Of a DNA stretch of 64,000 nucleotides, positions 1-64,000 are shown piece after piece. A program made the translations under genes and the position numbers. A model generated the notes under the pieces. The model had not been told where the DNA came from. It saw only the letters and a program-made list of their open reading frames with translations, and did no database searches. The stretch's first letter is position 1; every line of letters begins with the position of its first letter. The stretch comes from an uncultured delta proteobacterium (GTDB lineage: Bacteria > Desulfobacterota > Binatia > UBA9968). Location of the stretch: NCBI GenBank assembly GCA_963840855.1, contig CAWJBB010000027.1, positions 32,001 through 96,000 on the forward strand, read 5' to 3'.

Positions 1-1
1 C

Positions 2-466
2 GGCCTCGCCAACTACGGCGCCGAGTGGAACAAGATCAGCACCACAGTGGGCGACGTGCTGATTTATAGCGTGCCCGTTTACCAGCAACAGTTCGGTAAC
101 GCTCTGAAGGGCGCGGCATTTGTCTTCGATCTCGGCGCGATTTGCATCGCCCACCTGGGCGATCTTGCGCACAAGCTTACCGAAGAGCAGATCAAAGCGT
201 TTGGCAAAGTCGATATTGCCATGATCCCCATCGGCGGCACCTTCACAATGCCACCCGACACCGCGCGGGAAGTCTTACAACAATTGAAGCCGAAGATCGC
301 GATTCCCATGCATTACCGAGAAAACACCGCGCTTTTGGATATGTTCGTAAAGGGCTTCCCGCACAAGTACCTCTCGACCTATAGTTACACCTTCAGCAAG
401 GCGGCGCTGCCGGTGCCGACAATGATCATGGTCTTTACGCCCTGGGGAATGCGGGACTATCGATAG
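2..466 (+). CDS. MBL-fold metal-dependent hydrolase, 5'-truncated by window edge
   Basis: Frame open from nt 2; motifs IAHLGDL, DIAMIPIGGTFTM, IAIPMHY typical of the UPF0173/lactamase_B_3 C-terminal half. Confidence 0.8.
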   Translation, partial: GLANYGAEWNKISTTVGDVLIYSVPVYQQQFGNALKGAAFVFDLGAICIAHLGDLAHKLTEEQIKAFGKVDIAMIPIGGTFTMPPDTAREVLQQLKPKIAIPMHYRENTALLDMFVKGFPHKYLSTYSYTFSKAALPVPTMIMVFTPWGMRDYR

Positions 467-508
467 GAAGGCGCAACCCGGTTTTCTCTGTGCACGTTGT
501 GACTAGAT

Positions 509-1498
509 TCATATCTTAAACGCTTCCACCGTTTCGCGCGCGAAGAGCTCGTCGAGATTGAGCCGTTGCTTGATGAGTCCCTGCTCGAAGAGATAGCCAT
601 GCAGGGTTTCTAGGTTTTTCCGGTTCGGATCGACTCCGTAGGGCCAAAAATCCGCTGTCATCAAATCCCTGGTATCTTCGTACTCAGCCGAGGTCCAAGG
701 CAGACTGACGCGCAAAACGTTCGTGTCATAAAGATCGCGCATGCAGATCTCTTTGGCTTCGCAGAAAGCTTTATACAACGTCTGCGCCACCCACGGTTCT
801 TTTTCGTAAATCGCCCGTTTAATCACGATCACATGCATGATCGGAAACAGACCGGTCTTTTTGAAATACGCCATCTCGACTTGTCGATAGTTCGGAAAAA
901 GGCGCCTAACTTTTAGGGAACCTTCTAGAAAACAAGTGGGCATCCGTGGTGACATCATGGCGTCGATCTCGCCGCTCTCGATCATGGCGTTCAACGTGGT
1001 ATCGGGGCGGCTCTCCATGCGCACTCCCACGGGCATCTCGAAATCCACCCGGTCTTTTCGTCCCGGGTGTTCCTCGCCGGCTTGCACCCAGTGAATATCT
1101 TTCGGCGGGACGCCGTATTCATGCTCGAACATGCCGCGCAACCACACGGCGGCCGTCATGCTGTATTCCGGCACGCCCATGCGCTTGCCGCGCAGGTCTT
1201 CGACGCGCTGAATGCCGGAATTCGTGTTCACGAAGATACAACGATGGCGAAATGTGCGGGACGGAAAAACGGGTATCGCGATAAACGGCCGCCGGCCACG
1301 CGCCGCAGCGGTCAAAAATGCGCCCATGGAAAGCTCCGATGCATCGAATTCTTCGTACTTCATCATGCGCCAGAAGATTTCTTCGACGGACATGACCAGG
1401 TAGTTGATTTCGATGCCCTCCGGTTTGACGACGCCGTCTTTGAGCGGCCTGGTCCGGTCGTAGTCTTCACATGCCAAGGTTAAATGGAGCACGCTCAT
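509..1498 (-). CDS. 4,5-dihydroxyphthalate decarboxylase-like / periplasmic-binding-fold protein
   Basis: LTLACEDYDRT, EEIFWRM...FDASELS, IPVFPSRTFRH, FPIMHVIVI, WPYG motifs of the PhtD/OphC-like family; no signal peptide. Confidence 0.75.
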   Translation of the reverse strand: MSVLHLTLACEDYDRTRPLKDGVVKPEGIEINYLVMSVEEIFWRMMKYEEFDASELSMGAFLTAAARGRRPFIAIPVFPSRTFRHRCIFVNTNSGIQRVEDLRGKRMGVPEYSMTAAVWLRGMFEHEYGVPPKDIHWVQAGEEHPGRKDRVDFEMPVGVRMESRPDTTLNAMIESGEIDAMMSPRMPTCFLEGSLKVRRLFPNYRQVEMAYFKKTGLFPIMHVIVIKRAIYEKEPWVAQTLYKAFCEAKEICMRDLYDTNVLRVSLPWTSAEYEDTRDLMTADFWPYGVDPNRKNLETLHGYLFEQGLIKQRLNLDELFARETVEAFKI

Positions 1499-2163
1499 TT
1501 TTTTCTCGTACCGGATGATGACTTTACTTTTTGCGCGCCCGCCACCAGTTTTACGAATTTTTGCATTTCTGTGACGAACCGTTTTTTGCCCTCTTCCTTC
1601 AACAAGCTTTCCAGGTACGCGCTACCGAGACATATACCCGTCACACCGGCGCGCACGTACTCTTGGACGTTCTTCAGGCTCACGCCGCCTGAGACCATAT
1701 ACCGTATATCAGGGAACGGTCCCCGCATCTGCTTGACGAAATAGTGCCCGCCGACCAAATCGGCGGGGAAAATCTTGACAAGATCCGCATGCGCGCGCCT
1801 TGCGGCGATTATCTCCGTGGGTGTCGCCGCGCCGGGAACGCAAGCGACGTTGGCCCCATGGCAGATCTCGACCAAGTTAAGCTCCAGCGACGGCGATACG
1901 ACAAACTCCGCGCCGGCGTTGATGGCCCGTTCCGCCTGCTGCGGAGCTAGCACCGTGCCGGCGCCGACGTGAACTCTTTTCTCGCGCGCCAGCTCACCCA
2001 TAACATCCAAAGCGCCCGGCACGCTGAAGGTGATCTCGACGAATTTGATTCCACCCTCCGCCGCGGCGTGTGCCAACCCCAAAGCTTCTTCGGCGCTCTG
2101 CGAACGCACCACGGCCACCAAACGGCTTACGTAAAGTTCGGAAACGAGCCGGATTCGATCCAT
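1495..2163 (-). CDS. eda: KDPG/KHG aldolase family protein
   Basis: VAVVR, VEITF, GAGTV, FVVSP, PGAATPTE, VKIFPA, GGVS motifs. Confidence 0.85.
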   Translation of the reverse strand: MDRIRLVSELYVSRLVAVVRSQSAEEALGLAHAAAEGGIKFVEITFSVPGALDVMGELAREKRVHVGAGTVLAPQQAERAINAGAEFVVSPSLELNLVEICHGANVACVPGAATPTEIIAARRAHADLVKIFPADLVGGHYFVKQMRGPFPDIRYMVSGGVSLKNVQEYVRAGVTGICLGSAYLESLLKEEGKKRFVTEMQKFVKLVAGAQKVKSSSGTRKK

Positions 2164-2173
2164 AGTAAGGAGC

Positions 2174-2236
2174 GTTCAATGCGTTCAAAAAGTTCAAATC
2201 GTTCAAAACGGCTTGAACAGCTCGAACGGCTTGAAC
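2174..2236. repeat. Nonamer tandem inverted-repeat hairpin (GTTCAAnnn x4 / nnnTTGAAC x3)
   Basis: GTTCAA at 2174, 2183, 2192, 2201; TTGAAC/TCGAAC at 2213, 2222, 2231. Confidence 0.9.
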
Positions 2237-2242
2237 TGACCG

Positions 2243-3016
2243 CTAAGTTAGACTCAACCCGCCATCGACGATCAACGTCTGCCCGGTGACGAAATCCCCA
2301 CCGGTAATAAGTCCGAGAATCGCGCCGGCGATGTCTTCAGGGCTGGCGATGCGTTGCAATGGATAACCCGCGGAGGCGTTGGCGATCACCTGTTGGTAGT
2401 CGGCGCCGAAGTGCTGGCTCATCCATGGCGTGTCGGTGAACGCCGGCGCAACGCAGTTGACGCGGACCTTCGGCGCCATTGCCACGGCCAGCCCGCGGGT
2501 CATATAAATCAACGCTGCCTTCGCCGTACCATAAGCCAGCGACGACATCGTCGATGGCGCTAGCACGCCACTGATCGATGAAACGTTGACGATCATTCCC
2601 TGGCTCGCCTCTAACAACGCCGCCGCCGCCCGCGCGCAGCGGAATGCGCCTTTGACGTTGACATCGAAAATCTCATCCCAGATCGCATCCGTCAGGCCCG
2701 CCAAATCGGCGAGATTCACCCAGTGGGTCACGCCGGCACTATTGATGACAATATCGAGCCGGCCAAATGTTTCACCGATCTCGGCGATCGCGGAGCAGAC
2801 CTGCTCGTCGTTTTGAACATCGGCCTGAACAGCGACGGCTTTCACGCCACTGCGAGAGATTTCCTGGGCGAGTTCTTCGGCCTCCCGCCTCGACTTGCGG
2901 TAATTGATTGCGATACCGCTGATACCGGCCTTAGCCAGGCTACGCACCACCGCCCCGCCGATCCCGCCGGCGCCGCCGGTCACCAGAGCTACTCTGCCGC
3001 TTAATTCCACAAGCAT
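2243..3016 (-). CDS. SDR family oxidoreductase
   Basis: TGGAGGIG, NSAG, YGTAK motifs; start moved to ATG at 3016 (MLVELSGRVALV) because the ORF-track extension runs through a repeat. Confidence 0.9.
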   Translation of the reverse strand: MLVELSGRVALVTGGAGGIGGAVVRSLAKAGISGIAINYRKSRREAEELAQEISRSGVKAVAVQADVQNDEQVCSAIAEIGETFGRLDIVINSAGVTHWVNLADLAGLTDAIWDEIFDVNVKGAFRCARAAAALLEASQGMIVNVSSISGVLAPSTMSSLAYGTAKAALIYMTRGLAVAMAPKVRVNCVAPAFTDTPWMSQHFGADYQQVIANASAGYPLQRIASPEDIAGAILGLITGGDFVTGQTLIVDGGLSLT

Positions 3017-3030
3017 CCTTTCGGAATGAA

Positions 3031-3106
3031 GTCTCGGGTCCAGAGTCTTGAGTCTCGAGTCCTCTCCGACACACTGACAATCAGAATCAACTCTAGACGC
3101 CAGGCC
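3031..3106. repeat. Heptamer inverted-repeat element, GTCTCGA family (degenerate right arm)
   Basis: gtctcgg gtccaga gtcttga gtctcga ... ctctagacgccaggcc. Confidence 0.65.
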
Positions 3107-3123
3107 AACGGCCATCTTTATCC

Positions 3124-4860
3124 TTATCCTTTAGCCTTCATCCTTTCTCTCATCTTCTTCGTCTCCTCTTCGTCGATCTCCCAATCGCGCGGCAGTTTTA
3201 CAAGCGCGTCGGGCTTGCCTGTGAAACGTACGGCGACGCCATAGCTCTTTTCCGCTTCTTCGGGACCGACGTAACCTTCAATCACATCCCGCAGAACCAG
3301 CTCAGGCGCGCGCTCAAAAGCATTACCGTAGCCGCCGCCCCCCGGAAGATTCACATGAACGACATCGCCCCGCTTGAGATCCACCATTGCCTTGGCGTGT
3401 AAGCGCGTGCCGTCGCCAAGCAGCACTTCCCCCTTGGCGCCGCTACCGCCGCCGAGAAGGCCGGGCGCAGGATACTCGGTGCGGTCGGCGATCGAGCTAA
3501 CGCTCCACCTGCCCTCGCCCCGTCTGGTAAACTCCGTGAGTTGTCCCAACCCGCCGCGCCACTTGCCCGCGCCGCCGGAATCGGGGCGCAATTGGCGCCG
3601 TTGCAAAACCACCGGCGACAAACTTTCGATTACTTCAGCCGGCACGCCGGCAACGCCGCTGGGAAAGCCCACCGCGCTCAAGCCGTCTTTCGCGGGCCGC
3701 GCGCCGGTGCCGCCCACTTGAAAGATCGTCAGGGTAAAGGGTGGATTTTGTCCGCGCCAGACACTGAGCCAGATCGGATCGGCGCCGGGTGCCATCAAAC
3801 GGCCGGGCAGCGCCCCGGACAACGCGGCGAAAATCGCGCTGGGGATAAAGTGGCCGATCACCTGGCGACTTGCCACCGGCGCCGGATCGAGAGCGTTCAT
3901 GATACTGCCCGGCGGCGCGCTCACATGCACGGGGCGGAAGCTGCCTTCGTTGTGCGGCACGTCGGGGCAGATCGCCGCTTTTATCGCGAAGCTGGCGTAG
4001 GCGTGGGTGTAATTCAGCACGACATTTATACCGCGCGTGCTCTGCGGCGAGGAGCCGGCAAAATCGATGAAGATCTCGTCGCCCGCCACCTTCACGGTGC
4101 AGCGAATCACGATGGGCTCTTCGAAACCGTCGCTCCAGGTTTCGTTCGACCATTCTCCGCTGGGGAGTTTCCGAATCTCGCTCCGCACCGCAGTTTCCGA
4201 TCGCGCGATGATTTCCTCCGCCACCGGATCGATGCTGTCGAGAGCGAACTCCTCCATCATTTCGAGCAGCGCCCGGCCGCCGGCATCGTTACTCGCCGTC
4301 TGCGCATAAAAATCGCCGATGACTTCATCGGGCTGGCGCACGTTGGAGCGCACCAGCTGCATGAGAATACGGTTAGGCTCGCCGCGGTCGAACAACTTCA
4401 TGATCGGGATGCGCAGCCCCTCCTCGAAGACTTCGCGCGCTTCGGCGGAGAGAATGCGCCCGCCGATATCGGCGCTATGGCAAGTATTGGCAAACAGCGC
4501 CACCAGTTTGCCGTGTTTGAAGACCGGCGTGGTGATGGTAATGTCGTTGATCTGTCCGGCGGTTTGCCAGGGATCGTTGGTGATCAAAACATCGCCCGGC
4601 GCCATTTTGTCGGCTGGAAAGGCGGCGAGAAAATGTTTCATCGACGTCGCCATGGCGTTGATATGCCCCGGCGTGCCGCTCAGCGACTGCGCGATCATCC
4701 TGCCTTTGGTGTCGAACAAACCGCAGGCAAGGTCCTGGCTTTCGCGGACAATCGTACTAAAAGCAGTGCGAATGAGGGCGTCCTGCTGCTCGTTGGCGAC
4801 CGAAAGAAATCGGTTCCAGATGACTTCCAGGGTCACCGGATCCATGGCGTTATTTTGCAC
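3124..4860 (-). CDS. Hydantoinase B/oxoprolinase family protein
   Basis: DPVTLEVIWNR, AFSTIVRESQD, NDPW, HSADIGG, EEGLRIP, DSGGAGKWRGGLG, PGGGGYG. Confidence 0.92.
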   Translation of the reverse strand: MQNNAMDPVTLEVIWNRFLSVANEQQDALIRTAFSTIVRESQDLACGLFDTKGRMIAQSLSGTPGHINAMATSMKHFLAAFPADKMAPGDVLITNDPWQTAGQINDITITTPVFKHGKLVALFANTCHSADIGGRILSAEAREVFEEGLRIPIMKLFDRGEPNRILMQLVRSNVRQPDEVIGDFYAQTASNDAGGRALLEMMEEFALDSIDPVAEEIIARSETAVRSEIRKLPSGEWSNETWSDGFEEPIVIRCTVKVAGDEIFIDFAGSSPQSTRGINVVLNYTHAYASFAIKAAICPDVPHNEGSFRPVHVSAPPGSIMNALDPAPVASRQVIGHFIPSAIFAALSGALPGRLMAPGADPIWLSVWRGQNPPFTLTIFQVGGTGARPAKDGLSAVGFPSGVAGVPAEVIESLSPVVLQRRQLRPDSGGAGKWRGGLGQLTEFTRRGEGRWSVSSIADRTEYPAPGLLGGGSGAKGEVLLGDGTRLHAKAMVDLKRGDVVHVNLPGGGGYGNAFERAPELVLRDVIEGYVGPEEAEKSYGVAVRFTGKPDALVKLPRDWEIDEEETKKMRERMKAKG

Positions 4861-6928
4861 CCGTCAACTCCACGATGATATCGAGCCTTTCGTCCACCCG
4901 TGCGCGGCCGCCGGCGCCGACGATCAAGGTCGATTCCCGTTCTTCTACAATGGCGGGACCTGCGAATTTCATTCCCGGCTGCAATGCGTAGCGGTCGAAA
5001 ACCGCCGTCTCCACATAGCCGCCGCATTCCGGGAAATAAGCGCGGCGCGGGCTTTTGCGCGCGCCGTCGCGATTAGACTCGCCCCGCGGCAGCTGCAAAT
5101 TCATCTCGGGGCGCGGTCCACTGGCGACCACCCGCCAGTTGATGATTTCGAGCGGCACATCGGGACCTTTGCGCCCGTATAGATTTTTATAAGTATCCTC
5201 GAAAGCGGCGCCGATCTGAGCCTGATGCCGCGGGCCCAACTCGCCGTCTGGCACTCGCACCGACACTTCATGTCCCTGCCCGACATAGCGCATATCGGCG
5301 GTTCGCTGATAAGCGATGGCAGTTTTCGCCAGGCCTGAACTTTCAAGCACGCGGCGCCCTTCTTCCGCCATCTCGTTAAGTAAGCCGTTGGCGAATGACC
5401 AATCGAGTTCATCGAGACGGCTGTAGGCGCTGCGCACGAAGTCGAACGCCAGCGGCGCCGCCAGCAGACCGAAGGTCGAGCCGACGCCGGCGCCAAAGGG
5501 TGAGATCAACGCCGGCAAGCGCAATATCTCGGCCACGCGATAACCATGCACGGGACCGGCGCCGCCAAAGGCATACATCGGCATGCGCCGCGGATCTTTG
5601 CCGCGCTCGCCCAGATGGGCGCGCGCCGCGTTGGCCATATTTTCGTTGACGATCTGGTGAATACCCCAGGCGACTTGCTCGACGTTCATGTTCAAAGGCT
5701 GGGCCAGACGGCCCAGCGCCGCACGGGCGCCGCCCAGATCGAGTTGCATTTTGCCGCCCAGAAAATAGTTAGGATCGAGGTAGCCGAGCACGAGATCGGC
5801 GTCGGTCACCGTGGCATCGCTGCCGCCCTGCCGATAACAAACCGGGCCCGGGTCCGCGCCAGAACTATCCGGCCCGACTTTGAGCAGGCCCAGGGAATCT
5901 ACCCGCGCGATGCTGCCGCCGCCGGCGCCAAGCTCGATCATATCGATCACGGGGACGCGCACCGGCAAGCCGCTGCCCTTGCGAAAACGATAGACGCGGT
6001 CGACTTCGAACTCATGGGTCTTGAGCGGCTCACCGTCTTCGATGACGCAGAGCTTTGCCGTGGTGCCGCCCATGTCGAATGAAAGCAAATCCCTGTGGCC
6101 GGAGCGCACTCCGGCGTAGGCCGCCGCCAACGCTCCCGCGGCGGGACCTGATTCCAAAAGCCGCACTGGAAAGCGCGACGAGGTCTCCCGCGTCGCGATC
6201 CCGCCGCTCGACAACATGACGAAGAAACTCCCCGCAAAGCCGATGCCGTCGAGCCGCGCCTGCAACTGCCCGAGATAAGCCGACACCCGCTCCTGCACGT
6301 AAACATTGGCCAAGGTCGTGCTGGTGCGCTGGAACTCGCGAATCTCGGCGACCACTTCCGAGCTGAGCGATACGCGCATCTCCGGCGCGATTTCCCCGAT
6401 GATCTCGGCGGTGCGCCGTTCGTGCTCGGGGTTGCGAAAACTGTTGAGGTAGCAAACGCCGATGGCTCGGATGCCCTTGTCGCGCAGCTCGGTGACGAGC
6501 CGGCGCACGAAGGATTCGTCGAGCGGCTTAAGCACACTGCCGTCTGCCGCGACCCGCTCCGGCACGTCAAAGCGCAAATGGCGCGGCACCAGCGGCTTGG
6601 GCAAATCCAAATTTAAGTCGTACAGTTCGTAGCGGTGTTCGCGGCCGATCTCGACGGCATCGCGGAAGCCGGCGGTGGTGAGCAGCGCCGTGGACGCGCC
6701 TTTGCGCTCGATGAGCGCATTGGTCACTAACGTTGTGCCATGGATCAAGGTGCCGCGCTCGGCGGTTTGCCCGGCGCCGTTTTTCAGCGCCGGGCTGAGC
6801 GCATTTTCAACCGCGAGACTAGGATCCCCCGGCGTCGTCAGAGTTTTCCCGATGACCACCTTTCCGTCCGAACCGACGAACAGCATGTCGGTAAAGGTGC
6901 CGCCGATGTCGATGCCGACTTTATACAT
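4850..6928 (-). CDS. Hydantoinase A/oxoprolinase family protein
   Basis: GIDIGGTFTD, HGTTLVTNA, ESGPAAG, DMGGTT, GAGGGS, GADPGPVCY, DMRYVGQGHE. Confidence 0.93.
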   Translation of the reverse strand: MYKVGIDIGGTFTDMLFVGSDGKVVIGKTLTTPGDPSLAVENALSPALKNGAGQTAERGTLIHGTTLVTNALIERKGASTALLTTAGFRDAVEIGREHRYELYDLNLDLPKPLVPRHLRFDVPERVAADGSVLKPLDESFVRRLVTELRDKGIRAIGVCYLNSFRNPEHERRTAEIIGEIAPEMRVSLSSEVVAEIREFQRTSTTLANVYVQERVSAYLGQLQARLDGIGFAGSFFVMLSSGGIATRETSSRFPVRLLESGPAAGALAAAYAGVRSGHRDLLSFDMGGTTAKLCVIEDGEPLKTHEFEVDRVYRFRKGSGLPVRVPVIDMIELGAGGGSIARVDSLGLLKVGPDSSGADPGPVCYRQGGSDATVTDADLVLGYLDPNYFLGGKMQLDLGGARAALGRLAQPLNMNVEQVAWGIHQIVNENMANAARAHLGERGKDPRRMPMYAFGGAGPVHGYRVAEILRLPALISPFGAGVGSTFGLLAAPLAFDFVRSAYSRLDELDWSFANGLLNEMAEEGRRVLESSGLAKTAIAYQRTADMRYVGQGHEVSVRVPDGELGPRHQAQIGAAFEDTYKNLYGRKGPDVPLEIINWRVVASGPRPEMNLQLPRGESNRDGARKSPRRAYFPECGGYVETAVFDRYALQPGMKFAGPAIVEERESTLIVGAGGRARVDERLDIIVELTGAK

Positions 6929-6931
6929 GGA

Positions 6932-7023
6932 GTCTAAGTTTCAAGGTCTAGGGTCTCGTGTCTAGGGTCTAGAGTTACTCGTCCGCCACGCAAACCCGAG
7001 ACCCGAGACGCCGGACCCTGGAC
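6932..7023. repeat. Heptamer inverted-repeat hairpin, GTCTAGG / CCCGAGAC family
   Basis: gtctaag tttcaag gtctagg gtctcgt gtctagg gtctaga ... acccgag acccgag acgccgg accctgg ac. Confidence 0.85.
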
Positions 7024-7029
7024 AATAAT

Positions 7030-8049
7030 TTATTGGCCGAACAGATCCAAAAGCCTTTGGGTTTGATGCGCCGCGGCCGGCCGTAAAAGCGGAATCTTAA
7101 CACCGGCGTCGCGGTATTGCTGCACGCGCTTTTTGACTTCGTCCGGCGCGCCACTGGCGGTCATGCCTTCGACGTAGGAATCGGGAATCGCCTTGATGAG
7201 CCCTTCCATGCCGCCTTCGGCATGGGCCTTCTCAAAAATCGGAATATCTTCTTTGCGAATATACGGCTCGCCAACGCGCATCTTGGGCGCGGCGATGAAG
7301 GAAATCTGTACCGGATCGAGCTTGGTCGCCACCTCCCAGCGCACGGCGTCCAGCGCCTTCTTATGGTCGTCTTCGATGGAGCAATTGATGATCTGGGCAA
7401 CTTCGAACTTGGAAAAATCCCGTCCCGCTTGCTGCGCTGATTCTTTGATGATTTTTAGCGCATTGACCGTATATTCCGGCGAGCATACCGCGTTGAGCAC
7501 GACGCCGTCGCCCACCGCTCCGGCGAGTTTGAGGCCGATGGTGGCGGTCGCTGGAACGTAAAACGGAATATGCGTCCGGATGGGCTTCCAACCAAGTCCG
7601 ACATTGTCGAAGTTGACGAACTTGCCATGATACGAAACTTTCTCGCCGCTAAAGAGCAGCCGCATCGATTCGATGTACTCCCGCAAAACCTCCGTCGGCG
7701 TCGCGCCCACGTCCTGCGGCAGCGCGTGCACCCGCGCATGGCTTTTCGTACAAGCGCCGGGAGCGGCGGTGATGCGCCCGCCGGTCAATTCATCCAGCGT
7801 CGCCAGCGACTGCGCCATCACCACGGGGCCGCGCAATCGGACGATCTGGGTCGTGCCCAGGGTAAGATTCTTGGTGGCCAATCCAATCGCCGACAGCGAC
7901 GATACCGAATCGCGCATCAGCTCAATGGTCTCTGAGAAAAACGCCATCTCAAAGCCGCGTTCCTCGGCTTGCCGCATGATATCCGTCATCTCGCGTACAT
8001 TGGTAAATTTACCGTAACCTAGGGCGTAACCGACTCGCTGCTTCACCAT
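7030..8049 (-). CDS. LLM-class (luciferase-like) flavin/F420-dependent oxidoreductase
   Basis: AEERGFEMAFFSE, ATLDELTGGR, LKLAGAVGDGVVLN; ATG at 8049 preceded by AAGGAG. Confidence 0.85.
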   Translation of the reverse strand: MVKQRVGYALGYGKFTNVREMTDIMRQAEERGFEMAFFSETIELMRDSVSSLSAIGLATKNLTLGTTQIVRLRGPVVMAQSLATLDELTGGRITAAPGACTKSHARVHALPQDVGATPTEVLREYIESMRLLFSGEKVSYHGKFVNFDNVGLGWKPIRTHIPFYVPATATIGLKLAGAVGDGVVLNAVCSPEYTVNALKIIKESAQQAGRDFSKFEVAQIINCSIEDDHKKALDAVRWEVATKLDPVQISFIAAPKMRVGEPYIRKEDIPIFEKAHAEGGMEGLIKAIPDSYVEGMTASGAPDEVKKRVQQYRDAGVKIPLLRPAAAHQTQRLLDLFGQ

Positions 8050-8240
8050 CAAAGGGCTCCTTACCAGAATTCGTTTGCTAAGACCTTTTCGTTTAGATTT
8101 ATTTACAATTGTAGTCTGATTCATACTTGAAGGCGATATAGGCGTCAACGTAGCGCGTTGAGAATCACCGTGTCGGCAACGGCCGGTACGAAAGCGTCAG
8201 GGATAAGAATACTATATTGATGGGCACGAGAGCGGGTTTC

Positions 8241-9777
8241 TTACCGTACTTTCATGTTCCAGCCAAAAATTCGCTCGCTCGGCAGGGGCCGGTAATCGAC
8301 GTTCTTCGCCAAACCAAACAAGAGCTGATGGCGCCAGAGAAAATGCGCCGGCGCTTCTTCGGTAATCACGCTCATCGCCTGGGCGAGAATCTTTTTACGC
8401 TTCGCCGGATCGAAGGTTTGCCGTTCTTGGCTCAACAATTCGTCCACCTTTGGATTTGAATAGCCGATGCGCGGCGATCCGCCGGTTTCAAAATACTGCG
8501 ACAAGGCGAGGCTTGGATCGACGACACCGCCGCGGCCCATGTAGTAGAACGGCACCTTGCCGACCTGCACGTTGGCCCACAACGTCGCCCACTCCGGCGT
8601 CAACAGTTTAGCGCGAAAACCGGCGGCATTGAGCATAGGAATCATCGCTTCGGTGATTTGCTTATCCAATGTATAGCGCCCCACCGGGGTTTGTAGCTCG
8701 ACATCGACGCCGTTGGGATAACCGCCTTGTTTCAAAAGCTCCCTGGCCTTTTCCGGATTGTAGGCGTACTTCGGTTGCAAGCTCGGATCGTAGCCATACT
8801 GCCCTTCGCCGATGGGCCCATCGAGCCGCGACGCTTCGCCTCGAAGAATCGTTTTCATGATGGTGTCTCGGTCAATCGCGTAGGCCACCGCCTGGCGCAC
8901 TAACTTGTTATCCCAAGGTTTAACCTTCGGCATCATCGCCAGGAACATGATTTCCGCGGAGTGGAACTTGACGATCTTATGTCTCGGGCTCTGTTCCACC
9001 CGCTGGCGCAGATGGGGCGGCACGAATTGAGCGATCTGAATCTCATTATTGAGCAGCGCGGTCACTCTCTGTTCGGGCTCGCGCATATTGCGAAAAACGA
9101 TTTCATCCGGCGCTAGCGGATACTGCTTCCACATCGGATGGGACCTGTCCTTGCCGATCACCAGCCGCTGGCCCGGCATCAGCTCGCGGAACTTGTAGGG
9201 CCCCGCGCCGATGGGATATTGGCGGTCCGCGACGTCCGGACCGTATTTGTCATATAACGCCTTGTTGGTCACGATGATGCGGTCGAAAAGATAATCCAAT
9301 AGCGGCGCCGTCGGCGTCTTCGTTGTGACCTGCACCGTGTAGTCATTGAGCGCTCTTTCGCTCGCCACAGCCGATATATTTTGCCGCTGCTTGCTTTGCG
9401 GATCGTTGCGCGTCCGCCCCATGGAATGGACGATATCGTGGGCCGTCACCGGCGTGCCGTCATGGAATTTGAGCCCTTTGCGCACGTGAAACAGCCAGGT
9501 GTTCGGATCTTTGACCTCCCATCTTTCCACGATCAATCCCACGTATTGCCCCTGGTCGAAATCGTACGTACCGAGGCAACCCAAGACCTGGCACCATATG
9601 CTGTACATCAGAGCCACGCTGTCGCCGTAAGGATTGAAGAAAGGTGTCCATCGTTTCGGTGACCCCGATGGAAATACGCGTTTCAGCCTGGGCGGTACCC
9701 CTGCGATTCGAAGGAGCGCCTAAGACGGTTGCTAGAGCCGTCACAACAACGACAATTTTCAACCGTGATCGCTTCAT
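8241..9777 (-). CDS. ABC transporter substrate-binding protein, family 5 (peptide/nickel), frameshifted near 9640
   Basis: Signal peptide ORF 9777 (MKRSRLK...ETMDT) continues as FNPYGDSVALMY... after a 4-nt insertion; KFHDGTPVTA, GAGPYKF, VRQAVAYAIDR. Confidence 0.8.
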
Positions 9778-9835
9778 AATCCCTCCCGCGGAAATAACTT
9801 CTACTTTTTACTCTTTGCGGTTAAATCCCGAAAAT

Positions 9836-10348
9836 CTATTTCTGCCGGGGCACCACCGCCCAGGCTTCGATTTCCACCAGCATGTCCGGCAGATCGATGC
9901 CGACCCCGCGCAGTAATGTGGCCGGCCTGGGGTGAGCGCGCAGGTCCGGTTCATGCTGCTCAAAGAAAGCGTACATCTCGTCGCGCATGTCGAAGACATC
10001 TTCGCGGCGCTTCAAATAATAACGGAGCATGACGATGTTCTTGAGCGAAGCGCCCATCATTTCGAGATTATGCTTGATGTCATCCCAGCACTGCCGGGTC
10101 TGCTCCTTGATGCCGCCGACGACCTTGCCCCTGCCGGCCCGTTCTTGATCGGGCGTGCGGCACGGCGCATCTTCGAAGGGATCGCGCCCCGTGGATCCCG
10201 AAAGAAAAAGAATGTCGACGTCCCCTTTGGTGCGAAAGCCGGTCGCCCAGTTCATCTTCTCTTTATGATAATGGGGCCAGAGCGCGCCCCAGTCGTATTC
10301 GACCTTTTCGGCTTTTTGTTTTGCCAGCGATTCGGGATTCTGTGCCAT
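9836..10348 (-). CDS. RidA/YjgF/UK114 family protein with N-terminal extension
   Basis: LFLSGSTG, EQTRQCWDDIKHNL, LPDMLVEIEAWA; SD AAGGAGG upstream. Confidence 0.8.
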   Translation of the reverse strand: MAQNPESLAKQKAEKVEYDWGALWPHYHKEKMNWATGFRTKGDVDILFLSGSTGRDPFEDAPCRTPDQERAGRGKVVGGIKEQTRQCWDDIKHNLEMMGASLKNIVMLRYYLKRREDVFDMRDEMYAFFEQHEPDLRAHPRPATLLRGVGIDLPDMLVEIEAWAVVPRQK

Positions 10349-10514
10349 AGGATGATAATCCTCCTTATCCGTGTTCCGGCGTAGACCGCTATTTCGTGCT
10401 TATCAATAACTCAAACTCAAAAATCATGCCAATGAAAATCGCCTCCGGCTGTGTCTGCGATTCCGGCTTGCCCACGGCCACGCCATCTTATATGTAATTT
10501 GTGTAACGCGCGAA

Positions 10515-11594
10515 ATGGCACTGTCACAAACCACCACCGTGGAAGCCTGTAGTATGGCGCACAGCGGACGCTCCTGGAACCGCTTGGCATCCGTCGTCTT
10601 CCTGCTCTTGTTGGCGCCGGTGCCGGCCCGAGCCCAGGATTTTTATAAAGAGAAATTTATCCGCTTTATCGTCGGCCAGGCCGCTGGCGGCGGTTACGAT
10701 ACCTACACGCGCACCATTGCGCGCCACATGATCAAACACGTTCCCGGCAATCCGGCTGTCACTGTCGAAAACATGACCGGCGCCGGCAGCCTGGTGGCGG
10801 CCAACTATCTCTACAACAACACCAAGCCGGACGGCTTGACCATCGGCAACTGGAATAGCGCGCTGGTATTGAATCAGGCGCTGGGAGACCCGAACGTCAA
10901 ATTCAACGCGCGCAATTTTGGCTGGATCGGCGCCCCCGCTAAGAGCGTCCCGGTGTGTCTCATGATGGGCTTCACCGGCCTAAAGAGCTTCGACGAGATT
11001 CTAAAATCCGGCAAGACGATCAAGATGGGCGGAACGGGTCCGGGCTCCCATAGTCTCGACATGCCGCTGATGCTGAATAGGATGACCGGCGCGAAGTTCA
11101 ATGTAGTTTCCGGCTACCAGGGCACGGCACAGATAAGACTCGCCTTGCAACGGCGCGAAGTAGAGGGCTTGTGCACCAACTGGGATTCGGTCCTTGCGAC
11201 CCAGAGGGATTTACTAGACGCCAAAGGCGATGAAGCCATGACTCCTTTTATTATCCACGCGCGGGTGCCCGAGCCAGAGGCGAACAGCGCGGTGCTAGTC
11301 AGCGAAGTCATCAAAGATGCAAGCAACCTGCACACATACAAAGTTTACATGGCACAAATGGAATATTCGCGGCCGCTCACGACATCTCCGGGGATACCTA
11401 GAACACGCCTGGAAATTTTGCGCCGCGCCTTTAAAGCGACTCTTGCAGACCCCGAATTCCTGGCTCAGGCCAACAAGCTGAAACTCGATATCAGCCATGT
11501 CTCGGGAGAGGAAAGCGAAAAGCTCGTCAACGAAGTCCTGTCGATTCCGCCCAAGGTGAAGGACAATCTCAGCTACCTGTCATCGACGAAGTAA
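10515..11594 (+). CDS. Tripartite tricarboxylate transporter substrate-binding protein (TctC/Bug family)
   Basis: GQAAGGGYDTYTR, VENMTGAGS, PDGLTIG, GYQGTAQIRLALQRREV; start may be 10554. Confidence 0.85.
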   Translation: MALSQTTTVEACSMAHSGRSWNRLASVVFLLLLAPVPARAQDFYKEKFIRFIVGQAAGGGYDTYTRTIARHMIKHVPGNPAVTVENMTGAGSLVAANYLYNNTKPDGLTIGNWNSALVLNQALGDPNVKFNARNFGWIGAPAKSVPVCLMMGFTGLKSFDEILKSGKTIKMGGTGPGSHSLDMPLMLNRMTGAKFNVVSGYQGTAQIRLALQRREVEGLCTNWDSVLATQRDLLDAKGDEAMTPFIIHARVPEPEANSAVLVSEVIKDASNLHTYKVYMAQMEYSRPLTTSPGIPRTRLEILRRAFKATLADPEFLAQANKLKLDISHVSGEESEKLVNEVLSIPPKVKDNLSYLSSTK

Positions 11595-11634
11595 GCTTCG
11601 CGCCAAATGAGGATTGGCCTTAAGGAGATTTTCT

Positions 11635-12798
11635 ATGGCGAAAAATGGCTTCAGAGCGATGGATTCAGACATGCATGTCTTCGAGCCCGCCGATCTCTGG
11701 CAGCGCTACATCGACCCCAAGTATCTTGACCGCGCGCCCAAAGGGCTCAACCGCAGTTTCAGGGATCTGGGCATCGAAGTCGATGGAAAGATCTTGCCGA
11801 TACCGCGCCAGCCGGAGAACCCCGCGTTGGCAAAATATCGCCACGAATTCTTCACGGCAAAATACGGCGACGCGGGCAAGCGTAATTTCGACGGCGTTTC
11901 ACAGCTGCAAGCGATGGATAACGAAGGTCTGGATGTCGCCGTGCTGTTTCCAACCCGTGCATTAACCGCATTGGGCATTGACGGCCTCGACCCCGACTTC
12001 GCCACCGCCATCGCCCGCGCTTATAACGATTGGCTCCACGATTTCGCCCAGGCCGACAACAAACGCATGTTCGGCGTCGCTATGATCGCGCCCCATGACA
12101 TCAGCGGTTCCATCGAAGAGATGCGCCGGACGGTTAAAGAGTATGGCTTCAGGGGAATTTTTCTGCGGCCCAACCATGTAAATAACAAGAAGTGGAGCGA
12201 CGCCTACTACGACCCGCTGTGGGCGGAGTGCGAGAAATTGAACTTACCCGTTGGCTTTCACGAGGCGGGCCGGGTCTACCTGCCGCAACCCGCCTTCTTT
12301 CACATCTGTTCGACCTTTTCGATGTTCAACACCTTCGGTTTTCCTTTCGCCAACATGCTCGCCTGCGGCGACATGATCTTCGGCGGAGTCATGGAGCGGT
12401 TCCCAAAATTGAAAGTGGCGTTTCTCGAAGGCAACTGTTCATGGGTTCCCTGGCTCCTCTGGCGCATGGGCGAATACGCCGAGACGACGGGCCGAGCGGA
12501 ATATCCCGACTTAACCATGACGCCCCTCGAATACTTTCAACGGCAGTGCTACGGCGCCGTGGAATGCGATGAGATCACGGCGAAGCATATTCCCGAATAC
12601 GGGCTCGAAGACAACATGGTCTTCTCCACCGACTACCCACATCTCGACGTAAAGTATCCGCACGCCATCGATTCGTTTTTAAAAATGCCCTTCTCCGACC
12701 AAACGAAACGCAAATGGCTGTGGGACAACTGCGCCAAGATGTACAATTTTGCAGACGAAGACATTCATATCTCGATTTCGACGATGACCGGGGCGTGA
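11635..12798 (+). CDS. Amidohydrolase_2 family metal-dependent hydrolase/decarboxylase
   Basis: DSDMHVFEP, RAYNDWL, PVGFHE, FLEGNCSW, FSTDYPHLD; ATG at 11635 after AAGGAG. Confidence 0.88.
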   Translation: MAKNGFRAMDSDMHVFEPADLWQRYIDPKYLDRAPKGLNRSFRDLGIEVDGKILPIPRQPENPALAKYRHEFFTAKYGDAGKRNFDGVSQLQAMDNEGLDVAVLFPTRALTALGIDGLDPDFATAIARAYNDWLHDFAQADNKRMFGVAMIAPHDISGSIEEMRRTVKEYGFRGIFLRPNHVNNKKWSDAYYDPLWAECEKLNLPVGFHEAGRVYLPQPAFFHICSTFSMFNTFGFPFANMLACGDMIFGGVMERFPKLKVAFLEGNCSWVPWLLWRMGEYAETTGRAEYPDLTMTPLEYFQRQCYGAVECDEITAKHIPEYGLEDNMVFSTDYPHLDVKYPHAIDSFLKMPFSDQTKRKWLWDNCAKMYNFADEDIHISISTMTGA

Positions 12799-12932
12799 TC
12801 GGAGGGGCGCTCCTTGGCGCGCATGTCGCGTGCTTGCATGGACGCAAGACTCTTGCAATGCTTGCGCCAATTTCGAGCGATAGCAGCCAAGCGGACTTTT
12901 AGCGAGTTTACGTTCCAGGTCGCGATTTTCAT
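12765..12932 (-). pseudogene. xth: Collapsed exodeoxyribonuclease III remnant (55-aa ORF joining N- and C-termini)
   Basis: Translates MKIATWNVNSLKVRL...RDMRAKERPSDHAPVIVEIEI*; both ends are ExoIII signature segments; purine-rich leader GAGGGGAAGAAGG. Confidence 0.8.
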
Positions 12933-12954
12933 CCTTCTTCCCCTCGGTATAGAG

Positions 12955-14103
12955 CTACTTCTTGCCAGCCTGCGAGAGTGCGTCTTCCACTGCTTTGAGC
13001 ACCGGCTTCATCGCCAGCCACTGGTCGGTGTCGAGGTAATTGACGCCGTCGACGCGCCGGCTGCGCGGGTCGACGTCATCTTTTGGGATATCGATGCGCA
13101 ACGAATCCGGCGAGCCTTCGTCGGCTTTGCCCAGGGCTTTTTGAAAACTGATCTGGCCGTTGCGGGACAAAAACCAATTGATGAAAACCGTGGCGGCGTT
13201 GGGATGGGGCGCCTGGCTCACCAGTGTCAGAATCGCCTGCCCGGCGCTCAAACCGGCGCCCTCTTTCATGCGGCCGAACATATCCACTGGCAGGCCCTGC
13301 GTGTTAGCCTTCTCCACTCCTTCGCACCAAAAGCAGATGGAAAATTTTCCTGCGGCGAGCCAGTCGAGACCCTGGCGGCGGTCCCTGAACAAAGTGAGAT
13401 CCATCTCACCGAATAGTTTTCTGACGAATTCCGGTCCCATGTCCGGGCTGTAATAGAACAGCCGGACAGCGCTGCCGCCGGTGCCTGGCGCCCGTATGTC
13501 TCGCGCCAACATCTTACCTTTCCACTTCGGATCGACAAAATCCCAAAACGAAGTGAACTCCTTTGGCTGGACAAGCTGTGTGTTGTAGGAGATCTGGCCG
13601 AGCTGAGCCGATGCCACGTAGCGAAATAGATAGCGTTTCTCCGGATCGCTATAGTGATGTTTGCCTTGCCACCATCTCGATTCGTCGAGGACTTCGGGCA
13701 ACAACAAAACGGGTTTGATCGGGTCGAGATACTTGGCCTGCATAAAATCGTAGCTGCGCAGCACGCCCACCATGAAAACATCAGCGAGGTTTTTGCCGGC
13801 GCGGCGTTCGGCGCTGAAGCGGCGTTCCAGGTCGTTTTCCACGCCGCTGACTAGACTGAGCTTGATGCCGGGAAAGGCCTTTTCGAAAGCGCCGGACATC
13901 AAGACCGGCGCATAGGTGCTATGCACGTATACCGTAACTTGTCCTTCGGACTTGGCCGCCTGAACGGTTTTTTCCCACTCTTGCTGCCAAGGCTGCCTCG
14001 CTTCACCCGCTCGCGGCGTGGCGCTCCAAGATAACACCAGCCACAGAGCAGCCAGGGCGCGCGTGGCGCTTCGGCAAATTAAAGCCGCTTGATTAGCTGA
14101 CAT
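12955..14103 (-). CDS. Extracellular solute-binding protein (Fe3+/thiamine-type ABC family)
   Basis: Signal peptide, WEKTVQAAKSEGQV, YNTQLV, DPKWKGK, APHPNAATVFINWFLS. Confidence 0.85.
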   Translation of the reverse strand: MSANQAALICRSATRALAALWLVLSWSATPRAGEARQPWQQEWEKTVQAAKSEGQVTVYVHSTYAPVLMSGAFEKAFPGIKLSLVSGVENDLERRFSAERRAGKNLADVFMVGVLRSYDFMQAKYLDPIKPVLLLPEVLDESRWWQGKHHYSDPEKRYLFRYVASAQLGQISYNTQLVQPKEFTSFWDFVDPKWKGKMLARDIRAPGTGGSAVRLFYYSPDMGPEFVRKLFGEMDLTLFRDRRQGLDWLAAGKFSICFWCEGVEKANTQGLPVDMFGRMKEGAGLSAGQAILTLVSQAPHPNAATVFINWFLSRNGQISFQKALGKADEGSPDSLRIDIPKDDVDPRSRRVDGVNYLDTDQWLAMKPVLKAVEDALSQAGKK

Positions 14104-15280
14104 AAATCACCTTCGGCACATGGTCTCTCAATTCGTTTACTTTAACGAGCCTTTCAACCACGTCCACATGGACGAGACGATTTTTCGCCGGGTCGCGAAT
14201 CAGGTTCGGCGGATCTTCGCCGCGCAGGGATGTTTCGATGACGTTTTTCCAAAGCTTGCGCACCTGGATCACGCCGCGGTCGGAATGCCCAAGGTGTTCG
14301 CGCGTGCGGTCGACAATCGCCCCCTGGCCCACCTGCGCCGCGTTATCTTGTCCATTGATCGTCGCCATGTCCCACTGGCGGCGTGTGCCGCGCATCAGCG
14401 GCGGCGGTTTCGGCCGCGGCTGCTTCTCCTCATTTTCGTTTTTGTCCGCGCCCCCAGGAAAAAATTTGAGCGTGAAGGTCCGCGTCGTCAAGTCGTCGAT
14501 GGGCATGCGCCACGCCACATCGACCATCTCCGTCAGTGGGTCGCCGGGTAAAGTGCCGCCGTGATGTACCACCATGATCGGCGGCACGTAGGCCACCTCG
14601 CGGTGCCACTCCGTGCCCGGTTCAGGCCCTTTGCGCCGGGCGACGTAGTAGGCCATGGTATCCGTCGCGGCCACAGCGAAATCCGGCGTCTCCATCCATT
14701 CGGGCGCCGCGGGGAAACCATGTACCGGCCTGCCGTGCAGTATCGTCGCATGCACCGGGTCGAGGGCGTTTTCCACCTGCTGCATGTAATTGCATTCGCG
14801 CACGTAGCCGGAAAAGTTTCTTGCGCCGTCATGGCGCGTGAGAAAGTGATAGTTCGGCAGTTCCGGCGGCTGCCCCTTGCCCATATAAGCCCAGATAAGC
14901 CCGCCCAACTCGCGTGCCGGATAGGCTTTCAGCCTGATCTTGTCTTTGAAATTGCTTTCGGGCGGCTCGCCCGGTTGCTCTAGGCAGCGGCCGTGCACAT
15001 CGAAAACCCAGCCATGATAACAGCACCGGATTCCGCCGGCCTCGATCCAACCGTAGTCCAGGGAAGCGCCGCGGTGCGGGCAAGTGGGCTCCGTTAACCC
15101 GACGCGGCCAAACTCGTCGCGGAACAGCAACAAGTCTTCACAAAGCCAGCGCACTAGCTTCGGCTCCTCCGAGCTAATTTCACTCGAAAAGCCGACGGGT
15201 AACCAGTAACTGCGCAAGGTTTCACCGGCTGGAGTGCCGGGTCCGACGCGGGTCAACATTTCGTTTTCATCTCGATCCAT
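14093..15280 (-). CDS. Rieske non-heme iron oxygenase, phthalate 4,5-dioxygenase/vanillate-type alpha subunit
   Basis: ENEMLTRVGPGTPAG N-terminus, CPHRGASL...CCYHGW Rieske motif, ENALDPVHATILH iron motif. Confidence 0.88.
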   Translation of the reverse strand: MDRDENEMLTRVGPGTPAGETLRSYWLPVGFSSEISSEEPKLVRWLCEDLLLFRDEFGRVGLTEPTCPHRGASLDYGWIEAGGIRCCYHGWVFDVHGRCLEQPGEPPESNFKDKIRLKAYPARELGGLIWAYMGKGQPPELPNYHFLTRHDGARNFSGYVRECNYMQQVENALDPVHATILHGRPVHGFPAAPEWMETPDFAVAATDTMAYYVARRKGPEPGTEWHREVAYVPPIMVVHHGGTLPGDPLTEMVDVAWRMPIDDLTTRTFTLKFFPGGADKNENEEKQPRPKPPPLMRGTRRQWDMATINGQDNAAQVGQGAIVDRTREHLGHSDRGVIQVRKLWKNVIETSLRGEDPPNLIRDPAKNRLVHVDVVERLVKVNELRDHVPKVIYVS

Positions 15281-15381
15281 ATCGATTCTCCGTAAATTCC
15301 CGTCAACTGAACAGCGCGAATCATGAAGCGGTGTCAAAAAAGGCCGTTGACAACTTCGCCTTCATACATTGCTCTTAGCCG

Positions 15382-16619
15382 TCATCTCTCCAGTGTTTCT
15401 CGTCCCACCACCGCTAACAGCGTGGCCGAGAAGATCAACAGCGGCGCATAAACGAGAAAAGGCACGCCGGGATTGAACTGGTTGGCCAGATAGCCGCCGA
15501 TCAAAGGTGCAAAGCTGCTGCCGAGCTCCGCGATCGTTCTGCGCAGCGCCTGCAACCGGCCGCGCGCATGAGGAGGCACGACATCATAGGTCGAAGTGGC
15601 CAACGAGCCCAGGGACAATCCCTGGGCAAATCCCGCGATACCGACGAGCACACGCGAGCTGCGCTGAAACTGTCCGTCAGTGGAATCAGCAAGAACACCA
15701 GCGCTGGCGCTGCCGTGCTTGGCACCGTGCACCATTTTCTCCCGACGTGGTCCATTAGGAACCCTGCGGGAATGATCATGGCGAACACGACCACGCCTGA
15801 AATGGTAAACAACATACCGACCTGGCTCGGCGAGAGGTGCAGATACGCTCCGGCGTAGAGCGGCAGCATGCTCTGAACGATGATTCGTTGCGACTGTGAT
15901 ACCAGGGTTGCCAGCACCAGGGCGACAAAGGTGGGCCGCAAATCGGGCCGAATTTTTCTGAACAACGCCAATAACCCATGCAGTCTTTGGCCCAGCGCAG
16001 CCGTGCCCCAGCCGCGAACCGATTCCGGAGTCTCATTGGCGGCGACCGGCACCGCCGTGTTAGGGCCGGCCGCACCCCATAACGCCGCCAAAGCGCACGC
16101 CATGGCGTAGCCGACAAACGCCGCTTTGAAACTGAAGAGTTCGGTCAGCCAGCCACCGACGAAGGGCGCTATCGCCGCGCCGATATTGTGGGTTCCGTGC
16201 ATACTGCTGATCAAACGCCCGCGCTGGTTGCGCCGCGCCAGATCGATGGCGGCGAGTTCCCGCGCCGTAGCCCCGAGGCTATCCGCTGCGCCGATGCATA
16301 ACGACAAAACCAACATGATCGAAAACCACGGCACCACCGCACACAGCAGCGCGGCGATACACCCTGCCAGCGGACCGCCCACCAGCGCCACGCGCGCTCC
16401 CATGCGGTCGAGCATGATGCCGGCCGCGATGGTGCCGAAGAATTTGCCGATGGCGGTGGCGGTGACAATCTGTGCCGCGCCGCCCGCCGACACCCCGAAC
16501 TCGCGCCCGAGCACGGGTATGGTGGGAATAATCATCGCCCACGTTCCGGACATCAACGTGCCGGCGTAAACCGCGACGAAACCGCGCGCGGTGGAGCTAG
16601 ACTGGAGCAAGCGAAACAT
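15382..16619 (-). CDS. MFS transporter, frameshifted near 15652-15665
   Basis: GIMLDRMGAR and GFLMDHVGRK MFS motifs; removing two single-base insertions restores TDSFAQLAVLVGIAG into the 15382 ORF. Confidence 0.8.
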
Positions 16620-16644
16620 TGAGACCGTGAATCGGCACGGTTTC

Positions 16645-17619
16645 CTAATTTGTCGTCGCCGAGTATTTTGCGCCCAGACTTTGCAGAAATTTATCGGCGC
16701 TATCCGGCGTGCTTTCCCGCGGCAATTTTTTCAGCTCGGCGATCAATGCTGTCAGCGCCACGGGCTTTTCCGCCAGCGTCACGATGGCGTCAAAATACTT
16801 GAAGTACGCGAGATCATGGCTCAGCTTGGCCTCCAGCACCGTGGGTGGGTGTTGTCCCGCGATCTGGCGCTGAAACATGCTCTGATAGGCGGGGTATCCG
16901 GATAGCAGCCCGAGGATTTTGTGCTTGGCCTCGTCTACGGGAGCACTCGCGAAAATTTTTTCCGCTTCCCGCACCAACTCGTGCAACTCTCGCGAAATCT
17001 GTCTGCCTTCATTCACTGCCGCCTGTGCCCGTTGCAGATTCTCAACGTCGTCCTTGCGCTTGAAATACTCCATCGCCGCCAACGAACCGAGGGGCGTCAC
17101 CACCGCCTCCTCTATCTCCCACGGCAGATCGAAATTCGCGTCGCCGTGCAGATCTTCGTGGAGGATGACGTTTACCCGCCGCACGATCCCTTGCGCCGCA
17201 AAGCTTGGCGTCGCCGCTGAACGCGGGTCGGCGTATTCGTTTCCCTGCCGGTAGTAGACGCTGTAACCGTCCACGCGGTAAACCTGCTCCAATGGCAGTT
17301 GTTCCTTGGCGGCGTCAAAGCCCACGGCCATGCGAATATCCATCGGGACGCTGACCGCCAACGTCCCGGCTTTCTGAAGCCAAAACCATAGCATGGAAAG
17401 CGCTCTGTCCCCGGCTGAAGTCCGGCTCAAGGCGTCAGTCGGCTCGATCCCAAGCGTCTTGCCAAAAGCTTTGACTTCCTCGATGAGACTGGCGGTTTCG
17501 CGCAGCCTTTGCTCGCTTTGGGAACCGGGCGGCTCCATCAGCGCGCAGGCATTGAGGCTCTGGAGCACAAACACCATAGCGGCAAACCATGCATGTCGAC
17601 CACGGTACTTACAATCCAT
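16645..17619 (-). CDS. Putative lipoprotein with HExxH zinc-peptidase motif
   Basis: Hydrophobic N-terminus ending LNAC; ILHEDLH...EIEEA. Confidence 0.6.
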   Translation of the reverse strand: MDCKYRGRHAWFAAMVFVLQSLNACALMEPPGSQSEQRLRETASLIEEVKAFGKTLGIEPTDALSRTSAGDRALSMLWFWLQKAGTLAVSVPMDIRMAVGFDAAKEQLPLEQVYRVDGYSVYYRQGNEYADPRSAATPSFAAQGIVRRVNVILHEDLHGDANFDLPWEIEEAVVTPLGSLAAMEYFKRKDDVENLQRAQAAVNEGRQISRELHELVREAEKIFASAPVDEAKHKILGLLSGYPAYQSMFQRQIAGQHPPTVLEAKLSHDLAYFKYFDAIVTLAEKPVALTALIAELKKLPRESTPDSADKFLQSLGAKYSATTN

Positions 17620-17634
17620 GGGTGAGAGATTATC

Positions 17635-17777
17635 GTTCAAGGTTCAAAGTTCAAGGTTCAAAGTTGAATACGGAACTTGAACCCGAAGTTCGGAGTCTTG
17701 AACGGGGAGGGGGATCCGAAACCTTGAACTTTGAACATTGAACCTTGAACCGGCGTTCAGCACCTTGAACTTTGAAC
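17635..17777. repeat. Heptamer inverted-repeat hairpin, GTTCAAG / CTTGAAC family (compound)
   Basis: gttcaag gttcaaa gttcaag gttcaaa ... ccttgaac tttgaac attgaac cttgaac ... cttgaac tttgaac. Confidence 0.92.
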
Positions 17778-17798
17778 CGAGCGTCTTCGCTCGTCGCG

Positions 17799-18680
17799 CT
17801 ATAGCGCGAACAACGAAGCCACCGGCGCCTTACGCGGAATCCAGCCCACCTCGACCATCATATCCATCTCTGCGTCGGCGAGCTTCTGTTCCTGTTCTGT
17901 CATGGTGAACTCGATGCGCGGATAGCGAGCCGAAGCCAGGAGCGCCTCCTTGTCGCCAGCGTAGCGCTTGACGAACTCGTCGGCGATCTCCGTCAGATGC
18001 TCCTCGCTCCAGGCAAACGAAGCGCGGAACGCTTGCAGCAGCTTGTCTTTGATGCCCGGATGGTCGCGCAGGAAATCTTCCCGCGCGCCGATCATATGCT
18101 TGATCATTTGGGGAAAGCCACTTAGCGCTTGCCAAATCTCGCCGTCGGTGTAAAGACAGCGCAGGTCGTTATCTCGTTCGCCGCGAAAAAAAAATTGATC
18201 GAGCAGCACCACGCTGTCGACCCTTCCGGTTTTCAACACATCCAGCAGCTGTTCCTGGCGGTGCGATTGCCAGTTCAACTTTGTATCGTCGACGCCAAAC
18301 TGATGGCGCAACAGATAACGGTGGATCGCGTGGGCACCCTGGTGCGAGCCAATGACCCGGCCCGCCAGATCTTGCGGTTTTTGCACCGCGGAGTCTTTGC
18401 GCACGAACATGCCGTTGCCCTTCATGGTCGATTTCCATTCGGTGCAAAGACCGACGATGGGCGCGCCTTCGAGCTTGCGCTGCAAAAAATTCGGGAAGTA
18501 GAGGTTTGCCACTTGCACATCGCCGCGGATCAACGCTTCCTCTTGCTCGCGGCTCGGCGGGTCCGGCAGCTCGATGACATTCATATTGAAACCATCGGGC
18601 TTCACCTTCTCCGTGGCCAACGCATAATAAGTGCGAAACATGCAAAAACGATTTCGATAGTGCGCGAATGTGAGATCCAT
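17799..18680 (-). CDS. NMT1/SsuA-like periplasmic-binding-fold protein without signal peptide
   Basis: GMFVRKDSAVQKPQDLAGRVIG, LKTGRVDSVV; SD AGGAG upstream. Confidence 0.7.
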   Translation of the reverse strand: MDLTFAHYRNRFCMFRTYYALATEKVKPDGFNMNVIELPDPPSREQEEALIRGDVQVANLYFPNFLQRKLEGAPIVGLCTEWKSTMKGNGMFVRKDSAVQKPQDLAGRVIGSHQGAHAIHRYLLRHQFGVDDTKLNWQSHRQEQLLDVLKTGRVDSVVLLDQFFFRGERDNDLRCLYTDGEIWQALSGFPQMIKHMIGAREDFLRDHPGIKDKLLQAFRASFAWSEEHLTEIADEFVKRYAGDKEALLASARYPRIEFTMTEQEQKLADAEMDMMVEVGWIPRKAPVASLFAL

Positions 18681-18705
18681 AGTGACTCCTAATCTGTCAG
18701 GCTTG

Positions 18706-18814
18706 GTTCAATGTTCAAGGTTCAACGTTCAAAGTTCAATGTTCGAACGTTTTCGCCCGTAGCCGTTCAAGGTTCCGAACTTGAACCTTGAACCTTGAAC
18801 ATTGAACCTTGAAC
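18706..18814. repeat. Heptamer inverted-repeat hairpin, GTTCAAG / CTTGAAC family
   Basis: gttcaat gttcaag gttcaac gttcaaa gttcaat gttcgaa ... cttgaac cttgaac cttgaac attgaac cttgaac. Confidence 0.93.
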
Positions 18815-18816
18815 TT

Positions 18817-20055
18817 TTATCCTTTCGCCACTTCGTCTCGCTTTCGGTTGCAGATATCCAGCGCTGCCAACGCATAAACCTTGGTGCAATTAACCATGTT
18901 TTGTATGCCTACGCCGCGGCGCACGCCGGAGGGCGAGTCCCATTCCTCGCCGGCCTTGGTTTCCGTCGGATCGACCAGATGGGTGCCGAAACCAGGGCCA
19001 TAGGTAATCGCCGGCACGCCGTAGGCGGCGATGCGCGAACCGTCGCTGGTAATGCCGTACCGGATCGGCTTTGGATACGGCACAGGCTTGCCGAAAACCG
19101 TTTTGTGCGCCTGTGCCATCGCCTTGACGACATATTCGCTCTTGGAAATCTCGTAACCGTCTGTGGAGAGATAGAGATCGACGCGAATATCAAGAATATC
19201 GCTCTCCCGCTTTTTAACCTTCTCACAGACCGCTTCGAGGTCGCGTTTGATCGCCAGCGGCACGGCGCCGGGAAGAGTCTTCACGATGACGAAAATATCC
19301 GTCGTCGGCCGGGTGCCCGGTTTGAACGCATTGCCGCCGTCGATGGCGCCGAGCTGCACCGTGGGCAGCATGAACTTGTGTGGGTTTTTGCGTTGATATT
19401 CCTTTTCCCAGTCTTGAATTGCCTGGGCGACTTTGCAGGCGGCGAGAACGAATTTGGTCGCCCTGCCGTCGACGCTCACCCGCGCCCAGACCAAACCGGC
19501 GTTGCCGATCTGCAGGTGCAATCCGGTGGGCTCGCCGATGATGCACATATCGGCCATCACGCCATGGTCCATCAGGTAGCGCGCGCCGACCCCGGCGCCG
19601 CGGTAAGTCTTGCCTTGAAATCTGCCGATCTGCGCCTTTTCAATCTCGCCCACCACGCCGGCAATAATTAGATCGCCCTTGAGCTTGACACCGGCCTTTT
19701 TAAGCGCCGCCACCGCTTCGATGTAGCAGGGAAAAGCGGCCTTCATATTGACCAGGCCGCGGCCGTAGATGCGGTCGTCTTCGACGACGGTTTCCTGCGG
19801 ATTGTCGAAGTGGTCCATATGAGCGTTGAACATCAACGTCGCGCCGCCGCCGCTTCCCTTCAACCGACCGATGACGTTGGGCCTGCCGTCTTCGACGTAT
19901 TGATACTCGACCTCCATGCCGAGATTTGCGAATTCACTACCGAGATATTTGGCGACCGCCTCTTCCTCTCCGGTGATGCTGACGATGTTGGCAAGGTTGC
20001 ACGCCACATCGACGATGCGATCGCGGTCCACCTGTTCGAGGACGTCCTCTGCCAT
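18817..20055 (-). CDS. M20/ArgE/DapE family metallopeptidase/deacylase
   Basis: GRPNVIG, LMFNAHMD, IYGRGLVNMKA, IIGEPT, ITYGPG. Confidence 0.85.
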   Translation of the reverse strand: MAEDVLEQVDRDRIVDVACNLANIVSITGEEEAVAKYLGSEFANLGMEVEYQYVEDGRPNVIGRLKGSGGGATLMFNAHMDHFDNPQETVVEDDRIYGRGLVNMKAAFPCYIEAVAALKKAGVKLKGDLIIAGVVGEIEKAQIGRFQGKTYRGAGVGARYLMDHGVMADMCIIGEPTGLHLQIGNAGLVWARVSVDGRATKFVLAACKVAQAIQDWEKEYQRKNPHKFMLPTVQLGAIDGGNAFKPGTRPTTDIFVIVKTLPGAVPLAIKRDLEAVCEKVKKRESDILDIRVDLYLSTDGYEISKSEYVVKAMAQAHKTVFGKPVPYPKPIRYGITSDGSRIAAYGVPAITYGPGFGTHLVDPTETKAGEEWDSPSGVRRGVGIQNMVNCTKVYALAALDICNRKRDEVAKG

Positions 20056-20348
20056 TCAATTCTCCTCTCCGAAATTTATCAGCATCAAAACGCAAAGTTT
20101 TCATCTAGCATAATTACGCCGACACTACCACGACAGGACTTGAGCTAGGAGGTTTCGACGCCGCGACGCGCGGCTCGAACATATGGCTGACAACGAAACA
20201 TTGAAAACCGATCCGTTTGCGGGCAGGATGCCAGAGAAAATTGGCGATTTTCATCTGCCGAGCGGAGAAAAGATATGGAGCGATTTCGTAGATTAGTCGC
20301 TAATAGCAATCTGCGGCCAAAGCTCGCACAGGCATACTTGAAACCTCC

Positions 20349-20519
20349 ATGGCGAGTTATCGCATAGGCACCGACATTGGCGGGACGTTCACGGATCTTT
20401 GCGTGCTCAAAGAAGAGCGAGGCGAATTTTTTAACCTCAAAGTTGCCACCACGACGAACATGAAGAACAAACTGGAGACAATTAACCGCCGAAGGTCGTC
20501 AACGAGAACCTCAAGTTGA
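20349..20519 (+). pseudogene. Hydantoinase A/oxoprolinase N-terminal fragment
   Basis: MASYRIGTDIGGTFTDLCVL...NLKVATT, then loses similarity and stops after 56 aa. Confidence 0.75.
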
Positions 20520-20675
20520 CGCCCGCTGACGATTTGCTTAGATTGGCCACATCGTGTTGACGCCATATCGCTCTTACGGCCGATTTTTCGAACATCCGCG
20601 CGTCACCCGGCTTCAAGACTTGCGCGAGCTCGTGGGCCATCTCCGCCAACTCAATCCCTGAGACGGAGGGAAAAC

Positions 20676-21425
20676 ATGGGACAGATCGAAAACAAAGTCG
20701 CGATCGTCACCGGCGGAGGAGGCGGCATCGGCGGCGCCATTGTAAGACGCTTCGCGGCTGAAGGCGCCAAGGTCGCCATCGCGGACATCGACGGCGAGGC
20801 GGCGCAAGCGCGCGCGGCGGAAGTGGCGGCGCAGAAGGGCGACGCCATGCCTATCGTCGCCGACGTGACCAACAAAAAATCCGTGGAACAACTGATCCAG
20901 GCGACAAAAGAACGCTGGGACCGGATCGATATCCTCGCCAATGTCGCCGGCGGCGCGCTGATCAAGCCTGTCATTGAGGTCACCGAAGCGGAATGGGATC
21001 ACATTATTGACATGAACTTGAAATCGACTTTTTTGTGCTCTCAGGCGGCGCTGCCGACGATGATCAAGCAGCACTACGGCAAGATCGTGAGCATCTCGTC
21101 CATTTATGGCTTCACCGGCAACGCCACCCGCGCAAGCTATGCCACCGCCAAGGCCGGCGTCGCGGTATTCACCAAGTCTCTGGCGCTGGAAGTCGTCAGC
21201 CACGGCGTCAACGTCAACGCCATAGCGCCGGGCCGCATCTTGACCGACCGCGTGCGCAGCCACTATACCGACGAAGAATGGACCGAGCGCGTCGCGCAGA
21301 TCCCGATGAAGCGCGCCGGCCAACCTGAGGAGATCGCCAGCGCCGCCCTGTTTCTGGTGGCGGACGAGAACAACTACATCACCGGCCAGACGATCCATGT
21401 TAATGGCGCCTGGCTGAACTATTAG
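20676..21425 (+). CDS. SDR family oxidoreductase (FabG-like)
   Basis: TGGGGGIG, NVAG, YATAK, VNAIAPG, ITGQTIHVNG; SD GGAGG. Confidence 0.92.
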   Translation: MGQIENKVAIVTGGGGGIGGAIVRRFAAEGAKVAIADIDGEAAQARAAEVAAQKGDAMPIVADVTNKKSVEQLIQATKERWDRIDILANVAGGALIKPVIEVTEAEWDHIIDMNLKSTFLCSQAALPTMIKQHYGKIVSISSIYGFTGNATRASYATAKAGVAVFTKSLALEVVSHGVNVNAIAPGRILTDRVRSHYTDEEWTERVAQIPMKRAGQPEEIASAALFLVADENNYITGQTIHVNGAWLNY

Positions 21426-21434
21426 CCGAAAGAA

Positions 21435-21498
21435 GTTTCTAGTTTCAGGTTTCTAGTTTGCGATCTAACCAGAAAACCGAAACTAGGAACTAGAAACT
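21435..21498. repeat. Heptamer inverted-repeat hairpin, TTTCTAG / CTAGAAA family
   Basis: gtttcta gtttcag gtttcta gttt ... aaccagaa aaccgaa actagga actagaa act. Confidence 0.85.
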
Positions 21499-21515
21499 AA
21501 CATGGAGGAATTCAG

Positions 21516-22241
21516 ATGTACGGATGGCGCGTAAGAATTGGCCATGTGGCTCCGTCCCGCGGGGACACATTGGTCTATGAATTTTATCAGATGTTGCCCG
21601 CCGGATTCATGATTCTAAACAGCACGGGGACGATCCGGCAATTAGTCGATGCCGACTTAGAACGGCAATTGCAACGCATCGAGGAAGCGGCCGCGGATCT
21701 GGTCGACAACAAATGCGACTCGGTCATCATCGGCGGATCACCCCTGTTTACCAAGCTCGGTTACGGTAGCGATATCGAAATGGGTAAACGCCTAACCGAG
21801 AAATATGGCGTGCCGGTCTCGCCGGGCATCACCGGGGAAATCGAAGCGTTGAAAGCTCTCAATTTGAAAAAACTGGTGGTCGCCACGCCGCACGAAGATA
21901 CGCTCAACGAACGTATGAAAGCTTTTCTCGAAGCATCAGGATTCAAGGTATTGAAAATCCAGGGTTATGGCGTCAGAAAAAACGCCGATATCACCGACAT
22001 GGACGAACATGCCGCGTACAAAATTGCCAAGCGCCTCTATGAGCAGGCGTCCGACGCCGACGGCGTTTTCGTTCCCTGCCCGCGCTGGCCGACGATCACC
22101 GACGTGGATTTGTTGGAACGGGAGATCGGCAAGCCCGTGGTCACGAGCTGCCAGGCCTACATCTGGCACGCACTGAGAATGGCCAAGGTGAAACAGTCCG
22201 TGACTGGTTATGGCACACTGATGGCGTCGCTGGCGAACTAG
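21516..22241 (+). CDS. Maleate isomerase/arylmalonate decarboxylase (Asp/Glu racemase superfamily) protein
   Basis: MYGWRVRIGHVAPS, VATPH, DGVFVPC, IGKPVVTSCQA; SD GGAGG. Confidence 0.8.
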   Translation: MYGWRVRIGHVAPSRGDTLVYEFYQMLPAGFMILNSTGTIRQLVDADLERQLQRIEEAAADLVDNKCDSVIIGGSPLFTKLGYGSDIEMGKRLTEKYGVPVSPGITGEIEALKALNLKKLVVATPHEDTLNERMKAFLEASGFKVLKIQGYGVRKNADITDMDEHAAYKIAKRLYEQASDADGVFVPCPRWPTITDVDLLEREIGKPVVTSCQAYIWHALRMAKVKQSVTGYGTLMASLAN

Positions 22242-22330
22242 GCGTAAGGTTTAAATCAGGCAAGTCGCGAGCATCGGATTCAAAACACCTCTGCTCCCGT
22301 TTCGTTTCGATTCTTTTTACCAAAATATGG

Positions 22331-23049
22331 TTATTTCCTGCTGCCAAACACTTCTTTTAAGAGATCGTTAACCCGCGCGGCCGGGTTGGTGCGAATTTTT
22401 TTTCTTCCTGGGCGACTACGTAAAACAGTCCATCCGTCGCTTTTTCAGTAACATACTGGTTGACATCGAAGGTGATGCTTTGCGCGAACGGCACGCTCTT
22501 ATAGCGCCCGATGAGGTCGTTGTACTGGCGGTTGACGCCAACATCGTTCATGACGTTCTCGACGCTCGGACGAAACGCCGCGTGAAGTTTTTGGGACGTC
22601 TTAGACTTGAAATAATCCGTTGCCGCCGTGTCGCTGCCATTGAGAATTTTTTTCGCGTCATCGAAGTTCATCTGGCCGATGGCGTCCCAGAAAATGTCCT
22701 TGGCAAAGGGCGCCGCCTTTTCCGCCGCCCGGTTCATGCCGACGACGAACTCGTCGATCTTCGGGCCGTAGCCCACCAGGCGAAGCGGCTGTTCGATTCT
22801 TTGCAACGATTTGGGCATCAGTATTTTGATCGCCTTGTTAAGGAGAAACCCATCCAGCGTCCCGGTTTGACCCACCGCGTTTTCCGTGCCGACCTTCAAG
22901 GCCTCCTGCAACCCCGAGCCTATCTTCGCGTCGTTCAAACCGCCGCCGCCCGTGATTCCGCCCAGGCCCTTCAGAACTTTGTCGAATTGCGCCCAGGCTG
23001 GCTGAGCCACCGATAACGCCAACAGCGCCACCGCCAATAACTTAGTCAT
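22331..23049 (-). CDS. DUF4197 family exported protein, frameshifted in an A8 run near the 3' end
   Basis: [23 protein letters not shown]; one extra A at 22396-22403 restores [25 protein letters not shown]. Confidence 0.85.
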
Positions 23050-23108
23050 TCAATCCTTCACTTAATCCCTGCGCGAGATACACGGCTTCGTGAGCGATAA
23101 CCGCACCG

Positions 23109-23513
23109 CTACAATGCCTCTTTAGATTGCTCTGGAAGCCGCTCGGGCAACGGGCCGCGGCGGTCACCCAGATGAAAGTCGTTTAACGCGGCGGCAAACG
23201 TGGCGTCGATCAGAAGATTCATGATTTCCCCTTGAGCGTCTTGCGGCGCGAGCCGAAATGCCGTGCGCAGCGGTTGGATCGCGGAGCGCCAGCGGCTGAG
23301 ACTGACGTAAGAACGGCCCAGGTAGAAATAGGCCTCGGCAAAGTTGGGGTCCTCTCGGGTTGCGCTTTGGAAGTAAGGGATGGCGGCCTCGAAGCTGCCC
23401 TGATTGAATAGGCTGACGCCCTGGTCAAAGCTATTCCCCGCAGCGAACCTCCGAAACGTTGCGCAACTGCTCAAAACAATCACCGCCAGCGTTAGAACTA
23501 ACGCCTTGGTCAT
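23109..23513 (-). CDS. TPR-repeat lipoprotein
   Basis: Lipobox LSSC; TPR pattern AEAYFYLGRSY. Confidence 0.75.
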   Translation of the reverse strand: MTKALVLTLAVIVLSSCATFRRFAAGNSFDQGVSLFNQGSFEAAIPYFQSATREDPNFAEAYFYLGRSYVSLSRWRSAIQPLRTAFRLAPQDAQGEIMNLLIDATFAAALNDFHLGDRRGPLPERLPEQSKEAL

Positions 23514-23581
23514 TATCGTACACTTCCGCGTTGGTTTTTTTGCTTAGACGAACCAGCGGAAGATTTATTTATTGGAATCGG

Positions 23582-23905
23582 CTACTTTTCGAAGGCCGAC
23601 TTGAGCATCGGCTCCAGCTCGCCGCGTTCATGGAGCTCGTGCACGATATCGCAGCCGCCGACAAACTTGCCGTCGATATAGATTTGCGGAATCGTCGGCC
23701 AGTTGGAATAGCGCTTGATTCCCTCGCGCACCTGTGCGTCTGCCAGCACATCCTCGCTCGCGAAAGGGAATCCGTAGGATCTTAAAATCTCCACGGTGTG
23801 CGCCGAAAAACCGCACTGCGGGAAATCCGGCGTGCCCTTCATGTAGACCATCACTTTATTATTTTTTACTTTATCGTCGATCTTGCTCATGACGTCTTCA
23901 GCCAT
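23582..23905 (-). CDS. grxD: Monothiol glutaredoxin Grx4 family
   Basis: MKGTPDFPQCGFS, WPTIPQIYIDGKFVGGCDI. Confidence 0.95.
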   Translation of the reverse strand: MAEDVMSKIDDKVKNNKVMVYMKGTPDFPQCGFSAHTVEILRSYGFPFASEDVLADAQVREGIKRYSNWPTIPQIYIDGKFVGGCDIVHELHERGELEPMLKSAFEK

Positions 23906-23929
23906 AAAATCTCTCCTCTTGGTTAACGG

Positions 23930-24184
23930 TCAAGCACCCAGCTTTTCCCACTGGGCGGGACTGTAAGTTTTCAGCGCCAGCGCGTGAATCCGTTGATCGG
24001 CTAGCGGCTCTTTGAGTGCCTCATTGACTATCCGATGTTGCTCCACCAAACCTTTCCCCTCGAAGGCGGACGATACGATGATCACCTGCCAATGATCACC
24101 ACCCCCGGTGAGGTCCTGGGTCTCCACCAGCGTCACAGGCAGCGCCTTGGAGAGGGTTTGTTTGATTTCTTCGGGTGTTATCAT
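23930..24184 (-). CDS. bolA: BolA/IbaG family protein
   Basis: GGGDHW, AFEGKGLVEQHRIV, IHALALKT; adjacent to grxD. Confidence 0.92.
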   Translation of the reverse strand: MITPEEIKQTLSKALPVTLVETQDLTGGGDHWQVIIVSSAFEGKGLVEQHRIVNEALKEPLADQRIHALALKTYSPAQWEKLGA

Positions 24185-24234
24185 AGCAGAATCTTACCGA
24201 GTCGGGGCGACGCTTGCAACTCATCCGAAGGGCA

Positions 24235-24298
24235 GTTCAAAGTTCCAGGTTCAAGGTTCCCGAGTTAAATCCGAAACCTTGAACATTGAAGTTTGAAC
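24235..24298. repeat. Heptamer inverted-repeat hairpin, GTTCAAG / CTTGAAC family
   Basis: gttcaaa gttccag gttcaag gttcc ... ccttgaac attgaag tttgaac. Confidence 0.88.
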
Positions 24299-24302
24299 TT
24301 AC

Positions 24303-24806
24303 CTACCCGACCGGCCCTGCGAAATCCGGCCGGACTTTTCTCATCATTGCGCGCAGGTCCGCTCTCAACTCGTCCAATGTTGGGCGGCCGACGTACCAGT
24401 AACCGTTATAGAGATTATGAATGGTCAGGTCCGGCAGAAGCGAAAACGTATGGGGCATCGCCGTAACGCCGCGGCTCTTCGAGGTCTCGGTCATATCTAG
24501 GGCCTTGACCGCCTTGCGCTCATGATCGCTCAGAAAAGGGAACTTGGCGCCCAAACCGGTTCTGAAAGCGTCATTGACCTCCGGTGGGTCGACGCAGACG
24601 ACGGCGAGCTTGCAGTAGTTGATCTCCAATTCTTTTTGGAATTCGACGTAGTGGCGCAACTGCACCTGGCATTTCCCTCACCAGTAGCCGCGGTAGAATG
24701 TCAGGATAAACGGAAATTTGCCAACCAGCACCGAGAGCTTGGCCGATTGACCGTCTTGATCCGGCAGCTCGAGATCCGGGAACTTTTGTCCGATGGCCAG
24801 GTTCAT
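24303..24806 (-). CDS. Selenocysteine-containing AhpC/TSA (peroxiredoxin-like) redoxin, 167 aa
   Basis: SD AGGAGGTG, ATG 24806; MNLAIGQKFPDLELPDQDG...FYRGYW-TGA(24680-24678)-GKCQVQL... continues in frame into the 24303..24665 ORF; UxxC replaces CxxC. Confidence 0.85.
24653..24666 (-). promoter_or_regulatory. Candidate bacterial SECIS upper stem-loop
   Basis: GGUGC-AGUU-GCGCC hairpin with loop starting 17 nt after the UGA and a GU in the loop. Confidence 0.5.
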
Positions 24807-25018
24807 AACGCACCTCCTAAATCATATTTTTCCACGCTGCTCCACTGAGATTCGCGTGGGTCCGGCGCCGATTCACACTGTTCGCAGCAGGCAGGCTATT
24901 TTTAACGAATATGCTAACTCCGGTCAATTACCAAGTTTCTGGAGATGCCGCGCATGTTCCAGGACTACGCGGGTTACGCCGCCAAGCACAAACCTCTCAC
25001 TAGTCGAGTAGATCGGTG

Positions 25019-25468
25019 TTACTGATCGGGCAGCTCCGCCGTATTCAACCAGAAGTGAGACCATAACCTCATGGCCTCGATGAGTCCGGTAAAGCTGAGC
25101 GGCTTGCACAGGTAAGAGTTTGCCCCTAAGTCATAGACGTCGCGGATATCTATCTCGGCGTCGGACACCGTCAACACTGTCACAGGAATGTGGCGCAACG
25201 CCGGGTCCTGCTTAATTTCCCGCAGCGCTTCGCGGCCGTCTTTGCGCGGCATATTGAGGTCGAGCAAAATCAATCCCGGCCGCGGCGCGCTGGCCGCATC
25301 GGCATACTTACCGCGGCGGCGCAGGTAGTCGAGCAACTCCTCGCCGTCGCCGACGACACGAATACTTTCTGCCAGATCGGACTCGGCGAGTGCCTCGCTG
25401 GTGAGCCGCTGGTCCTCCGGGTCGTCGTCGGCGATCAAGATCGTAACCGGTTTACGCCGCTTGTCCAT
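25019..25468 (-). CDS. Single-domain response regulator (Rcp1-like)
   Basis: ILIADDD, PGLILLDLNMPRKDGREAL, YDLGANSYLCKP. Confidence 0.9.
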   Translation of the reverse strand: MDKRRKPVTILIADDDPEDQRLTSEALAESDLAESIRVVGDGEELLDYLRRRGKYADAASAPRPGLILLDLNMPRKDGREALREIKQDPALRHIPVTVLTVSDAEIDIRDVYDLGANSYLCKPLSFTGLIEAMRLWSHFWLNTAELPDQ

Positions 25469-27263
25469 ATGGGTTCTTTTCAAGCCTCTGTCTCAGCGGC
25501 AGGCGAACGATAAACACACTGCCTTGGCCTGGTGTGCTCCGCGCCGTGATCGTACCGCCATGACGTTCGACGATCCTCCGGCAGATCGCGAGCCCGATCC
25601 CCGATCCTTCATATTGGCCGCGCCCATGCAAGCGCTGAAACGGGTTGAAGATGCGGTCAAGATACTTTTCGTCGAAGCCGATGCCGTTGTCTTCTACGGT
25701 GATCTGGCATATGCCGCCTGGGGGTGGTTCGGTGGCCGCCGGCTCTCCTGCCGCGCTGTGGTAGCAGCTCGAAAGCTTGACCACCGGCGGCTCATCAGGA
25801 CGGCGATATTTGAGCGCGTTGCCGATGAGATTTTGCAGCAGCTGGCGCATCTGCAGCGCATCCGCCTCGATCGTGGGAAGGTCCCCGATTTCAACGCTTT
25901 CGCCGCTTTGTGTAATCTCGATTTCTAGATCCGTGACCACGTCCTGAGCCACTCGGGCTAGATCAACCGGCGCCAAAGGCGCGGTTTTTGCCGAGACCCG
26001 GGCGAGCGCCAAGAGATCCTGGATCAGCGTCCGCATTCGCCCCGCGGCGTCGATCATCCTTCCAAGGTGATCCCGACCCTGTTCGCCGAGAGTTGCGCCG
26101 CAGCTCACTTGCAACCGCTCGCCAAAGGTTTGAATTTTGCGCAGCGGCTCTTGCAGGTCATGGGAGGCCACCGTGGCGAAATGTTCCAGGTCGCGGTTAC
26201 TGTGCAACAGCTTCGCCGAAGCTTCTCGAAGAGACTCTTCCACGCGCTTGCGTCGGGATATGTCGCGAATGATAGCTGTAAAGTGCCGGCCGCTCGCGAG
26301 CTGAGTTTCACCCACGGAATATTCAAACGGAAAAGTGCTCCTATCCTGCCGCTGTCCGGCGTCTTCCCGGCCGACGGTGATAAGGCCGCGCCCAGTCTCC
26401 AAGTACCTCCCCAATCGATGTTCGCCTCTTTCCCGGCCCGCCTCGGGCATCAAGACAGTGTATATTTTCCCGATCAGTTCGTGAGCGGCGTAACCAAACA
26501 TGCGCTCTGCGGCGGGATTGAACGACTGAAGAATGCCCTTTTCGTCGAACGTGATAACAGCATCCTGAGCGGTATTCACGATCGCCCGGTTGCGCGCTTC
26601 ACTTTCCTCCAGGGCAGCTGCGGAGCGGCGTCGGGCGCTAAAATCACGCCACAAGACCACGCCCACGAGCGCGATCACGAAGACAGCGAAGCCGGCGAAA
26701 GCGACGGTCAGGTCGGCTAGCCTGCGCGCGTGCGACGTAGCCGAAGCAAGATGTTCTTTGAGCTGCCTCTCCTCATCGCGTCTCATTTCCGCCACCGCCG
26801 ATTCCAGCCGCCCCTCGATGAACTGGAGATCACCAGCGGCGGCTTGCTCTGCGGCCGGAGCTATCTTCCCGCGCCTGTACCGCGCTACCAGATTTCCTAC
26901 CTCGCCGAGTTGAGCATCGGCGAATAGCGCCAAGTCGCGCAGACGTTTTTGCTGGCGCGAATTATCGACGGTCAGGGAGCGAAAGGCATCGAGTTTGGAT
27001 GGCAGCTGGAAAAATGCCCAATCATAGAGGTCGACAAATTCTTTGTCACCGCTAAGTAAATAACCCCTCGCTCCCCGTAGAGCGTATTGCAGCAGCGATT
27101 GCAGATATTCTAATTCGTCCAGCACGACCAGGGTTTGCTCGACCCGGTGTTGGTTTACCTTCTGGGCGGCCAAATTCTGGTACGATAACGCACCTAGGAA
27201 CATCAACCCCAGCAGCGCGAGCGCAAACGGCAGAGTTATTTTCAGACCCGTGAACGGTTTCAT
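25452..27263 (-). CDS. Membrane sensor histidine kinase (CHASE3-PAS-HisKA-HATPase)
   Basis: Two TM segments around RGYLLSGD/LTVDNSRQQKRL (CHASE3); PAS FNPAAERMFGY; ASHDLQEPLRKI; NALKY, DNGIG, GSGIGLA. Confidence 0.9.
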   Translation of the reverse strand: MKPFTGLKITLPFALALLGLMFLGALSYQNLAAQKVNQHRVEQTLVVLDELEYLQSLLQYALRGARGYLLSGDKEFVDLYDWAFFQLPSKLDAFRSLTVDNSRQQKRLRDLALFADAQLGEVGNLVARYRRGKIAPAAEQAAAGDLQFIEGRLESAVAEMRRDEERQLKEHLASATSHARRLADLTVAFAGFAVFVIALVGVVLWRDFSARRRSAAALEESEARNRAIVNTAQDAVITFDEKGILQSFNPAAERMFGYAAHELIGKIYTVLMPEAGRERGEHRLGRYLETGRGLITVGREDAGQRQDRSTFPFEYSVGETQLASGRHFTAIIRDISRRKRVEESLREASAKLLHSNRDLEHFATVASHDLQEPLRKIQTFGERLQVSCGATLGEQGRDHLGRMIDAAGRMRTLIQDLLALARVSAKTAPLAPVDLARVAQDVVTDLEIEITQSGESVEIGDLPTIEADALQMRQLLQNLIGNALKYRRPDEPPVVKLSSCYHSAAGEPAATEPPPGGICQITVEDNGIGFDEKYLDRIFNPFQRLHGRGQYEGSGIGLAICRRIVERHGGTITARSTPGQGSVFIVRLPLRQRLEKNPYGQAA

Positions 27264-28363
27264 ACAAATCTGCAGGCGCCATCATTGGCCGGCAGAAAGA
27301 CCTCGAAGCGCGTCTCCCGTCCGGGATCGCTATGCACTTCGATTCTTCCGCCATGCGCTTCCACCAATGACTTGGCGATAAAAAGCCCCAAACCCGCGCC
27401 GTCCTGCCTTGCTGTGCTTCGGGCACGCTGGTATTTCGCGAAGATCAATGGAATCTCATCAGCCAAAATGCCTGGACCTGTGTCGGCTACGGTTACGACC
27501 AACCCCTGATCGCCCGCATGCGCGCTTACGGTGACCCTCCCGCCCCTGGGCGTAAACTTAAGGGCATTGGACACGAGATTGGCAAAGACCCGTTCCAGCG
27601 CCACTGGGTCGCCGTTGACCGAGGGTAGCGCGTCGGCCAAACGCAGTTCGAAAGTCAGGCCGCGCCGTTGGGCACTGATTTCATAGCGACGGTGTAGCCT
27701 TGTAATGATGTCACCCACCAGCACCGATTCCTTGCTAAGGTTCACGCCTAGCGCCTCTATCTTAGCGAAATCAAGATAATTGACCACCAGCGAATTGATC
27801 GTCAGCGCGCTATCGATGAGGTTCCGAATCAGCGCCGGCTCATGGCGGTTAGCGCCTTTCTTCGTTTCCTCGAGCAGCATGTCGGCCGAGCCAATGACAA
27901 CGTGCAACGGGCTCTTGATGTCGTGGGTCAACATCGCCACAAATTCCTCGCGCTGGCGCGCCAGTTGTTTCTCGACGCGTTTTCGCTCCACAGCGTGGCG
28001 CAGCGCGCGTTCGAGAAGCTCTCCGCTGATGCGGCCTTTCACCAGATAATCCGCGGCTCCCGCGCGCATGGCGGCAAGGTCCACTTCGCCATCGCCTTGA
28101 CCGGTCAACATCACCACCGGCGCGAAGCAACCCCTCGCCAGCGCTTCGCGCAACAACTCCAGGCCGTCGTGGGCACCCATGCGGTAATCTAAAAGATAGA
28201 CGTCATGCCGGTGGCTTGCCATGTCGTCCAGCGCGGCGTCGTAATCGGGCGTCCAATCGAGTGAGACGCGGCTCATGCCGCTTTCCGCCAGCAGATGGCG
28301 GGCGAGGACAACCTCGTCTTCGTCATCGTCGATGAGCAAGACTCTTATCGGATCGGTCAGCAA
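27260..28363 (-). CDS. Hybrid receiver-histidine kinase
   Basis: VLLIDDDED, LLDYRMG, ADYLVKG; THDIKSPL, NALKFTP, DTGPGI, GLGLFIAK. Confidence 0.9.
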   Translation of the reverse strand: MLTDPIRVLLIDDDEDEVVLARHLLAESGMSRVSLDWTPDYDAALDDMASHRHDVYLLDYRMGAHDGLELLREALARGCFAPVVMLTGQGDGEVDLAAMRAGAADYLVKGRISGELLERALRHAVERKRVEKQLARQREEFVAMLTHDIKSPLHVVIGSADMLLEETKKGANRHEPALIRNLIDSALTINSLVVNYLDFAKIEALGVNLSKESVLVGDIITRLHRRYEISAQRRGLTFELRLADALPSVNGDPVALERVFANLVSNALKFTPRGGRVTVSAHAGDQGLVVTVADTGPGILADEIPLIFAKYQRARSTARQDGAGLGLFIAKSLVEAHGGRIEVHSDPGRETRFEVFLPANDGACRFV

Positions 28364-28594
28364 TATGCGTCCTTCTGGCCCTACGCGAAGATTTAACAGC
28401 TGGGTGCGCGGACTGGTGTTGGCCAGGCCGACGTGGAGCTCGAATCGCCAGGGTCGGCGCGTCGCCTTAACGACGGGGCGAGCTAGATCAAGAAGTAGGC
28501 AAAAGACGCGACAAGTAAAACTTTAACATGCGTTCTCGGATCTGCCAAGCGCAAACAACGACCTGCCTTGCCTGCATTTGCACTTGGCTGCCTG

Positions 28595-29326
28595 CTAGCG
28601 CCAATCTTGCGCGTTAAATGACTTGCCCGTCACTCCGATGGATTCATCCGAGGCTAGGTACAGAAAGGCTCGCATGATTTCTTCAGGTCGCGGCCGCGTG
28701 AGCGGGTCTTCCGCGGGATAGGCCGCGGCGCGCAGCGAAGTTCGCGTCGCGCCGGGATTGAGTGAATTCACCCTTATCCCGGAGTCCTGAACTTCCTCCG
28801 CGAGCATTTGCGTGAATCCTTCCAGGGCGAACTTCGACGGAGAGTAGGCGCCCCAGCGCGCTTTCCCCACCCGGCCAACTCCGGAGGTGACGTTGATGAT
28901 CGAGCCTCGGCGCCGGGGGATCATTGCCTTTAAAACTTCCCGGGTCATGAGAAAAAGCCCGTCAAGATTGACGCGCATGACTTCTTGCCAAGACGCAAAC
29001 GGATAATCTGCTAACGGCACCCGCGGCCCAAGCAGGCTCGCGTTGTTGACCAAAACCTCAATCGAACCGAAGCGCTCCAACGCCGCGCCGACGATGCGCC
29101 GGGCGTGATTGAGTTCACCGATATCCCCCGCCCGGCCGTAGATCTCGCCGTTCTGCTCGCGGATTTCCTCCACAGCGCGCTCGATATCGGTCTCGTTGCG
29201 CGCGCAAATAAAGACGCGGGCGCCTTCGCTCGCGTAGGCGGCAGCGATAGCCTTGCCGATGCCGCGGCTGCCGCCGGTGATCAGGGCGACTTTGCCGGAT
29301 AACTTTCCCATAACTTCGCTTGCCAT
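28595..29326 (-). CDS. SDR family oxidoreductase (YciK-like)
   Basis: TGGSRGIG, NNAS, WGAYSPSK, NPGATRTSLRAAAYPAED. Confidence 0.88.
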   Translation of the reverse strand: MASEVMGKLSGKVALITGGSRGIGKAIAAAYASEGARVFICARNETDIERAVEEIREQNGEIYGRAGDIGELNHARRIVGAALERFGSIEVLVNNASLLGPRVPLADYPFASWQEVMRVNLDGLFLMTREVLKAMIPRRRGSIINVTSGVGRVGKARWGAYSPSKFALEGFTQMLAEEVQDSGIRVNSLNPGATRTSLRAAAYPAEDPLTRPRPEEIMRAFLYLASDESIGVTGKSFNAQDWR

Positions 29327-29364
29327 CCGTCAGCCTGTGTCCGTTGCGCGCTTATACTTTGCAC

Positions 29365-29455
29365 GTTCAAGGTTCAAGGTTCAAAGTTCAAGGTCATCGG
29401 ATCGGACGCGAAACGTTGAGTTAAGACTTTAAACGTTGAACATTGAACTTTGAAC
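29365..29455. repeat. Heptamer inverted-repeat hairpin, GTTCAAG / TTGAAC family
   Basis: gttcaag gttcaag gttcaaa gttcaag ... tttaaac gttgaac attgaac tttgaac. Confidence 0.9.
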
Positions 29456-29513
29456 CTCACGTTGACGGGTGAGAATCATCAAACTAGATGTTATACGATA
29501 ATAGCCAACACAG

Positions 29514-30449
29514 ATGAAATCGCTAAAAACCCACCAACGCTTGATCCTGTTCCTGCTTTTCGTCCTGGCGCTCACCAGTCTCTTATCCCCGTGGTTCGCC
29601 GTGTCGGCGAATTGGATAACCGGCCACTGGCCGTTCTTGCTGCCGGAGCGCTATTCCTTTTCCAAGATTTTCAACCGGACGTTCATGATCTCCGGCATTT
29701 TGCTTTTTTTTATTTGTCGGCGCCTGCTCGGCATCAGCAAGCTCGCCGATCTCGGTTTGACCCGGTTCGGCGATGGCAGCCGAGATATTGCCATCGGCTG
29801 GCTCCTAGCCGCGGGCTCGATGGCGGTTATGGCGGCCGTTATGACACTCTTCAGCGTTTTCACGCCCTTTTTTCGGCTGCCGCTGGGCGAGTCCATCAGT
29901 CGCTGTGCGAGTGCGCTGTCATCGGCAGCGTTTGCCGGTTTGCTGGAAGAAGTTTTTTTTCGTGGAATACTATTCAAAGGGTTGTTCCAACAGGGGCGCC
30001 TGCGCGCGTATCTGGGGACCAATCTATTTTACTCGGCGCTCCACTTCGTCAAACCCGGCGAGGCCTATTATTTGGACGCCTTGGATCCATGGGCCGGCTT
30101 GCGCCACCTCGCCTTCACCTTCACGCCGTTTCTTGAGCCGCTGCCGCTGTTGCCCGGAATTTTTGGGCTTTTCCTGATCGGCGTCGTATTGAGCTTTGCC
30201 TTCACCCGCACCGCCAATCTTTATCTCGCCATCGGCCTTCACGCCGGTTGGGTGTTCGGGCTCAAAACTCTTAGGGTATTCGGGGATTTTAGGCTCGACG
30301 ACCTGACCTGGATGTTCGGTTCCACCGACCCGAAAATCGTGAGCGGCGTCTTCACTTGGATCGGCATCGGCCTCGTCGCCGTCGCCGTCCATTGGATTAC
30401 CCGGGCCCGCCCCCACCTCGATTCCGCCACGCCCCCCGATAAACTTTAG
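29514..30449 (+). CDS. CPBP (Abi/CAAX) intramembrane glutamic endopeptidase
   Basis: EEVFFRG, FYSALH, AIGLHAGW; multiple TM segments. Confidence 0.85.
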   Translation: MKSLKTHQRLILFLLFVLALTSLLSPWFAVSANWITGHWPFLLPERYSFSKIFNRTFMISGILLFFICRRLLGISKLADLGLTRFGDGSRDIAIGWLLAAGSMAVMAAVMTLFSVFTPFFRLPLGESISRCASALSSAAFAGLLEEVFFRGILFKGLFQQGRLRAYLGTNLFYSALHFVKPGEAYYLDALDPWAGLRHLAFTFTPFLEPLPLLPGIFGLFLIGVVLSFAFTRTANLYLAIGLHAGWVFGLKTLRVFGDFRLDDLTWMFGSTDPKIVSGVFTWIGIGLVAVAVHWITRARPHLDSATPPDKL

Positions 30450-30498
30450 CGCGGGGCAGTTGCAACCAAAGCGGTTAACCAGTTCAGAAAAATCCGGA

Positions 30499-31587
30499 TC
30501 ACTCTTCGCGAACTACGACGCACTGCTCGGGGCGCGCCAGCGCATATACTGTGTGGCCTTTTTCATAGCGCTGGGACGGCGGCGCCACGACTCTGAGCGC
30601 CGCGCCGTTGGGCGCCAGTCTGATGAGATAGTCAATGGCGTCGCCGAAATAGATGCGTCGTTGGATCATGCCGCTGAAAACATTGTAGCCGCGCCCGGCC
30701 AGCTCGCGCGCCTCCGACTCGCTGTCGACGAGCACGAGGTTATGGGGTCGGATACAGACGAAGGTTTCGCCGCCGCCAATATTAGCTGGCGGTGCGACTT
30801 TCACGCTAAACCCCGCGGATAGACAAACCTTGTTTTCCGCCTCTAGCCGCCCAGGAAGGATGTTGGTCTTGCCGATGAACTCGGCGACGAAACGAGTCAG
30901 CGGCTCGTCGAAGATCTCCTGCGGCGCGCCCACCTGAATGATTTTCCCTTTGTTCATGACCGCGATGCGGTCGGAGGCGACCATGGCTTCCCCCTGGTCA
31001 TGGGTGACGTAGATGGTCGTTATGCCAAACTCCTCGTGCAGTCGGCGAATCTCAAAGCGCATCTCTTCGCGCAAGTTGGCGTCGAGGTTACTCAGCGGCT
31101 CATCGAGCAAAAGGATTTGCGGCTCCACCACCAGGGCGCGGGCCAGCGCCACCCGCTGCTGCTGGCCGCCGGAAAGCTCGGCGGGATAACGTTCCTTCAA
31201 CGCCTCCAAATGCACCACCCGAAGCAGTCGTTCGACCTTTTCCAAGGTTGCTTGCTTCGCGAGCTTTTTGAACTTGAGACCGTAGGCGACGTTTTGAAAC
31301 ACCGTCATATGCGGCCACACGGCGTAACTCTGAAAAATCATCGACATGTTGCGCCGCTCCGGCTGAACCAACTGCGATGGTGATGAAATGACGTTGCCGT
31401 CGACGCGGATCTCACCGCCGTCAGGTTGAAGGAAACCGGCAACCAGACGGAGTGTGGTCGTTTTGCCGCAGCCCGACGGTCCGAGCAGCGAGACGAATTC
31501 ACCGTCTTTGATCTCCAGGTTGAGGTCGTCAACCGCAGCCATGCCGGTAAATTTTTTCGTCAGTCCGTGCAGCGATACGATGGCCAT
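30499..31587 (-). CDS. ABC transporter ATP-binding protein (PotA/FbpC-like)
   Basis: GPSGCGKTT, LSGGQQQRVALAR, LLDEPLSNLD, TOBE-like C-terminus. Confidence 0.95.
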   Translation of the reverse strand: MAIVSLHGLTKKFTGMAAVDDLNLEIKDGEFVSLLGPSGCGKTTTLRLVAGFLQPDGGEIRVDGNVISSPSQLVQPERRNMSMIFQSYAVWPHMTVFQNVAYGLKFKKLAKQATLEKVERLLRVVHLEALKERYPAELSGGQQQRVALARALVVEPQILLLDEPLSNLDANLREEMRFEIRRLHEEFGITTIYVTHDQGEAMVASDRIAVMNKGKIIQVGAPQEIFDEPLTRFVAEFIGKTNILPGRLEAENKVCLSAGFSVKVAPPANIGGGETFVCIRPHNLVLVDSESEARELAGRGYNVFSGMIQRRIYFGDAIDYLIRLAPNGAALRVVAPPSQRYEKGHTVYALARPEQCVVVREE

Positions 31588-31590
31588 GCG

Positions 31591-33318
31591 CTACTCCCGG
31601 CTCGCCACCACTTCTCGCCCCGCAAACCAATGCATGGCCAGAATCACCGCGAAGGAAACGGCCAACAAAAGTATGCCCAACACTGAGATCACCCCGACCT
31701 GCCCTTCCTCTTTGAGATCGAAGATCACCACCGAAACTACCTTCGATGCCGGCGCGAAAAGCAAAATCGACGCGCTCAGCTCGCGGATGACGCCGATGAA
31801 AATAAAAGACCAGGCGGCGATCAATCCGGAGCGCGCCAGCGGCGCGGTCACGTCCTTGAGTGACATCAGCCGGTTTGCGCCGATGATCCGGCTCGCGTCT
31901 TCCAGCTCTGGGTGAATGCTTTTGAAAGTCGACTCGGCCTGGGAAAAACCTATGGGCATTTCTTTGGTCAGGTAGGCGACGAATAGAATCCAGATGGTTC
32001 CGTAGAGCACCAGTGGCGGCCGCGTGTAAGCAATGAATAAACCCACGGCCAAAACGATACCTGGAATCACCAGCGGCGCCAGAGCGAAGAACGTCAGATA
32101 ACGCGCGCCGCGAAAAAGATTGCGGTTGGTGATATATGCGATCAGCGTCGCCATCAGAGTGCCGATGGTGGCGGTCAGTATTCCGAGTTTGAACGTATTG
32201 TAGATCGCCCTCTGGGTGTCCCCATACTCAAAAAAGGCGAAGGAGAAATTTTTTAGCGTGAAGTTGTCCCAGGTCAAGGGCAGCGCCCATGCCTTGGAAA
32301 GCGCGGCCTTGAGCAAAATCCAGTAAGGCAAGAAGACCGAAAGCGAAAGTATCCCCAACACCAGAAACATTACGGGCAGACGGCCCCAGCTCAACTTGAG
32401 CAAACGTTTTTGCCCGCCCTTGCCGCCGACGGTGCTGAAGCCGCGCCGCCCGAGAATTTTTTTCTGCGCGCCGATCAAGACCATCGTCGCCAAGAGCAAA
32501 GGCACGGAAAAGGCGGCCGCCAGGTCGAGCCGCGGCGGATATTGAAACAGCGCCCAGATCTGCGTCGTGATCGTGTGTATGCCCGCCGGCAAGCCGAGAA
32601 TCGCCGGCGCGCCGAACAAGGACAACGAGTGCAGAAAGGCGAGGATGAATCCGCCGATCAACGCCGGCAGCGCCAGGGGTAGCGTGACGGTCCAAGCTAT
32701 ACGCCATTTGTTCGCACCGAGAATCTCCGCAGCATCTTCCAGATCCGACGAGATCAGCTCACAGACGTTGGCGACCATCGAAAACACATAGGGAAAACTA
32801 TAGAGCGCCATAACAAAGATCAGCCCCGGCATAGTGAAGATGTTAAAGAGCGCGTCTTCCGCACCCGTTAACGAACGGTAAAACTTGTTCAGCGCTCCGG
32901 CGTTCGGTCCAGCGAGCAGCGTCCAGGCGAAGGCGCCCAAAAACGGGGGCGTAACGAAGGAGGCCATGACCAAAGCGCGGATGGGCTTTTTCCAGGGCAT
33001 ATCCGTGCGCGTCACCAGCCAGGCCAGCAGCGCGCCGAGAACCACGGAAATAACGCCCACCCAGAAGGAGATAACGACGGTATTCCAGATCGCTTTCAAA
33101 AAAGCTGCGTTGGTGAAAACTTCAAGGTAGCGGCCCAGGCTAAAGCCGCTCTGATCCCACAGGCTGGCGCGGAAGATCGAACCTAATGGGAAAAGCATCA
33201 AAAAAACGAGAAACAGCGCCGCGCCGATCCAAACCGGCAAGGTCGGGTCCTTGAACCGAGGCATGGACCAGCTCTGGTTTGCAGTCTTGGCGATGGACTC
33301 GGTTACGGTAACGGGCAT
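31591..33318 (-). CDS. ABC transporter permease (fused two-domain, FbpB type)
   Basis: Two EAA motifs (LEDAAEILGA, LEDASRIIGA); many TM segments. Confidence 0.92.
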   Translation of the reverse strand: MPVTVTESIAKTANQSWSMPRFKDPTLPVWIGAALFLVFLMLFPLGSIFRASLWDQSGFSLGRYLEVFTNAAFLKAIWNTVVISFWVGVISVVLGALLAWLVTRTDMPWKKPIRALVMASFVTPPFLGAFAWTLLAGPNAGALNKFYRSLTGAEDALFNIFTMPGLIFVMALYSFPYVFSMVANVCELISSDLEDAAEILGANKWRIAWTVTLPLALPALIGGFILAFLHSLSLFGAPAILGLPAGIHTITTQIWALFQYPPRLDLAAAFSVPLLLATMVLIGAQKKILGRRGFSTVGGKGGQKRLLKLSWGRLPVMFLVLGILSLSVFLPYWILLKAALSKAWALPLTWDNFTLKNFSFAFFEYGDTQRAIYNTFKLGILTATIGTLMATLIAYITNRNLFRGARYLTFFALAPLVIPGIVLAVGLFIAYTRPPLVLYGTIWILFVAYLTKEMPIGFSQAESTFKSIHPELEDASRIIGANRLMSLKDVTAPLARSGLIAAWSFIFIGVIRELSASILLFAPASKVVSVVIFDLKEEGQVGVISVLGILLLAVSFAVILAMHWFAGREVVASRE

Positions 33319-33340
33319 GGTATGATATCGCCAAGCTATC

Positions 33341-34366
33341 TTACGCGCCGAAAAATTCGACGAAACGTTTTCTGATTTCTGCGTTGCGCTTTTCCAATTC
33401 GTCGGCGTCCGCAGGTAGGAGCTTCAACTCCTTGAGCTTAGGTTTGTCCGCGGGATAGGTCACCTCAGGATGGCCGGTGTAGAGTCCCTCTTTGTCGGCC
33501 AACAATTGCTGTGACTCTTTGGCAAAGATAAACTCGGTGAAGAGTTTCGCTGCGTTGGGGTGCGGCGCGTCTTTCGCGATGGCCACCGGCGAAACCACCA
33601 ATGGCACGCCCTCTTTGGGATAGATAATCTTGATCGGGTTCCCCTGCTTCAGCGTTTTGTAGTAGTAATACTCGGCGCCGTTTACTCCCACCGGCCGCTC
33701 GCCCGAAGCGACGACGCCAGCCGGATCGTTGGCTGACTGCACCAGATGCAATTTGTTTTTCGCGAGATCGCGAAAGTAGTCCCAACCATATTGATTCACC
33801 AGCGCCAGCACATGGGTCATGATGATGCCGCTGTAGCCTGGATGGGCTGTGACCAGCCTGCCACTCCACTTGGGATTCAAAAGATCCTTCCAGGTTTTCG
33901 GCGCGTCCTTTTCGGAAACGATTTTCGGATTGTGCGCAATCACCGAAAGCGTCGCCCGCATGCCGTAGTAAAAGCCGGCCTTGTCCTTGAAGCCGTCGGG
34001 AAAACTGGCCACGCCCTGGGGCGTGAATTTCAGCAGCAAATCTTTATCCTTGAGCAGCTCGAAATGGCCGGCATCCGAGGTATGAACGATGTCGGCATTC
34101 TTTATACCCGCCGCCGTTTCCTGCATGAATCTTTGCAGCACACGCTGTGAGCCGTTGCGGTGCACTTCCACCTCGATGCCTTTGTACTTGTTCTGGAAGT
34201 AATGGGCGATGGCGGTGGAAGACGGCAACGCTAGGGAAGTATGCCAAACCACCTTGCCCTCTTTTCGCGCCGCCTGAATCAGGGCGGCGTCCTGGGCCAT
34301 CGCCGCCGACGCCGCCGTGACGCACAGGACGAACAATAAAAACCCGATGTTTTTTCTCATTGTCAT
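33341..34366 (-). CDS. ABC transporter substrate-binding protein
   Basis: Signal peptide, AARKEGKVVWHTS, APHPNAAKLF; SD GGAGG. Confidence 0.9.
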   Translation of the reverse strand: MTMRKNIGFLLFVLCVTAASAAMAQDAALIQAARKEGKVVWHTSLALPSSTAIAHYFQNKYKGIEVEVHRNGSQRVLQRFMQETAAGIKNADIVHTSDAGHFELLKDKDLLLKFTPQGVASFPDGFKDKAGFYYGMRATLSVIAHNPKIVSEKDAPKTWKDLLNPKWSGRLVTAHPGYSGIIMTHVLALVNQYGWDYFRDLAKNKLHLVQSANDPAGVVASGERPVGVNGAEYYYYKTLKQGNPIKIIYPKEGVPLVVSPVAIAKDAPHPNAAKLFTEFIFAKESQQLLADKEGLYTGHPEVTYPADKPKLKELKLLPADADELEKRNAEIRKRFVEFFGA

Positions 34367-34394
34367 GACCTCCTTGTAATTCCCTCGCCCATGT

Positions 34395-35768
34395 TCACAT
34401 GGGACTCAAAAGCTTAGAGAGCATGTCTATAGAAGAAAGGTGCTCCAACCGCCGCACTGAGTCAAGGATGGCTTCAACCCTCTCCGCCGTCAACGCGAGC
34501 CGAGCATTGGCGCGAAACTTCTCTTCGATTTCTGCCGGTGCCAATGGGTCTTCCAATCCTCCCCGAGGATAGGGCTGATTCTCTTCCAGAACGGTCCCGT
34601 CGTCGAGGAAAATTTTCACATGGCCGGAAAAATGGCGCGGATAATCGATGGTCGGATCGAGCTCGTAGCGAACTTTATTCGCCAGAGCGAGAAGCTGAGC
34701 GTCGTGGATTGCCTCCTCCGAGAATTCGCCGAGGCCCGCTTTGCCCCGAATGAGCATCACGGCAATGCTGTAAGGCAAACTAAATTTGGCGCCGTAGGAA
34801 CTTGTTGGCCGCTGCTTATCGGCGAGAGGCTCCCAAAGCCGGTGCACCGGCCCTTCCGCCGTGCGGCAGACAACTTCGGTGATCTTTTCCGGCGCGGGAC
34901 CGTATCTCTGTTTAAGCTTTAGAGCACAGTCCATATACGGGTGTGATATCGAGCCGCATGGGTAGGACTTGAAAGCGAGCCGCGGTATCTCCCATTCTTT
35001 GCCCAATTCCAACAGCTTCTCGAAGCGGTACTCACCGGCGCCGCCGAAACAATGATAAAATCCGTGGGTGCCTTCGAAAACCTTCGCGGGTCCGCGAAAG
35101 CCTTCCTTGGCGAGTAAGGTTGCAATCACCCCGCCGTGAGCCGACCAACCAGGGTGTAAACGCTTGGTCCACGTGCCATCGGCGAGATATTCGATGATGC
35201 CGGAGCTTTGGCTGCCGCACAGGCCGAAAGCATCGACCCATTGATCGAGCGCAAGACCATAGAGTTTACCCGCCGCGGCCGCGGCGCCGAAGGTCGAACA
35301 GAGCGCTGTCGGGTGAAAACCTCGGGCATGAAATTTTCCCGGCGCTACCAGGCCGACCTTGCACATCACTTCCGTGCCGGCGATAGCAGCTTCGAGAATC
35401 GCTTTGCCGCTGGCCCCTACTTCTTCGCCGGCAGCCAACGCGGTGGTCGCGGCGACGCACCCGGTGTGCACGATGGCCTCCTCCAAGGTATCGTCATAAT
35501 CGAGACCATGAGCCAGTGTGCCATTGGCGAGCACCGCGTTGGCGCCGGCCACTTTGATCGGTGTACCGATCAGGCGGCTCTGCGCCGCGCCGCCAAGCTT
35601 TTTTGCGACGTTCAAAACCATAGCGCCAAAATCCATGGTTGACGACGCCAGGGCGATGCCCAGGGTGTCGAGAAAAACCAGCTTGGCTTTATCGGTCACA
35701 GCCGGCGGCACTTGAGTAAGGTCAAGGCCGCGGACAAAATTTCCTATCGCTTGCGAGTACGGCTCCAT
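34395..35768 (-). CDS. MmgE/PrpD family protein
   Basis: NGTLAHGLDYDD, GFHPT, KRLHPG, FKSYPCG, AKFSLPY, EEKFRAN. Confidence 0.92.
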   Translation of the reverse strand: MEPYSQAIGNFVRGLDLTQVPPAVTDKAKLVFLDTLGIALASSTMDFGAMVLNVAKKLGGAAQSRLIGTPIKVAGANAVLANGTLAHGLDYDDTLEEAIVHTGCVAATTALAAGEEVGASGKAILEAAIAGTEVMCKVGLVAPGKFHARGFHPTALCSTFGAAAAAGKLYGLALDQWVDAFGLCGSQSSGIIEYLADGTWTKRLHPGWSAHGGVIATLLAKEGFRGPAKVFEGTHGFYHCFGGAGEYRFEKLLELGKEWEIPRLAFKSYPCGSISHPYMDCALKLKQRYGPAPEKITEVVCRTAEGPVHRLWEPLADKQRPTSSYGAKFSLPYSIAVMLIRGKAGLGEFSEEAIHDAQLLALANKVRYELDPTIDYPRHFSGHVKIFLDDGTVLEENQPYPRGGLEDPLAPAEIEEKFRANARLALTAERVEAILDSVRRLEHLSSIDMLSKLLSPM

Positions 35769-36351
35769 TGTTTGCTCCCGAGTTTGCGGCGCTGAGATTT
35801 TGCCGCGCGTTTTTCTTTGCCGCCCGCAAGCGCGCGCAGGAGCGGCGCCAAGCTTCTTAGCTCCGGCAACCGGCCCACGAGCCGGACCACTTCCTCCGTG
35901 CTTTTGCGCGGCAGCACGAGCGCCGCGCAGTCGCGAAACTTCTCGCTCAATTCAGCCCAACTCATGGGCTTTTGCGGATGGCCGCGGGCGACATCCGAGC
36001 GGCCTTCTATGACTTTACCGTCTTTGAGCTTGATGCGAATTTTCGAGCGCACCTGATCGTAGCCGAGAGATTCCATCTCGTCATCGACATAGAGCGTGAT
36101 ACGCTTCATCAGCTCGACGACCCTGCGCTCGCGCACTTTTTATAGGCGGTTCCCAAAACACTAACTTCTTGCCGACCACCCATCCGGCGGGTATGATTCA
36201 AGATAATCTGCGTGCCCTCTTCGGTCTGACCGGCCAGCGCCACGCCCAATCCGTCAAGCACGAATCCTTGCGCCAAACGGATGACCTCCAGCGGTATGTC
36301 CCGGTAGCGCGTCTTGGCGACGTAGTTGGCGATTTCCGCGGTAAGACCCAT
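35744..36351 (-). pseudogene. MmgE/PrpD family gene with a large internal deletion
   Basis: N-terminal 71 aa (MGLTAEIANYV...LDGLGVALAG...SVLGTAYK) joined out of frame at ~36140 to the C-terminal part (RGHPQKPMSWAELSEKFRDCA); the central catalytic region is absent. Confidence 0.8.
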
Positions 36352-36423
36352 AAAGCTTTTCTGCAATGAAGCTACAATTTAGGCGTCAATATCATGAACC
36401 CGAAGCAACTGTCGAACCTATTG

Positions 36424-36453
36424 TTGACATACGCTGGAGGCATGCGCTAGGTT
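36424..36453 (+). promoter_or_regulatory. Putative sigma70 promoter of the SAM-riboswitch transcript
   Basis: TTGACA (36424) - 18 bp - TAGGTT (36448), ~20 nt upstream of the aptamer. Confidence 0.5.
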
Positions 36454-36475
36454 GAACAGTGTCATAGCGTCTGGA

Positions 36476-36588
36476 CACCTTATCCAGAGTGGTGGAGGGA
36501 TCGGCCCTTCGAAGCCACAGCAACCGGTTCCATGTAATGGATCCTGGTGCTAAATCCCACCCCCGCCCGGCGGGGGGAAGATAAGGTG
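36476..36588 (+). ncRNA. SAM-I (S-box) riboswitch aptamer
   Basis: P1 caccttatc/gataaggtg; conserved ATCCAGAG, GGAGGGA, GGCCC, GAAGCC, GCAACC, GGTGCTAAATCC. Confidence 0.95.
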
Positions 36589-36601
36589 AGGTTGAGAATC
36601 G

Positions 36602-36635
36602 ACCTCTTCTTATCTTCGGGGAGAGGTTTTTTTTT
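36602..36635 (+). terminator. Intrinsic terminator, riboswitch expression platform
   Basis: ACCTCTTC/GGAGAGGT stem followed by a T run; the 5' arm (cctcttcttatcttc) can alternatively pair with gaagataaggtgagg of P1. Confidence 0.85.
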
Positions 36636-36650
36636 GCTGACGATTGAACC

Positions 36651-37427
36651 ATGAGCATCCGTCTGACTACCGAAGAGATCGAACGCTACAGCCGGCAAAT
36701 TTTGGTGCCGGATCTAGGCGGCAAAGGGCAAATCCGCCTGCGCCAAGGGCGAGTATTGGTGATCGGCGCCGGCGGGTTGGGATCGCCTGCGGCATTTTAT
36801 CTCGCGGCGGCGGGCGTCGGCACTTTGGGCCTGATCGACCCGGATCAGGTTGAGCTTTCCAACTTGCAGCGGCAAATTCTTCATGGCACGGCGGACATCG
36901 GGCGCAAAAAAGTGGAATCGGCGCAAGCAAGACTGACGGAGCTAAACCCGGGGGTGACCATCGTCAGCCAAGCGGTGCGGCTGGAAGCAAACAACGCCGC
37001 GGAAATTTTTAGCGATTACGATTTCATCGTCGATGGCAGCGATAATTTTGATACAAAGTTTTTGGTCAACGACACTGCCGTAGCGCTGGGCATTGCTTTT
37101 TCCCACGCGGGGATCGTGCGCCTGCAAGGTCAAGCGATGACGGTGATTCCCCACAGGAGCGCTTGCTATCGCTGTTTCTTTAAAGATCCGCCACCGCCGG
37201 AAGAGCTTTTGAGCTGCCAGCAGGCGGGCATTCTCGGCGCGGTTGCCGGCACCATCGGTTCCATTCAGGCCACCGAGGCGATTAAATTTCTCGCCGGCTT
37301 CGAAGAAGGCTTGCTCACGGACCGGCTGCTGACCTACGACGCGCGGGCGATGAAGTTTCATACCGTCGAGGTCAGAAGAGACCCCGAGTGCAGTGCGTGC
37401 GGCGCGGCAAACGCCTCGACCGGTTAA
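36651..37427 (+). CDS. ThiF/MoeB/HesA family sulfur-carrier adenylyltransferase
   Basis: ERYSRQI, GAGGLGSP, SNLQRQILH, DGSDNF, CYRC, CSAC. Confidence 0.92.
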   Translation: MSIRLTTEEIERYSRQILVPDLGGKGQIRLRQGRVLVIGAGGLGSPAAFYLAAAGVGTLGLIDPDQVELSNLQRQILHGTADIGRKKVESAQARLTELNPGVTIVSQAVRLEANNAAEIFSDYDFIVDGSDNFDTKFLVNDTAVALGIAFSHAGIVRLQGQAMTVIPHRSACYRCFFKDPPPPEELLSCQQAGILGAVAGTIGSIQATEAIKFLAGFEEGLLTDRLLTYDARAMKFHTVEVRRDPECSACGAANASTG

Positions 37428-37609
37428 ACAGAGAGGAAATTTGGACTCGGTCAATCATCCGACAATCCGCCGGTGAATGCCATGGCCGCTGCATCTTAAA
37501 GCCGGTATGGAGCGGTCGGTGACGCCAAACCGCCGCCTTGAAAGGCTTTGGATGAAGGGCTATTTTAAACCGCAACTGGTAAGGGTAATTCATATCGAGG
37601 AGGCAACTT

Positions 37610-37888
37610 ATGTCCGTGCGAGTACGGGTACCGACGCCCTTGCGCAAGTTCACGCAAGGCGCCGATGAAGTCAATGCGCAGGGCAGCACTATGCGCGCGT
37701 TAATGGACGATCTGGAACAAAACTACCCTGGGATCAAAGAACGCATCTGCGACGAGACCGGCAAGGTGCGCCGCTTCGTCAACGTATACGTCAACGGCGA
37801 TGACATCCGCTTTCTGCAGAATCTCGAAACCAGCCTGAAAGACGGCGACAATATTTCCATCGTCCCGGCCATCGCCGGAGGATCATAG
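37610..37888 (+). CDS. MoaD/ThiS/CysO-like ubiquitin-fold sulfur carrier
   Basis: VRVPTPLR, RFVNVYVNGDDIRF, C-terminus AIAGGS; SD GAGGAGG. Confidence 0.9.
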   Translation: MSVRVRVPTPLRKFTQGADEVNAQGSTMRALMDDLEQNYPGIKERICDETGKVRRFVNVYVNGDDIRFLQNLETSLKDGDNISIVPAIAGGS

Positions 37889-37901
37889 AAAGCAAAGGGT
37901 C

Positions 37902-38903
37902 ATGGCCGTCAGTTCACCTAACTTGCGATTGATTACGGCGCCGCCCCTGGAGCAAAAAAAAGTCGACTCGGTGCTCGACTTGATTGGCGACACACCGTTG
38001 TTGCAAATCCGCGCCCTAGCCGAAGGCCTCCCCGCGAGGGTGCGCGTTTTCGCCAAGCTCGAAGGCTTCAATCCAGGCGGTTCGGTCAAGGACCGGCCCG
38101 CTTGGCGCATGATCCAGGAAGGATTGCGCACCGGTAAACTGCGTCCTGGCAAGACGATACTAGACTCCACTTCCGGTAATACCGGCATCGCTCTGGCGCT
38201 CATCGGCCGGGTCTTGGAGTATCCCGTGGAGTTGGTGGTGCCCGCTAACGTCAGCATGGAGCGCAAACATATACTGCAGGCCTACGGCGCCAATGTAGTT
38301 TTCAGCGATCCCATGGAAGGCTCCGACGGCGCCATTCGTCTATGCCGCAAAATCATCGAAGAGAATCCGGAAAAATATTTCAAACCGGACCAATATTTTA
38401 ATCCCATGAATCCACAGGCCCATTACGAAACCACGGGTCCCGAGATCATGCGCCAGACCGATGGCAAGATCACTCACTTCGTCGCCGGCATCGGTACCGG
38501 CGGCACGATCATGGGCGCGGGCCGCTACCTGAAAGAAGCCAATCCGGCGATCCGGGTCATTGCCGTGGAACCCGACGACGCGCTGCACGGCCTCGAAGGT
38601 CTGAAGCATATGGCCAGCTCCATCGTTCCGGGCATTTATCACGAGGATGAACTGGACGAAAAAATCGCCGTCTCCACGGACGATGCCTATGCGATGGTTT
38701 ATCGCTTGAGCCAGGAAGAAGGGGTGCTGGTGGGACAATCATCCGGCGCCGCGCTGTACGCGACGTTAAAACTCGCGCGCAAACTAAAAGCGGGCACCCT
38801 GGTAACCATCTTTCCCGACTTCGGCGACAAGTACCTGAGCACCAATCTCTGGGTCGGATGGCGCGACCGCATGGCCGTTGGCAATCTCAAATTCTCGATA
38901 TAA
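37902..38903 (+). CDS. cysM: Cysteine synthase, CysM-like PLP enzyme
   Basis: KLEGFNPGGSVKDR, TSGNTG, DQYFN, GIGTGGT, GQSSGAA. Confidence 0.85.
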   Translation: MAVSSPNLRLITAPPLEQKKVDSVLDLIGDTPLLQIRALAEGLPARVRVFAKLEGFNPGGSVKDRPAWRMIQEGLRTGKLRPGKTILDSTSGNTGIALALIGRVLEYPVELVVPANVSMERKHILQAYGANVVFSDPMEGSDGAIRLCRKIIEENPEKYFKPDQYFNPMNPQAHYETTGPEIMRQTDGKITHFVAGIGTGGTIMGAGRYLKEANPAIRVIAVEPDDALHGLEGLKHMASSIVPGIYHEDELDEKIAVSTDDAYAMVYRLSQEEGVLVGQSSGAALYATLKLARKLKAGTLVTIFPDFGDKYLSTNLWVGWRDRMAVGNLKFSI

Positions 38904-38929
38904 TCTTGGATGGCAACGAATCGCTAGGC

Positions 38930-38993
38930 GTTCGACGTCGAGCGTAAAAGGTTCGACGTTTAAGGTTTTAGATTCGAACTCGCGACCTCGAAC
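38930..38993. repeat. Degenerate heptamer inverted-repeat element (GTTCGAC / CTCGAAC)
   Basis: gttcgac gtcgagc gtaaaag gttcgac gtttaag ... ttcgaac tcgcgac ctcgaac. Confidence 0.55.
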
Positions 38994-39007
38994 CCGTTAG
39001 TTGCGGT

Positions 39008-39469
39008 TCACTTTGCGGTCGCAGAAATCGACAGCACCAACACACCGCCCTCATGGGGCGGCCCGCCCAGGATGAAATTCCCGCCATTATTCAGGCGCAC
39101 GGTGGTCTCAAGCTGCGGCTTGTCGCCTTGTTTGAGCTGCACTCTCAGGCTGAGCTGGTTGTTGGTCACTTCTTGCGGCCGAACCGTAAGGACCCGTCCG
39201 CCCGGAATCTCGAAGTTAGCGTTGCCTTGCCAGCGCGCGGTCTGGGTTTCTTCTTTCAACAAACGGTAAGAGCGATAGTTCAATGCCTTGAGCTGTTTTT
39301 CCAAAGGCGCGAGACGCGGATCGAACTCGCTGTCTTGTTTACCAGCGGCGACCGTTTTGATTGTGATCTGGACCGATTGAAAACTTTTGTCGGCAGCATT
39401 TAAACTGAGTGCCGCCGAGCATAGAAAAAGATTAAAAAGCAGGGCCTTTATCGCTGGTTTCACCGGCAC
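39008..39469 (-). CDS. Exported hypothetical protein downstream of anti-sigma factor
   Basis: Signal peptide; 153-aa ORF overlapping the anti-sigma end. Confidence 0.65.
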   Translation of the reverse strand: MPVKPAIKALLFNLFLCSAALSLNAADKSFQSVQITIKTVAAGKQDSEFDPRLAPLEKQLKALNYRSYRLLKEETQTARWQGNANFEIPGGRVLTVRPQEVTNNQLSLRVQLKQGDKPQLETTVRLNNGGNFILGGPPHEGGVLVLSISATAK

Positions 39470-39974
39470 CCTCGCTTTCGTTATCTGGATTCTGATAGAG
39501 CCAGATCACCGTGGTTTTGCTCTCATGCTCGCGCAAAAGCGCAACGTTGCGCCCGTAGGCATCGATGGATTCGACGGTGGCGAAGTTATTGCGTGGGGCC
39601 AACACGCCCCAGCCGGGCAAGATAGACCCAAGGTACAGCGCCCCGATTAGCAACACGATAACCGCGGGCACCGCCCAGGCAAACGACGGCGCGCGAATAA
39701 ACGGGCCGGCCCATTCCGCCAAGTCGGCGTACCAGGGTCGCCTCGCCGCGATCCGTTGCCGCAGGCCGTGCCAAAAGGGCTGGGCGTCGAGGCGAAAATC
39801 CTCCGACTCAAAGACGTCCTTCATCACCCTATTGAGATTTTCCAACTGGCGCCGCTCCTCGCCGCAGATCAGACAAGTTTCCAAATGCAAGCGAACGGCG
39901 TCGGCTCTGGCACCGGATAGTTCGCCGTCAAGCCACGCGCCAATGGACTCTCTGATTTCCCCGCAGGTATTCAT
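39432..39974 (-). CDS. Zinc-finger (zf-HC2) anti-sigma factor
   Basis: C...WLDGEL...HLETCLIC plus one TM segment; ATGA overlap with the sigma stop. Confidence 0.85.
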   Translation of the reverse strand: MNTCGEIRESIGAWLDGELSGARADAVRLHLETCLICGEERRQLENLNRVMKDVFESEDFRLDAQPFWHGLRQRIAARRPWYADLAEWAGPFIRAPSFAWAVPAVIVLLIGALYLGSILPGWGVLAPRNNFATVESIDAYGRNVALLREHESKTTVIWLYQNPDNESEGAGETSDKGPAF

Positions 39975-40558
39975 AGAAACGCTCTCAATTTTTCTTGTAA
40001 CTTTTTTCGCGCATAGTGGAGACGGCTCATCACCGTGCCTTCGGAACAACCCAACAGCTCCCCGATGTCCTTATAAGATAATCCCTCCAACGTCCTTAAG
40101 ACGATCACCGCCCGGTGCTCTGGCGTTAAATCGTTAATCGACTGAACCAATTTAACTCTTAATTCCTTGTCGTGAACGTCGGCAAACGGATCTTTAGCGA
40201 ACTCGTTGCGCTCTTCCATGACACCGTCCATCGATTCCCGAAAATCCAAAGGATTCCTCCTTTGTCGTCGCTGGGCGTCGATGGCGATATTGACCGCAAT
40301 CCGGTAAAGCCATGTATAAAAAGACGAACCGCCCTGAAAGCTCTTGATCTTACGATAGGCGCGAAAAAAGGTTTCCTGCGCGACTTCCAGCGCGTCTTCT
40401 CGGTTACGGAGCAGTCCCAGAATCACCATGAAGACTTTCTGTTGATACCGAGATACAAGCTCCTCAAAGGCACTCATATCCCCGGCTTGGCATTTCTGGA
40501 CCAATTCCCAGTCGCTTGCTTCGACCACAACAGGCCTGCCCCTTAGACGCCGTCCCAA
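39971..40558 (-). CDS. ECF RNA polymerase sigma factor (RpoE-like)
   Basis: AFEELVSRYQ, QETFFRAY, SSFYTWLYRIAVN, GTVMSRLHYARKKL. Confidence 0.92.
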   Translation of the reverse strand: MGRRLRGRPVVVEASDWELVQKCQAGDMSAFEELVSRYQQKVFMVILGLLRNREDALEVAQETFFRAYRKIKSFQGGSSFYTWLYRIAVNIAIDAQRRQRRNPLDFRESMDGVMEERNEFAKDPFADVHDKELRVKLVQSINDLTPEHRAVIVLRTLEGLSYKDIGELLGCSEGTVMSRLHYARKKLQEKLRAFL

Positions 40559-40683
40559 ATCGTTTATTCAGCTAACCGAAGAACTTATTGGCGAAATCTT
40601 GAAATTCTCGCGGATTACCATAAAATTGTCTTGATTTCATTAAAAATTTCCTCAAGGTTTCCATTAGTGTCAAGGGATTATTC

Positions 40684-41700
40684 ATGCTGGTCCAATGCCC
40701 GAAATGCAAGACGACTTATAGAGTTTCCGACGAAGTGGTCAAAGGAGCGGCGCCGTCGTTTCGTTGCTCGCGCTGCAAGCATACCTTCGAAGTCGAAGCC
40801 CAACCGGAAAGCGCCACGGATGTTTCAAATCCCGGCGCGGATAAATCTAGGGAAAATCCCGAACTGGCTTTTAGCTTTGAGCCGGCCACGCGGTCGGAGC
40901 CGGAATTACCGCGCGAAGACTCTCCCCGAGAGACCAACAGCTCAAGGGACCCAAAGCTGACCGCCCTTGGCAAAACCGACTGGCAGTTTAAGGAGGCCGC
41001 TGGCAGCGGTGAGGATGCAGCATCCTTCACCATCGCTGCTACCAGCGCGGCAGCGAAAGATGATATACCGGCACGGCCAAGCGTGGAGAAAGAGTCCTAC
41101 CAAATTTCTTCCCTTGCGCGAGAAACCAACGATAACGTCTTGATCATCGAACCCTATCGCGACCAACCCGCCTCGGTCACGCCTTTTCTGACCCTTTTCG
41201 GCTTGCTCGTCGTTCTATTTGCTTTCGTGCTGGCATATCAAAAAACCCACCCTGCCGCTTCGGAAGAGTGGGTGCGCAGCATCCCTCTCCTGGGGCACTC
41301 GGTAGTGCGGAATGACCACGTGAAAAACGGCGTCGTGCTCAAATCCATCGAAACAAAATACCAGAGCTTGCAGGGAAATCGCGACGTCGTGGTGCTTACC
41401 GGCATCGCGGTGAATCAGAATCCGGTGATGATCCGCAATGTCCAGCTTGCGGGGCAGCTCTACGATCACGAGGGCAGAGAAATCGAGCGCCAGACGATGT
41501 GGATCGGCAATGCCATTTCGTCGCAGATCATTCGCGGAATGACCGCCCAAGACATCGCTGATCTCCAACGCTTAAAGCCATTGAAAACTTTTGAAATTCC
41601 ATCTGGAGATTCCGTGCCCTTCGCCATCGTCTTTCTGCGCACGGGCAAACCGGTTAAGGACGCGCGCTGCGAAGTGCTGTCGGCGGAGGGGGACGCCTAG
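40684..41700 (+). CDS. Zinc-ribbon and DUF3426-type membrane protein
   Basis: CPKCKTTY...RCSRCKHTF N-terminus, low-complexity linker, single TM, beta-rich C-terminus. Confidence 0.8.
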   Translation: MLVQCPKCKTTYRVSDEVVKGAAPSFRCSRCKHTFEVEAQPESATDVSNPGADKSRENPELAFSFEPATRSEPELPREDSPRETNSSRDPKLTALGKTDWQFKEAAGSGEDAASFTIAATSAAAKDDIPARPSVEKESYQISSLARETNDNVLIIEPYRDQPASVTPFLTLFGLLVVLFAFVLAYQKTHPAASEEWVRSIPLLGHSVVRNDHVKNGVVLKSIETKYQSLQGNRDVVVLTGIAVNQNPVMIRNVQLAGQLYDHEGREIERQTMWIGNAISSQIIRGMTAQDIADLQRLKPLKTFEIPSGDSVPFAIVFLRTGKPVKDARCEVLSAEGDA

Positions 41701-41717
41701 AGGCATTATTTTGAAGG

Positions 41718-41909
41718 CTACTTTCCATCGGGGCGATTTTTCGACTGATCCGGCGGCGTGATATCGATTTCATCGGGCTCGCGCAGGGCTTTTTTGAATT
41801 TTCTGATGGCAGATCCGAAACTTCCACCGATATCGGGCAAGCGGCGGTTAAAAAACAGGATCACGACGGCCAGTATTATCAACAACTCTCCGAGACCTAA
41901 GCCAAACAT
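41718..41909 (-). CDS. tatA: Twin-arginine translocase TatA/E family subunit
   Basis: MFGLGLGELLIILAVVILFF..RLPDIGGSFGSAIRKFKK; SD AAGGAG. Confidence 0.88.
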   Translation of the reverse strand: MFGLGLGELLIILAVVILFFNRRLPDIGGSFGSAIRKFKKALREPDEIDITPPDQSKNRPDGK

Positions 41910-41929
41910 CTCTGCTCCTTCCGCGGTTA

Positions 41930-42841
41930 GTGGCTAACCTTCCCCTGCCGATTTCCTCGGTTGCCGCTGATTCACTGATCCGATATTATATCCCGGTGCG
42001 GTTCGAGAACATATCCTACCCTTGTTTTTTCCTTTCGCTGACGGTGCACCTGGCGCTCGTTCCCCTGCTTTGGCGCAAACCGTTCGCGGCCAATCCGGCA
42101 TTCGAGCCGATTTCCGTTTCTTTTCTGCCGGGCGCAAAACCCATCGAACAGGAAAAAACCTTAACCGCGCGCCCGCTCCCATCGCGCCGCCAGCGGCAAC
42201 CCGCGCAAGCGAAGCAGCTCAAAGGCGCGCCCGCCGTCGAAAAAAAACCGCTCCCGCCATCGCCCCAACCTGATATTCGAGACTTACCGCTACCGCCCCA
42301 ATTAGCGGCGCGCACCGAACCGGCTCCCATTATTCAGGAACGTCCCGCCATCGTCGAAGCTCCCCCGCGAAACGACCAGGCAAGCGTCAAGCCCGGCCCC
42401 GCGCCAGGGGAAGCGTCGATCTTTCGTAAAGACGGTCCGGCAAAACCCGACGGAAGAGAGCAATTGCTTCCGGGCATTCGCGGTTTGACGTCGTACAATC
42501 GACCGATTCCGCTCAATACCCAGGACCCGATACTGGCGCCGTACACCAAAAGGATCGAAAGCCGGATCGAAGCGCAGTGGGAATATCCCGACCTGGCCAA
42601 GCACTATGGGCTGCAGGGCAAAGTCACGGTGGAGTTTACCGTCCTGCAAAATGGCCATATCGACATCCTTTCGGTGGTACGCTCATCCGGTTCCAATTTG
42701 CTCGACGATGAAGCCGTACGCGCTATCAAGGTTGCGGCACCGTTTCCACCGATTCCGCGATCCATCGCCGCGAATCGCCTGCGCATCATCGCCGGCTTCA
42801 CTTACGTGAATAACCGCCTCGCTTTCACCAACAATCCTTAA
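41930..42841 (+). CDS. TonB family protein
   Basis: SLTVH TM segment, Pro-rich linker, WEYP...GKVTVEF...SSGSNLLDDEAVRAI...APFPPIP. Confidence 0.85.
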   Translation: MANLPLPISSVAADSLIRYYIPVRFENISYPCFFLSLTVHLALVPLLWRKPFAANPAFEPISVSFLPGAKPIEQEKTLTARPLPSRRQRQPAQAKQLKGAPAVEKKPLPPSPQPDIRDLPLPPQLAARTEPAPIIQERPAIVEAPPRNDQASVKPGPAPGEASIFRKDGPAKPDGREQLLPGIRGLTSYNRPIPLNTQDPILAPYTKRIESRIEAQWEYPDLAKHYGLQGKVTVEFTVLQNGHIDILSVVRSSGSNLLDDEAVRAIKVAAPFPPIPRSIAANRLRIIAGFTYVNNRLAFTNNP

Positions 42842-42951
42842 TGCTCGAGAACGAAGCTCGGCGGCAAGCCTCCAGCAAATTTTTTGAAGGGCGCGGATAA
42901 AGCAGATTTCACCGGTCGTCTTTGCGACCTTCGCGCAATCGGACCTGCGTG

Positions 42952-44442
42952 TTAATCGCCGTCCGTGCCTCTAGGTTCCCACCTAAGCACCGGCTTACGC
43001 GCGGCACGCGCCTCATCGAGCCTGGAGACGGGAGTCGTATGGGGCGCGGTCTTGACGAGCTGGGGATTTTCCCGGGCTTCTTGCGCGATGGCAATCATCG
43101 CCTCGATGAATTCATCGAGGGTTTCCGGCGTTTCGGTTTCCGTTGGCTCGATCATCAGAGCGCCGTGCACCACCAGCGGAAAATAAATTGTCGGCGGGTG
43201 GCAGCCGTAATCCAAAAGCCGCTTGGCGATATCCAGCGTGCTCACGCCCTGCTTCTGTTGGATCCGGTCGGTAAATATGCATTCATGCATGCAGGGCTCG
43301 TCGTAGGCGATCTCGTAATACTTTTCCAACCCCTTGCGGATGTAGTTGGCATTGAGCAACGCCATTCGGCTGACCTCTTGCAAACCGTCCGCTCCCAGCG
43401 AGACGATATAAGTATACGCCCTAACCAGGACGCCAAAGTTGCCGAAGAACGAGCGCACGCGGCCGATGGACTTCGGGCAATCTTCAACTAAATTATATTT
43501 GGCACCGGTTTTTTCGATGCGCGGCGCGGGCAAGTAATCGCGCAACGCGTTCTTCACGCCCACGGGCCCCGCCCCTGGCCCGCCACCGCCGTGGGGCGTC
43601 GAAAAAGTCTTATGCAGATTCATATGCATCACGTCCACGCCCATATGGCCGGGCTTGGCGATGCCCATGAGGGCATTCAGATTGGCGCCGTCCAGATAAA
43701 CCAATCCGCCCTTGGCGTGCACCGCTGCGCAGACCGCTTCGATATTTTTCTCGAATAGGCCGAGCGTGTTCGGATTGGTGATCATCAAAGCAGCGACATC
43801 TTCGTCCATCACCTTGGCGACCGTTGGCGCGTCGATCACGCCCTGGTCGTTGGAAGAAATCTGGATCACGTCATAGCCGCATAACGTCGAGCTGGCCGGG
43901 TTCGTTCCGTGGGCCGTATCGGGCACGATGATATTTTTTCGCGGCGTGCCACGCTCGGTTAGATAAGCGCGGATGAGCATCAACCCGGTCAGTTCCCCCT
44001 GGGCGCCCGCTGCCGGCTGTGCGCTGACTGAGTCCATCCCGCTCAGTTCGGCCAACATACTTTCCAGCTCGCAGATCAATTGTAAGGCTCCCTGCAAGAG
44101 CTCGCCGGGCGCCAACGGGTGAATCTGCGCGAAGCCCGGCATGCGCGCCACCGTTTCGTTGACCTTGGGATTGTATTTCATCGTGCAAGAGCCAAGCGGA
44201 TAAAACTGACTTTCAATGCCGAAGTTGCGCTGGGAGAGACGGGTGAAATGGCGCAGCGTTTCCAGCTCGCCGAGCTCGGGAAATCCGGCGATATCATCGC
44301 GCAGCAACGCCGCGGGAATATGCTCGGCGGCCCCAGCGCTCTCCGCGGGCCAGAACAGCGCGCTGCGCCCCGGCGAGCCGCTTTCAAAAATGAGCCGCGG
44401 CGTTGCTGAGTGGTTGCGCTTAGTCGGAGAGGTTTCGGACAA
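42952..44442 (-). CDS. gcvPB: Glycine dehydrogenase subunit 2
   Basis: YPLGSCTMKYNP, AHGTNPAS, NLHKTFSTPHGGGGPG, MIEPTETE. Confidence 0.95.
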   Translation of the reverse strand: MSETSPTKRNHSATPRLIFESGSPGRSALFWPAESAGAAEHIPAALLRDDIAGFPELGELETLRHFTRLSQRNFGIESQFYPLGSCTMKYNPKVNETVARMPGFAQIHPLAPGELLQGALQLICELESMLAELSGMDSVSAQPAAGAQGELTGLMLIRAYLTERGTPRKNIIVPDTAHGTNPASSTLCGYDVIQISSNDQGVIDAPTVAKVMDEDVAALMITNPNTLGLFEKNIEAVCAAVHAKGGLVYLDGANLNALMGIAKPGHMGVDVMHMNLHKTFSTPHGGGGPGAGPVGVKNALRDYLPAPRIEKTGAKYNLVEDCPKSIGRVRSFFGNFGVLVRAYTYIVSLGADGLQEVSRMALLNANYIRKGLEKYYEIAYDEPCMHECIFTDRIQQKQGVSTLDIAKRLLDYGCHPPTIYFPLVVHGALMIEPTETETPETLDEFIEAMIAIAQEARENPQLVKTAPHTTPVSRLDEARAARKPVLRWEPRGTDGD

Positions 44443-45766
44443 GACGGTCGATCTCCTCTTTTTCGTTCATCTCGGTCACGCACATTAACAGCCCATCGGG
44501 CAGCTCCGGATACCACTGGGCGAGCGCGATGCCTGGAACGATCTTGTCCGCGGCACAACGCTTTTCCAAGCGCGCCAGATCGCGCACCCGCAGGACGAAC
44601 TCATTGAAAAACGGACCGCTAAAACAACTCGCTAGCCCGGCCTCTTGAATGAGACGCGCATGGGTTTCATGGGCTCGGGCGACGTTGACCTCGGCGATGC
44701 GCCGCAGGCCCGTCCTACCGAGCAGCGAGAGATACACCGTGGCTGCCGTGGTACAAAGAGTCTGGCTAGTGCAAATATTCGAGGTCGCTTTGTCGCGGCG
44801 GATATGCTGTTCCCTCGTCGCCAAGGTGAGCACGAACCCGCGCCGCCCCTCGGTGTCTACCGTCTCGCCTACCAGGCGGCCGGGGAGGTTGCGCATGAGT
44901 TTTTTCTGCGCGGTAAAAAATCCGAACGCCGGCCCGCCCAGATTCATGGGCACGCCGAGACTTTGCCCTTCGCCCACCGCGATATCGATGCCGTACGCCC
45001 CCGGCGGTTTGAGCAGCCCTAGAGCAAGTGGTTCGGGGGTCACGCTGATCAATTGAGCGCCGGCTCTCGCGCACGCAGCCTGGAGCGTCGAAAGATCTTC
45101 GATGACGCCGAAGAAATTGGGATAACCGACGACGGCGCACATGGCCCGGTCATCGAGCATGCTCGCGAGTCGCTCCACATCCGTCGCACCGTCGGCGGCG
45201 AAGGGAACTTCGATCAATTCGACATCGCCGAGGTTCTTCAAATAGGTTGCGATGACGGCGCGATACTGCGGATGGAGCGCTCGCGACAGCAAGACGCGGC
45301 GCCGCGAGTCCCGCTGAATGCGGCGCGACATCAGGACCGCTTCCGCGGCGGCGGAGGCGCCGTCGTAAACGCCGGCATTGGACACCTCCATGCCGGTGAG
45401 CTGGCACATGAGTGTTTGGAATTCGTAAAGGACCTGGAGCGTTCCCTGGCTGACTTCCGGCTGATACGGCGTGTAGGAAGTGAGAAACTCGGAGCGCGAA
45501 ATCACCGCGTCCACGGCGCTCGGTATGAAATGCTGGTAGACACCACCGCCCAGGAAGAAACTCCACTCCCCGGCCGCGGCGTTCTTGGACGCCAACGCTG
45601 CCAGCCGATTCTTGACCGCCGGCTCGGTAAGCCCCGCCGGCAGCGTAATCGTCGCATGGGCGCGCAGCCCTTGCGGGATATGTTCGTAGAGCTGCTCGAC
45701 GCGTTCTAGGCCGATGGCCTGGAGCATCCGCTTTTGGTCCAGCTCCGTCTGAGGGGTGTAACGCAT
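44420..45766 (-). CDS. gcvPA: Glycine dehydrogenase subunit 1
   Basis: YTPYQPEVSQG, YDGASA, TREQHIRRDKATSNICT. Confidence 0.95.
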   Translation of the reverse strand: MRYTPQTELDQKRMLQAIGLERVEQLYEHIPQGLRAHATITLPAGLTEPAVKNRLAALASKNAAAGEWSFFLGGGVYQHFIPSAVDAVISRSEFLTSYTPYQPEVSQGTLQVLYEFQTLMCQLTGMEVSNAGVYDGASAAAEAVLMSRRIQRDSRRRVLLSRALHPQYRAVIATYLKNLGDVELIEVPFAADGATDVERLASMLDDRAMCAVVGYPNFFGVIEDLSTLQAACARAGAQLISVTPEPLALGLLKPPGAYGIDIAVGEGQSLGVPMNLGGPAFGFFTAQKKLMRNLPGRLVGETVDTEGRRGFVLTLATREQHIRRDKATSNICTSQTLCTTAATVYLSLLGRTGLRRIAEVNVARAHETHARLIQEAGLASCFSGPFFNEFVLRVRDLARLEKRCAADKIVPGIALAQWYPELPDGLLMCVTEMNEKEEIDRLVRNLSD

Positions 45767-45775
45767 GCGCCGAAG

Positions 45776-46231
45776 CTACTTGTCCTTCTCCTCGTCATCA
45801 TCTTCTTCTTCGCTTTCGTCTTCTTCGTCTTCGTCGTCTTCTTCTTCCTTTTGCTGAGCCACGTATTCCGCATATTCCTCAGCGGACATCAGGTCTTTCA
45901 AATCGTCCTTATCGTTCATCTCCACCCGGATCATCCAGCCGTCGCCGTAGGGGTCATCATTGATGGTTTCTGGACTGTCCGGCAATACGTCGTTGATTTC
46001 CAGCACCGTGCCGCTCACGGGAGCATAAACGTCGGAAACCGCCTTGACGGACTCCACCGCGCCGAAGGGATCGTCCTTAACGATCTTCTCGCCCACTTCG
46101 GGCAGTTCGACATAGACAACATCGCCCAACTCCTCCTGAGCAAACTCTGTGATGCCGATGGTCGCGGTGTCTCCTTCCACGAGCACCCATTCATGTTCTT
46201 TCGAATAAAATAAGCCTTCCGGGAACTCCAT
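45776..46231 (-). CDS. gcvH: Glycine cleavage H protein with acidic tail
   Basis: HEW, GITEFAQEELGDVVYV, VESVKAVSD lipoyl motif, DPYGDGW; ATG 46231 after AGGAGG. Confidence 0.95.
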   Translation of the reverse strand: MEFPEGLFYSKEHEWVLVEGDTATIGITEFAQEELGDVVYVELPEVGEKIVKDDPFGAVESVKAVSDVYAPVSGTVLEINDVLPDSPETINDDPYGDGWMIRVEMNDKDDLKDLMSAEEYAEYVAQQKEEEDDEDEEDESEEEDDDEEKDK

Positions 46232-46262
46232 GCTTTCCTCCTTAAAACGCTCGGCGCCGCGA

Positions 46263-47355
46263 TCAACGCTTGACAAACGGCAAAGAAACGATTTTGGCGC
46301 GGGTTCTGCGCCCGCGAATTTCAACTTCGATATTTTCACCGCCCTCGGCCGCTTCACGAGATACGTAGCCCAGCGCGATGGATTTTCCAAGCGTCGGCGA
46401 TTTGGTGCCGCTGGTAACATGACCCACTGCGCGCCCGTGGCGGTAGAGCGCATAACCGTTCCTGGCGATGCCTGGCTCCAACAGCTCCAAGCCGACCAAA
46501 CGGCGGTGCACGCCTTCGGACTTCTGCCGCAGGATGGCATCCCGGCCCATGAACGTCGGCTTGGACAACTTGACCACCCAATCCAGCCCGGCTTCCAGCG
46601 GCGTCGTCGTGTCGTCGAGCTCGTGGCCGTACAAAGGATATCCCTTTTCTAACCGGAGCGTATCGCGGGCTCCAAGTCCCGCGGGCACGAGCCCATCACC
46701 GGCGCCCGCCCTCAGCAACGAGGCCCACAGTCCTTCGGCTGCGTCGGCATCGCAATAGAGCTCAAAGCCGTCTTCGCCGGTATAGCCGGTGCGCGAGATG
46801 AGACAACGCACCGACGCTACGTCGGCGAATTGAAAATGGAACGTTTTTAACTCGCCGAGAGCGAGCGCCGCCAGCGGCTGCAAGATTTTTTCCGCCAGCG
46901 GTCCCTGCAGCGCCAGCTGCGCGTAGCGAGCGCTCATGTTGGCGACTTCCACACCGGCGCCGGCGTGTCGCCGCATCCAGCTAAAATCCTTTTCGCTGTT
47001 GGACGCATTGACGCAAACGAGAAAGCGATCGGACTCCAGACGGTAGAAAATCACGTCGTCTACGACCCCGCCGTTCTCGTGGAGCAGCAAATTATACTGC
47101 GCCTGAGAGACCTTGACGCGCGCCACGTCGTTGGCGGAAATGCGCTGGCAAAACTCCAGCGCGCCGGCGCCGCGCACTTCGATTTCGCCCATGTGACTCA
47201 CGTCGAACAAACCGGCGCGGCTGCGCACCGCCAGCATGCTCATCGATAACGCCGCTATACTGAACCGGCATCTGCCAGCCGGCGAACTCCACCATTTTAG
47301 CGCCCGCGCGCCGGTGCGCGGCATGGAGCGCCGTTTTCTTGAGTCCTTGGGCCAC
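46263..47355 (-). CDS. gcvT: Glycine cleavage T protein, 1-bp frameshift at ~47235
   Basis: [17 protein letters not shown] + [38 protein letters not shown]. Confidence 0.9.
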
Positions 47356-47378
47356 GGACTTTGTTACCGGCGCGGGAA

Positions 47379-48242
47379 TTATCGCTCGCGCTGCAGGGAG
47401 TCCTTGGCGGCCTTCAATGTGTTATAGAGCAACATACAGATGGTCATCGGTCCCACGCCGCCGGGCACCGGCGTAATTGCCGAGGCGCGCTCCTTGGCGG
47501 TTTCAAATTCCACGTCACCACAGAGCTTACCGCTGGGCAATCTGTTGACCCCAACATCGATGACCACCGCGCCGGGTTTGACCCAGTCGCCGCGCACCAG
47601 GCCCGCCTTGCCGATGGCGACGACTAAAATATCGGCCCGGCCAACCTCGTCGCGAAGACTCGCCGTGCGCGAATGGCAGATCGTCACCGTGGCATGTTTC
47701 TCGAGCAGCATCAGGGCCACCGGCTTGCCGACGATATTGCTTCGCCCCACGACTACCGCGCTTTTGCCCTTGGGATCACAGCCCGCCGATTCCAACAACT
47801 TCATGATACCCATGGGCGTGCAGGGTCTGAAACCGGCGCCGCCGAGCAATAACATCCCCTGGCTCATGGGATGAAAGCCGTCAACATCTTTATGCGGCGA
47901 GATCGCTTCCAGAATTCGCTCCGCGCGGATATGCGCCGGCAAAGGCAGTTGCACCAGAATGCCGTTGACGTTTTTGTCTTTGTTCAGATTGTGAATGAGC
48001 GCGAGCAGTTCTTTTTCCGAAATGGTCGCGGGAAGCAGATGCTCATAGGATTTGATGCCGACTTCTTTGCAGGCCTTTTCTTTGTTCTTTACGTAGATAT
48101 GAGACCCCGGATCGTCGCCAACCAACACGACCGCCAATCCCGGCGCGATGCCCCAGCGCCGTTCCAACCCCTCCACGTCTTCTTTGATCTGTTTTTGAAC
48201 TTCCTTGGCGACCGCCTTGCCGTCAATGATCGAAGCCATCAT
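47379..48242 (-). CDS. folD: Methylene-THF dehydrogenase/cyclohydrolase
   Basis: [41 protein letters not shown]. Confidence 0.96.
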
Positions 48243-48456
48243 TTACTCCGTAGTGGCACTTCGCAGTGGGATGAAAAAACCTATACCGGAAAAAATCGAT
48301 TGTAAAGCAAGACCGTCGACTATTTGCATGACATGGGACAGCGCCAACGTCAACCCTGGAAAATGGCGATGATGCGGCGCTGGGCGCCGCGCGCAACTAT
48401 CATTAAGCGTGAAGTTTTGATAGGGAAATATCCAATCCAGAAAAGCATGGGGAATC

Positions 48457-49560
48457 TTGATGGACAAACCAAGGACGCTGGAAGAAGTCAAAAATGATAT
48501 TCGCGACCGTGTCGGCCACCGGGCGCCGTTTCTCCACGCGGACAAAGCGGAAGCTCAGGAGGCTTTGGCCAAGATGCCCAACTTCGACGGAGAGATTTGG
48601 GCCGCGGCATGGAACGACTTGGGGGCGCGTTGGGAAGACAAAGCCTATAGCGCGGAAAGAGCCGGCAACGCCGCCCATGCCAAGGAGGCCTTTCTAAAAT
48701 CTTACGGCTACTACGGCATTGCGCGCCATCCGTTTCCGAGCACGCCCGGAAAATACCACGGCTATCAAAAAACCCGGGAAATGTTTCTCGCGGCGGCGAA
48801 ATATTTCGACATCCCCATCGAGCGGGTATCTATTCCCTTTCGCGACAAGCCGGACAAACCTATTGTGGGCCATCTACGGCTGCCGAAGACGCTGCCGGCG
48901 CCATTGATCATGCACTGGGGTGGCATCGATAACTGGAAAGAAGAGCGCCACTCTTTCGGCGAAGCGTTCGTAAAAGAAGGATGGGGCTGTTTCATCATGG
49001 ACAGCCCGGGCACGGGCGAATGCCCGATGCTCGCGGGACCCGACGCCCACGTTGTGCATACGACGGCGCTCGACTATCTAAGCAGACGCCGCGAAGTCGA
49101 CGCCAACAAGATCGCCGTCGTCGGCGCCAGCTTCGGCGGCCACTGGTCCACCAAACTGGCTCATGTCGCGCCTGAAAAATTGCGCGCGGCGGTCAACTGG
49201 GGCGGCGGCATTCATTATTTCTTTCAACCCGAGTGGCAGGAACGTTCGCGCCACGCGGACTCGTATCTTTTTGATTTGATCGAAGCGCGCGCCAATCTTT
49301 TCGGCAAAAGCAATTTCGACGAGCTGTGTGCGGTGATGCCTGCCCTCTCTCTGCTCGATCATGGCTGGTTGGATAGGCCCTCCGCGCCCATGCTGATCGT
49401 CAACGGCAAAGAGGACAAACAGGTGCCCCTTGATGACTTTTATTTATTGTTGGAGCACGGCGACCCGAAATCCATCCGACTTTTTCCCGGTGGCCACATG
49501 GGCGCGATTCCGAATATCTTCAAGACGGTGATCACCTGGCTGCACCAAAAATTGGACTAA
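48457..49560 (+). CDS. Alpha/beta hydrolase, FrsA/2,6-dihydroxypseudooxynicotine hydrolase-like
   Basis: GGIDNWKEE, DSPGTGE, nucleophile elbow GASFGG, GKED, GGHMG. Confidence 0.75.
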   Translation: MMDKPRTLEEVKNDIRDRVGHRAPFLHADKAEAQEALAKMPNFDGEIWAAAWNDLGARWEDKAYSAERAGNAAHAKEAFLKSYGYYGIARHPFPSTPGKYHGYQKTREMFLAAAKYFDIPIERVSIPFRDKPDKPIVGHLRLPKTLPAPLIMHWGGIDNWKEERHSFGEAFVKEGWGCFIMDSPGTGECPMLAGPDAHVVHTTALDYLSRRREVDANKIAVVGASFGGHWSTKLAHVAPEKLRAAVNWGGGIHYFFQPEWQERSRHADSYLFDLIEARANLFGKSNFDELCAVMPALSLLDHGWLDRPSAPMLIVNGKEDKQVPLDDFYLLLEHGDPKSIRLFPGGHMGAIPNIFKTVITWLHQKLD

Positions 49561-49564
49561 GACC

Positions 49565-49819
49565 ATGAGTCTCTATCAACTGCAAAAACTCATTTACCAC
49601 GTCAACCGTGATGCCGAACGGCGCGAACGTTACCGTCAAGATGCCGCGGCCTTCGTCAACGGCTACGAGCTGTCGGATGAAGAAGCCAAGGCGATATTGA
49701 ACGTAGACACGCGGACGCTCTACTCGATGGGCGTCCATTCGCTGCTGCTCAGACCGTTTGCCCTGCTCAATAAAATATCCAACGAGGACTACGCGAAAGC
49801 GTTAAAAGGATTGGAGTGA
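49565..49819 (+). CDS. LigA-like extradiol dioxygenase small subunit
   Basis: MSLYQLQKLIY, YELSDEE, LYSMGVHSLLL; directly upstream of ligB-like gene. Confidence 0.75.
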   Translation: MSLYQLQKLIYHVNRDAERRERYRQDAAAFVNGYELSDEEAKAILNVDTRTLYSMGVHSLLLRPFALLNKISNEDYAKALKGLE

Positions 49820-49822
49820 GCC

Positions 49823-50638
49823 ATGCCGATCGTATTCGCCTGCGCCGCGAGCCATGCTCCCGGGATGACCGCGTGGACCGAAGCCGCGCCGAAGGATCAA
49901 GCCGATAAATTTCTTGGTAGCTATCGCAAGCTCGGCGAACGGCTTGCGGCATCGAAGCCCGATGCGATCGTCGCCCTCACCGTCGAACATTGGGCCAACT
50001 TTTTTCTGAACTCGATGCCGGCGTTTTGTATCGGTCGCGCAGATCATTACGATGGTCCTATCGAAGAATGGCTGAGAATCCCCAAAGCGCGGGTCCCCGG
50101 CGATGCGCAATTGGCCGCGGCGCTGATCGATGCCTGCCTCGACGGGGGTTTCGATCCGACTTTTTCCGATGAGCTATTGTTCGATCATGCGACCTTTCTC
50201 CCCCTGCACTTTTTGAATCCCAGCATGGCCGTACCCGTCGTGCCCGTGATTATCAATACCCTGACAACCCCAATGCCATCTGCCAGGCGTTGCTTCGCCC
50301 TCGGCGAGTTTCTCGGAAAAGTTTTGGCAAGGAGCGAGAAGCGGATCGCGATGATCGCCACCGGCGGCTTGTCACACTGGCCGGGCGAAGCCAAGCATGG
50401 CAAGATCAACATCCCCTTCGACAAGAAATTTCTCGATAATCTATTGACCAACGATCTTAGCAGTCTGAGCGCCTATACCCATGACGAGATCAACGCCGAA
50501 GCCGGTTCCGGCGGCCACGAAATCAGGACCTGGATCGCCCTCGCCGGCGCGGTGCAAAGCTGGAAGGCGGAATTGCTAGCCTACGAGCCGGTGGTTCCGT
50601 GGGCCACGGGTTGCGGCCTGGTCGCATTCAACCGGTGA
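49823..50638 (+). CDS. Class III (LigB/MhpB) extradiol ring-cleavage dioxygenase
   Basis: ASHAP, EHWANFF, DHA, GGLSHWPG, HEIRTW. Confidence 0.88.
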   Translation: MPIVFACAASHAPGMTAWTEAAPKDQADKFLGSYRKLGERLAASKPDAIVALTVEHWANFFLNSMPAFCIGRADHYDGPIEEWLRIPKARVPGDAQLAAALIDACLDGGFDPTFSDELLFDHATFLPLHFLNPSMAVPVVPVIINTLTTPMPSARRCFALGEFLGKVLARSEKRIAMIATGGLSHWPGEAKHGKINIPFDKKFLDNLLTNDLSSLSAYTHDEINAEAGSGGHEIRTWIALAGAVQSWKAELLAYEPVVPWATGCGLVAFNR

Positions 50639-50728
50639 GTTCAAGTCGTTCAAGCCGTTCAAATCGTTCCAGCCGTCGAACAATCCGGCATCGTTTTGAA
50701 CAACTTGAACGGTTTGAACTTTTTGAAC
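50639..50728. repeat. Nonamer inverted-repeat hairpin (GTTCAAGYC / nnTTTGAAC), copy A
   Basis: gttcaagtc gttcaagcc gttcaaatc gttccagcc gtcgaacaatccgg ... ttttgaac aacttgaac ggtttgaac tttttgaac. Confidence 0.92.
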
Positions 50729-50800
50729 GTCGTGATTGGCGTGCCTTCGTGGTGATACCGTTTTTGTTTCTTGTGTTTAAATTCTTATCCTCATACTAAT

Positions 50801-50827
50801 GCCTGTTGCCTCTCGCCTATTGCCTAT
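50801..50827. repeat. Single heptamer arm (GCCTNTT family) abutting an ATG
   Basis: gcctgtt gcctctc gcctatt gcctat-ATG. Confidence 0.65.
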
Positions 50828-51822
50828 ATGAAATTCAGCCTGCACAGCGTCCACGGCGGCGTCAAAAACATCGACGAGATCCACAAGCGCGCCCGGCGCG
50901 CCGAAGAGCTGGCCTACCACGGCATCTTTCTCGGCGAAAGTCATTTGAGCTCAATCGACTCGTTCCAGACACTTGCGAGTTGCGCGATGATCACCAAACG
51001 CGTTCTCCTGGGCATCGCCGTTACCAATATGGTATTTCGCCATCCAACGGTTCTGGCGGGAGCCGCAGCGTCATTGAATGAGATTTCCACAGGCCGCGCC
51101 ATACTCGGCCTCGGCACCGGTGACGGCCCGGTTTATTCGCAAGGCCTAAAAGCCACGCGACTGCTTGAGTTCGAAGAAGGTGTGCGGCTCATTCGCCACC
51201 TCGTGCAAGGTAATCCGGCTCTATTTCCGACCGGAAAAGTCGGCATCGGTTTCACGATCAACAAACCGGCGCCGATTTATGTTTCAGCTGAGGGACCCAA
51301 AGGATTGCAGCTCGCTGGACGCTCGGCCGACGGCGTCATCCTGGGGACAGGTTTCGACCTGCGCGTTTACGAGTGGGGCAAGGAACAAATCCGCGCCGGC
51401 GCGGCCGAGACCGGACGCGACGAAAGCGCGATTGGCATCATCGCCGCCGGCATGCTCTGCGTGCGTAGCGACGGCGATGAAGCGAGAAGGATCGTCCGCA
51501 ATCGTATCGCCAACCGCGCCCATCACAATTTTCGCTTCACGTTGGAAACCGTGCCGCCGGACGAGCTCGAAGGCGTCAAGAAATTCATGGACGGCTTCGA
51601 CGTCATGCGGCCGATGGAAGATCGCGTTGACCCAGACTTGGTCAATCACTATCTCATTCACCGATTTTCAATCGCCGGTAATCCTGCGTGAATGCATTGA
51701 CACGCATCGAAGAGCTGAAAGCCGCCGGGGTGGAGCATCTTATGCTCACACCGGCGCGGAAAGTTTACGGCGAGACGGTCGAGGCCTTCGCGACAAAGGT
51801 AATGCCCCACTTCAGAACCTAA
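50828..51822 (+). CDS. LLM-class oxidoreductase, frameshifted near 51689-51702
   Basis: AEELAYHGIFLGESH, RHPTVLA, GRAILGLGTGD, LAGRSADGVI; removing two inserted bases gives GNPAECI.RIEELKAAGVEHL...VMPHFRT*. Confidence 0.82.
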
Positions 51823-51874
51823 GACCGCGCGCCCTCCCATCTCGCCCGTCGCCCAGCTCGGTAACGCACAGCTC

Positions 51875-52216
51875 TCAAAGCTTCTCATCCTCGGGCACAA
51901 TATCGGTCACCAGATCGCGGATCAGCGGCCGTTTCGGCAGCGGCTCGACGGTAATCATGTCGGGCGTGAGCTTGGCGATGCAGGTATATTCGACTTCGCC
52001 GTTAACCAGCGCCACGCAGGTCTTGCAGGCATTGGCGTTGATGCAGCTGTAGCGAATTGCCAGGGAGCTATCCAAGTGGCCCCGTATCCAGCGCAGCGCG
52101 TCCAGTACCGACATGCCCTCTTCATAGGGAACCTCGAAGTCATCGTACCGCCCTTGATCGCGGCGCGCGCCGCGCCAGACGCGTAGCGAGGTTTTTTTTG
52201 GCGCGCCTTCAGCCAT
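51875..52216 (-). CDS. 2Fe-2S protein resembling the N-terminal domain of SdhB/FrdB
   Basis: GMSVLDALRWIR, YSCINANACKTC...YTC, VEPL...IRDLV; no 4Fe-4S/3Fe-4S domain. Confidence 0.82.
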   Translation of the reverse strand: MAEGAPKKTSLRVWRGARRDQGRYDDFEVPYEEGMSVLDALRWIRGHLDSSLAIRYSCINANACKTCVALVNGEVEYTCIAKLTPDMITVEPLPKRPLIRDLVTDIVPEDEKL

Positions 52217-53915
52217 CGACGCCTGTCCTTCGATGCAATCGCACCGGCTCGGCCCAACGCGAAACGAGATTACCTTCGGTTAGCTCTAGTACCTGGTTTT
52301 TCAAAAATTCGCCGTCGCTCTCGGGAAAATCTTCGCGCTGGTGCGCGCCCCGGCTCTCCGCCCGCGATAGCGCCGAGACTACCACCGCCTCGGCTGTGGC
52401 CAACATCGCGCGCAGCTCGAACCAATCCTGGAGATCGAGATTGAATGATGCTTCGGCGCCGACGGCGGCATTCACGAGATCGTGATCGCGCATTTGTCTA
52501 ATACGCGACAGCGCCTTGGAGAGCTTAACGCCTGTGCGAAACGGCCCCGCCTGCTCCCACATGAGGTTTTGCAGTTCGATCTGCAGCGCGGCGGGACTCA
52601 CGGCGCGCCGTTTGGGCGCTGCACAGAGCGCTCGCATTCGGTCATGCGACTCGCGCGCCCACTCGATCTTCCAGAGCGCTTTGGCGTGGCGCGAATATTC
52701 TGCCGCCGCCGAACCGGCGCGGTGGCCAAAGACGAAAGCCTCGGTGATAGCGTTGCCCGACAAGCGATTGGCGCCGTTGGCGCCACCCACCGCCTCGCCG
52801 GCGGCGTAAAGTCCTTGAAAGCGGGTCGCCATTTGCGCGTCCACGCGAATGCCGCCCATGTGATAGTGCGCCATGGGGCCGACCTCAACGGGCGTCTTGG
52901 TGAGATCGATGCCATTATTGAGCAAGCGATCGATCACCGGCCCGAACGCGGCGCGCAGACTCGCTTCAGGCATATGGCGAAAGTCGAGGTAGGCGCCGCC
53001 GTGCGGCGTGCCGCGTCCCGCTTCTAATTCTTTCAAGATCGCGTAAGCCGCGATATCGCGGGTGGCGTTGTACTCGCCGAAATCGCTGCTGCCGTAACGG
53101 TCGATGAATTCCTGGAATTCACCGTTAAGCAACCTGCCGCCGAGTTTGTAACGAAACGGGTCCCACATGATCGGGTCCATGCCGACCAATCGCGGCGCCA
53201 GGTGGCCGATGGGAAAAAATTGCACGAACTCCATATCGATCAACTCGGCGCCGGCCCAGAGTGCCAGCGCATAAGCTTCGCCGCCCATATTCGCCGACGC
53301 GCTGTTGCGCGCATATAGCTTGGTCAAGCCCCCGGCGGCAAGAATCACGGCTTTGGCCTGCACGGTGACGAACTCGCCAGAGGCGATATCCAAGCCGATG
53401 GCACCCACAGCACGACCGTCCTTGGCGACGATTTCGATAACCGCGTGGTTACTGATGCGGTGGATTTGCGCGATTTCGCTGACCTTGCGCCTTAGCGTGG
53501 CGGCTACGGCGGGACCGGTGTTGAGAAAGTCGACGTAGCAGCAGCGCTTCACCCTATGCCCTGGCGCGTGCTCTTGCTTGATATGGCCGTCTTCACGCGC
53601 CCAGCGCGTACCCCATTGCTCCATCTCGAGAATACGCGCGGGCCCTTCTTCGCATAGAAGCGCCGACAGCTCCTCGTTGCACAGGCCGCGCCCGGCTTTC
53701 AGCGTATCGTCGAAGTGCAACGCCACGGAGTCCGGCTCTTGATGGCCCAGCGCCACGGCGACGGTCATCTGCGCCATGATGGTCGCGCCGCCGCGTCCCA
53801 CCTGGCTCTTATCGAGCAGAATGACGGAAGCGCCGTTTTGCGCCGCGGCGATGGCCGCGTACATGCCGGCGCCGCCAGCGCCAACGACGAGAACATCAGT
53901 AGCTAAATGGGGCAT
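52209..53915 (-). CDS. SdhA/FrdA/NadB-family flavoprotein (non-canonical active site)
   Basis: GAGGAG, DMEFVQF, HYHMGG, AAGE, GANRLSGN, ESRGAH. Confidence 0.85.
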   Translation of the reverse strand: MPHLATDVLVVGAGGAGMYAAIAAAQNGASVILLDKSQVGRGGATIMAQMTVAVALGHQEPDSVALHFDDTLKAGRGLCNEELSALLCEEGPARILEMEQWGTRWAREDGHIKQEHAPGHRVKRCCYVDFLNTGPAVAATLRRKVSEIAQIHRISNHAVIEIVAKDGRAVGAIGLDIASGEFVTVQAKAVILAAGGLTKLYARNSASANMGGEAYALALWAGAELIDMEFVQFFPIGHLAPRLVGMDPIMWDPFRYKLGGRLLNGEFQEFIDRYGSSDFGEYNATRDIAAYAILKELEAGRGTPHGGAYLDFRHMPEASLRAAFGPVIDRLLNNGIDLTKTPVEVGPMAHYHMGGIRVDAQMATRFQGLYAAGEAVGGANGANRLSGNAITEAFVFGHRAGSAAAEYSRHAKALWKIEWARESHDRMRALCAAPKRRAVSPAALQIELQNLMWEQAGPFRTGVKLSKALSRIRQMRDHDLVNAAVGAEASFNLDLQDWFELRAMLATAEAVVVSALSRAESRGAHQREDFPESDGEFLKNQVLELTEGNLVSRWAEPVRLHRRTGVDG

Positions 53916-53934
53916 AACCAAAATTATCGGCGCG

Positions 53935-54007
53935 GTTCAAGTCGTTCAAGCCGTCGAACAATCCGGACCACGTTTTAAACGACTTGAACGGTTTGAACTT
54001 TCTGAAC
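53935..54007. repeat. Nonamer inverted-repeat hairpin, copy B (close match to copy A)
   Basis: gttcaagtc gttcaagcc gtcgaacaatccgg ... ttttaaac gacttgaac ggtttgaac tttctgaac. Confidence 0.92.
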
Positions 54008-54071
54008 TTCGTTACGTCGTGCCTTCGTGATGAGAGCCATTTTAAATGCGGTTTCCTGATGACAGGGAGTG

Positions 54072-54812
54072 TTAACAGTCGTCAGTCAATCCGCTCTGCT
54101 GAAGTTCCCGCAACGCCTTTTTGGCCGCTTCTTGCTCCGACTGTTTTTTGCTGGGGCCTTCGCCGCGGCCAAGCACTCTGCCGCCAACAAAGATCTCCGT
54201 CACAAAGCGTTTCGCGTGGTCGGGGCCCTTTTCGGCAATCATCCGGTAAACCGGCGGCTGGCGAAAAAGCATTTGGCTGATTTCCTGAAGCCGGGTTTTG
54301 AAATCCCGCTGGCCGAGTTTTTTCTCGCCCAGATCCGCGCCGAAATAGCGTTCGACGATACGGAGCGCCGCGCCGTAGCCACCGTCGCGAAAGACCGCGC
54401 CGATGAGCGCTTCGAAAGCGCCGGCGAGAATGGATGGCTTGGTCCGCCCGCCGCTGCGCTCTTCGCCCTTGCCTAGGCGCAAGAACGCGCCAAGATTGAG
54501 TTGCGCTGCTTTCTCCGCCAGCACGTCGGAGTTCACCAGACCCGCGCGCATGCGCGACAGGTCGCCTTCGCTTCTTTCAGGATGGCGGCGGATCAATAGC
54601 TCGCTGACGGCGAGGTCCAGAACCGCATCACCGAGGAATTCCAAGACCTCGTTGTGGCCGTCGCTTGGGCTGCGCTCGTGGGAGACATGGGTCAAGCAGC
54701 ACTCGAGCAGTGTGGGATCGGCAAAGCTGTAACCCAGCTCGCCTTGCAGTTGCGCGAGTGAAGGCTCTTGTTTCACGCCGTTAAAATGCGTGAGCGGCGG
54801 CGCCGTGATCAC
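54072..54812 (-). CDS. rnc: Ribonuclease III
   Basis: NEVLEFLGDAVL, LGKGEE, FEALIGA, dsRBD DFKTRLQE...GPDH...SKKQSEQEAA. Confidence 0.95.
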   Translation of the reverse strand: MITAPPLTHFNGVKQEPSLAQLQGELGYSFADPTLLECCLTHVSHERSPSDGHNEVLEFLGDAVLDLAVSELLIRRHPERSEGDLSRMRAGLVNSDVLAEKAAQLNLGAFLRLGKGEERSGGRTKPSILAGAFEALIGAVFRDGGYGAALRIVERYFGADLGEKKLGQRDFKTRLQEISQMLFRQPPVYRMIAEKGPDHAKRFVTEIFVGGRVLGRGEGPSKKQSEQEAAKKALRELQQSGLTDDC

Positions 54813-56133
54813 CGACCGTGTTTAGCCCCGCGCCGGTCATTAAATGGCCGCGCAGCCAGCCGTTTTGCACTCCCTCGAGCTTTACGTTCACTTCCCGATT
54901 CGTGAGTTTCGGTTCATGGGGGAGCATCACCGGCAGATAATTTCGGCTAAATCCCCGGCAGAGGCCAGTCGCCTTGTCAGTTTTCTCTTCCACCAGCACG
55001 GAAACAATTTGGCCGAGAAATCCGGCGCAAAAGTTCCGTTTTTTTTGCCCGCCGAGCTCGCGCATTTTGTGCGCTCGGCGTTTCTTGACATCAGCGGGAA
55101 CATGCCCAGGCAACGACGCCGCGGCCGTTCCGCGCCGCTCGGAATACGGAAAAACGTGAAAATAAGTAAGCGGCAGCGACGCGAAATATCCCAGCGAACT
55201 TTCGAACTGGGCATCGCTCTCAGCGGGGAACCCGACGATGATATCGCTGCCAATGGCGGCATCCGGCAAACGCTCGCGCACCTTGACTAACAGTTCGCGA
55301 TAATACGCCGTGTCATAATTGCGGCGCATCTGTTTGAGAATCCCATCATCGCCGGCTTGAGCGCAGACGTGCAAATGGGCGCAGATGACTTCGGAGCCGG
55401 CGATCAAGTCCAGCAGACGGTCCGGCACTTCACGTGGGTCAAGAGAGCTTAGTCTCAGGCGCGGGATCAAACCGCTCTCGGCGATCATTTCCAAGAGGTT
55501 GGTTAAATCCGTTTTCGGATCTAGGTCCTGACCGTAGCTGCCCAGGTGAATGCCCGTAACTACGATTTCGCGATAGCCCGCGCCCGCCAGCGCGCGCACC
55601 TGTTCGAGAACTTCGCGGGGCGAGACGCTGCGGCTTAGACCGCGCGCCGCGGGAATAATGCAATAGGTGCAAGAATAATTGCAGCCTTCCTGAATTTTTA
55701 GAAACGCTCGGGTACGTCCCGGCAGCGCCCGCGTGCCGAGCACCGGTACGCCGCGCTCGCGCCTGACCTCGCTCACGGCGATCACCGCCTCGCGCGGCGG
55801 CCCGGGCATATCGACAAAACGCAACAGGTCATCGAGGCGATTGAGGCCAACGACGTAATTCACTCCCGGCACTCGCGCGACCTCCGCCGGGCTCACTTGA
55901 GCATAACAGCCGGTGACTATGACCTGTGCCCCGGGATTGGCGCGTTTCGCCCGCCGCACCAACTGGCGCGCCTCCCAATCGGCGCGGTCCGTTACGGTAC
56001 AGGTGTTGATGACGTAACAATCGGCCGCTTCTTCGAACCGCACGAACGAGTGTCTGTCCTCCAGACGGTTTTGGATCACCGCGGAATCATACTGGTTGAT
56101 CTTGCAACCGAGTGTGGTGATGGCAATGCGCAT
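54781..56133 (-). CDS. mtaB: tRNA t6A37 methylthiotransferase
   Basis: TLGCKINQYDS, INTCTVT, KIQEGCNYSCTYC, HVFPYSERRGT; start reassigned to ATG 56133. Confidence 0.92.
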   Translation of the reverse strand: MRIAITTLGCKINQYDSAVIQNRLEDRHSFVRFEEAADCYVINTCTVTDRADWEARQLVRRAKRANPGAQVIVTGCYAQVSPAEVARVPGVNYVVGLNRLDDLLRFVDMPGPPREAVIAVSEVRRERGVPVLGTRALPGRTRAFLKIQEGCNYSCTYCIIPAARGLSRSVSPREVLEQVRALAGAGYREIVVTGIHLGSYGQDLDPKTDLTNLLEMIAESGLIPRLRLSSLDPREVPDRLLDLIAGSEVICAHLHVCAQAGDDGILKQMRRNYDTAYYRELLVKVRERLPDAAIGSDIIVGFPAESDAQFESSLGYFASLPLTYFHVFPYSERRGTAAASLPGHVPADVKKRRAHKMRELGGQKKRNFCAGFLGQIVSVLVEEKTDKATGLCRGFSRNYLPVMLPHEPKLTNREVNVKLEGVQNGWLRGHLMTGAGLNTVGDHGAAAHAF

Positions 56134-56139
56134 GTTTTT

Positions 56140-56205
56140 ATTTTGGATTTTTGATTTTCGATTCAATCCAAAATCCCAAATTATCCCAAATCCAAAATCT
56201 AAAAT
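56140..56205. repeat. Heptamer inverted-repeat hairpin, TTTTGGA / TCCAAAA family
   Basis: attttgg atttttg attttcg att c aatccaa aatccca ... aatccaa aatctaa aat. Confidence 0.88.
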
Positions 56206-57266
56206 TCTTTGATCGCCTTTTCAATCCATCCTCCGCCCAGCACTGCTTCGCCGCGATAGAAAACCGCGGCCTGTCCCGGGGTCACCGCGGGGAAGGCTTC
56301 TCTGAAGCGAACTTCGCAGCTATCGGTCCGTGCATGGCGGATGACACAGGAAACCGCCGGCGCGCGGTAGCGGATCTGCACTTCGGCCTCGACTTCGGCG
56401 CCGCCCGGATCGTCGTGCCAATTGACGGATCGGGCGGTTAACCCCGCGCAGCTTAGTTCTTGCTTCTTGCCTACGACGACGCGCCTGGATCCTTCATCGA
56501 TATCGACAACGTAAAGCGGCTCAGCCGCCGAAATTCCCAATCCCCGGCGCTGGCCGATGGTCACGCCGTGAATGCCGCCGTGCCGTCCAAGAACTTTACC
56601 CGACCGGTCGACGACGTCACCGCCGCGAAGCTCGTTCTCCTCCGCGTAGGTTGCGACCAATGCCTTATAATCGCCGAAGCAGATATCCTGACTTTCCGGG
56701 CGTTCCGCCGCCGCCAATCCGAACCGCCGCGCCAACTCGCGCACCTCGCTCTTTTGCATCTCCCCCAACGGGAGCAGCGTGCGCGTCAGATGCTTCTGGG
56801 ACAACGCAAACAGAAAATAAGACTGGTCCTTGCTGCGGTCGGCGCCGCGCAATAACGAACTTCGGCCGCTGTCGCCGTGCCGTGCGATCCGTGCATAGTG
56901 GCCCGTGGCGAGGTAATCCGCCCGCCGCTCTTTGGCCCACTTGAGCAACATGCCGAACTTGAAATCTCGGTTGCACGCAACGCAAGGGTTTGGCGTGCGC
57001 CCGTGGAGATAGTTCTCGGCAAACGGCTTCACTACCCTGTCGGCAAATTCGGCGCGCAAATCGATCAGCGTGTGGGGTATGCCCAACTCCGCCGCGATTT
57101 CTTTCGCGCCGCGATGATCCGAGCAGACGCGCGGCCCGGCGTTTCCTTCCCACATGCGCAGTGAAACGCCCAGCACCTCATAGCCCTGCTCGACAAGCAG
57201 CGCGGCGGCCACCGAGCTATCTACGCCGCCGCTCATGGCAACCACCACTTTTTCTCTATTGAACAT
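56199..57266 (-). CDS. mnmA: tRNA 2-thiouridylase
   Basis: AMSGGVDS, TPNPCVACN, ATGHY, KDQSYFL, ESQDICF, TPGQAAV. Confidence 0.95.
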   Translation of the reverse strand: MFNREKVVVAMSGGVDSSVAAALLVEQGYEVLGVSLRMWEGNAGPRVCSDHRGAKEIAAELGIPHTLIDLRAEFADRVVKPFAENYLHGRTPNPCVACNRDFKFGMLLKWAKERRADYLATGHYARIARHGDSGRSSLLRGADRSKDQSYFLFALSQKHLTRTLLPLGEMQKSEVRELARRFGLAAAERPESQDICFGDYKALVATYAEENELRGGDVVDRSGKVLGRHGGIHGVTIGQRRGLGISAAEPLYVVDIDEGSRRVVVGKKQELSCAGLTARSVNWHDDPGGAEVEAEVQIRYRAPAVSCVIRHARTDSCEVRFREAFPAVTPGQAAVFYRGEAVLGGGWIEKAIKEF

Positions 57267-57322
57267 ACACCAATATTCCTGGCAGCCGCTCTTGACCGAT
57301 CTGCAGGTTCGCGCACTTCGAA

Positions 57323-57394
57323 GTTTCTAGTTCCTAGTTTCGGGTTTCTAGTTTTCGAATTTAAACTAGAAACAGGGAACCTGAAACTAGAAAC
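57323..57394. repeat. Heptamer inverted-repeat hairpin, TTTCTAG / CTAGAAA family
   Basis: gtttcta gttccta gtttcgg gtttcta gttt ... aaactag aaacagg gaacctg aaactag aaac. Confidence 0.9.
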
Positions 57395-57402
57395 CGATTG
57401 AA

Positions 57403-58137
57403 TCAGTTCCCCGTATTCCTGAGCAGCTCTTTCACTTTGTTTAGAACTTCGCTCTCCTCGGCGGTTTTTTCCTCGAGCCCGCCTTGGCGCGCATTCAATT
57501 CATCGATCTTCTTTTCTAATTTTTCAACATAGTCGGCCAGGCTGCCGATCGCTTTAGCGATTGGGTCGGGCAGGTCGGCTGAGTTGAGGTCGATAATCGC
57601 TTTGCCTGTAGGCGTATGCCTCGCTTCGATCTTTACGATTTTGCCCGGGACACCCACCACCGTGGAGTGCGGTGGCACGGAGGTCACGAGCACCGAGCCG
57701 GCTCCCACCCGGCTATGGCGACCGACGGTCACCGGACCAAGAACTGCCGCTCCGCTGAAAATCGTGACCGAATCCTCGATCGTGGGATGACGCTTGATTC
57801 GCTCGGTCGACGTACCGCCGAGCGTGACACCCTGGTAAATCGTCACATCGTCGCCGATTTCGGTGGTCTCACCGATAACGACACCCATACCGTGGTCGAT
57901 AAAAAAGCGCCGGCCGATTTTCGCGCCAGGATGGATCTCGATACCGGTAAGGAAGCGGCCGATATGGCTCACGAAGCGCGCCAGGGTAGTGAGTTGGCGC
58001 TGCCATAGCCAGTGCGCCAGCCGGTGCAACAGGATCGCGTGAAAACCAGGATAAGCAAGCGCGATTTCCCACAGCGACCGCAATGCGGGGTCGCGCTGGG
58101 AAATAACTTGGATATCTTCTTTAAGACTGTTCCACAT
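57403..58137 (-). CDS. cysE: Serine O-acetyltransferase
   Basis: [39 protein letters not shown]. Confidence 0.95.
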
Positions 58138-58148
58138 GACGAGTGGGA

Positions 58149-58226
58149 GCGAGGCGTGAGGCGTGAGGGGTGAGAAAGAAATGGTCTATCCGTTCCCTCT
58201 CGCCTGTTGCCTTCCGCCTCTCGCCT
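58149..58226. repeat. Heptamer inverted-repeat hairpin, GTGAGGC / GCCTCTC family
   Basis: gcgaggc gtgaggc gtgaggg gtgag ... ccctctc gcctgtt gccttcc gcctctc gcct. Confidence 0.85.
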
Positions 58227-58233
58227 GCCAATC

Positions 58234-59814
58234 TTAATTGGCCCGGTGCCGCTCCTCCTTGTATAGCTTGTAATCGATGCTGTCCACCAGTGCCTGCCAG
58301 CTCGCCTCGATAACGTTATGAGAAACTCCGACTGTTCCCCAGCGGTCCTTGCCGTCGCCCGACTCGATCAACACCCGCACCATGGCGCCGGTGCCTTCGC
58401 CCGACGACAACACGCGCACCTTGTAATCCAACAGCTCCACCTGTTTGAGCGACGGATAAAACTTTGTCAGCGCGCGGCGCAGTGCCTGGTCGAGCGCGTT
58501 CACGGGGCCGTTGCCCATGGCCGCGGCGTGCTCCATCACGCCATCGACCTGCACCATGATGGTGGCCTCGGAGATCGGCGGCTCGCCTTCTTTGCGCTTC
58601 TCATCGATGACGCGAAAGCCCAGCAGGCCGAAGTTTTTCTTTTTTTTGCCCAGCGCCTCTTGGATCAGCAGCTCGAAAGACGCCTCAGCCGCTTCGAATT
58701 CGTAGCCCTGGCTTTCCAGCTCCTTGGTGCGGCGCAGGATATCGTGAATCGCTTCGCCTTTGTCGGTAAGATCGATACCATACTCTTTCCCCTTGTAGAC
58801 GACGTTGCTCCGGCCGGAAAGGTCTGAGACCAACACCCGCTGCCGGTTGCCGACCAGGTCGGGATCGATATGCTCGTAGGTCTCGCGGTTCTTGAGCACC
58901 CCGGAGACATGCAGCCCGCCTTTATGCGCGAAGGCGCTGTCGCCCACATAGGCCTGGCGCTTGTTGGGCTGAAGATTCGCCAGTTCGTAAAAGAGATGGG
59001 AGACCTCGCGCAGTTTCTTGAGCTGCGCCGGTTTGACGCAATTTTTCCCCATTTTCAATTGCAAATTGGCAATCACCGAAACCAGATTCACGTTGCCACA
59101 ACGCTCGCCGAAACCATTGATCGTCCCCTGTACCTGGGTAACGCCCATCTCGACGCCCGCCAGCGTGTTGGCCACGGCCAGCTCGCCGTCGTTATGGCAG
59201 TGGATGCCGAGGGGCGTCTTGACGGTCCGATTCACATGGCTGAGCGCCTCGCGAATTTCACCCGGCAGGCGCCCGCCGTTGGTGTCGCAGAGCACGATCC
59301 AGTCTGCACCGCCTTCTTGCGCCGCCTTGAGGCATGCCAGCGCATAGTCGGGATTGGCGCGGAAGCCATCGAAAAAATGCTCGGCGTCGAAAATCACTTC
59401 GTCCACGCGCCGCTTGATGAAGGCGATGGAATCCGCGATGACCTCCAGGTTTGCCTTCTGGCTGATGCGCAGGTCATCGCGCACATGCAGGTCCCAGGTT
59501 TTTCCTACCAGGGTAACCACCGGCGTACCGGCGTCGAGCAGCACTTTCAAGTTCAAGTCCTGCGACGGTTTCGCGCCGGGCTTGCGGGTGGTCCCGAAGG
59601 AAGCGATCTTGACGTTTTTCAACTTGAGCGTTTTCACTCGCTTGAAAAAATCGGCGTCGCGAGAATTGGAGCCGGGGTATCCGCCCTCGATGTAATCGAT
59701 GCCCATCTCCGCCAGCTTCTCCGCAATGCGCAGCTTGTCTTCGAGGGTAAAAGAAATGTCCTCGGCCTGGCAGCCGTCCCGCAAAGTCGTGTCGTAGAGC
59801 AGTACGTCCTTCAT
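58234..59814 (-). CDS. cimA: Citramalate synthase
   Basis: [48 protein letters not shown]. Confidence 0.92.
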
Positions 59815-61034
59815 GAGTTCCCCCGCTTCCCAATAAACGCGTCGTGCAGCGCGCGCACCGCCAGTTCCGTGTACTTCGCCTCGACGACCACGGAAATCTT
59901 TATTTCCGAGGTCGAGATCATTTCAATATTGATGCCTTCGGCGGCCAGAACTTCGAACATCTTGGCCGCAACCCCGGCATGAGTGCGCATGCCGACGCCC
60001 ACGACGGACACCTTTGCGATATCCGTGTCCACCATTACGCCTTGGGCGTGCAGGAGCGGAACCATCTTTTCCACGATGGCCAGCGCTTTCTTGTGATCGG
60101 CTTTCGACACGGTGAAAGTCAAGTCGGTGGTGCTGTCTTCGCCGGCGTTCTGAATGATCATGTCCACGACGATATTGGCTGCGGCGATGGGACCGAAAAT
60201 TTGCGCCGCCAAACCCGGTCTGTCGGGGACGCGCTGTAGCGTAATCTTCGCTTCATTCTTGTCGTAGCTCACGCCGGAAACCAGCACCTCGTCCATGCTC
60301 TCGTCCTCCTTCACCAGCCAGGTCCCTTCGACATCGCTAAAGGTCGAGCGCACATGCACCGGGACCGAAAATTTCTTGGCGAACTCAACGGACCGGATTT
60401 CCAATACCCTCGCCCCGGCGCTGGCCAGCTCGATCATTTCGTCGTAGGAAATGCGCCGGAGTTTTTTTGCATCGGGGCAGATATCGGGATCGGTGGTAAA
60501 GACGCCCTCCACGTCGGTGTAAATCTCGCATGCCTCGGCGTTCAAAAACGCCGCCAGCGCCACCGCGCTGGTATCCGATCCGCCGCGCCCGAGCGTGGTG
60601 ATATTATCGTCTTCATCGACTCCCTGGAAGCCGGCGACGACGACCACTTCTCCCGCCTTTAATGCGGCGTGAATTTTGGTCGAGTCGATGGTCTTGATGC
60701 GCGCCCGGCCGTAGGCTTTGTCGGTGCCGATACGGACTTGATGGCCCAGATACGAGCGCGCCGGTTGGCCCAACTCTTTCAGTGCCAAGCTGAGCAACGC
60801 CACCGACACCTGTTCCCCGGACGCGAGCAACACGTCTTTTTCGCGCTCGTCGGGTATCTCGGCAATCTGCAGCGCCAAGCCCACCAAGCGATTGGTTTCT
60901 CCCGCCATAGCGGAAACGACGACGACGAGGTCGTTTCCCGCCCGCTTGGCGGCGCGGATCTTTTCCGCCACATGTTTGATGCGATCTATCGAGCCGACGG
61001 AAGTCCCGCCATATTTTTGTACCAGCAACGCCAA
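59811..61034 (-). CDS. lysC: Aspartate kinase
   Basis: [26 protein letters not shown], two ACT domains, STSEIKIS. Confidence 0.95.
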
Positions 61035-61056
61035 TTATCTAGCCCCTGCAACCTAT

Positions 61057-61551
61057 CTATGACAACCCTTGAACTTTGAACCGATTATTGCGCAATGCTT
61101 CTACAACCCTTTCATATCGGGCACCGTGCGCGCTAAACGTTAACCTGCGACGGGCCGCGCCGGCGTGGGTCAAATTCACTTCGAGAAACTCCTCGGTCTC
61201 ATCCGCCGGCAGGTATTCAAACCATTCCACCAAACAGACACCATCGCCGTAGAGATACTCGCGCAGATTGAGCCCTTCCTGGTCCGTGCGGCCGCTTACG
61301 CGGTAGAGGTCTATGTGGTAGACCGGCAAGCGGCCGTGATACTCATTGATCAGCGTAAACGTTGGGCTGCGAATCCAGGCTTTTTCACCTACCCCCAACC
61401 CCTCCGCCACACCGCGCACGAGACAAGTTTTGCCCGCGCCCAGCTCGCCCCTAAGGCCAATGATGTCACCGCCTTCGAGCAACTGTGCTAATTTCTTGCC
61501 GCAACTTTTGGTCTGGCGCTGAGAATGACTTATAACGCTCCAGGCACCCAT
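61057..61551 (-). CDS. tsaE: t6A biosynthesis ATPase
   Basis: GELGAGKT, SPTFTLINEY, HIDLYR, VEW. Confidence 0.93.
   Translation of the reverse strand: MGAWSVISHSQRQTKSCGKKLAQLLEGGDIIGLRGELGAGKTCLVRGVAEGLGVGEKAWIRSPTFTLINEYHGRLPVYHIDLYRVSGRTDQEGLNLREYLYGDGVCLVEWFEYLPADETEEFLEVNLTHAGAARRRLTFSAHGARYERVVEALRNNRFKVQGLS
61067..61082. repeat. Two GTTCAA-family heptamers inside the tsaE 3' end
   Basis: ccttgaac tttgaacc encodes part of RFKVQG on the minus strand. Confidence 0.6.
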
Positions 61552-61605
61552 CTAAAGAGCGATCTCCATAAGCACAACTAATATATTTTGCGGGAGATTT
61601 CGAGA

Positions 61606-63162
61606 CTATGCGGCGGGCGCCGAGAGGGCACGCATGCCGGCGGGCAGGTCGTCGATAATATCCGAAGCAACGAGACCGATCTCGCCTTTTTTCTCCGCAA
61701 CGCGGTCACCGACGAAACCGTGGAGAAAAACCCCGAGCTTCATGGCGTCTTCCGGGTTAAGTCCCTGGCCCGAGAACGCCGCGAGCATTCCGGCGAGAAC
61801 ATCGCCCATGCCGCCGCTTGCCATACCTGGGTTGCCGGTGGGATTGATAAAAATCTTTCCGTGGGGAGTGGCGATGATGCTCCTCGCCCCTTTGAGAACC
61901 ACATAGCAGCGATGCTTGACCGCAAACTCGCGCGCGACGCCGACACGATCTTGACTAATCGCGGCGGTTGTTTTGCCGATCAGGCGCGCCATTTCGCCGG
62001 GATGAGGGGTGAGAAGCGGCGGAGTTTTGGCGCTTCTCAGACGGTCTAAGTCAAGCGCGAGATTATTGAGCCCGTCGGCATCGATGACCCACGGGATGTC
62101 TAGATTTCTCAGCAGCCATCGAAGCGTATTTCGCGTTGCGTCGTTAACGCCTATGCCCGGACCGAACAGCAGCGCATTTTTCCGCTCCAGCAGGCGCAGC
62201 CAATGCTCCGGCGCCAGCTCTTCCATTTCCTCGTCGCTAGTTTCCGGCAATGGCTCAGTCATCACTTCCACCAATGAACTGGCGAAAATATTGTTCAACG
62301 ACCGCGGCGCGGCTAGCGTTACGAGCCCCGCTCCGGCGCGCGTCGCGGCGCGGCACGCGAGAACCGCCGCGCCGGTCTTGCCTCTGGCACCGGCGATTAC
62401 GAGCAAATGGCCGTAGGTTCCCTTGTGCGTGTCCGCCCGCCGGCGCGGCACGAGCCACCTGATCTCTTCGCGGGTGAGCACTTCAGTCGCTGGCGCCACC
62501 GCTTCCGCCGCCAATGGATCGATACCGATATCGGCCACGACCAGATCGCCGGCGAAGTCGATACCCGGATGAATCACCTGCCCGAGCTTGGCATAACCCA
62601 GCGACACCGTCATTTCCGCTTGGATTGACACACCCAGTGGCGTCCCCCGGTTGGTGTCAAGACCGGAGGGAATATCGACGGCGATTATGGGAACGCCGCT
62701 GGCGTTCATCAGTGTAATCGCCTCGGCATAGAGCCCGCCGACCTCGCTTTTGATTCCAGTCCCCAGAATCGCATCGACTAACAAACCCTTGCCGGCGACC
62801 TTCCGCTCCAGGGTTTCGAGACCGCCCGCGGTAATCTCCGTGACTTTGCCCCTGAGCTTTTCAAAGGCGCGGCAGTTATGCGCGGCATCCGGTGAGAGTT
62901 CGGCGCGCTTGGCAAGGAGCGCCACTTCGCATGGGATTCGTTTCTTCTTGAGCAGACGAGCGACGACAAGCCCGTCGCCGCCGTTGTTGCCTTTTCCGGC
63001 AACGATGAGGACGCCTTTTTTCGCGGCGGCGGCAAAGCTCTTGAGAATGGCCGCTGTAATGCCTTCACCCGCGCGCTCCATCAGTGTCAGGCTAGGAACG
63101 CCGTGCTTTTGGATCGTCAATCGATCCATCTCGCGCATCTGTTCGGCGGTGACAACTAGCAT
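61606..63162 (-). CDS. nnr: Bifunctional NAD(P)H-hydrate epimerase/dehydratase
   Basis: GKGNNGGDG, DAILGTG, VDIPSG, HKGTYG, DADGLN, TPHPGEMARL, GGMGDVLAG. Confidence 0.95.
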   Translation of the reverse strand: MLVVTAEQMREMDRLTIQKHGVPSLTLMERAGEGITAAILKSFAAAAKKGVLIVAGKGNNGGDGLVVARLLKKKRIPCEVALLAKRAELSPDAAHNCRAFEKLRGKVTEITAGGLETLERKVAGKGLLVDAILGTGIKSEVGGLYAEAITLMNASGVPIIAVDIPSGLDTNRGTPLGVSIQAEMTVSLGYAKLGQVIHPGIDFAGDLVVADIGIDPLAAEAVAPATEVLTREEIRWLVPRRRADTHKGTYGHLLVIAGARGKTGAAVLACRAATRAGAGLVTLAAPRSLNNIFASSLVEVMTEPLPETSDEEMEELAPEHWLRLLERKNALLFGPGIGVNDATRNTLRWLLRNLDIPWVIDADGLNNLALDLDRLRSAKTPPLLTPHPGEMARLIGKTTAAISQDRVGVAREFAVKHRCYVVLKGARSIIATPHGKIFINPTGNPGMASGGMGDVLAGMLAAFSGQGLNPEDAMKLGVFLHGFVGDRVAEKKGEIGLVASDIIDDLPAGMRALSAPAA

Positions 63163-63163
63163 G

Positions 63164-63242
63164 GTTCAAAGTTCAAAGTTCAAGGTTCAAAGTCAAGCCG
63201 TGCAACGAGAGATTCGTTGAACTTGAACGTTAAACCTTGAAC
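63164..63242. repeat. Heptamer inverted-repeat hairpin, GTTCAAA / TTGAAC family
   Basis: gttcaaa gttcaaa gttcaag gttcaaa ... gttgaac ttgaac gttaaac cttgaac. Confidence 0.92.
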
Positions 63243-63261
63243 GGGCTGCTGCCGGGCACGA

Positions 63262-63987
63262 TCACGAGGCACGAACACGATCGAGAAGCTCCTTCATCTC
63301 GCGCACGGCTTGCGCGATGCCGACGATGACGGCGCGGGCGATGATGCTGTGGCCGATGTTGAGCTCGACGATTTCCGGGATATGGGCGATGGGCGAGACA
63401 TTTTGGTAATTGAGCCCGTGGCCGCCGTGGACCTCCAGACCGAGGCTCCGCGCCAGGCGCGCGGCGGCGATAACCGCTTGTAATTCCTTTTCCCGGGCGG
63501 CGCCCGCCGCGTTGCAGTAGGTGCCAGTGTGAATCTCGATGCCGTGGGCGCCGACTTCCCTAGCGGTTTCGATCTGCGCCTTTTCCGGATCGATGAACAG
63601 GCTCACGTGTATACCATTTCCTTGTAATCGTTTCACCGCCTCCGCGACTTTCGCTTTGTGCGCGACCACGTCGAGTCCGCCCTCAGTGGTCAACTCCTCG
63701 CGCTTCTCGGGCACGAAGCAGGCGTCATCGGGCCGGGCATTTTCCGCATAGGCCACCATCGCCGGGGTCACAGCCATTTCGAGATTGAGCTTGGTTTTTA
63801 CCCGGGCGCGCAGAAGCTCGACATCGCGTTCTTGAATATGGCGCCGGTCCTCGCGCAAATGGACGGTGATGCCTTCCGCGCCGGCCCCTTCGGCCAAAAG
63901 CGCGGCTTCCACGGGGTCGGGAACGTCAACGCGGCGCGCCTGGCGCAAAGTGGCGACGTGATCGACGTTGACGCCGAGACGGATCAT
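63262..63987 (-). CDS. pdxJ: Pyridoxine 5'-phosphate synthase
   Basis: [47 protein letters not shown]. Confidence 0.97.
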
Positions 63988-64000
63988 TTGCGTGCTCCGA

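Follow-up and report, generated by a model that had tools for sequence, protein, structure and literature searches.

Gene-less inverted arrays of 7-9-base repeats as probable non-autonomous forms of small gene-carrying cassettes

The window, by which we mean the whole 64,000-nt stretch of DNA analyzed here, carries 15 two-armed repeat elements and two single arms, all of them present as reported in a preliminary description. Coordinates are positions in the window and strand is given as "." for every element; z expresses folding relative to dinucleotide shuffles, G001 and G002 are congeners, and G003 is a further genome compared.

2172..2236 (.): family A, 9-mer, two arms with almost no spacer, flanked by SDR and aldolase genes; fold z -4.5
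3031..3146 (.): composite of family D arms, one decayed, and an outer arm from another family; fold z -0.3, no better than shuffles
6932..7023 (.): family D, 7-mer (scan, fold and arm clustering)
12760..12770 (.): empty site, the element wholly missing to within about 2 nt (comparison with G001 and G002)
17635..17751 (.): family A, 7-mer, arms of four units each, the common inner motif of 5 nt lying at 17715-17719; z -7.1
18705..18825 (.): family A, 7-mer, its outer edge bearing a short remnant from another family; z -10.0
21434..21499 (.): family C, 7-mer (scan, fold and arm clustering)
24234..24300 (.): family A, 7-mer (scan and fold)
29365..29455 (.): family A, 7-mer, with divergent genes on either side (scan and fold)
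38930..38994 (.): family A-like, decayed, with convergent genes on either side; z -1.4, under the automatic-scan threshold
50639..50728 (.): family A, 9-mer; element and flank together make up a 120-nt composite with copies at several sites (scan and fold)
50740..50755 (.): remnant end of a family F (GxxExxY-armed) element, 16/16 identical
50796..50827 (.): family I, a right-hand arm standing alone and not part of the 50639 element (arm comparison)
53935..54009 (.): family A, 9-mer, downstream of rnc, 85% like the 50639 composite (scan and fold)
54017..54029 (.): short family F end remnant, a weak sequence match (E 0.055)
56135..56205 (.): family H, 7-mer, filling the mnmA-mtaB gap and starting at the mnmA stop codon (scan and fold)
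57322..57394 (.): family C, 7-mer, cysE-mnmA (scan, fold and arm clustering)
58149..58226 (.): family I, 7-mer, cimA-cysE (scan and fold)
61067..61082 (.): lone right-hand arm of family A, two units (inspection)
63164..63242 (.): family A, 7-mer, pdxJ-nnr (scan and fold)

Eleven of the 15 elements fold at z -3.3 to -10 and two at about -2.3, while the two-family composite at 3031 and the decayed copy at 38930 have no fold beyond shuffles. An automatic genome scan picked up 13 of the 15. Searching Rfam yielded no match on the elements, the sole match being a SAM riboswitch elsewhere, and no rRNA match was found in the window, where the copies sit between protein genes.

The 7.1-Mb genome contains at least 434 copies with two arms, belonging to roughly a dozen repeat families. 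Arrays scoring at least 10 numbered 534 at period 7, 110 at period 8 and 355 at period 9, compared to 28, 26 and 35 at control periods 5, 10 and 11; the 7-mer and 9-mer units originally described were thus both recovered, with 8-mer families in addition. Most period-7 arrays (490/534) are intergenic. A reverse-complement partner lies within 250 nt of 569 of the 952 intergenic arrays, compared to 2.5% for random intergenic windows and 38/952 for a complemented arm. The claimed fixed arm order also holds genome-wide: for the left-hand arm of the main 7-mer family the partner lies downstream 141 times and upstream once, and mirror order occurs in 17 of the 424 gene-less copies that define our 16 arm clusters, so polarity is almost fixed. 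Pairs with long spacers, up to 2.5 kb, had the correct hand in 56 cases vs the wrong hand in 41 (14 vs 3 under 600 nt), and those under 600 nt contain only the two cargo gene families or no recurrent gene. Large cargo was rejected, as arms more than about 600 nt apart pair no more often than chance predicts.

Arms consist of tandem direct units, the individual repeats not being palindromes. Array lengths peak at four units, arms containing four units plus part of a fifth, and adjacent identical units are rarer than expected (25/410 vs 110 expected, and 4/407 vs 45 expected). Comparing arm against arm, the variable base forms Watson-Crick pairs in 53/250 cases vs 67 expected, hence no covariation, which fits arrays of putative binding sites.

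The preliminary description suggested that the hairpins may be small gene-carrying cassettes that are empty, and guessed two cargo types. Our data support this reading, and both guesses proved right, as four-helix-bundle (TIGR02436) and GxxExxY (TIGR04256) genes lie between the same arms. In this bacterial family, arm pairing beats all 30 shuffles at 25/30 GxxExxY loci and at 60/71 four-helix-bundle loci, a direct-orientation control also exceeding shuffles at 24/71 of the latter. Eight of the 16 gene-less clusters, comprising 347 of the 424 copies, have the arms of loaded four-helix-bundle (PF05635) cassettes in the same hand (cosine 0.78-0.92), and families B and F resemble GxxExxY cassette arms by inspection; family H, at 56135..56205, has no loaded partner among the loaded cassettes compared. 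Among 59 loaded loci, arm words are shared in 62% of 202 cross-genome pairs with at least 55% protein identity and in 0/46 same-genome pairs with distant proteins, although the protein tree behind this comparison was built by a quick method and many loci of family A are orthologous to one another, each following lexA. The arm word follows protein subfamily, a link for which co-inheritance alone may account.

The cargo protein matches PF05635 (E 7e-37), and we know of no catalytic activity for four-helix-bundle proteins. Models of Avd, a protein of diversity-generating retroelements, match below cut-off (PF22296, E 2e-4; NF033474, E 5e-13), and there was no reverse transcriptase among the scanned cargo-gene neighbors. 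A solved homolog, PDB 2GSC, has five chains and is described as a homopentamer (PMC4990558).

Two gene-less copies retain both ends of the four-helix-bundle gene, its opening and closing codons being fused in frame, and in relatives the whole gene follows the same upstream gene. Judged from these sequences, internal deletion of the gene is the origin of the two copies. Gene remnants were detected in 2 of 254 spacers (E 2e-4 and 0.02, the second weak taken alone). The intact cargo proteins of this genome are the four-helix bundles of C19 and C12 and the GxxExxY proteins of C55 and C83. An intact four-helix-bundle gene is present for families I and J, both small; family A, the largest, has its cognate gene downstream of lexA, where the assembly shows it broken. 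For families C, D, E, H and K no cognate gene was found here by a profile search of intergenic DNA and small genes in the 94% complete assembly. Together our results make it probable that the hairpins represent small cassettes that lack their gene and spread, as non-autonomous elements, through cassette proteins acting in trans.

The clearest copying concerns a young 80-nt element with 27 copies, 89-100% identical, at 25 unrelated sites, whose outer ends are those of an intact GxxExxY cassette on C55. Spacers common to unrelated sites were found in families B (17/28) and F (11/12), with 0 in shuffles, and in 0/11 for families I and J. A pooled test of recent copying with and without a cognate gene gave 82/238 vs 2/43 but is confounded by family size, as spacer sharing in family A falls to 5% when subsampled to 18.

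Cassette-derived copies might instead have needed no dedicated protein to spread, moving by gene conversion or recombination among intergenic repeats or through another element's transposase acting on the hairpin ends, an account that we consider unlikely but the strongest of the alternatives. It would suit the 120-nt composite, which crosses family borders and was copied in one piece (present three times here and five times in 451 kb of G001), the lack of target duplication in the young family (a direct repeat of at least 4 nt at the ends in 0/21 copies) and the persistence of several families whose cognate gene is absent. The genome also has 10 matches to the Y1 transposase model PF01797, and other palindromic repeats occupy the same gaps as the elements; however, only 1 of these 10 loci has a periodic arm, a single one, within 900 nt. 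Conversion would not readily produce the sharp ends seen at 25 sites with unrelated flanks, and the clearest recent copying belongs to two families with an intact nuclease gene.

Returning to the cassette reading, we compared occupied sites between relatives. At the empty site 12760, G001 carries a full GxxExxY cassette and G002 has similar outer ends with the gene missing; here the element is absent, leaving room for a repeat of at most 3-4 nt, with extra changes. Against a relative with 96% identical genes, 23 sites are occupied in both, 20 in one only and 218 in neither (odds ratio 78), and 10 of the 23 shared sites carry a different family or period. Unit switching, predicted at cimA-cysE and mnmA-mtaB, was found at both and likewise at cysE-mnmA: in G001, whose CimA is 98.5% identical, cimA-cysE holds an 8-mer family E element rather than family I. 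Elsewhere, the junction of 2172..2236 has a 7-mer instead of a 9-mer form in G002, that of 6932..7023 has different units in G001, G002 and G003, and that of 21434..21499 has an 8-mer family A element in G001. Nesting is suggestive as a route of family change (20 vs 9, p 0.06, not significant; a stricter version left 2 cases).

As a separate observation, DNA contigs from four soil runs contained mostly repeat-induced joints, along with two deletions at elements, of 21 nt and 90 nt, each in a single contig.

The reported co-directional preference is correct for 13 of the 15 window elements, but genome-wide it is mostly background (308/431, 71%, vs 67%, p 0.06); the true bias is avoidance of divergent promoters, divergent gene pairs hosting 41/431 elements vs an 18% background (p 7e-7). 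Elements start within 15 nt past the upstream stop codon in 168/308 cases, and the upstream stop is nearer than the next start in 137/189. The absence of poly-U tails was confirmed, T-rich tails following 7/308 elements vs 18 in a mirror control, and no terminator-like sites fell on elements within 50000-64000; an intrinsic terminator, with its short GC stem and U run, was rejected on both grounds.

These positions bear on a second alternative, that the host keeps a long hairpin at given junctions as an RNA-processing or stability signal cut by RNase III, for which any family suffices while the sequence turns over. Shared occupancy far beyond chance, proximity to stop codons and stable folds all speak for it, as does the Coxiella intervening sequence, which combines the same gene family with tandem heptamers and is described as RNase III-cut (PMC4990558). 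Hot or tolerant sites would, however, also give shared occupancy, the variable positions lack covariation, and the inner motif is found in both orientations on the mRNA (39 vs 48). Copies are also frequently lost, pattern matches to one family number between 0 and 410 per genome across 61 genomes, and inspection by eye of cimA-cysE in 12 genomes from the other two bacterial families revealed no element. An RNA signal, the other possibility raised in the preliminary description, is not required by the data, and we rate it as improbable, somewhat below spread without a dedicated protein.

It is very improbable that the arrays are paired binding sites for global transcription regulators, as suggested for Geobacter metallireducens (PMC2700814). 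Direct-repeat arrays with one free position do resemble binding sites and lexA precedes the family A cassette, but the elements are depleted between divergent genes, lie mostly nearer the upstream stop than the next start, and have their words swapped for others at core operons. A LexA-box reading was dropped, as the element spacing does not fit what we take to be that of LexA boxes. Independent microsatellites born of slippage and paired by chance are scarcely credible even though duplicated copies differ by gain or loss of whole units, and were ruled out, together with contingency loci, because adjacent units avoid identity and arrays are mostly paired (about 60% vs 2.5-4% in controls), with polarity fixed, spacers shared and lengths peaking at four units.

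In the favored cassette model, two inverted arrays, each of about four 7-9-base units, surround a four-helix-bundle or GxxExxY nuclease gene, and the gene-less hairpins would be recognized and copied in trans by cassette proteins. Each protein subfamily may bind its own unit, comparing the five-subunit ring of the homolog to arms of four units plus part of a fifth. The GxxExxY nuclease would be the likeliest active mobilizer here because clear recent copying is confined to its two families. Families could change at a site when a new element arrives in or beside an old one and the older arms are then deleted, and long hairpins are presumably tolerated past a stop codon and less so in promoter regions. 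More tentatively, and with somewhat less than even confidence, we propose a class of mobile DNA new to the literature, in which dozens of protein subfamilies, of four-helix-bundle rings and of GxxExxY nucleases, each recognize a particular word of 7-9 bases. They would copy the hairpins that carry it without a transposase, with families competing at junctions and displacing each other there.

If true, this would explain why heptamer repeats are over-represented in bacteria, and rRNA intervening sequences would become a special case of it. PF05635 and GxxExxY/PF13366 are widespread protein families whose function, to our knowledge, is not known; the cassettes would join these two loose ends to a third, the unexplained heptamer excess noted in PMC4692102. 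The subfamily-to-word pairing allows matched substrates to be set against mismatched ones in direct tests of binding and mobility, and is a possible natural repeat-recognition code. For annotation, such hairpins should not be labeled riboswitches, terminators or regulator sites.

Bacterial MITEs are short and gene-less, with terminal inverted repeats and dispersed near-identical copies. The elements share the terminal inverted repeats and dispersed near-identical copies, but differ in lacking target-site duplication (0/21) and, in a search for Y1/PF01797, any related transposase. Cyanobacterial STRR, which are intergenic tandem heptamers, are grouped with TAACTGA-type arrays. The latter, in Beggiatoaceae, Cyanobacteria and Bacteroidetes, are likewise intergenic tandem heptamers of 2-6 copies, but are single direct arrays before start codons and almost never inverted pairs (PMC4679880).

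For the sources cited in this paragraph, our comparisons extend to the parts accessible to us. REPIN/RAYT systems resemble the elements in forming hairpins from inverted doublets over-represented in extragenic space, and in that one genome has several groups by sequence, every group being linked to a repeat-flanked gene that is greatly exceeded in number by gene-less copies (PMC3116915); unlike their palindromic REPs, the arms here are tandem 7-9-mers, and they flank four-helix-bundle or PD-(D/E)XK genes rather than Y1 transposases. ORF-bearing 23S rRNA intervening sequences of Coxiella and Leptospira (S23p/PF05635) are like our loaded forms, with a PF05635 gene in the loop of a long stem, and in Coxiella tandem heptamers precede a decaying ORF (PMC4990558). 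Copies outside rRNA are not described there (PMC4990558), whereas the elements here lie between protein genes in hundreds, mostly without a gene, and also occur with a GxxExxY gene. Geobacter metallireducens hepta/octamer arrays (classes 1-4) share 3-5 tandem units, opposite-strand pairs at variable distance and several families per genome, but are interpreted as regulator binding sites with no cargo-gene link described (PMC2700814). Xanthomonas/Nostoc heptamer repeats share the four-unit preference, fixed-order inverted pairs, proximity to stop codons and scarcity between divergent genes, but are interpreted as G-quadruplex sequences in stable regions, whereas we find many families, none G-tract based, with quick turnover; "helix bundle" does not appear in the text of that paper (PMC4692102). 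We found no description of the cassette class in the open literature, as distinct from subscription papers. The preliminary description set the elements apart from known repeats, which goes too far for gene-less paired heptamers, known in Xanthomonas (PMC4692102) and Geobacter (PMC2700814), and stands for the cassette link, absent there.

All 15 two-armed hairpins listed in a preliminary description, and both of its single arms (50801 and 61067), were found in the window, which spans 32001-96000 of contig C27. The assembly (G000) comprises 7.1 Mb in 93 contigs and is 94% complete and 8% contaminated. Compared with shuffled sequence, 11 of the 15 elements fold with z-scores of -3.3 to -10 and two with scores near -2.3; those at 3031 and 38930 do not fold above shuffles. 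Arm units were sorted by word into families designated by letters; B, E, F, J and K are not represented in the window by a full copy. Positions in the window are as follows:

17635-17641, unit of family A, which also has 8- and 9-mer forms (50639)
57323, family C
6945, family D
56140, family H
58151, family I
36477-36587 (+), SAM riboswitch (RF00162, 90.6 bits), upstream of the gene at 36651

Across G000, periodic arrays at score 10 number 534 at period 7, 355 at period 9 and 110 at period 8, a strong enrichment over comparison periods 5, 10 and 11 (28, 26 and 35 arrays). By our own simple gene calls, 490 of the 534 period-7 arrays are intergenic. A reverse-complement partner lies within 250 nt of 569 of the 952 intergenic arrays (controls, 2.5% and 38 of 952), and merging yielded 434 short elements (median 86 nt), a lower bound that by design holds mostly intergenic arrays and counts in some duplicated contigs. 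Sixteen clusters take in 424 elements, 17 of them in mirror order. Neighboring genes of 431 elements are co-directional in 308 cases, convergent in 82 and divergent in 41, and the scarcity of divergent sites (p = 7e-7) is the sole strong context bias. In 168 of the 308, the element begins no more than 15 nt from the upstream stop codon; of 189 with enough room for a choice, 137 lie closer to that stop than to the next start. Several non-periodic palindromic repeat families share element junctions and sit within some elements (for example at loci L011, L016, L032 and L035 and at G000 contig C33:71234). A further arm family of period ~10-11, missed by the 7-9 scan, often encloses family F copies (L047 18040-18380, L041 3280-3310).

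The identity of these elements as gene-less forms of a cassette is well supported. G000 carries six loci of the four-helix-bundle type (TIGR02436), of which two are intact and four broken, as well as two GxxExxY genes (TIGR04256), both intact; periodic arms lie alongside them, and a third, decayed GxxExxY copy was identified by eye. Among 61 genomes searched in the bacterial family, TIGR02436 occurs in 56 and TIGR04256 in 24. Of 106 four-helix-bundle loci fetched, 71 full-length ones were kept after leaving out partial genes and short flanks; at 60 of these the flanks pair better than in any of 30 shuffles (24 in the direct-orientation control), as they do at 25 of 30 GxxExxY loci. Eight of the 16 gene-less clusters (347 copies) match loaded four-helix-bundle arms in the same hand (cosine 0.78-0.92), and by inspection families B and F match GxxExxY arms; family H and three small clusters have no loaded-arm match. 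Among 59 loci with usable arms, arm words follow the protein: the two members have the same words in 62% of 202 different-genome pairs with at least 55% protein identity and in 0 of 46 same-genome pairs below 45%, and on a quick tree 28 changes account for the 24 arm groups, versus 42.9 when shuffled. Because relatives do not count as independent and family A includes many orthologous loci placed after lexA, these data show that gene and arms travel together and do not establish co-evolution.

The family A cassette stands directly after lexA in many genera (L092, L099, L100, L102, L106-L109) with arms of period 7, 8 or 9, and may be co-transcribed with the SOS operon. In G000 the lexA-linked gene (C21:59860-60490) is frameshifted, its left arm a 7-mer array and its right arm a 9-mer array. 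At C40:72282-72727, a four-helix-bundle gene is split by ~95 nt that terminate with a family A arm; a 5-nt direct repeat may mark the borders. In genome G065, what comes immediately after the loaded cassette L081 is the final third of a gene resembling glutamate racemase (corresponding to residues 179-266 in the G000 homolog), which points to a deletion beside the cassette.

Elements very probably derive from cassettes. At C13:18257-18411 the spacer still has the gene's opening and closing codons, joined in one frame; G008 carries the gene complete, within the same arms and likewise ahead of the glutathione synthase gene. The spacer at C19:23923-24092 retains 21 codons from the N-terminus (E 6e-19) together with the C-terminal end; behind the same upstream gene, G004 has an entire copy. 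Such remnants occur in 2 of 254 spacers tested; both internal deletions join the ends in frame. Window position 12760 is occupied in G001 by a GxxExxY gene with 30-nt arms on both sides and in G002 by comparable outer ends that enclose other pieces of hairpin; G000 has nothing there, to within ~2 nt. At 12765-12932 (-) lies a gene remnant with a large internal deletion, which we take from sequence likeness to be exodeoxyribonuclease III-like; G001 and G002 have the longer gene here.

The preliminary description had also proposed checking junctions for unit switching, and we observed it at core-operon junctions. By eye, the cimA-cysE junction holds a two-armed element, in several words, in at least 11 of 21 genomes of G000's bacterial family and in 0 of 12 from two other families. 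G001, whose CimA is 98.5% identical, has 8-mer family E where G000 has 7-mer family I; cysE-mnmA and mnmA-mtaB behave alike. Across 261 junctions in 451 kb of G001 (~1/8 of its assembly, contigs picked by number or synteny), 23 hold elements in both genomes, 16 in G001 only, 4 in G000 only and 218 in neither (odds ratio 78). Family and period are kept at 13 of the 23 shared sites; 10 differ, and in three of these the G001 unit is unassigned. At shared sites intergenic identity is 0.53, versus 0.89 at element-free junctions; the genes are 96% identical. Element loss often leaves a one-arm stump, and lone other-family arms outside elements, including that at 50801, point inward in 20 cases and outward in 9 (p = 0.06).

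Gene-less copying is shown for families B, F and part of A. We counted 27 copies of one 80-nt family F element, 89-100% identical, at 25 unrelated sites; they lie in both orientations, and their ends match those on the outside of the C55 GxxExxY cassette. Of the 21 copies whose ends are exact, none shows a target duplication of at least 4 nt. Spacers are common to unrelated sites in 17 of 28 B, 11 of 12 F, 54 of 187 A (5% when subsampled to 18) and 2 of 54 other elements. By these counts, the nuclease-armed families B and F show clear recent copying, and in the four-helix-bundle families copying is weak or of older date. Matches to the pattern of one family number from 0 to 410 across 61 genomes, highest in G000's genus, and a 120-nt A+F composite (50639-50762) has 3 copies in G000 and 5 in the G001 sample.

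Arrays of 7-mers peak at four units (215, versus 114 with three and 36 with five; the 323 two-unit arrays include broken ones). Identical neighboring units are avoided (25 of 410, expected 110; 9-mers, 4 of 407, expected 45). Between arms, the free base shows no covariation (Watson-Crick in 53 of 250, expected 67). Of 395 spacers, 185 contain a 5-nt motif (as at 17715-17719) or a near variant, across families (control 61 ± 8); it adjoins the inner arm edge in both orientations on the mRNA (39 versus 48). Among 71 loaded loci, 13 also carry it 3′ of the gene, and 4 its reverse form. We infer recognition-site arrays, since unit, covariation and motif features fit them better than they fit newly made slippage products or a stem under selection for perfect pairing.

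Our preferred reading is a helper-and-passenger system resembling REPIN/RAYT, in which gene-less elements would be passengers and the cassette-borne non-transposase genes helpers, with periodic arms as ends. We see an even chance that cassette proteins do the copying, because GxxExxY belongs to the PD-(D/E)XK family (PF13366) and its arm families are young. No chemistry is known for the four-helix bundle; it has a solved homolog with five chains, which could read four to five units. Conversion among repeats, a transposase from outside the cassette and host selection for RNA hairpins are possible alternatives to this helper-and-passenger reading.

Gene-less architecture is already published for single genomes under other readings. 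Published sources describe inverted heptamer pairs in Xanthomonas and Nostoc (70-75 pairs, four units, near stop codons; PMC4692102), paired arrays in Geobacter (PMC2700814), heptamers in Beggiatoaceae (PMC4679880), REPINs (PMC3116915), and the Coxiella intervening sequence, with an S23p gene, tandem heptamers and an RNase III cut, alongside a homopentameric Xanthomonas S23p homolog (PMC4990558). Our literature search found no link between paired arrays and four-helix-bundle or GxxExxY genes, an absence that is not proof. The window adds family replacement at fixed core-operon junctions, a map of families to protein subfamilies inside one genome, avoidance of identical neighboring units, and a loaded, gene-less and absent series at a single site. 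By the tests run, the elements are not members of MITEs, of rRNA intervening sequences, although these share the gene family, or of REPIN/RAYT, which they work like but differ from in their periodic arms and non-transposase genes.
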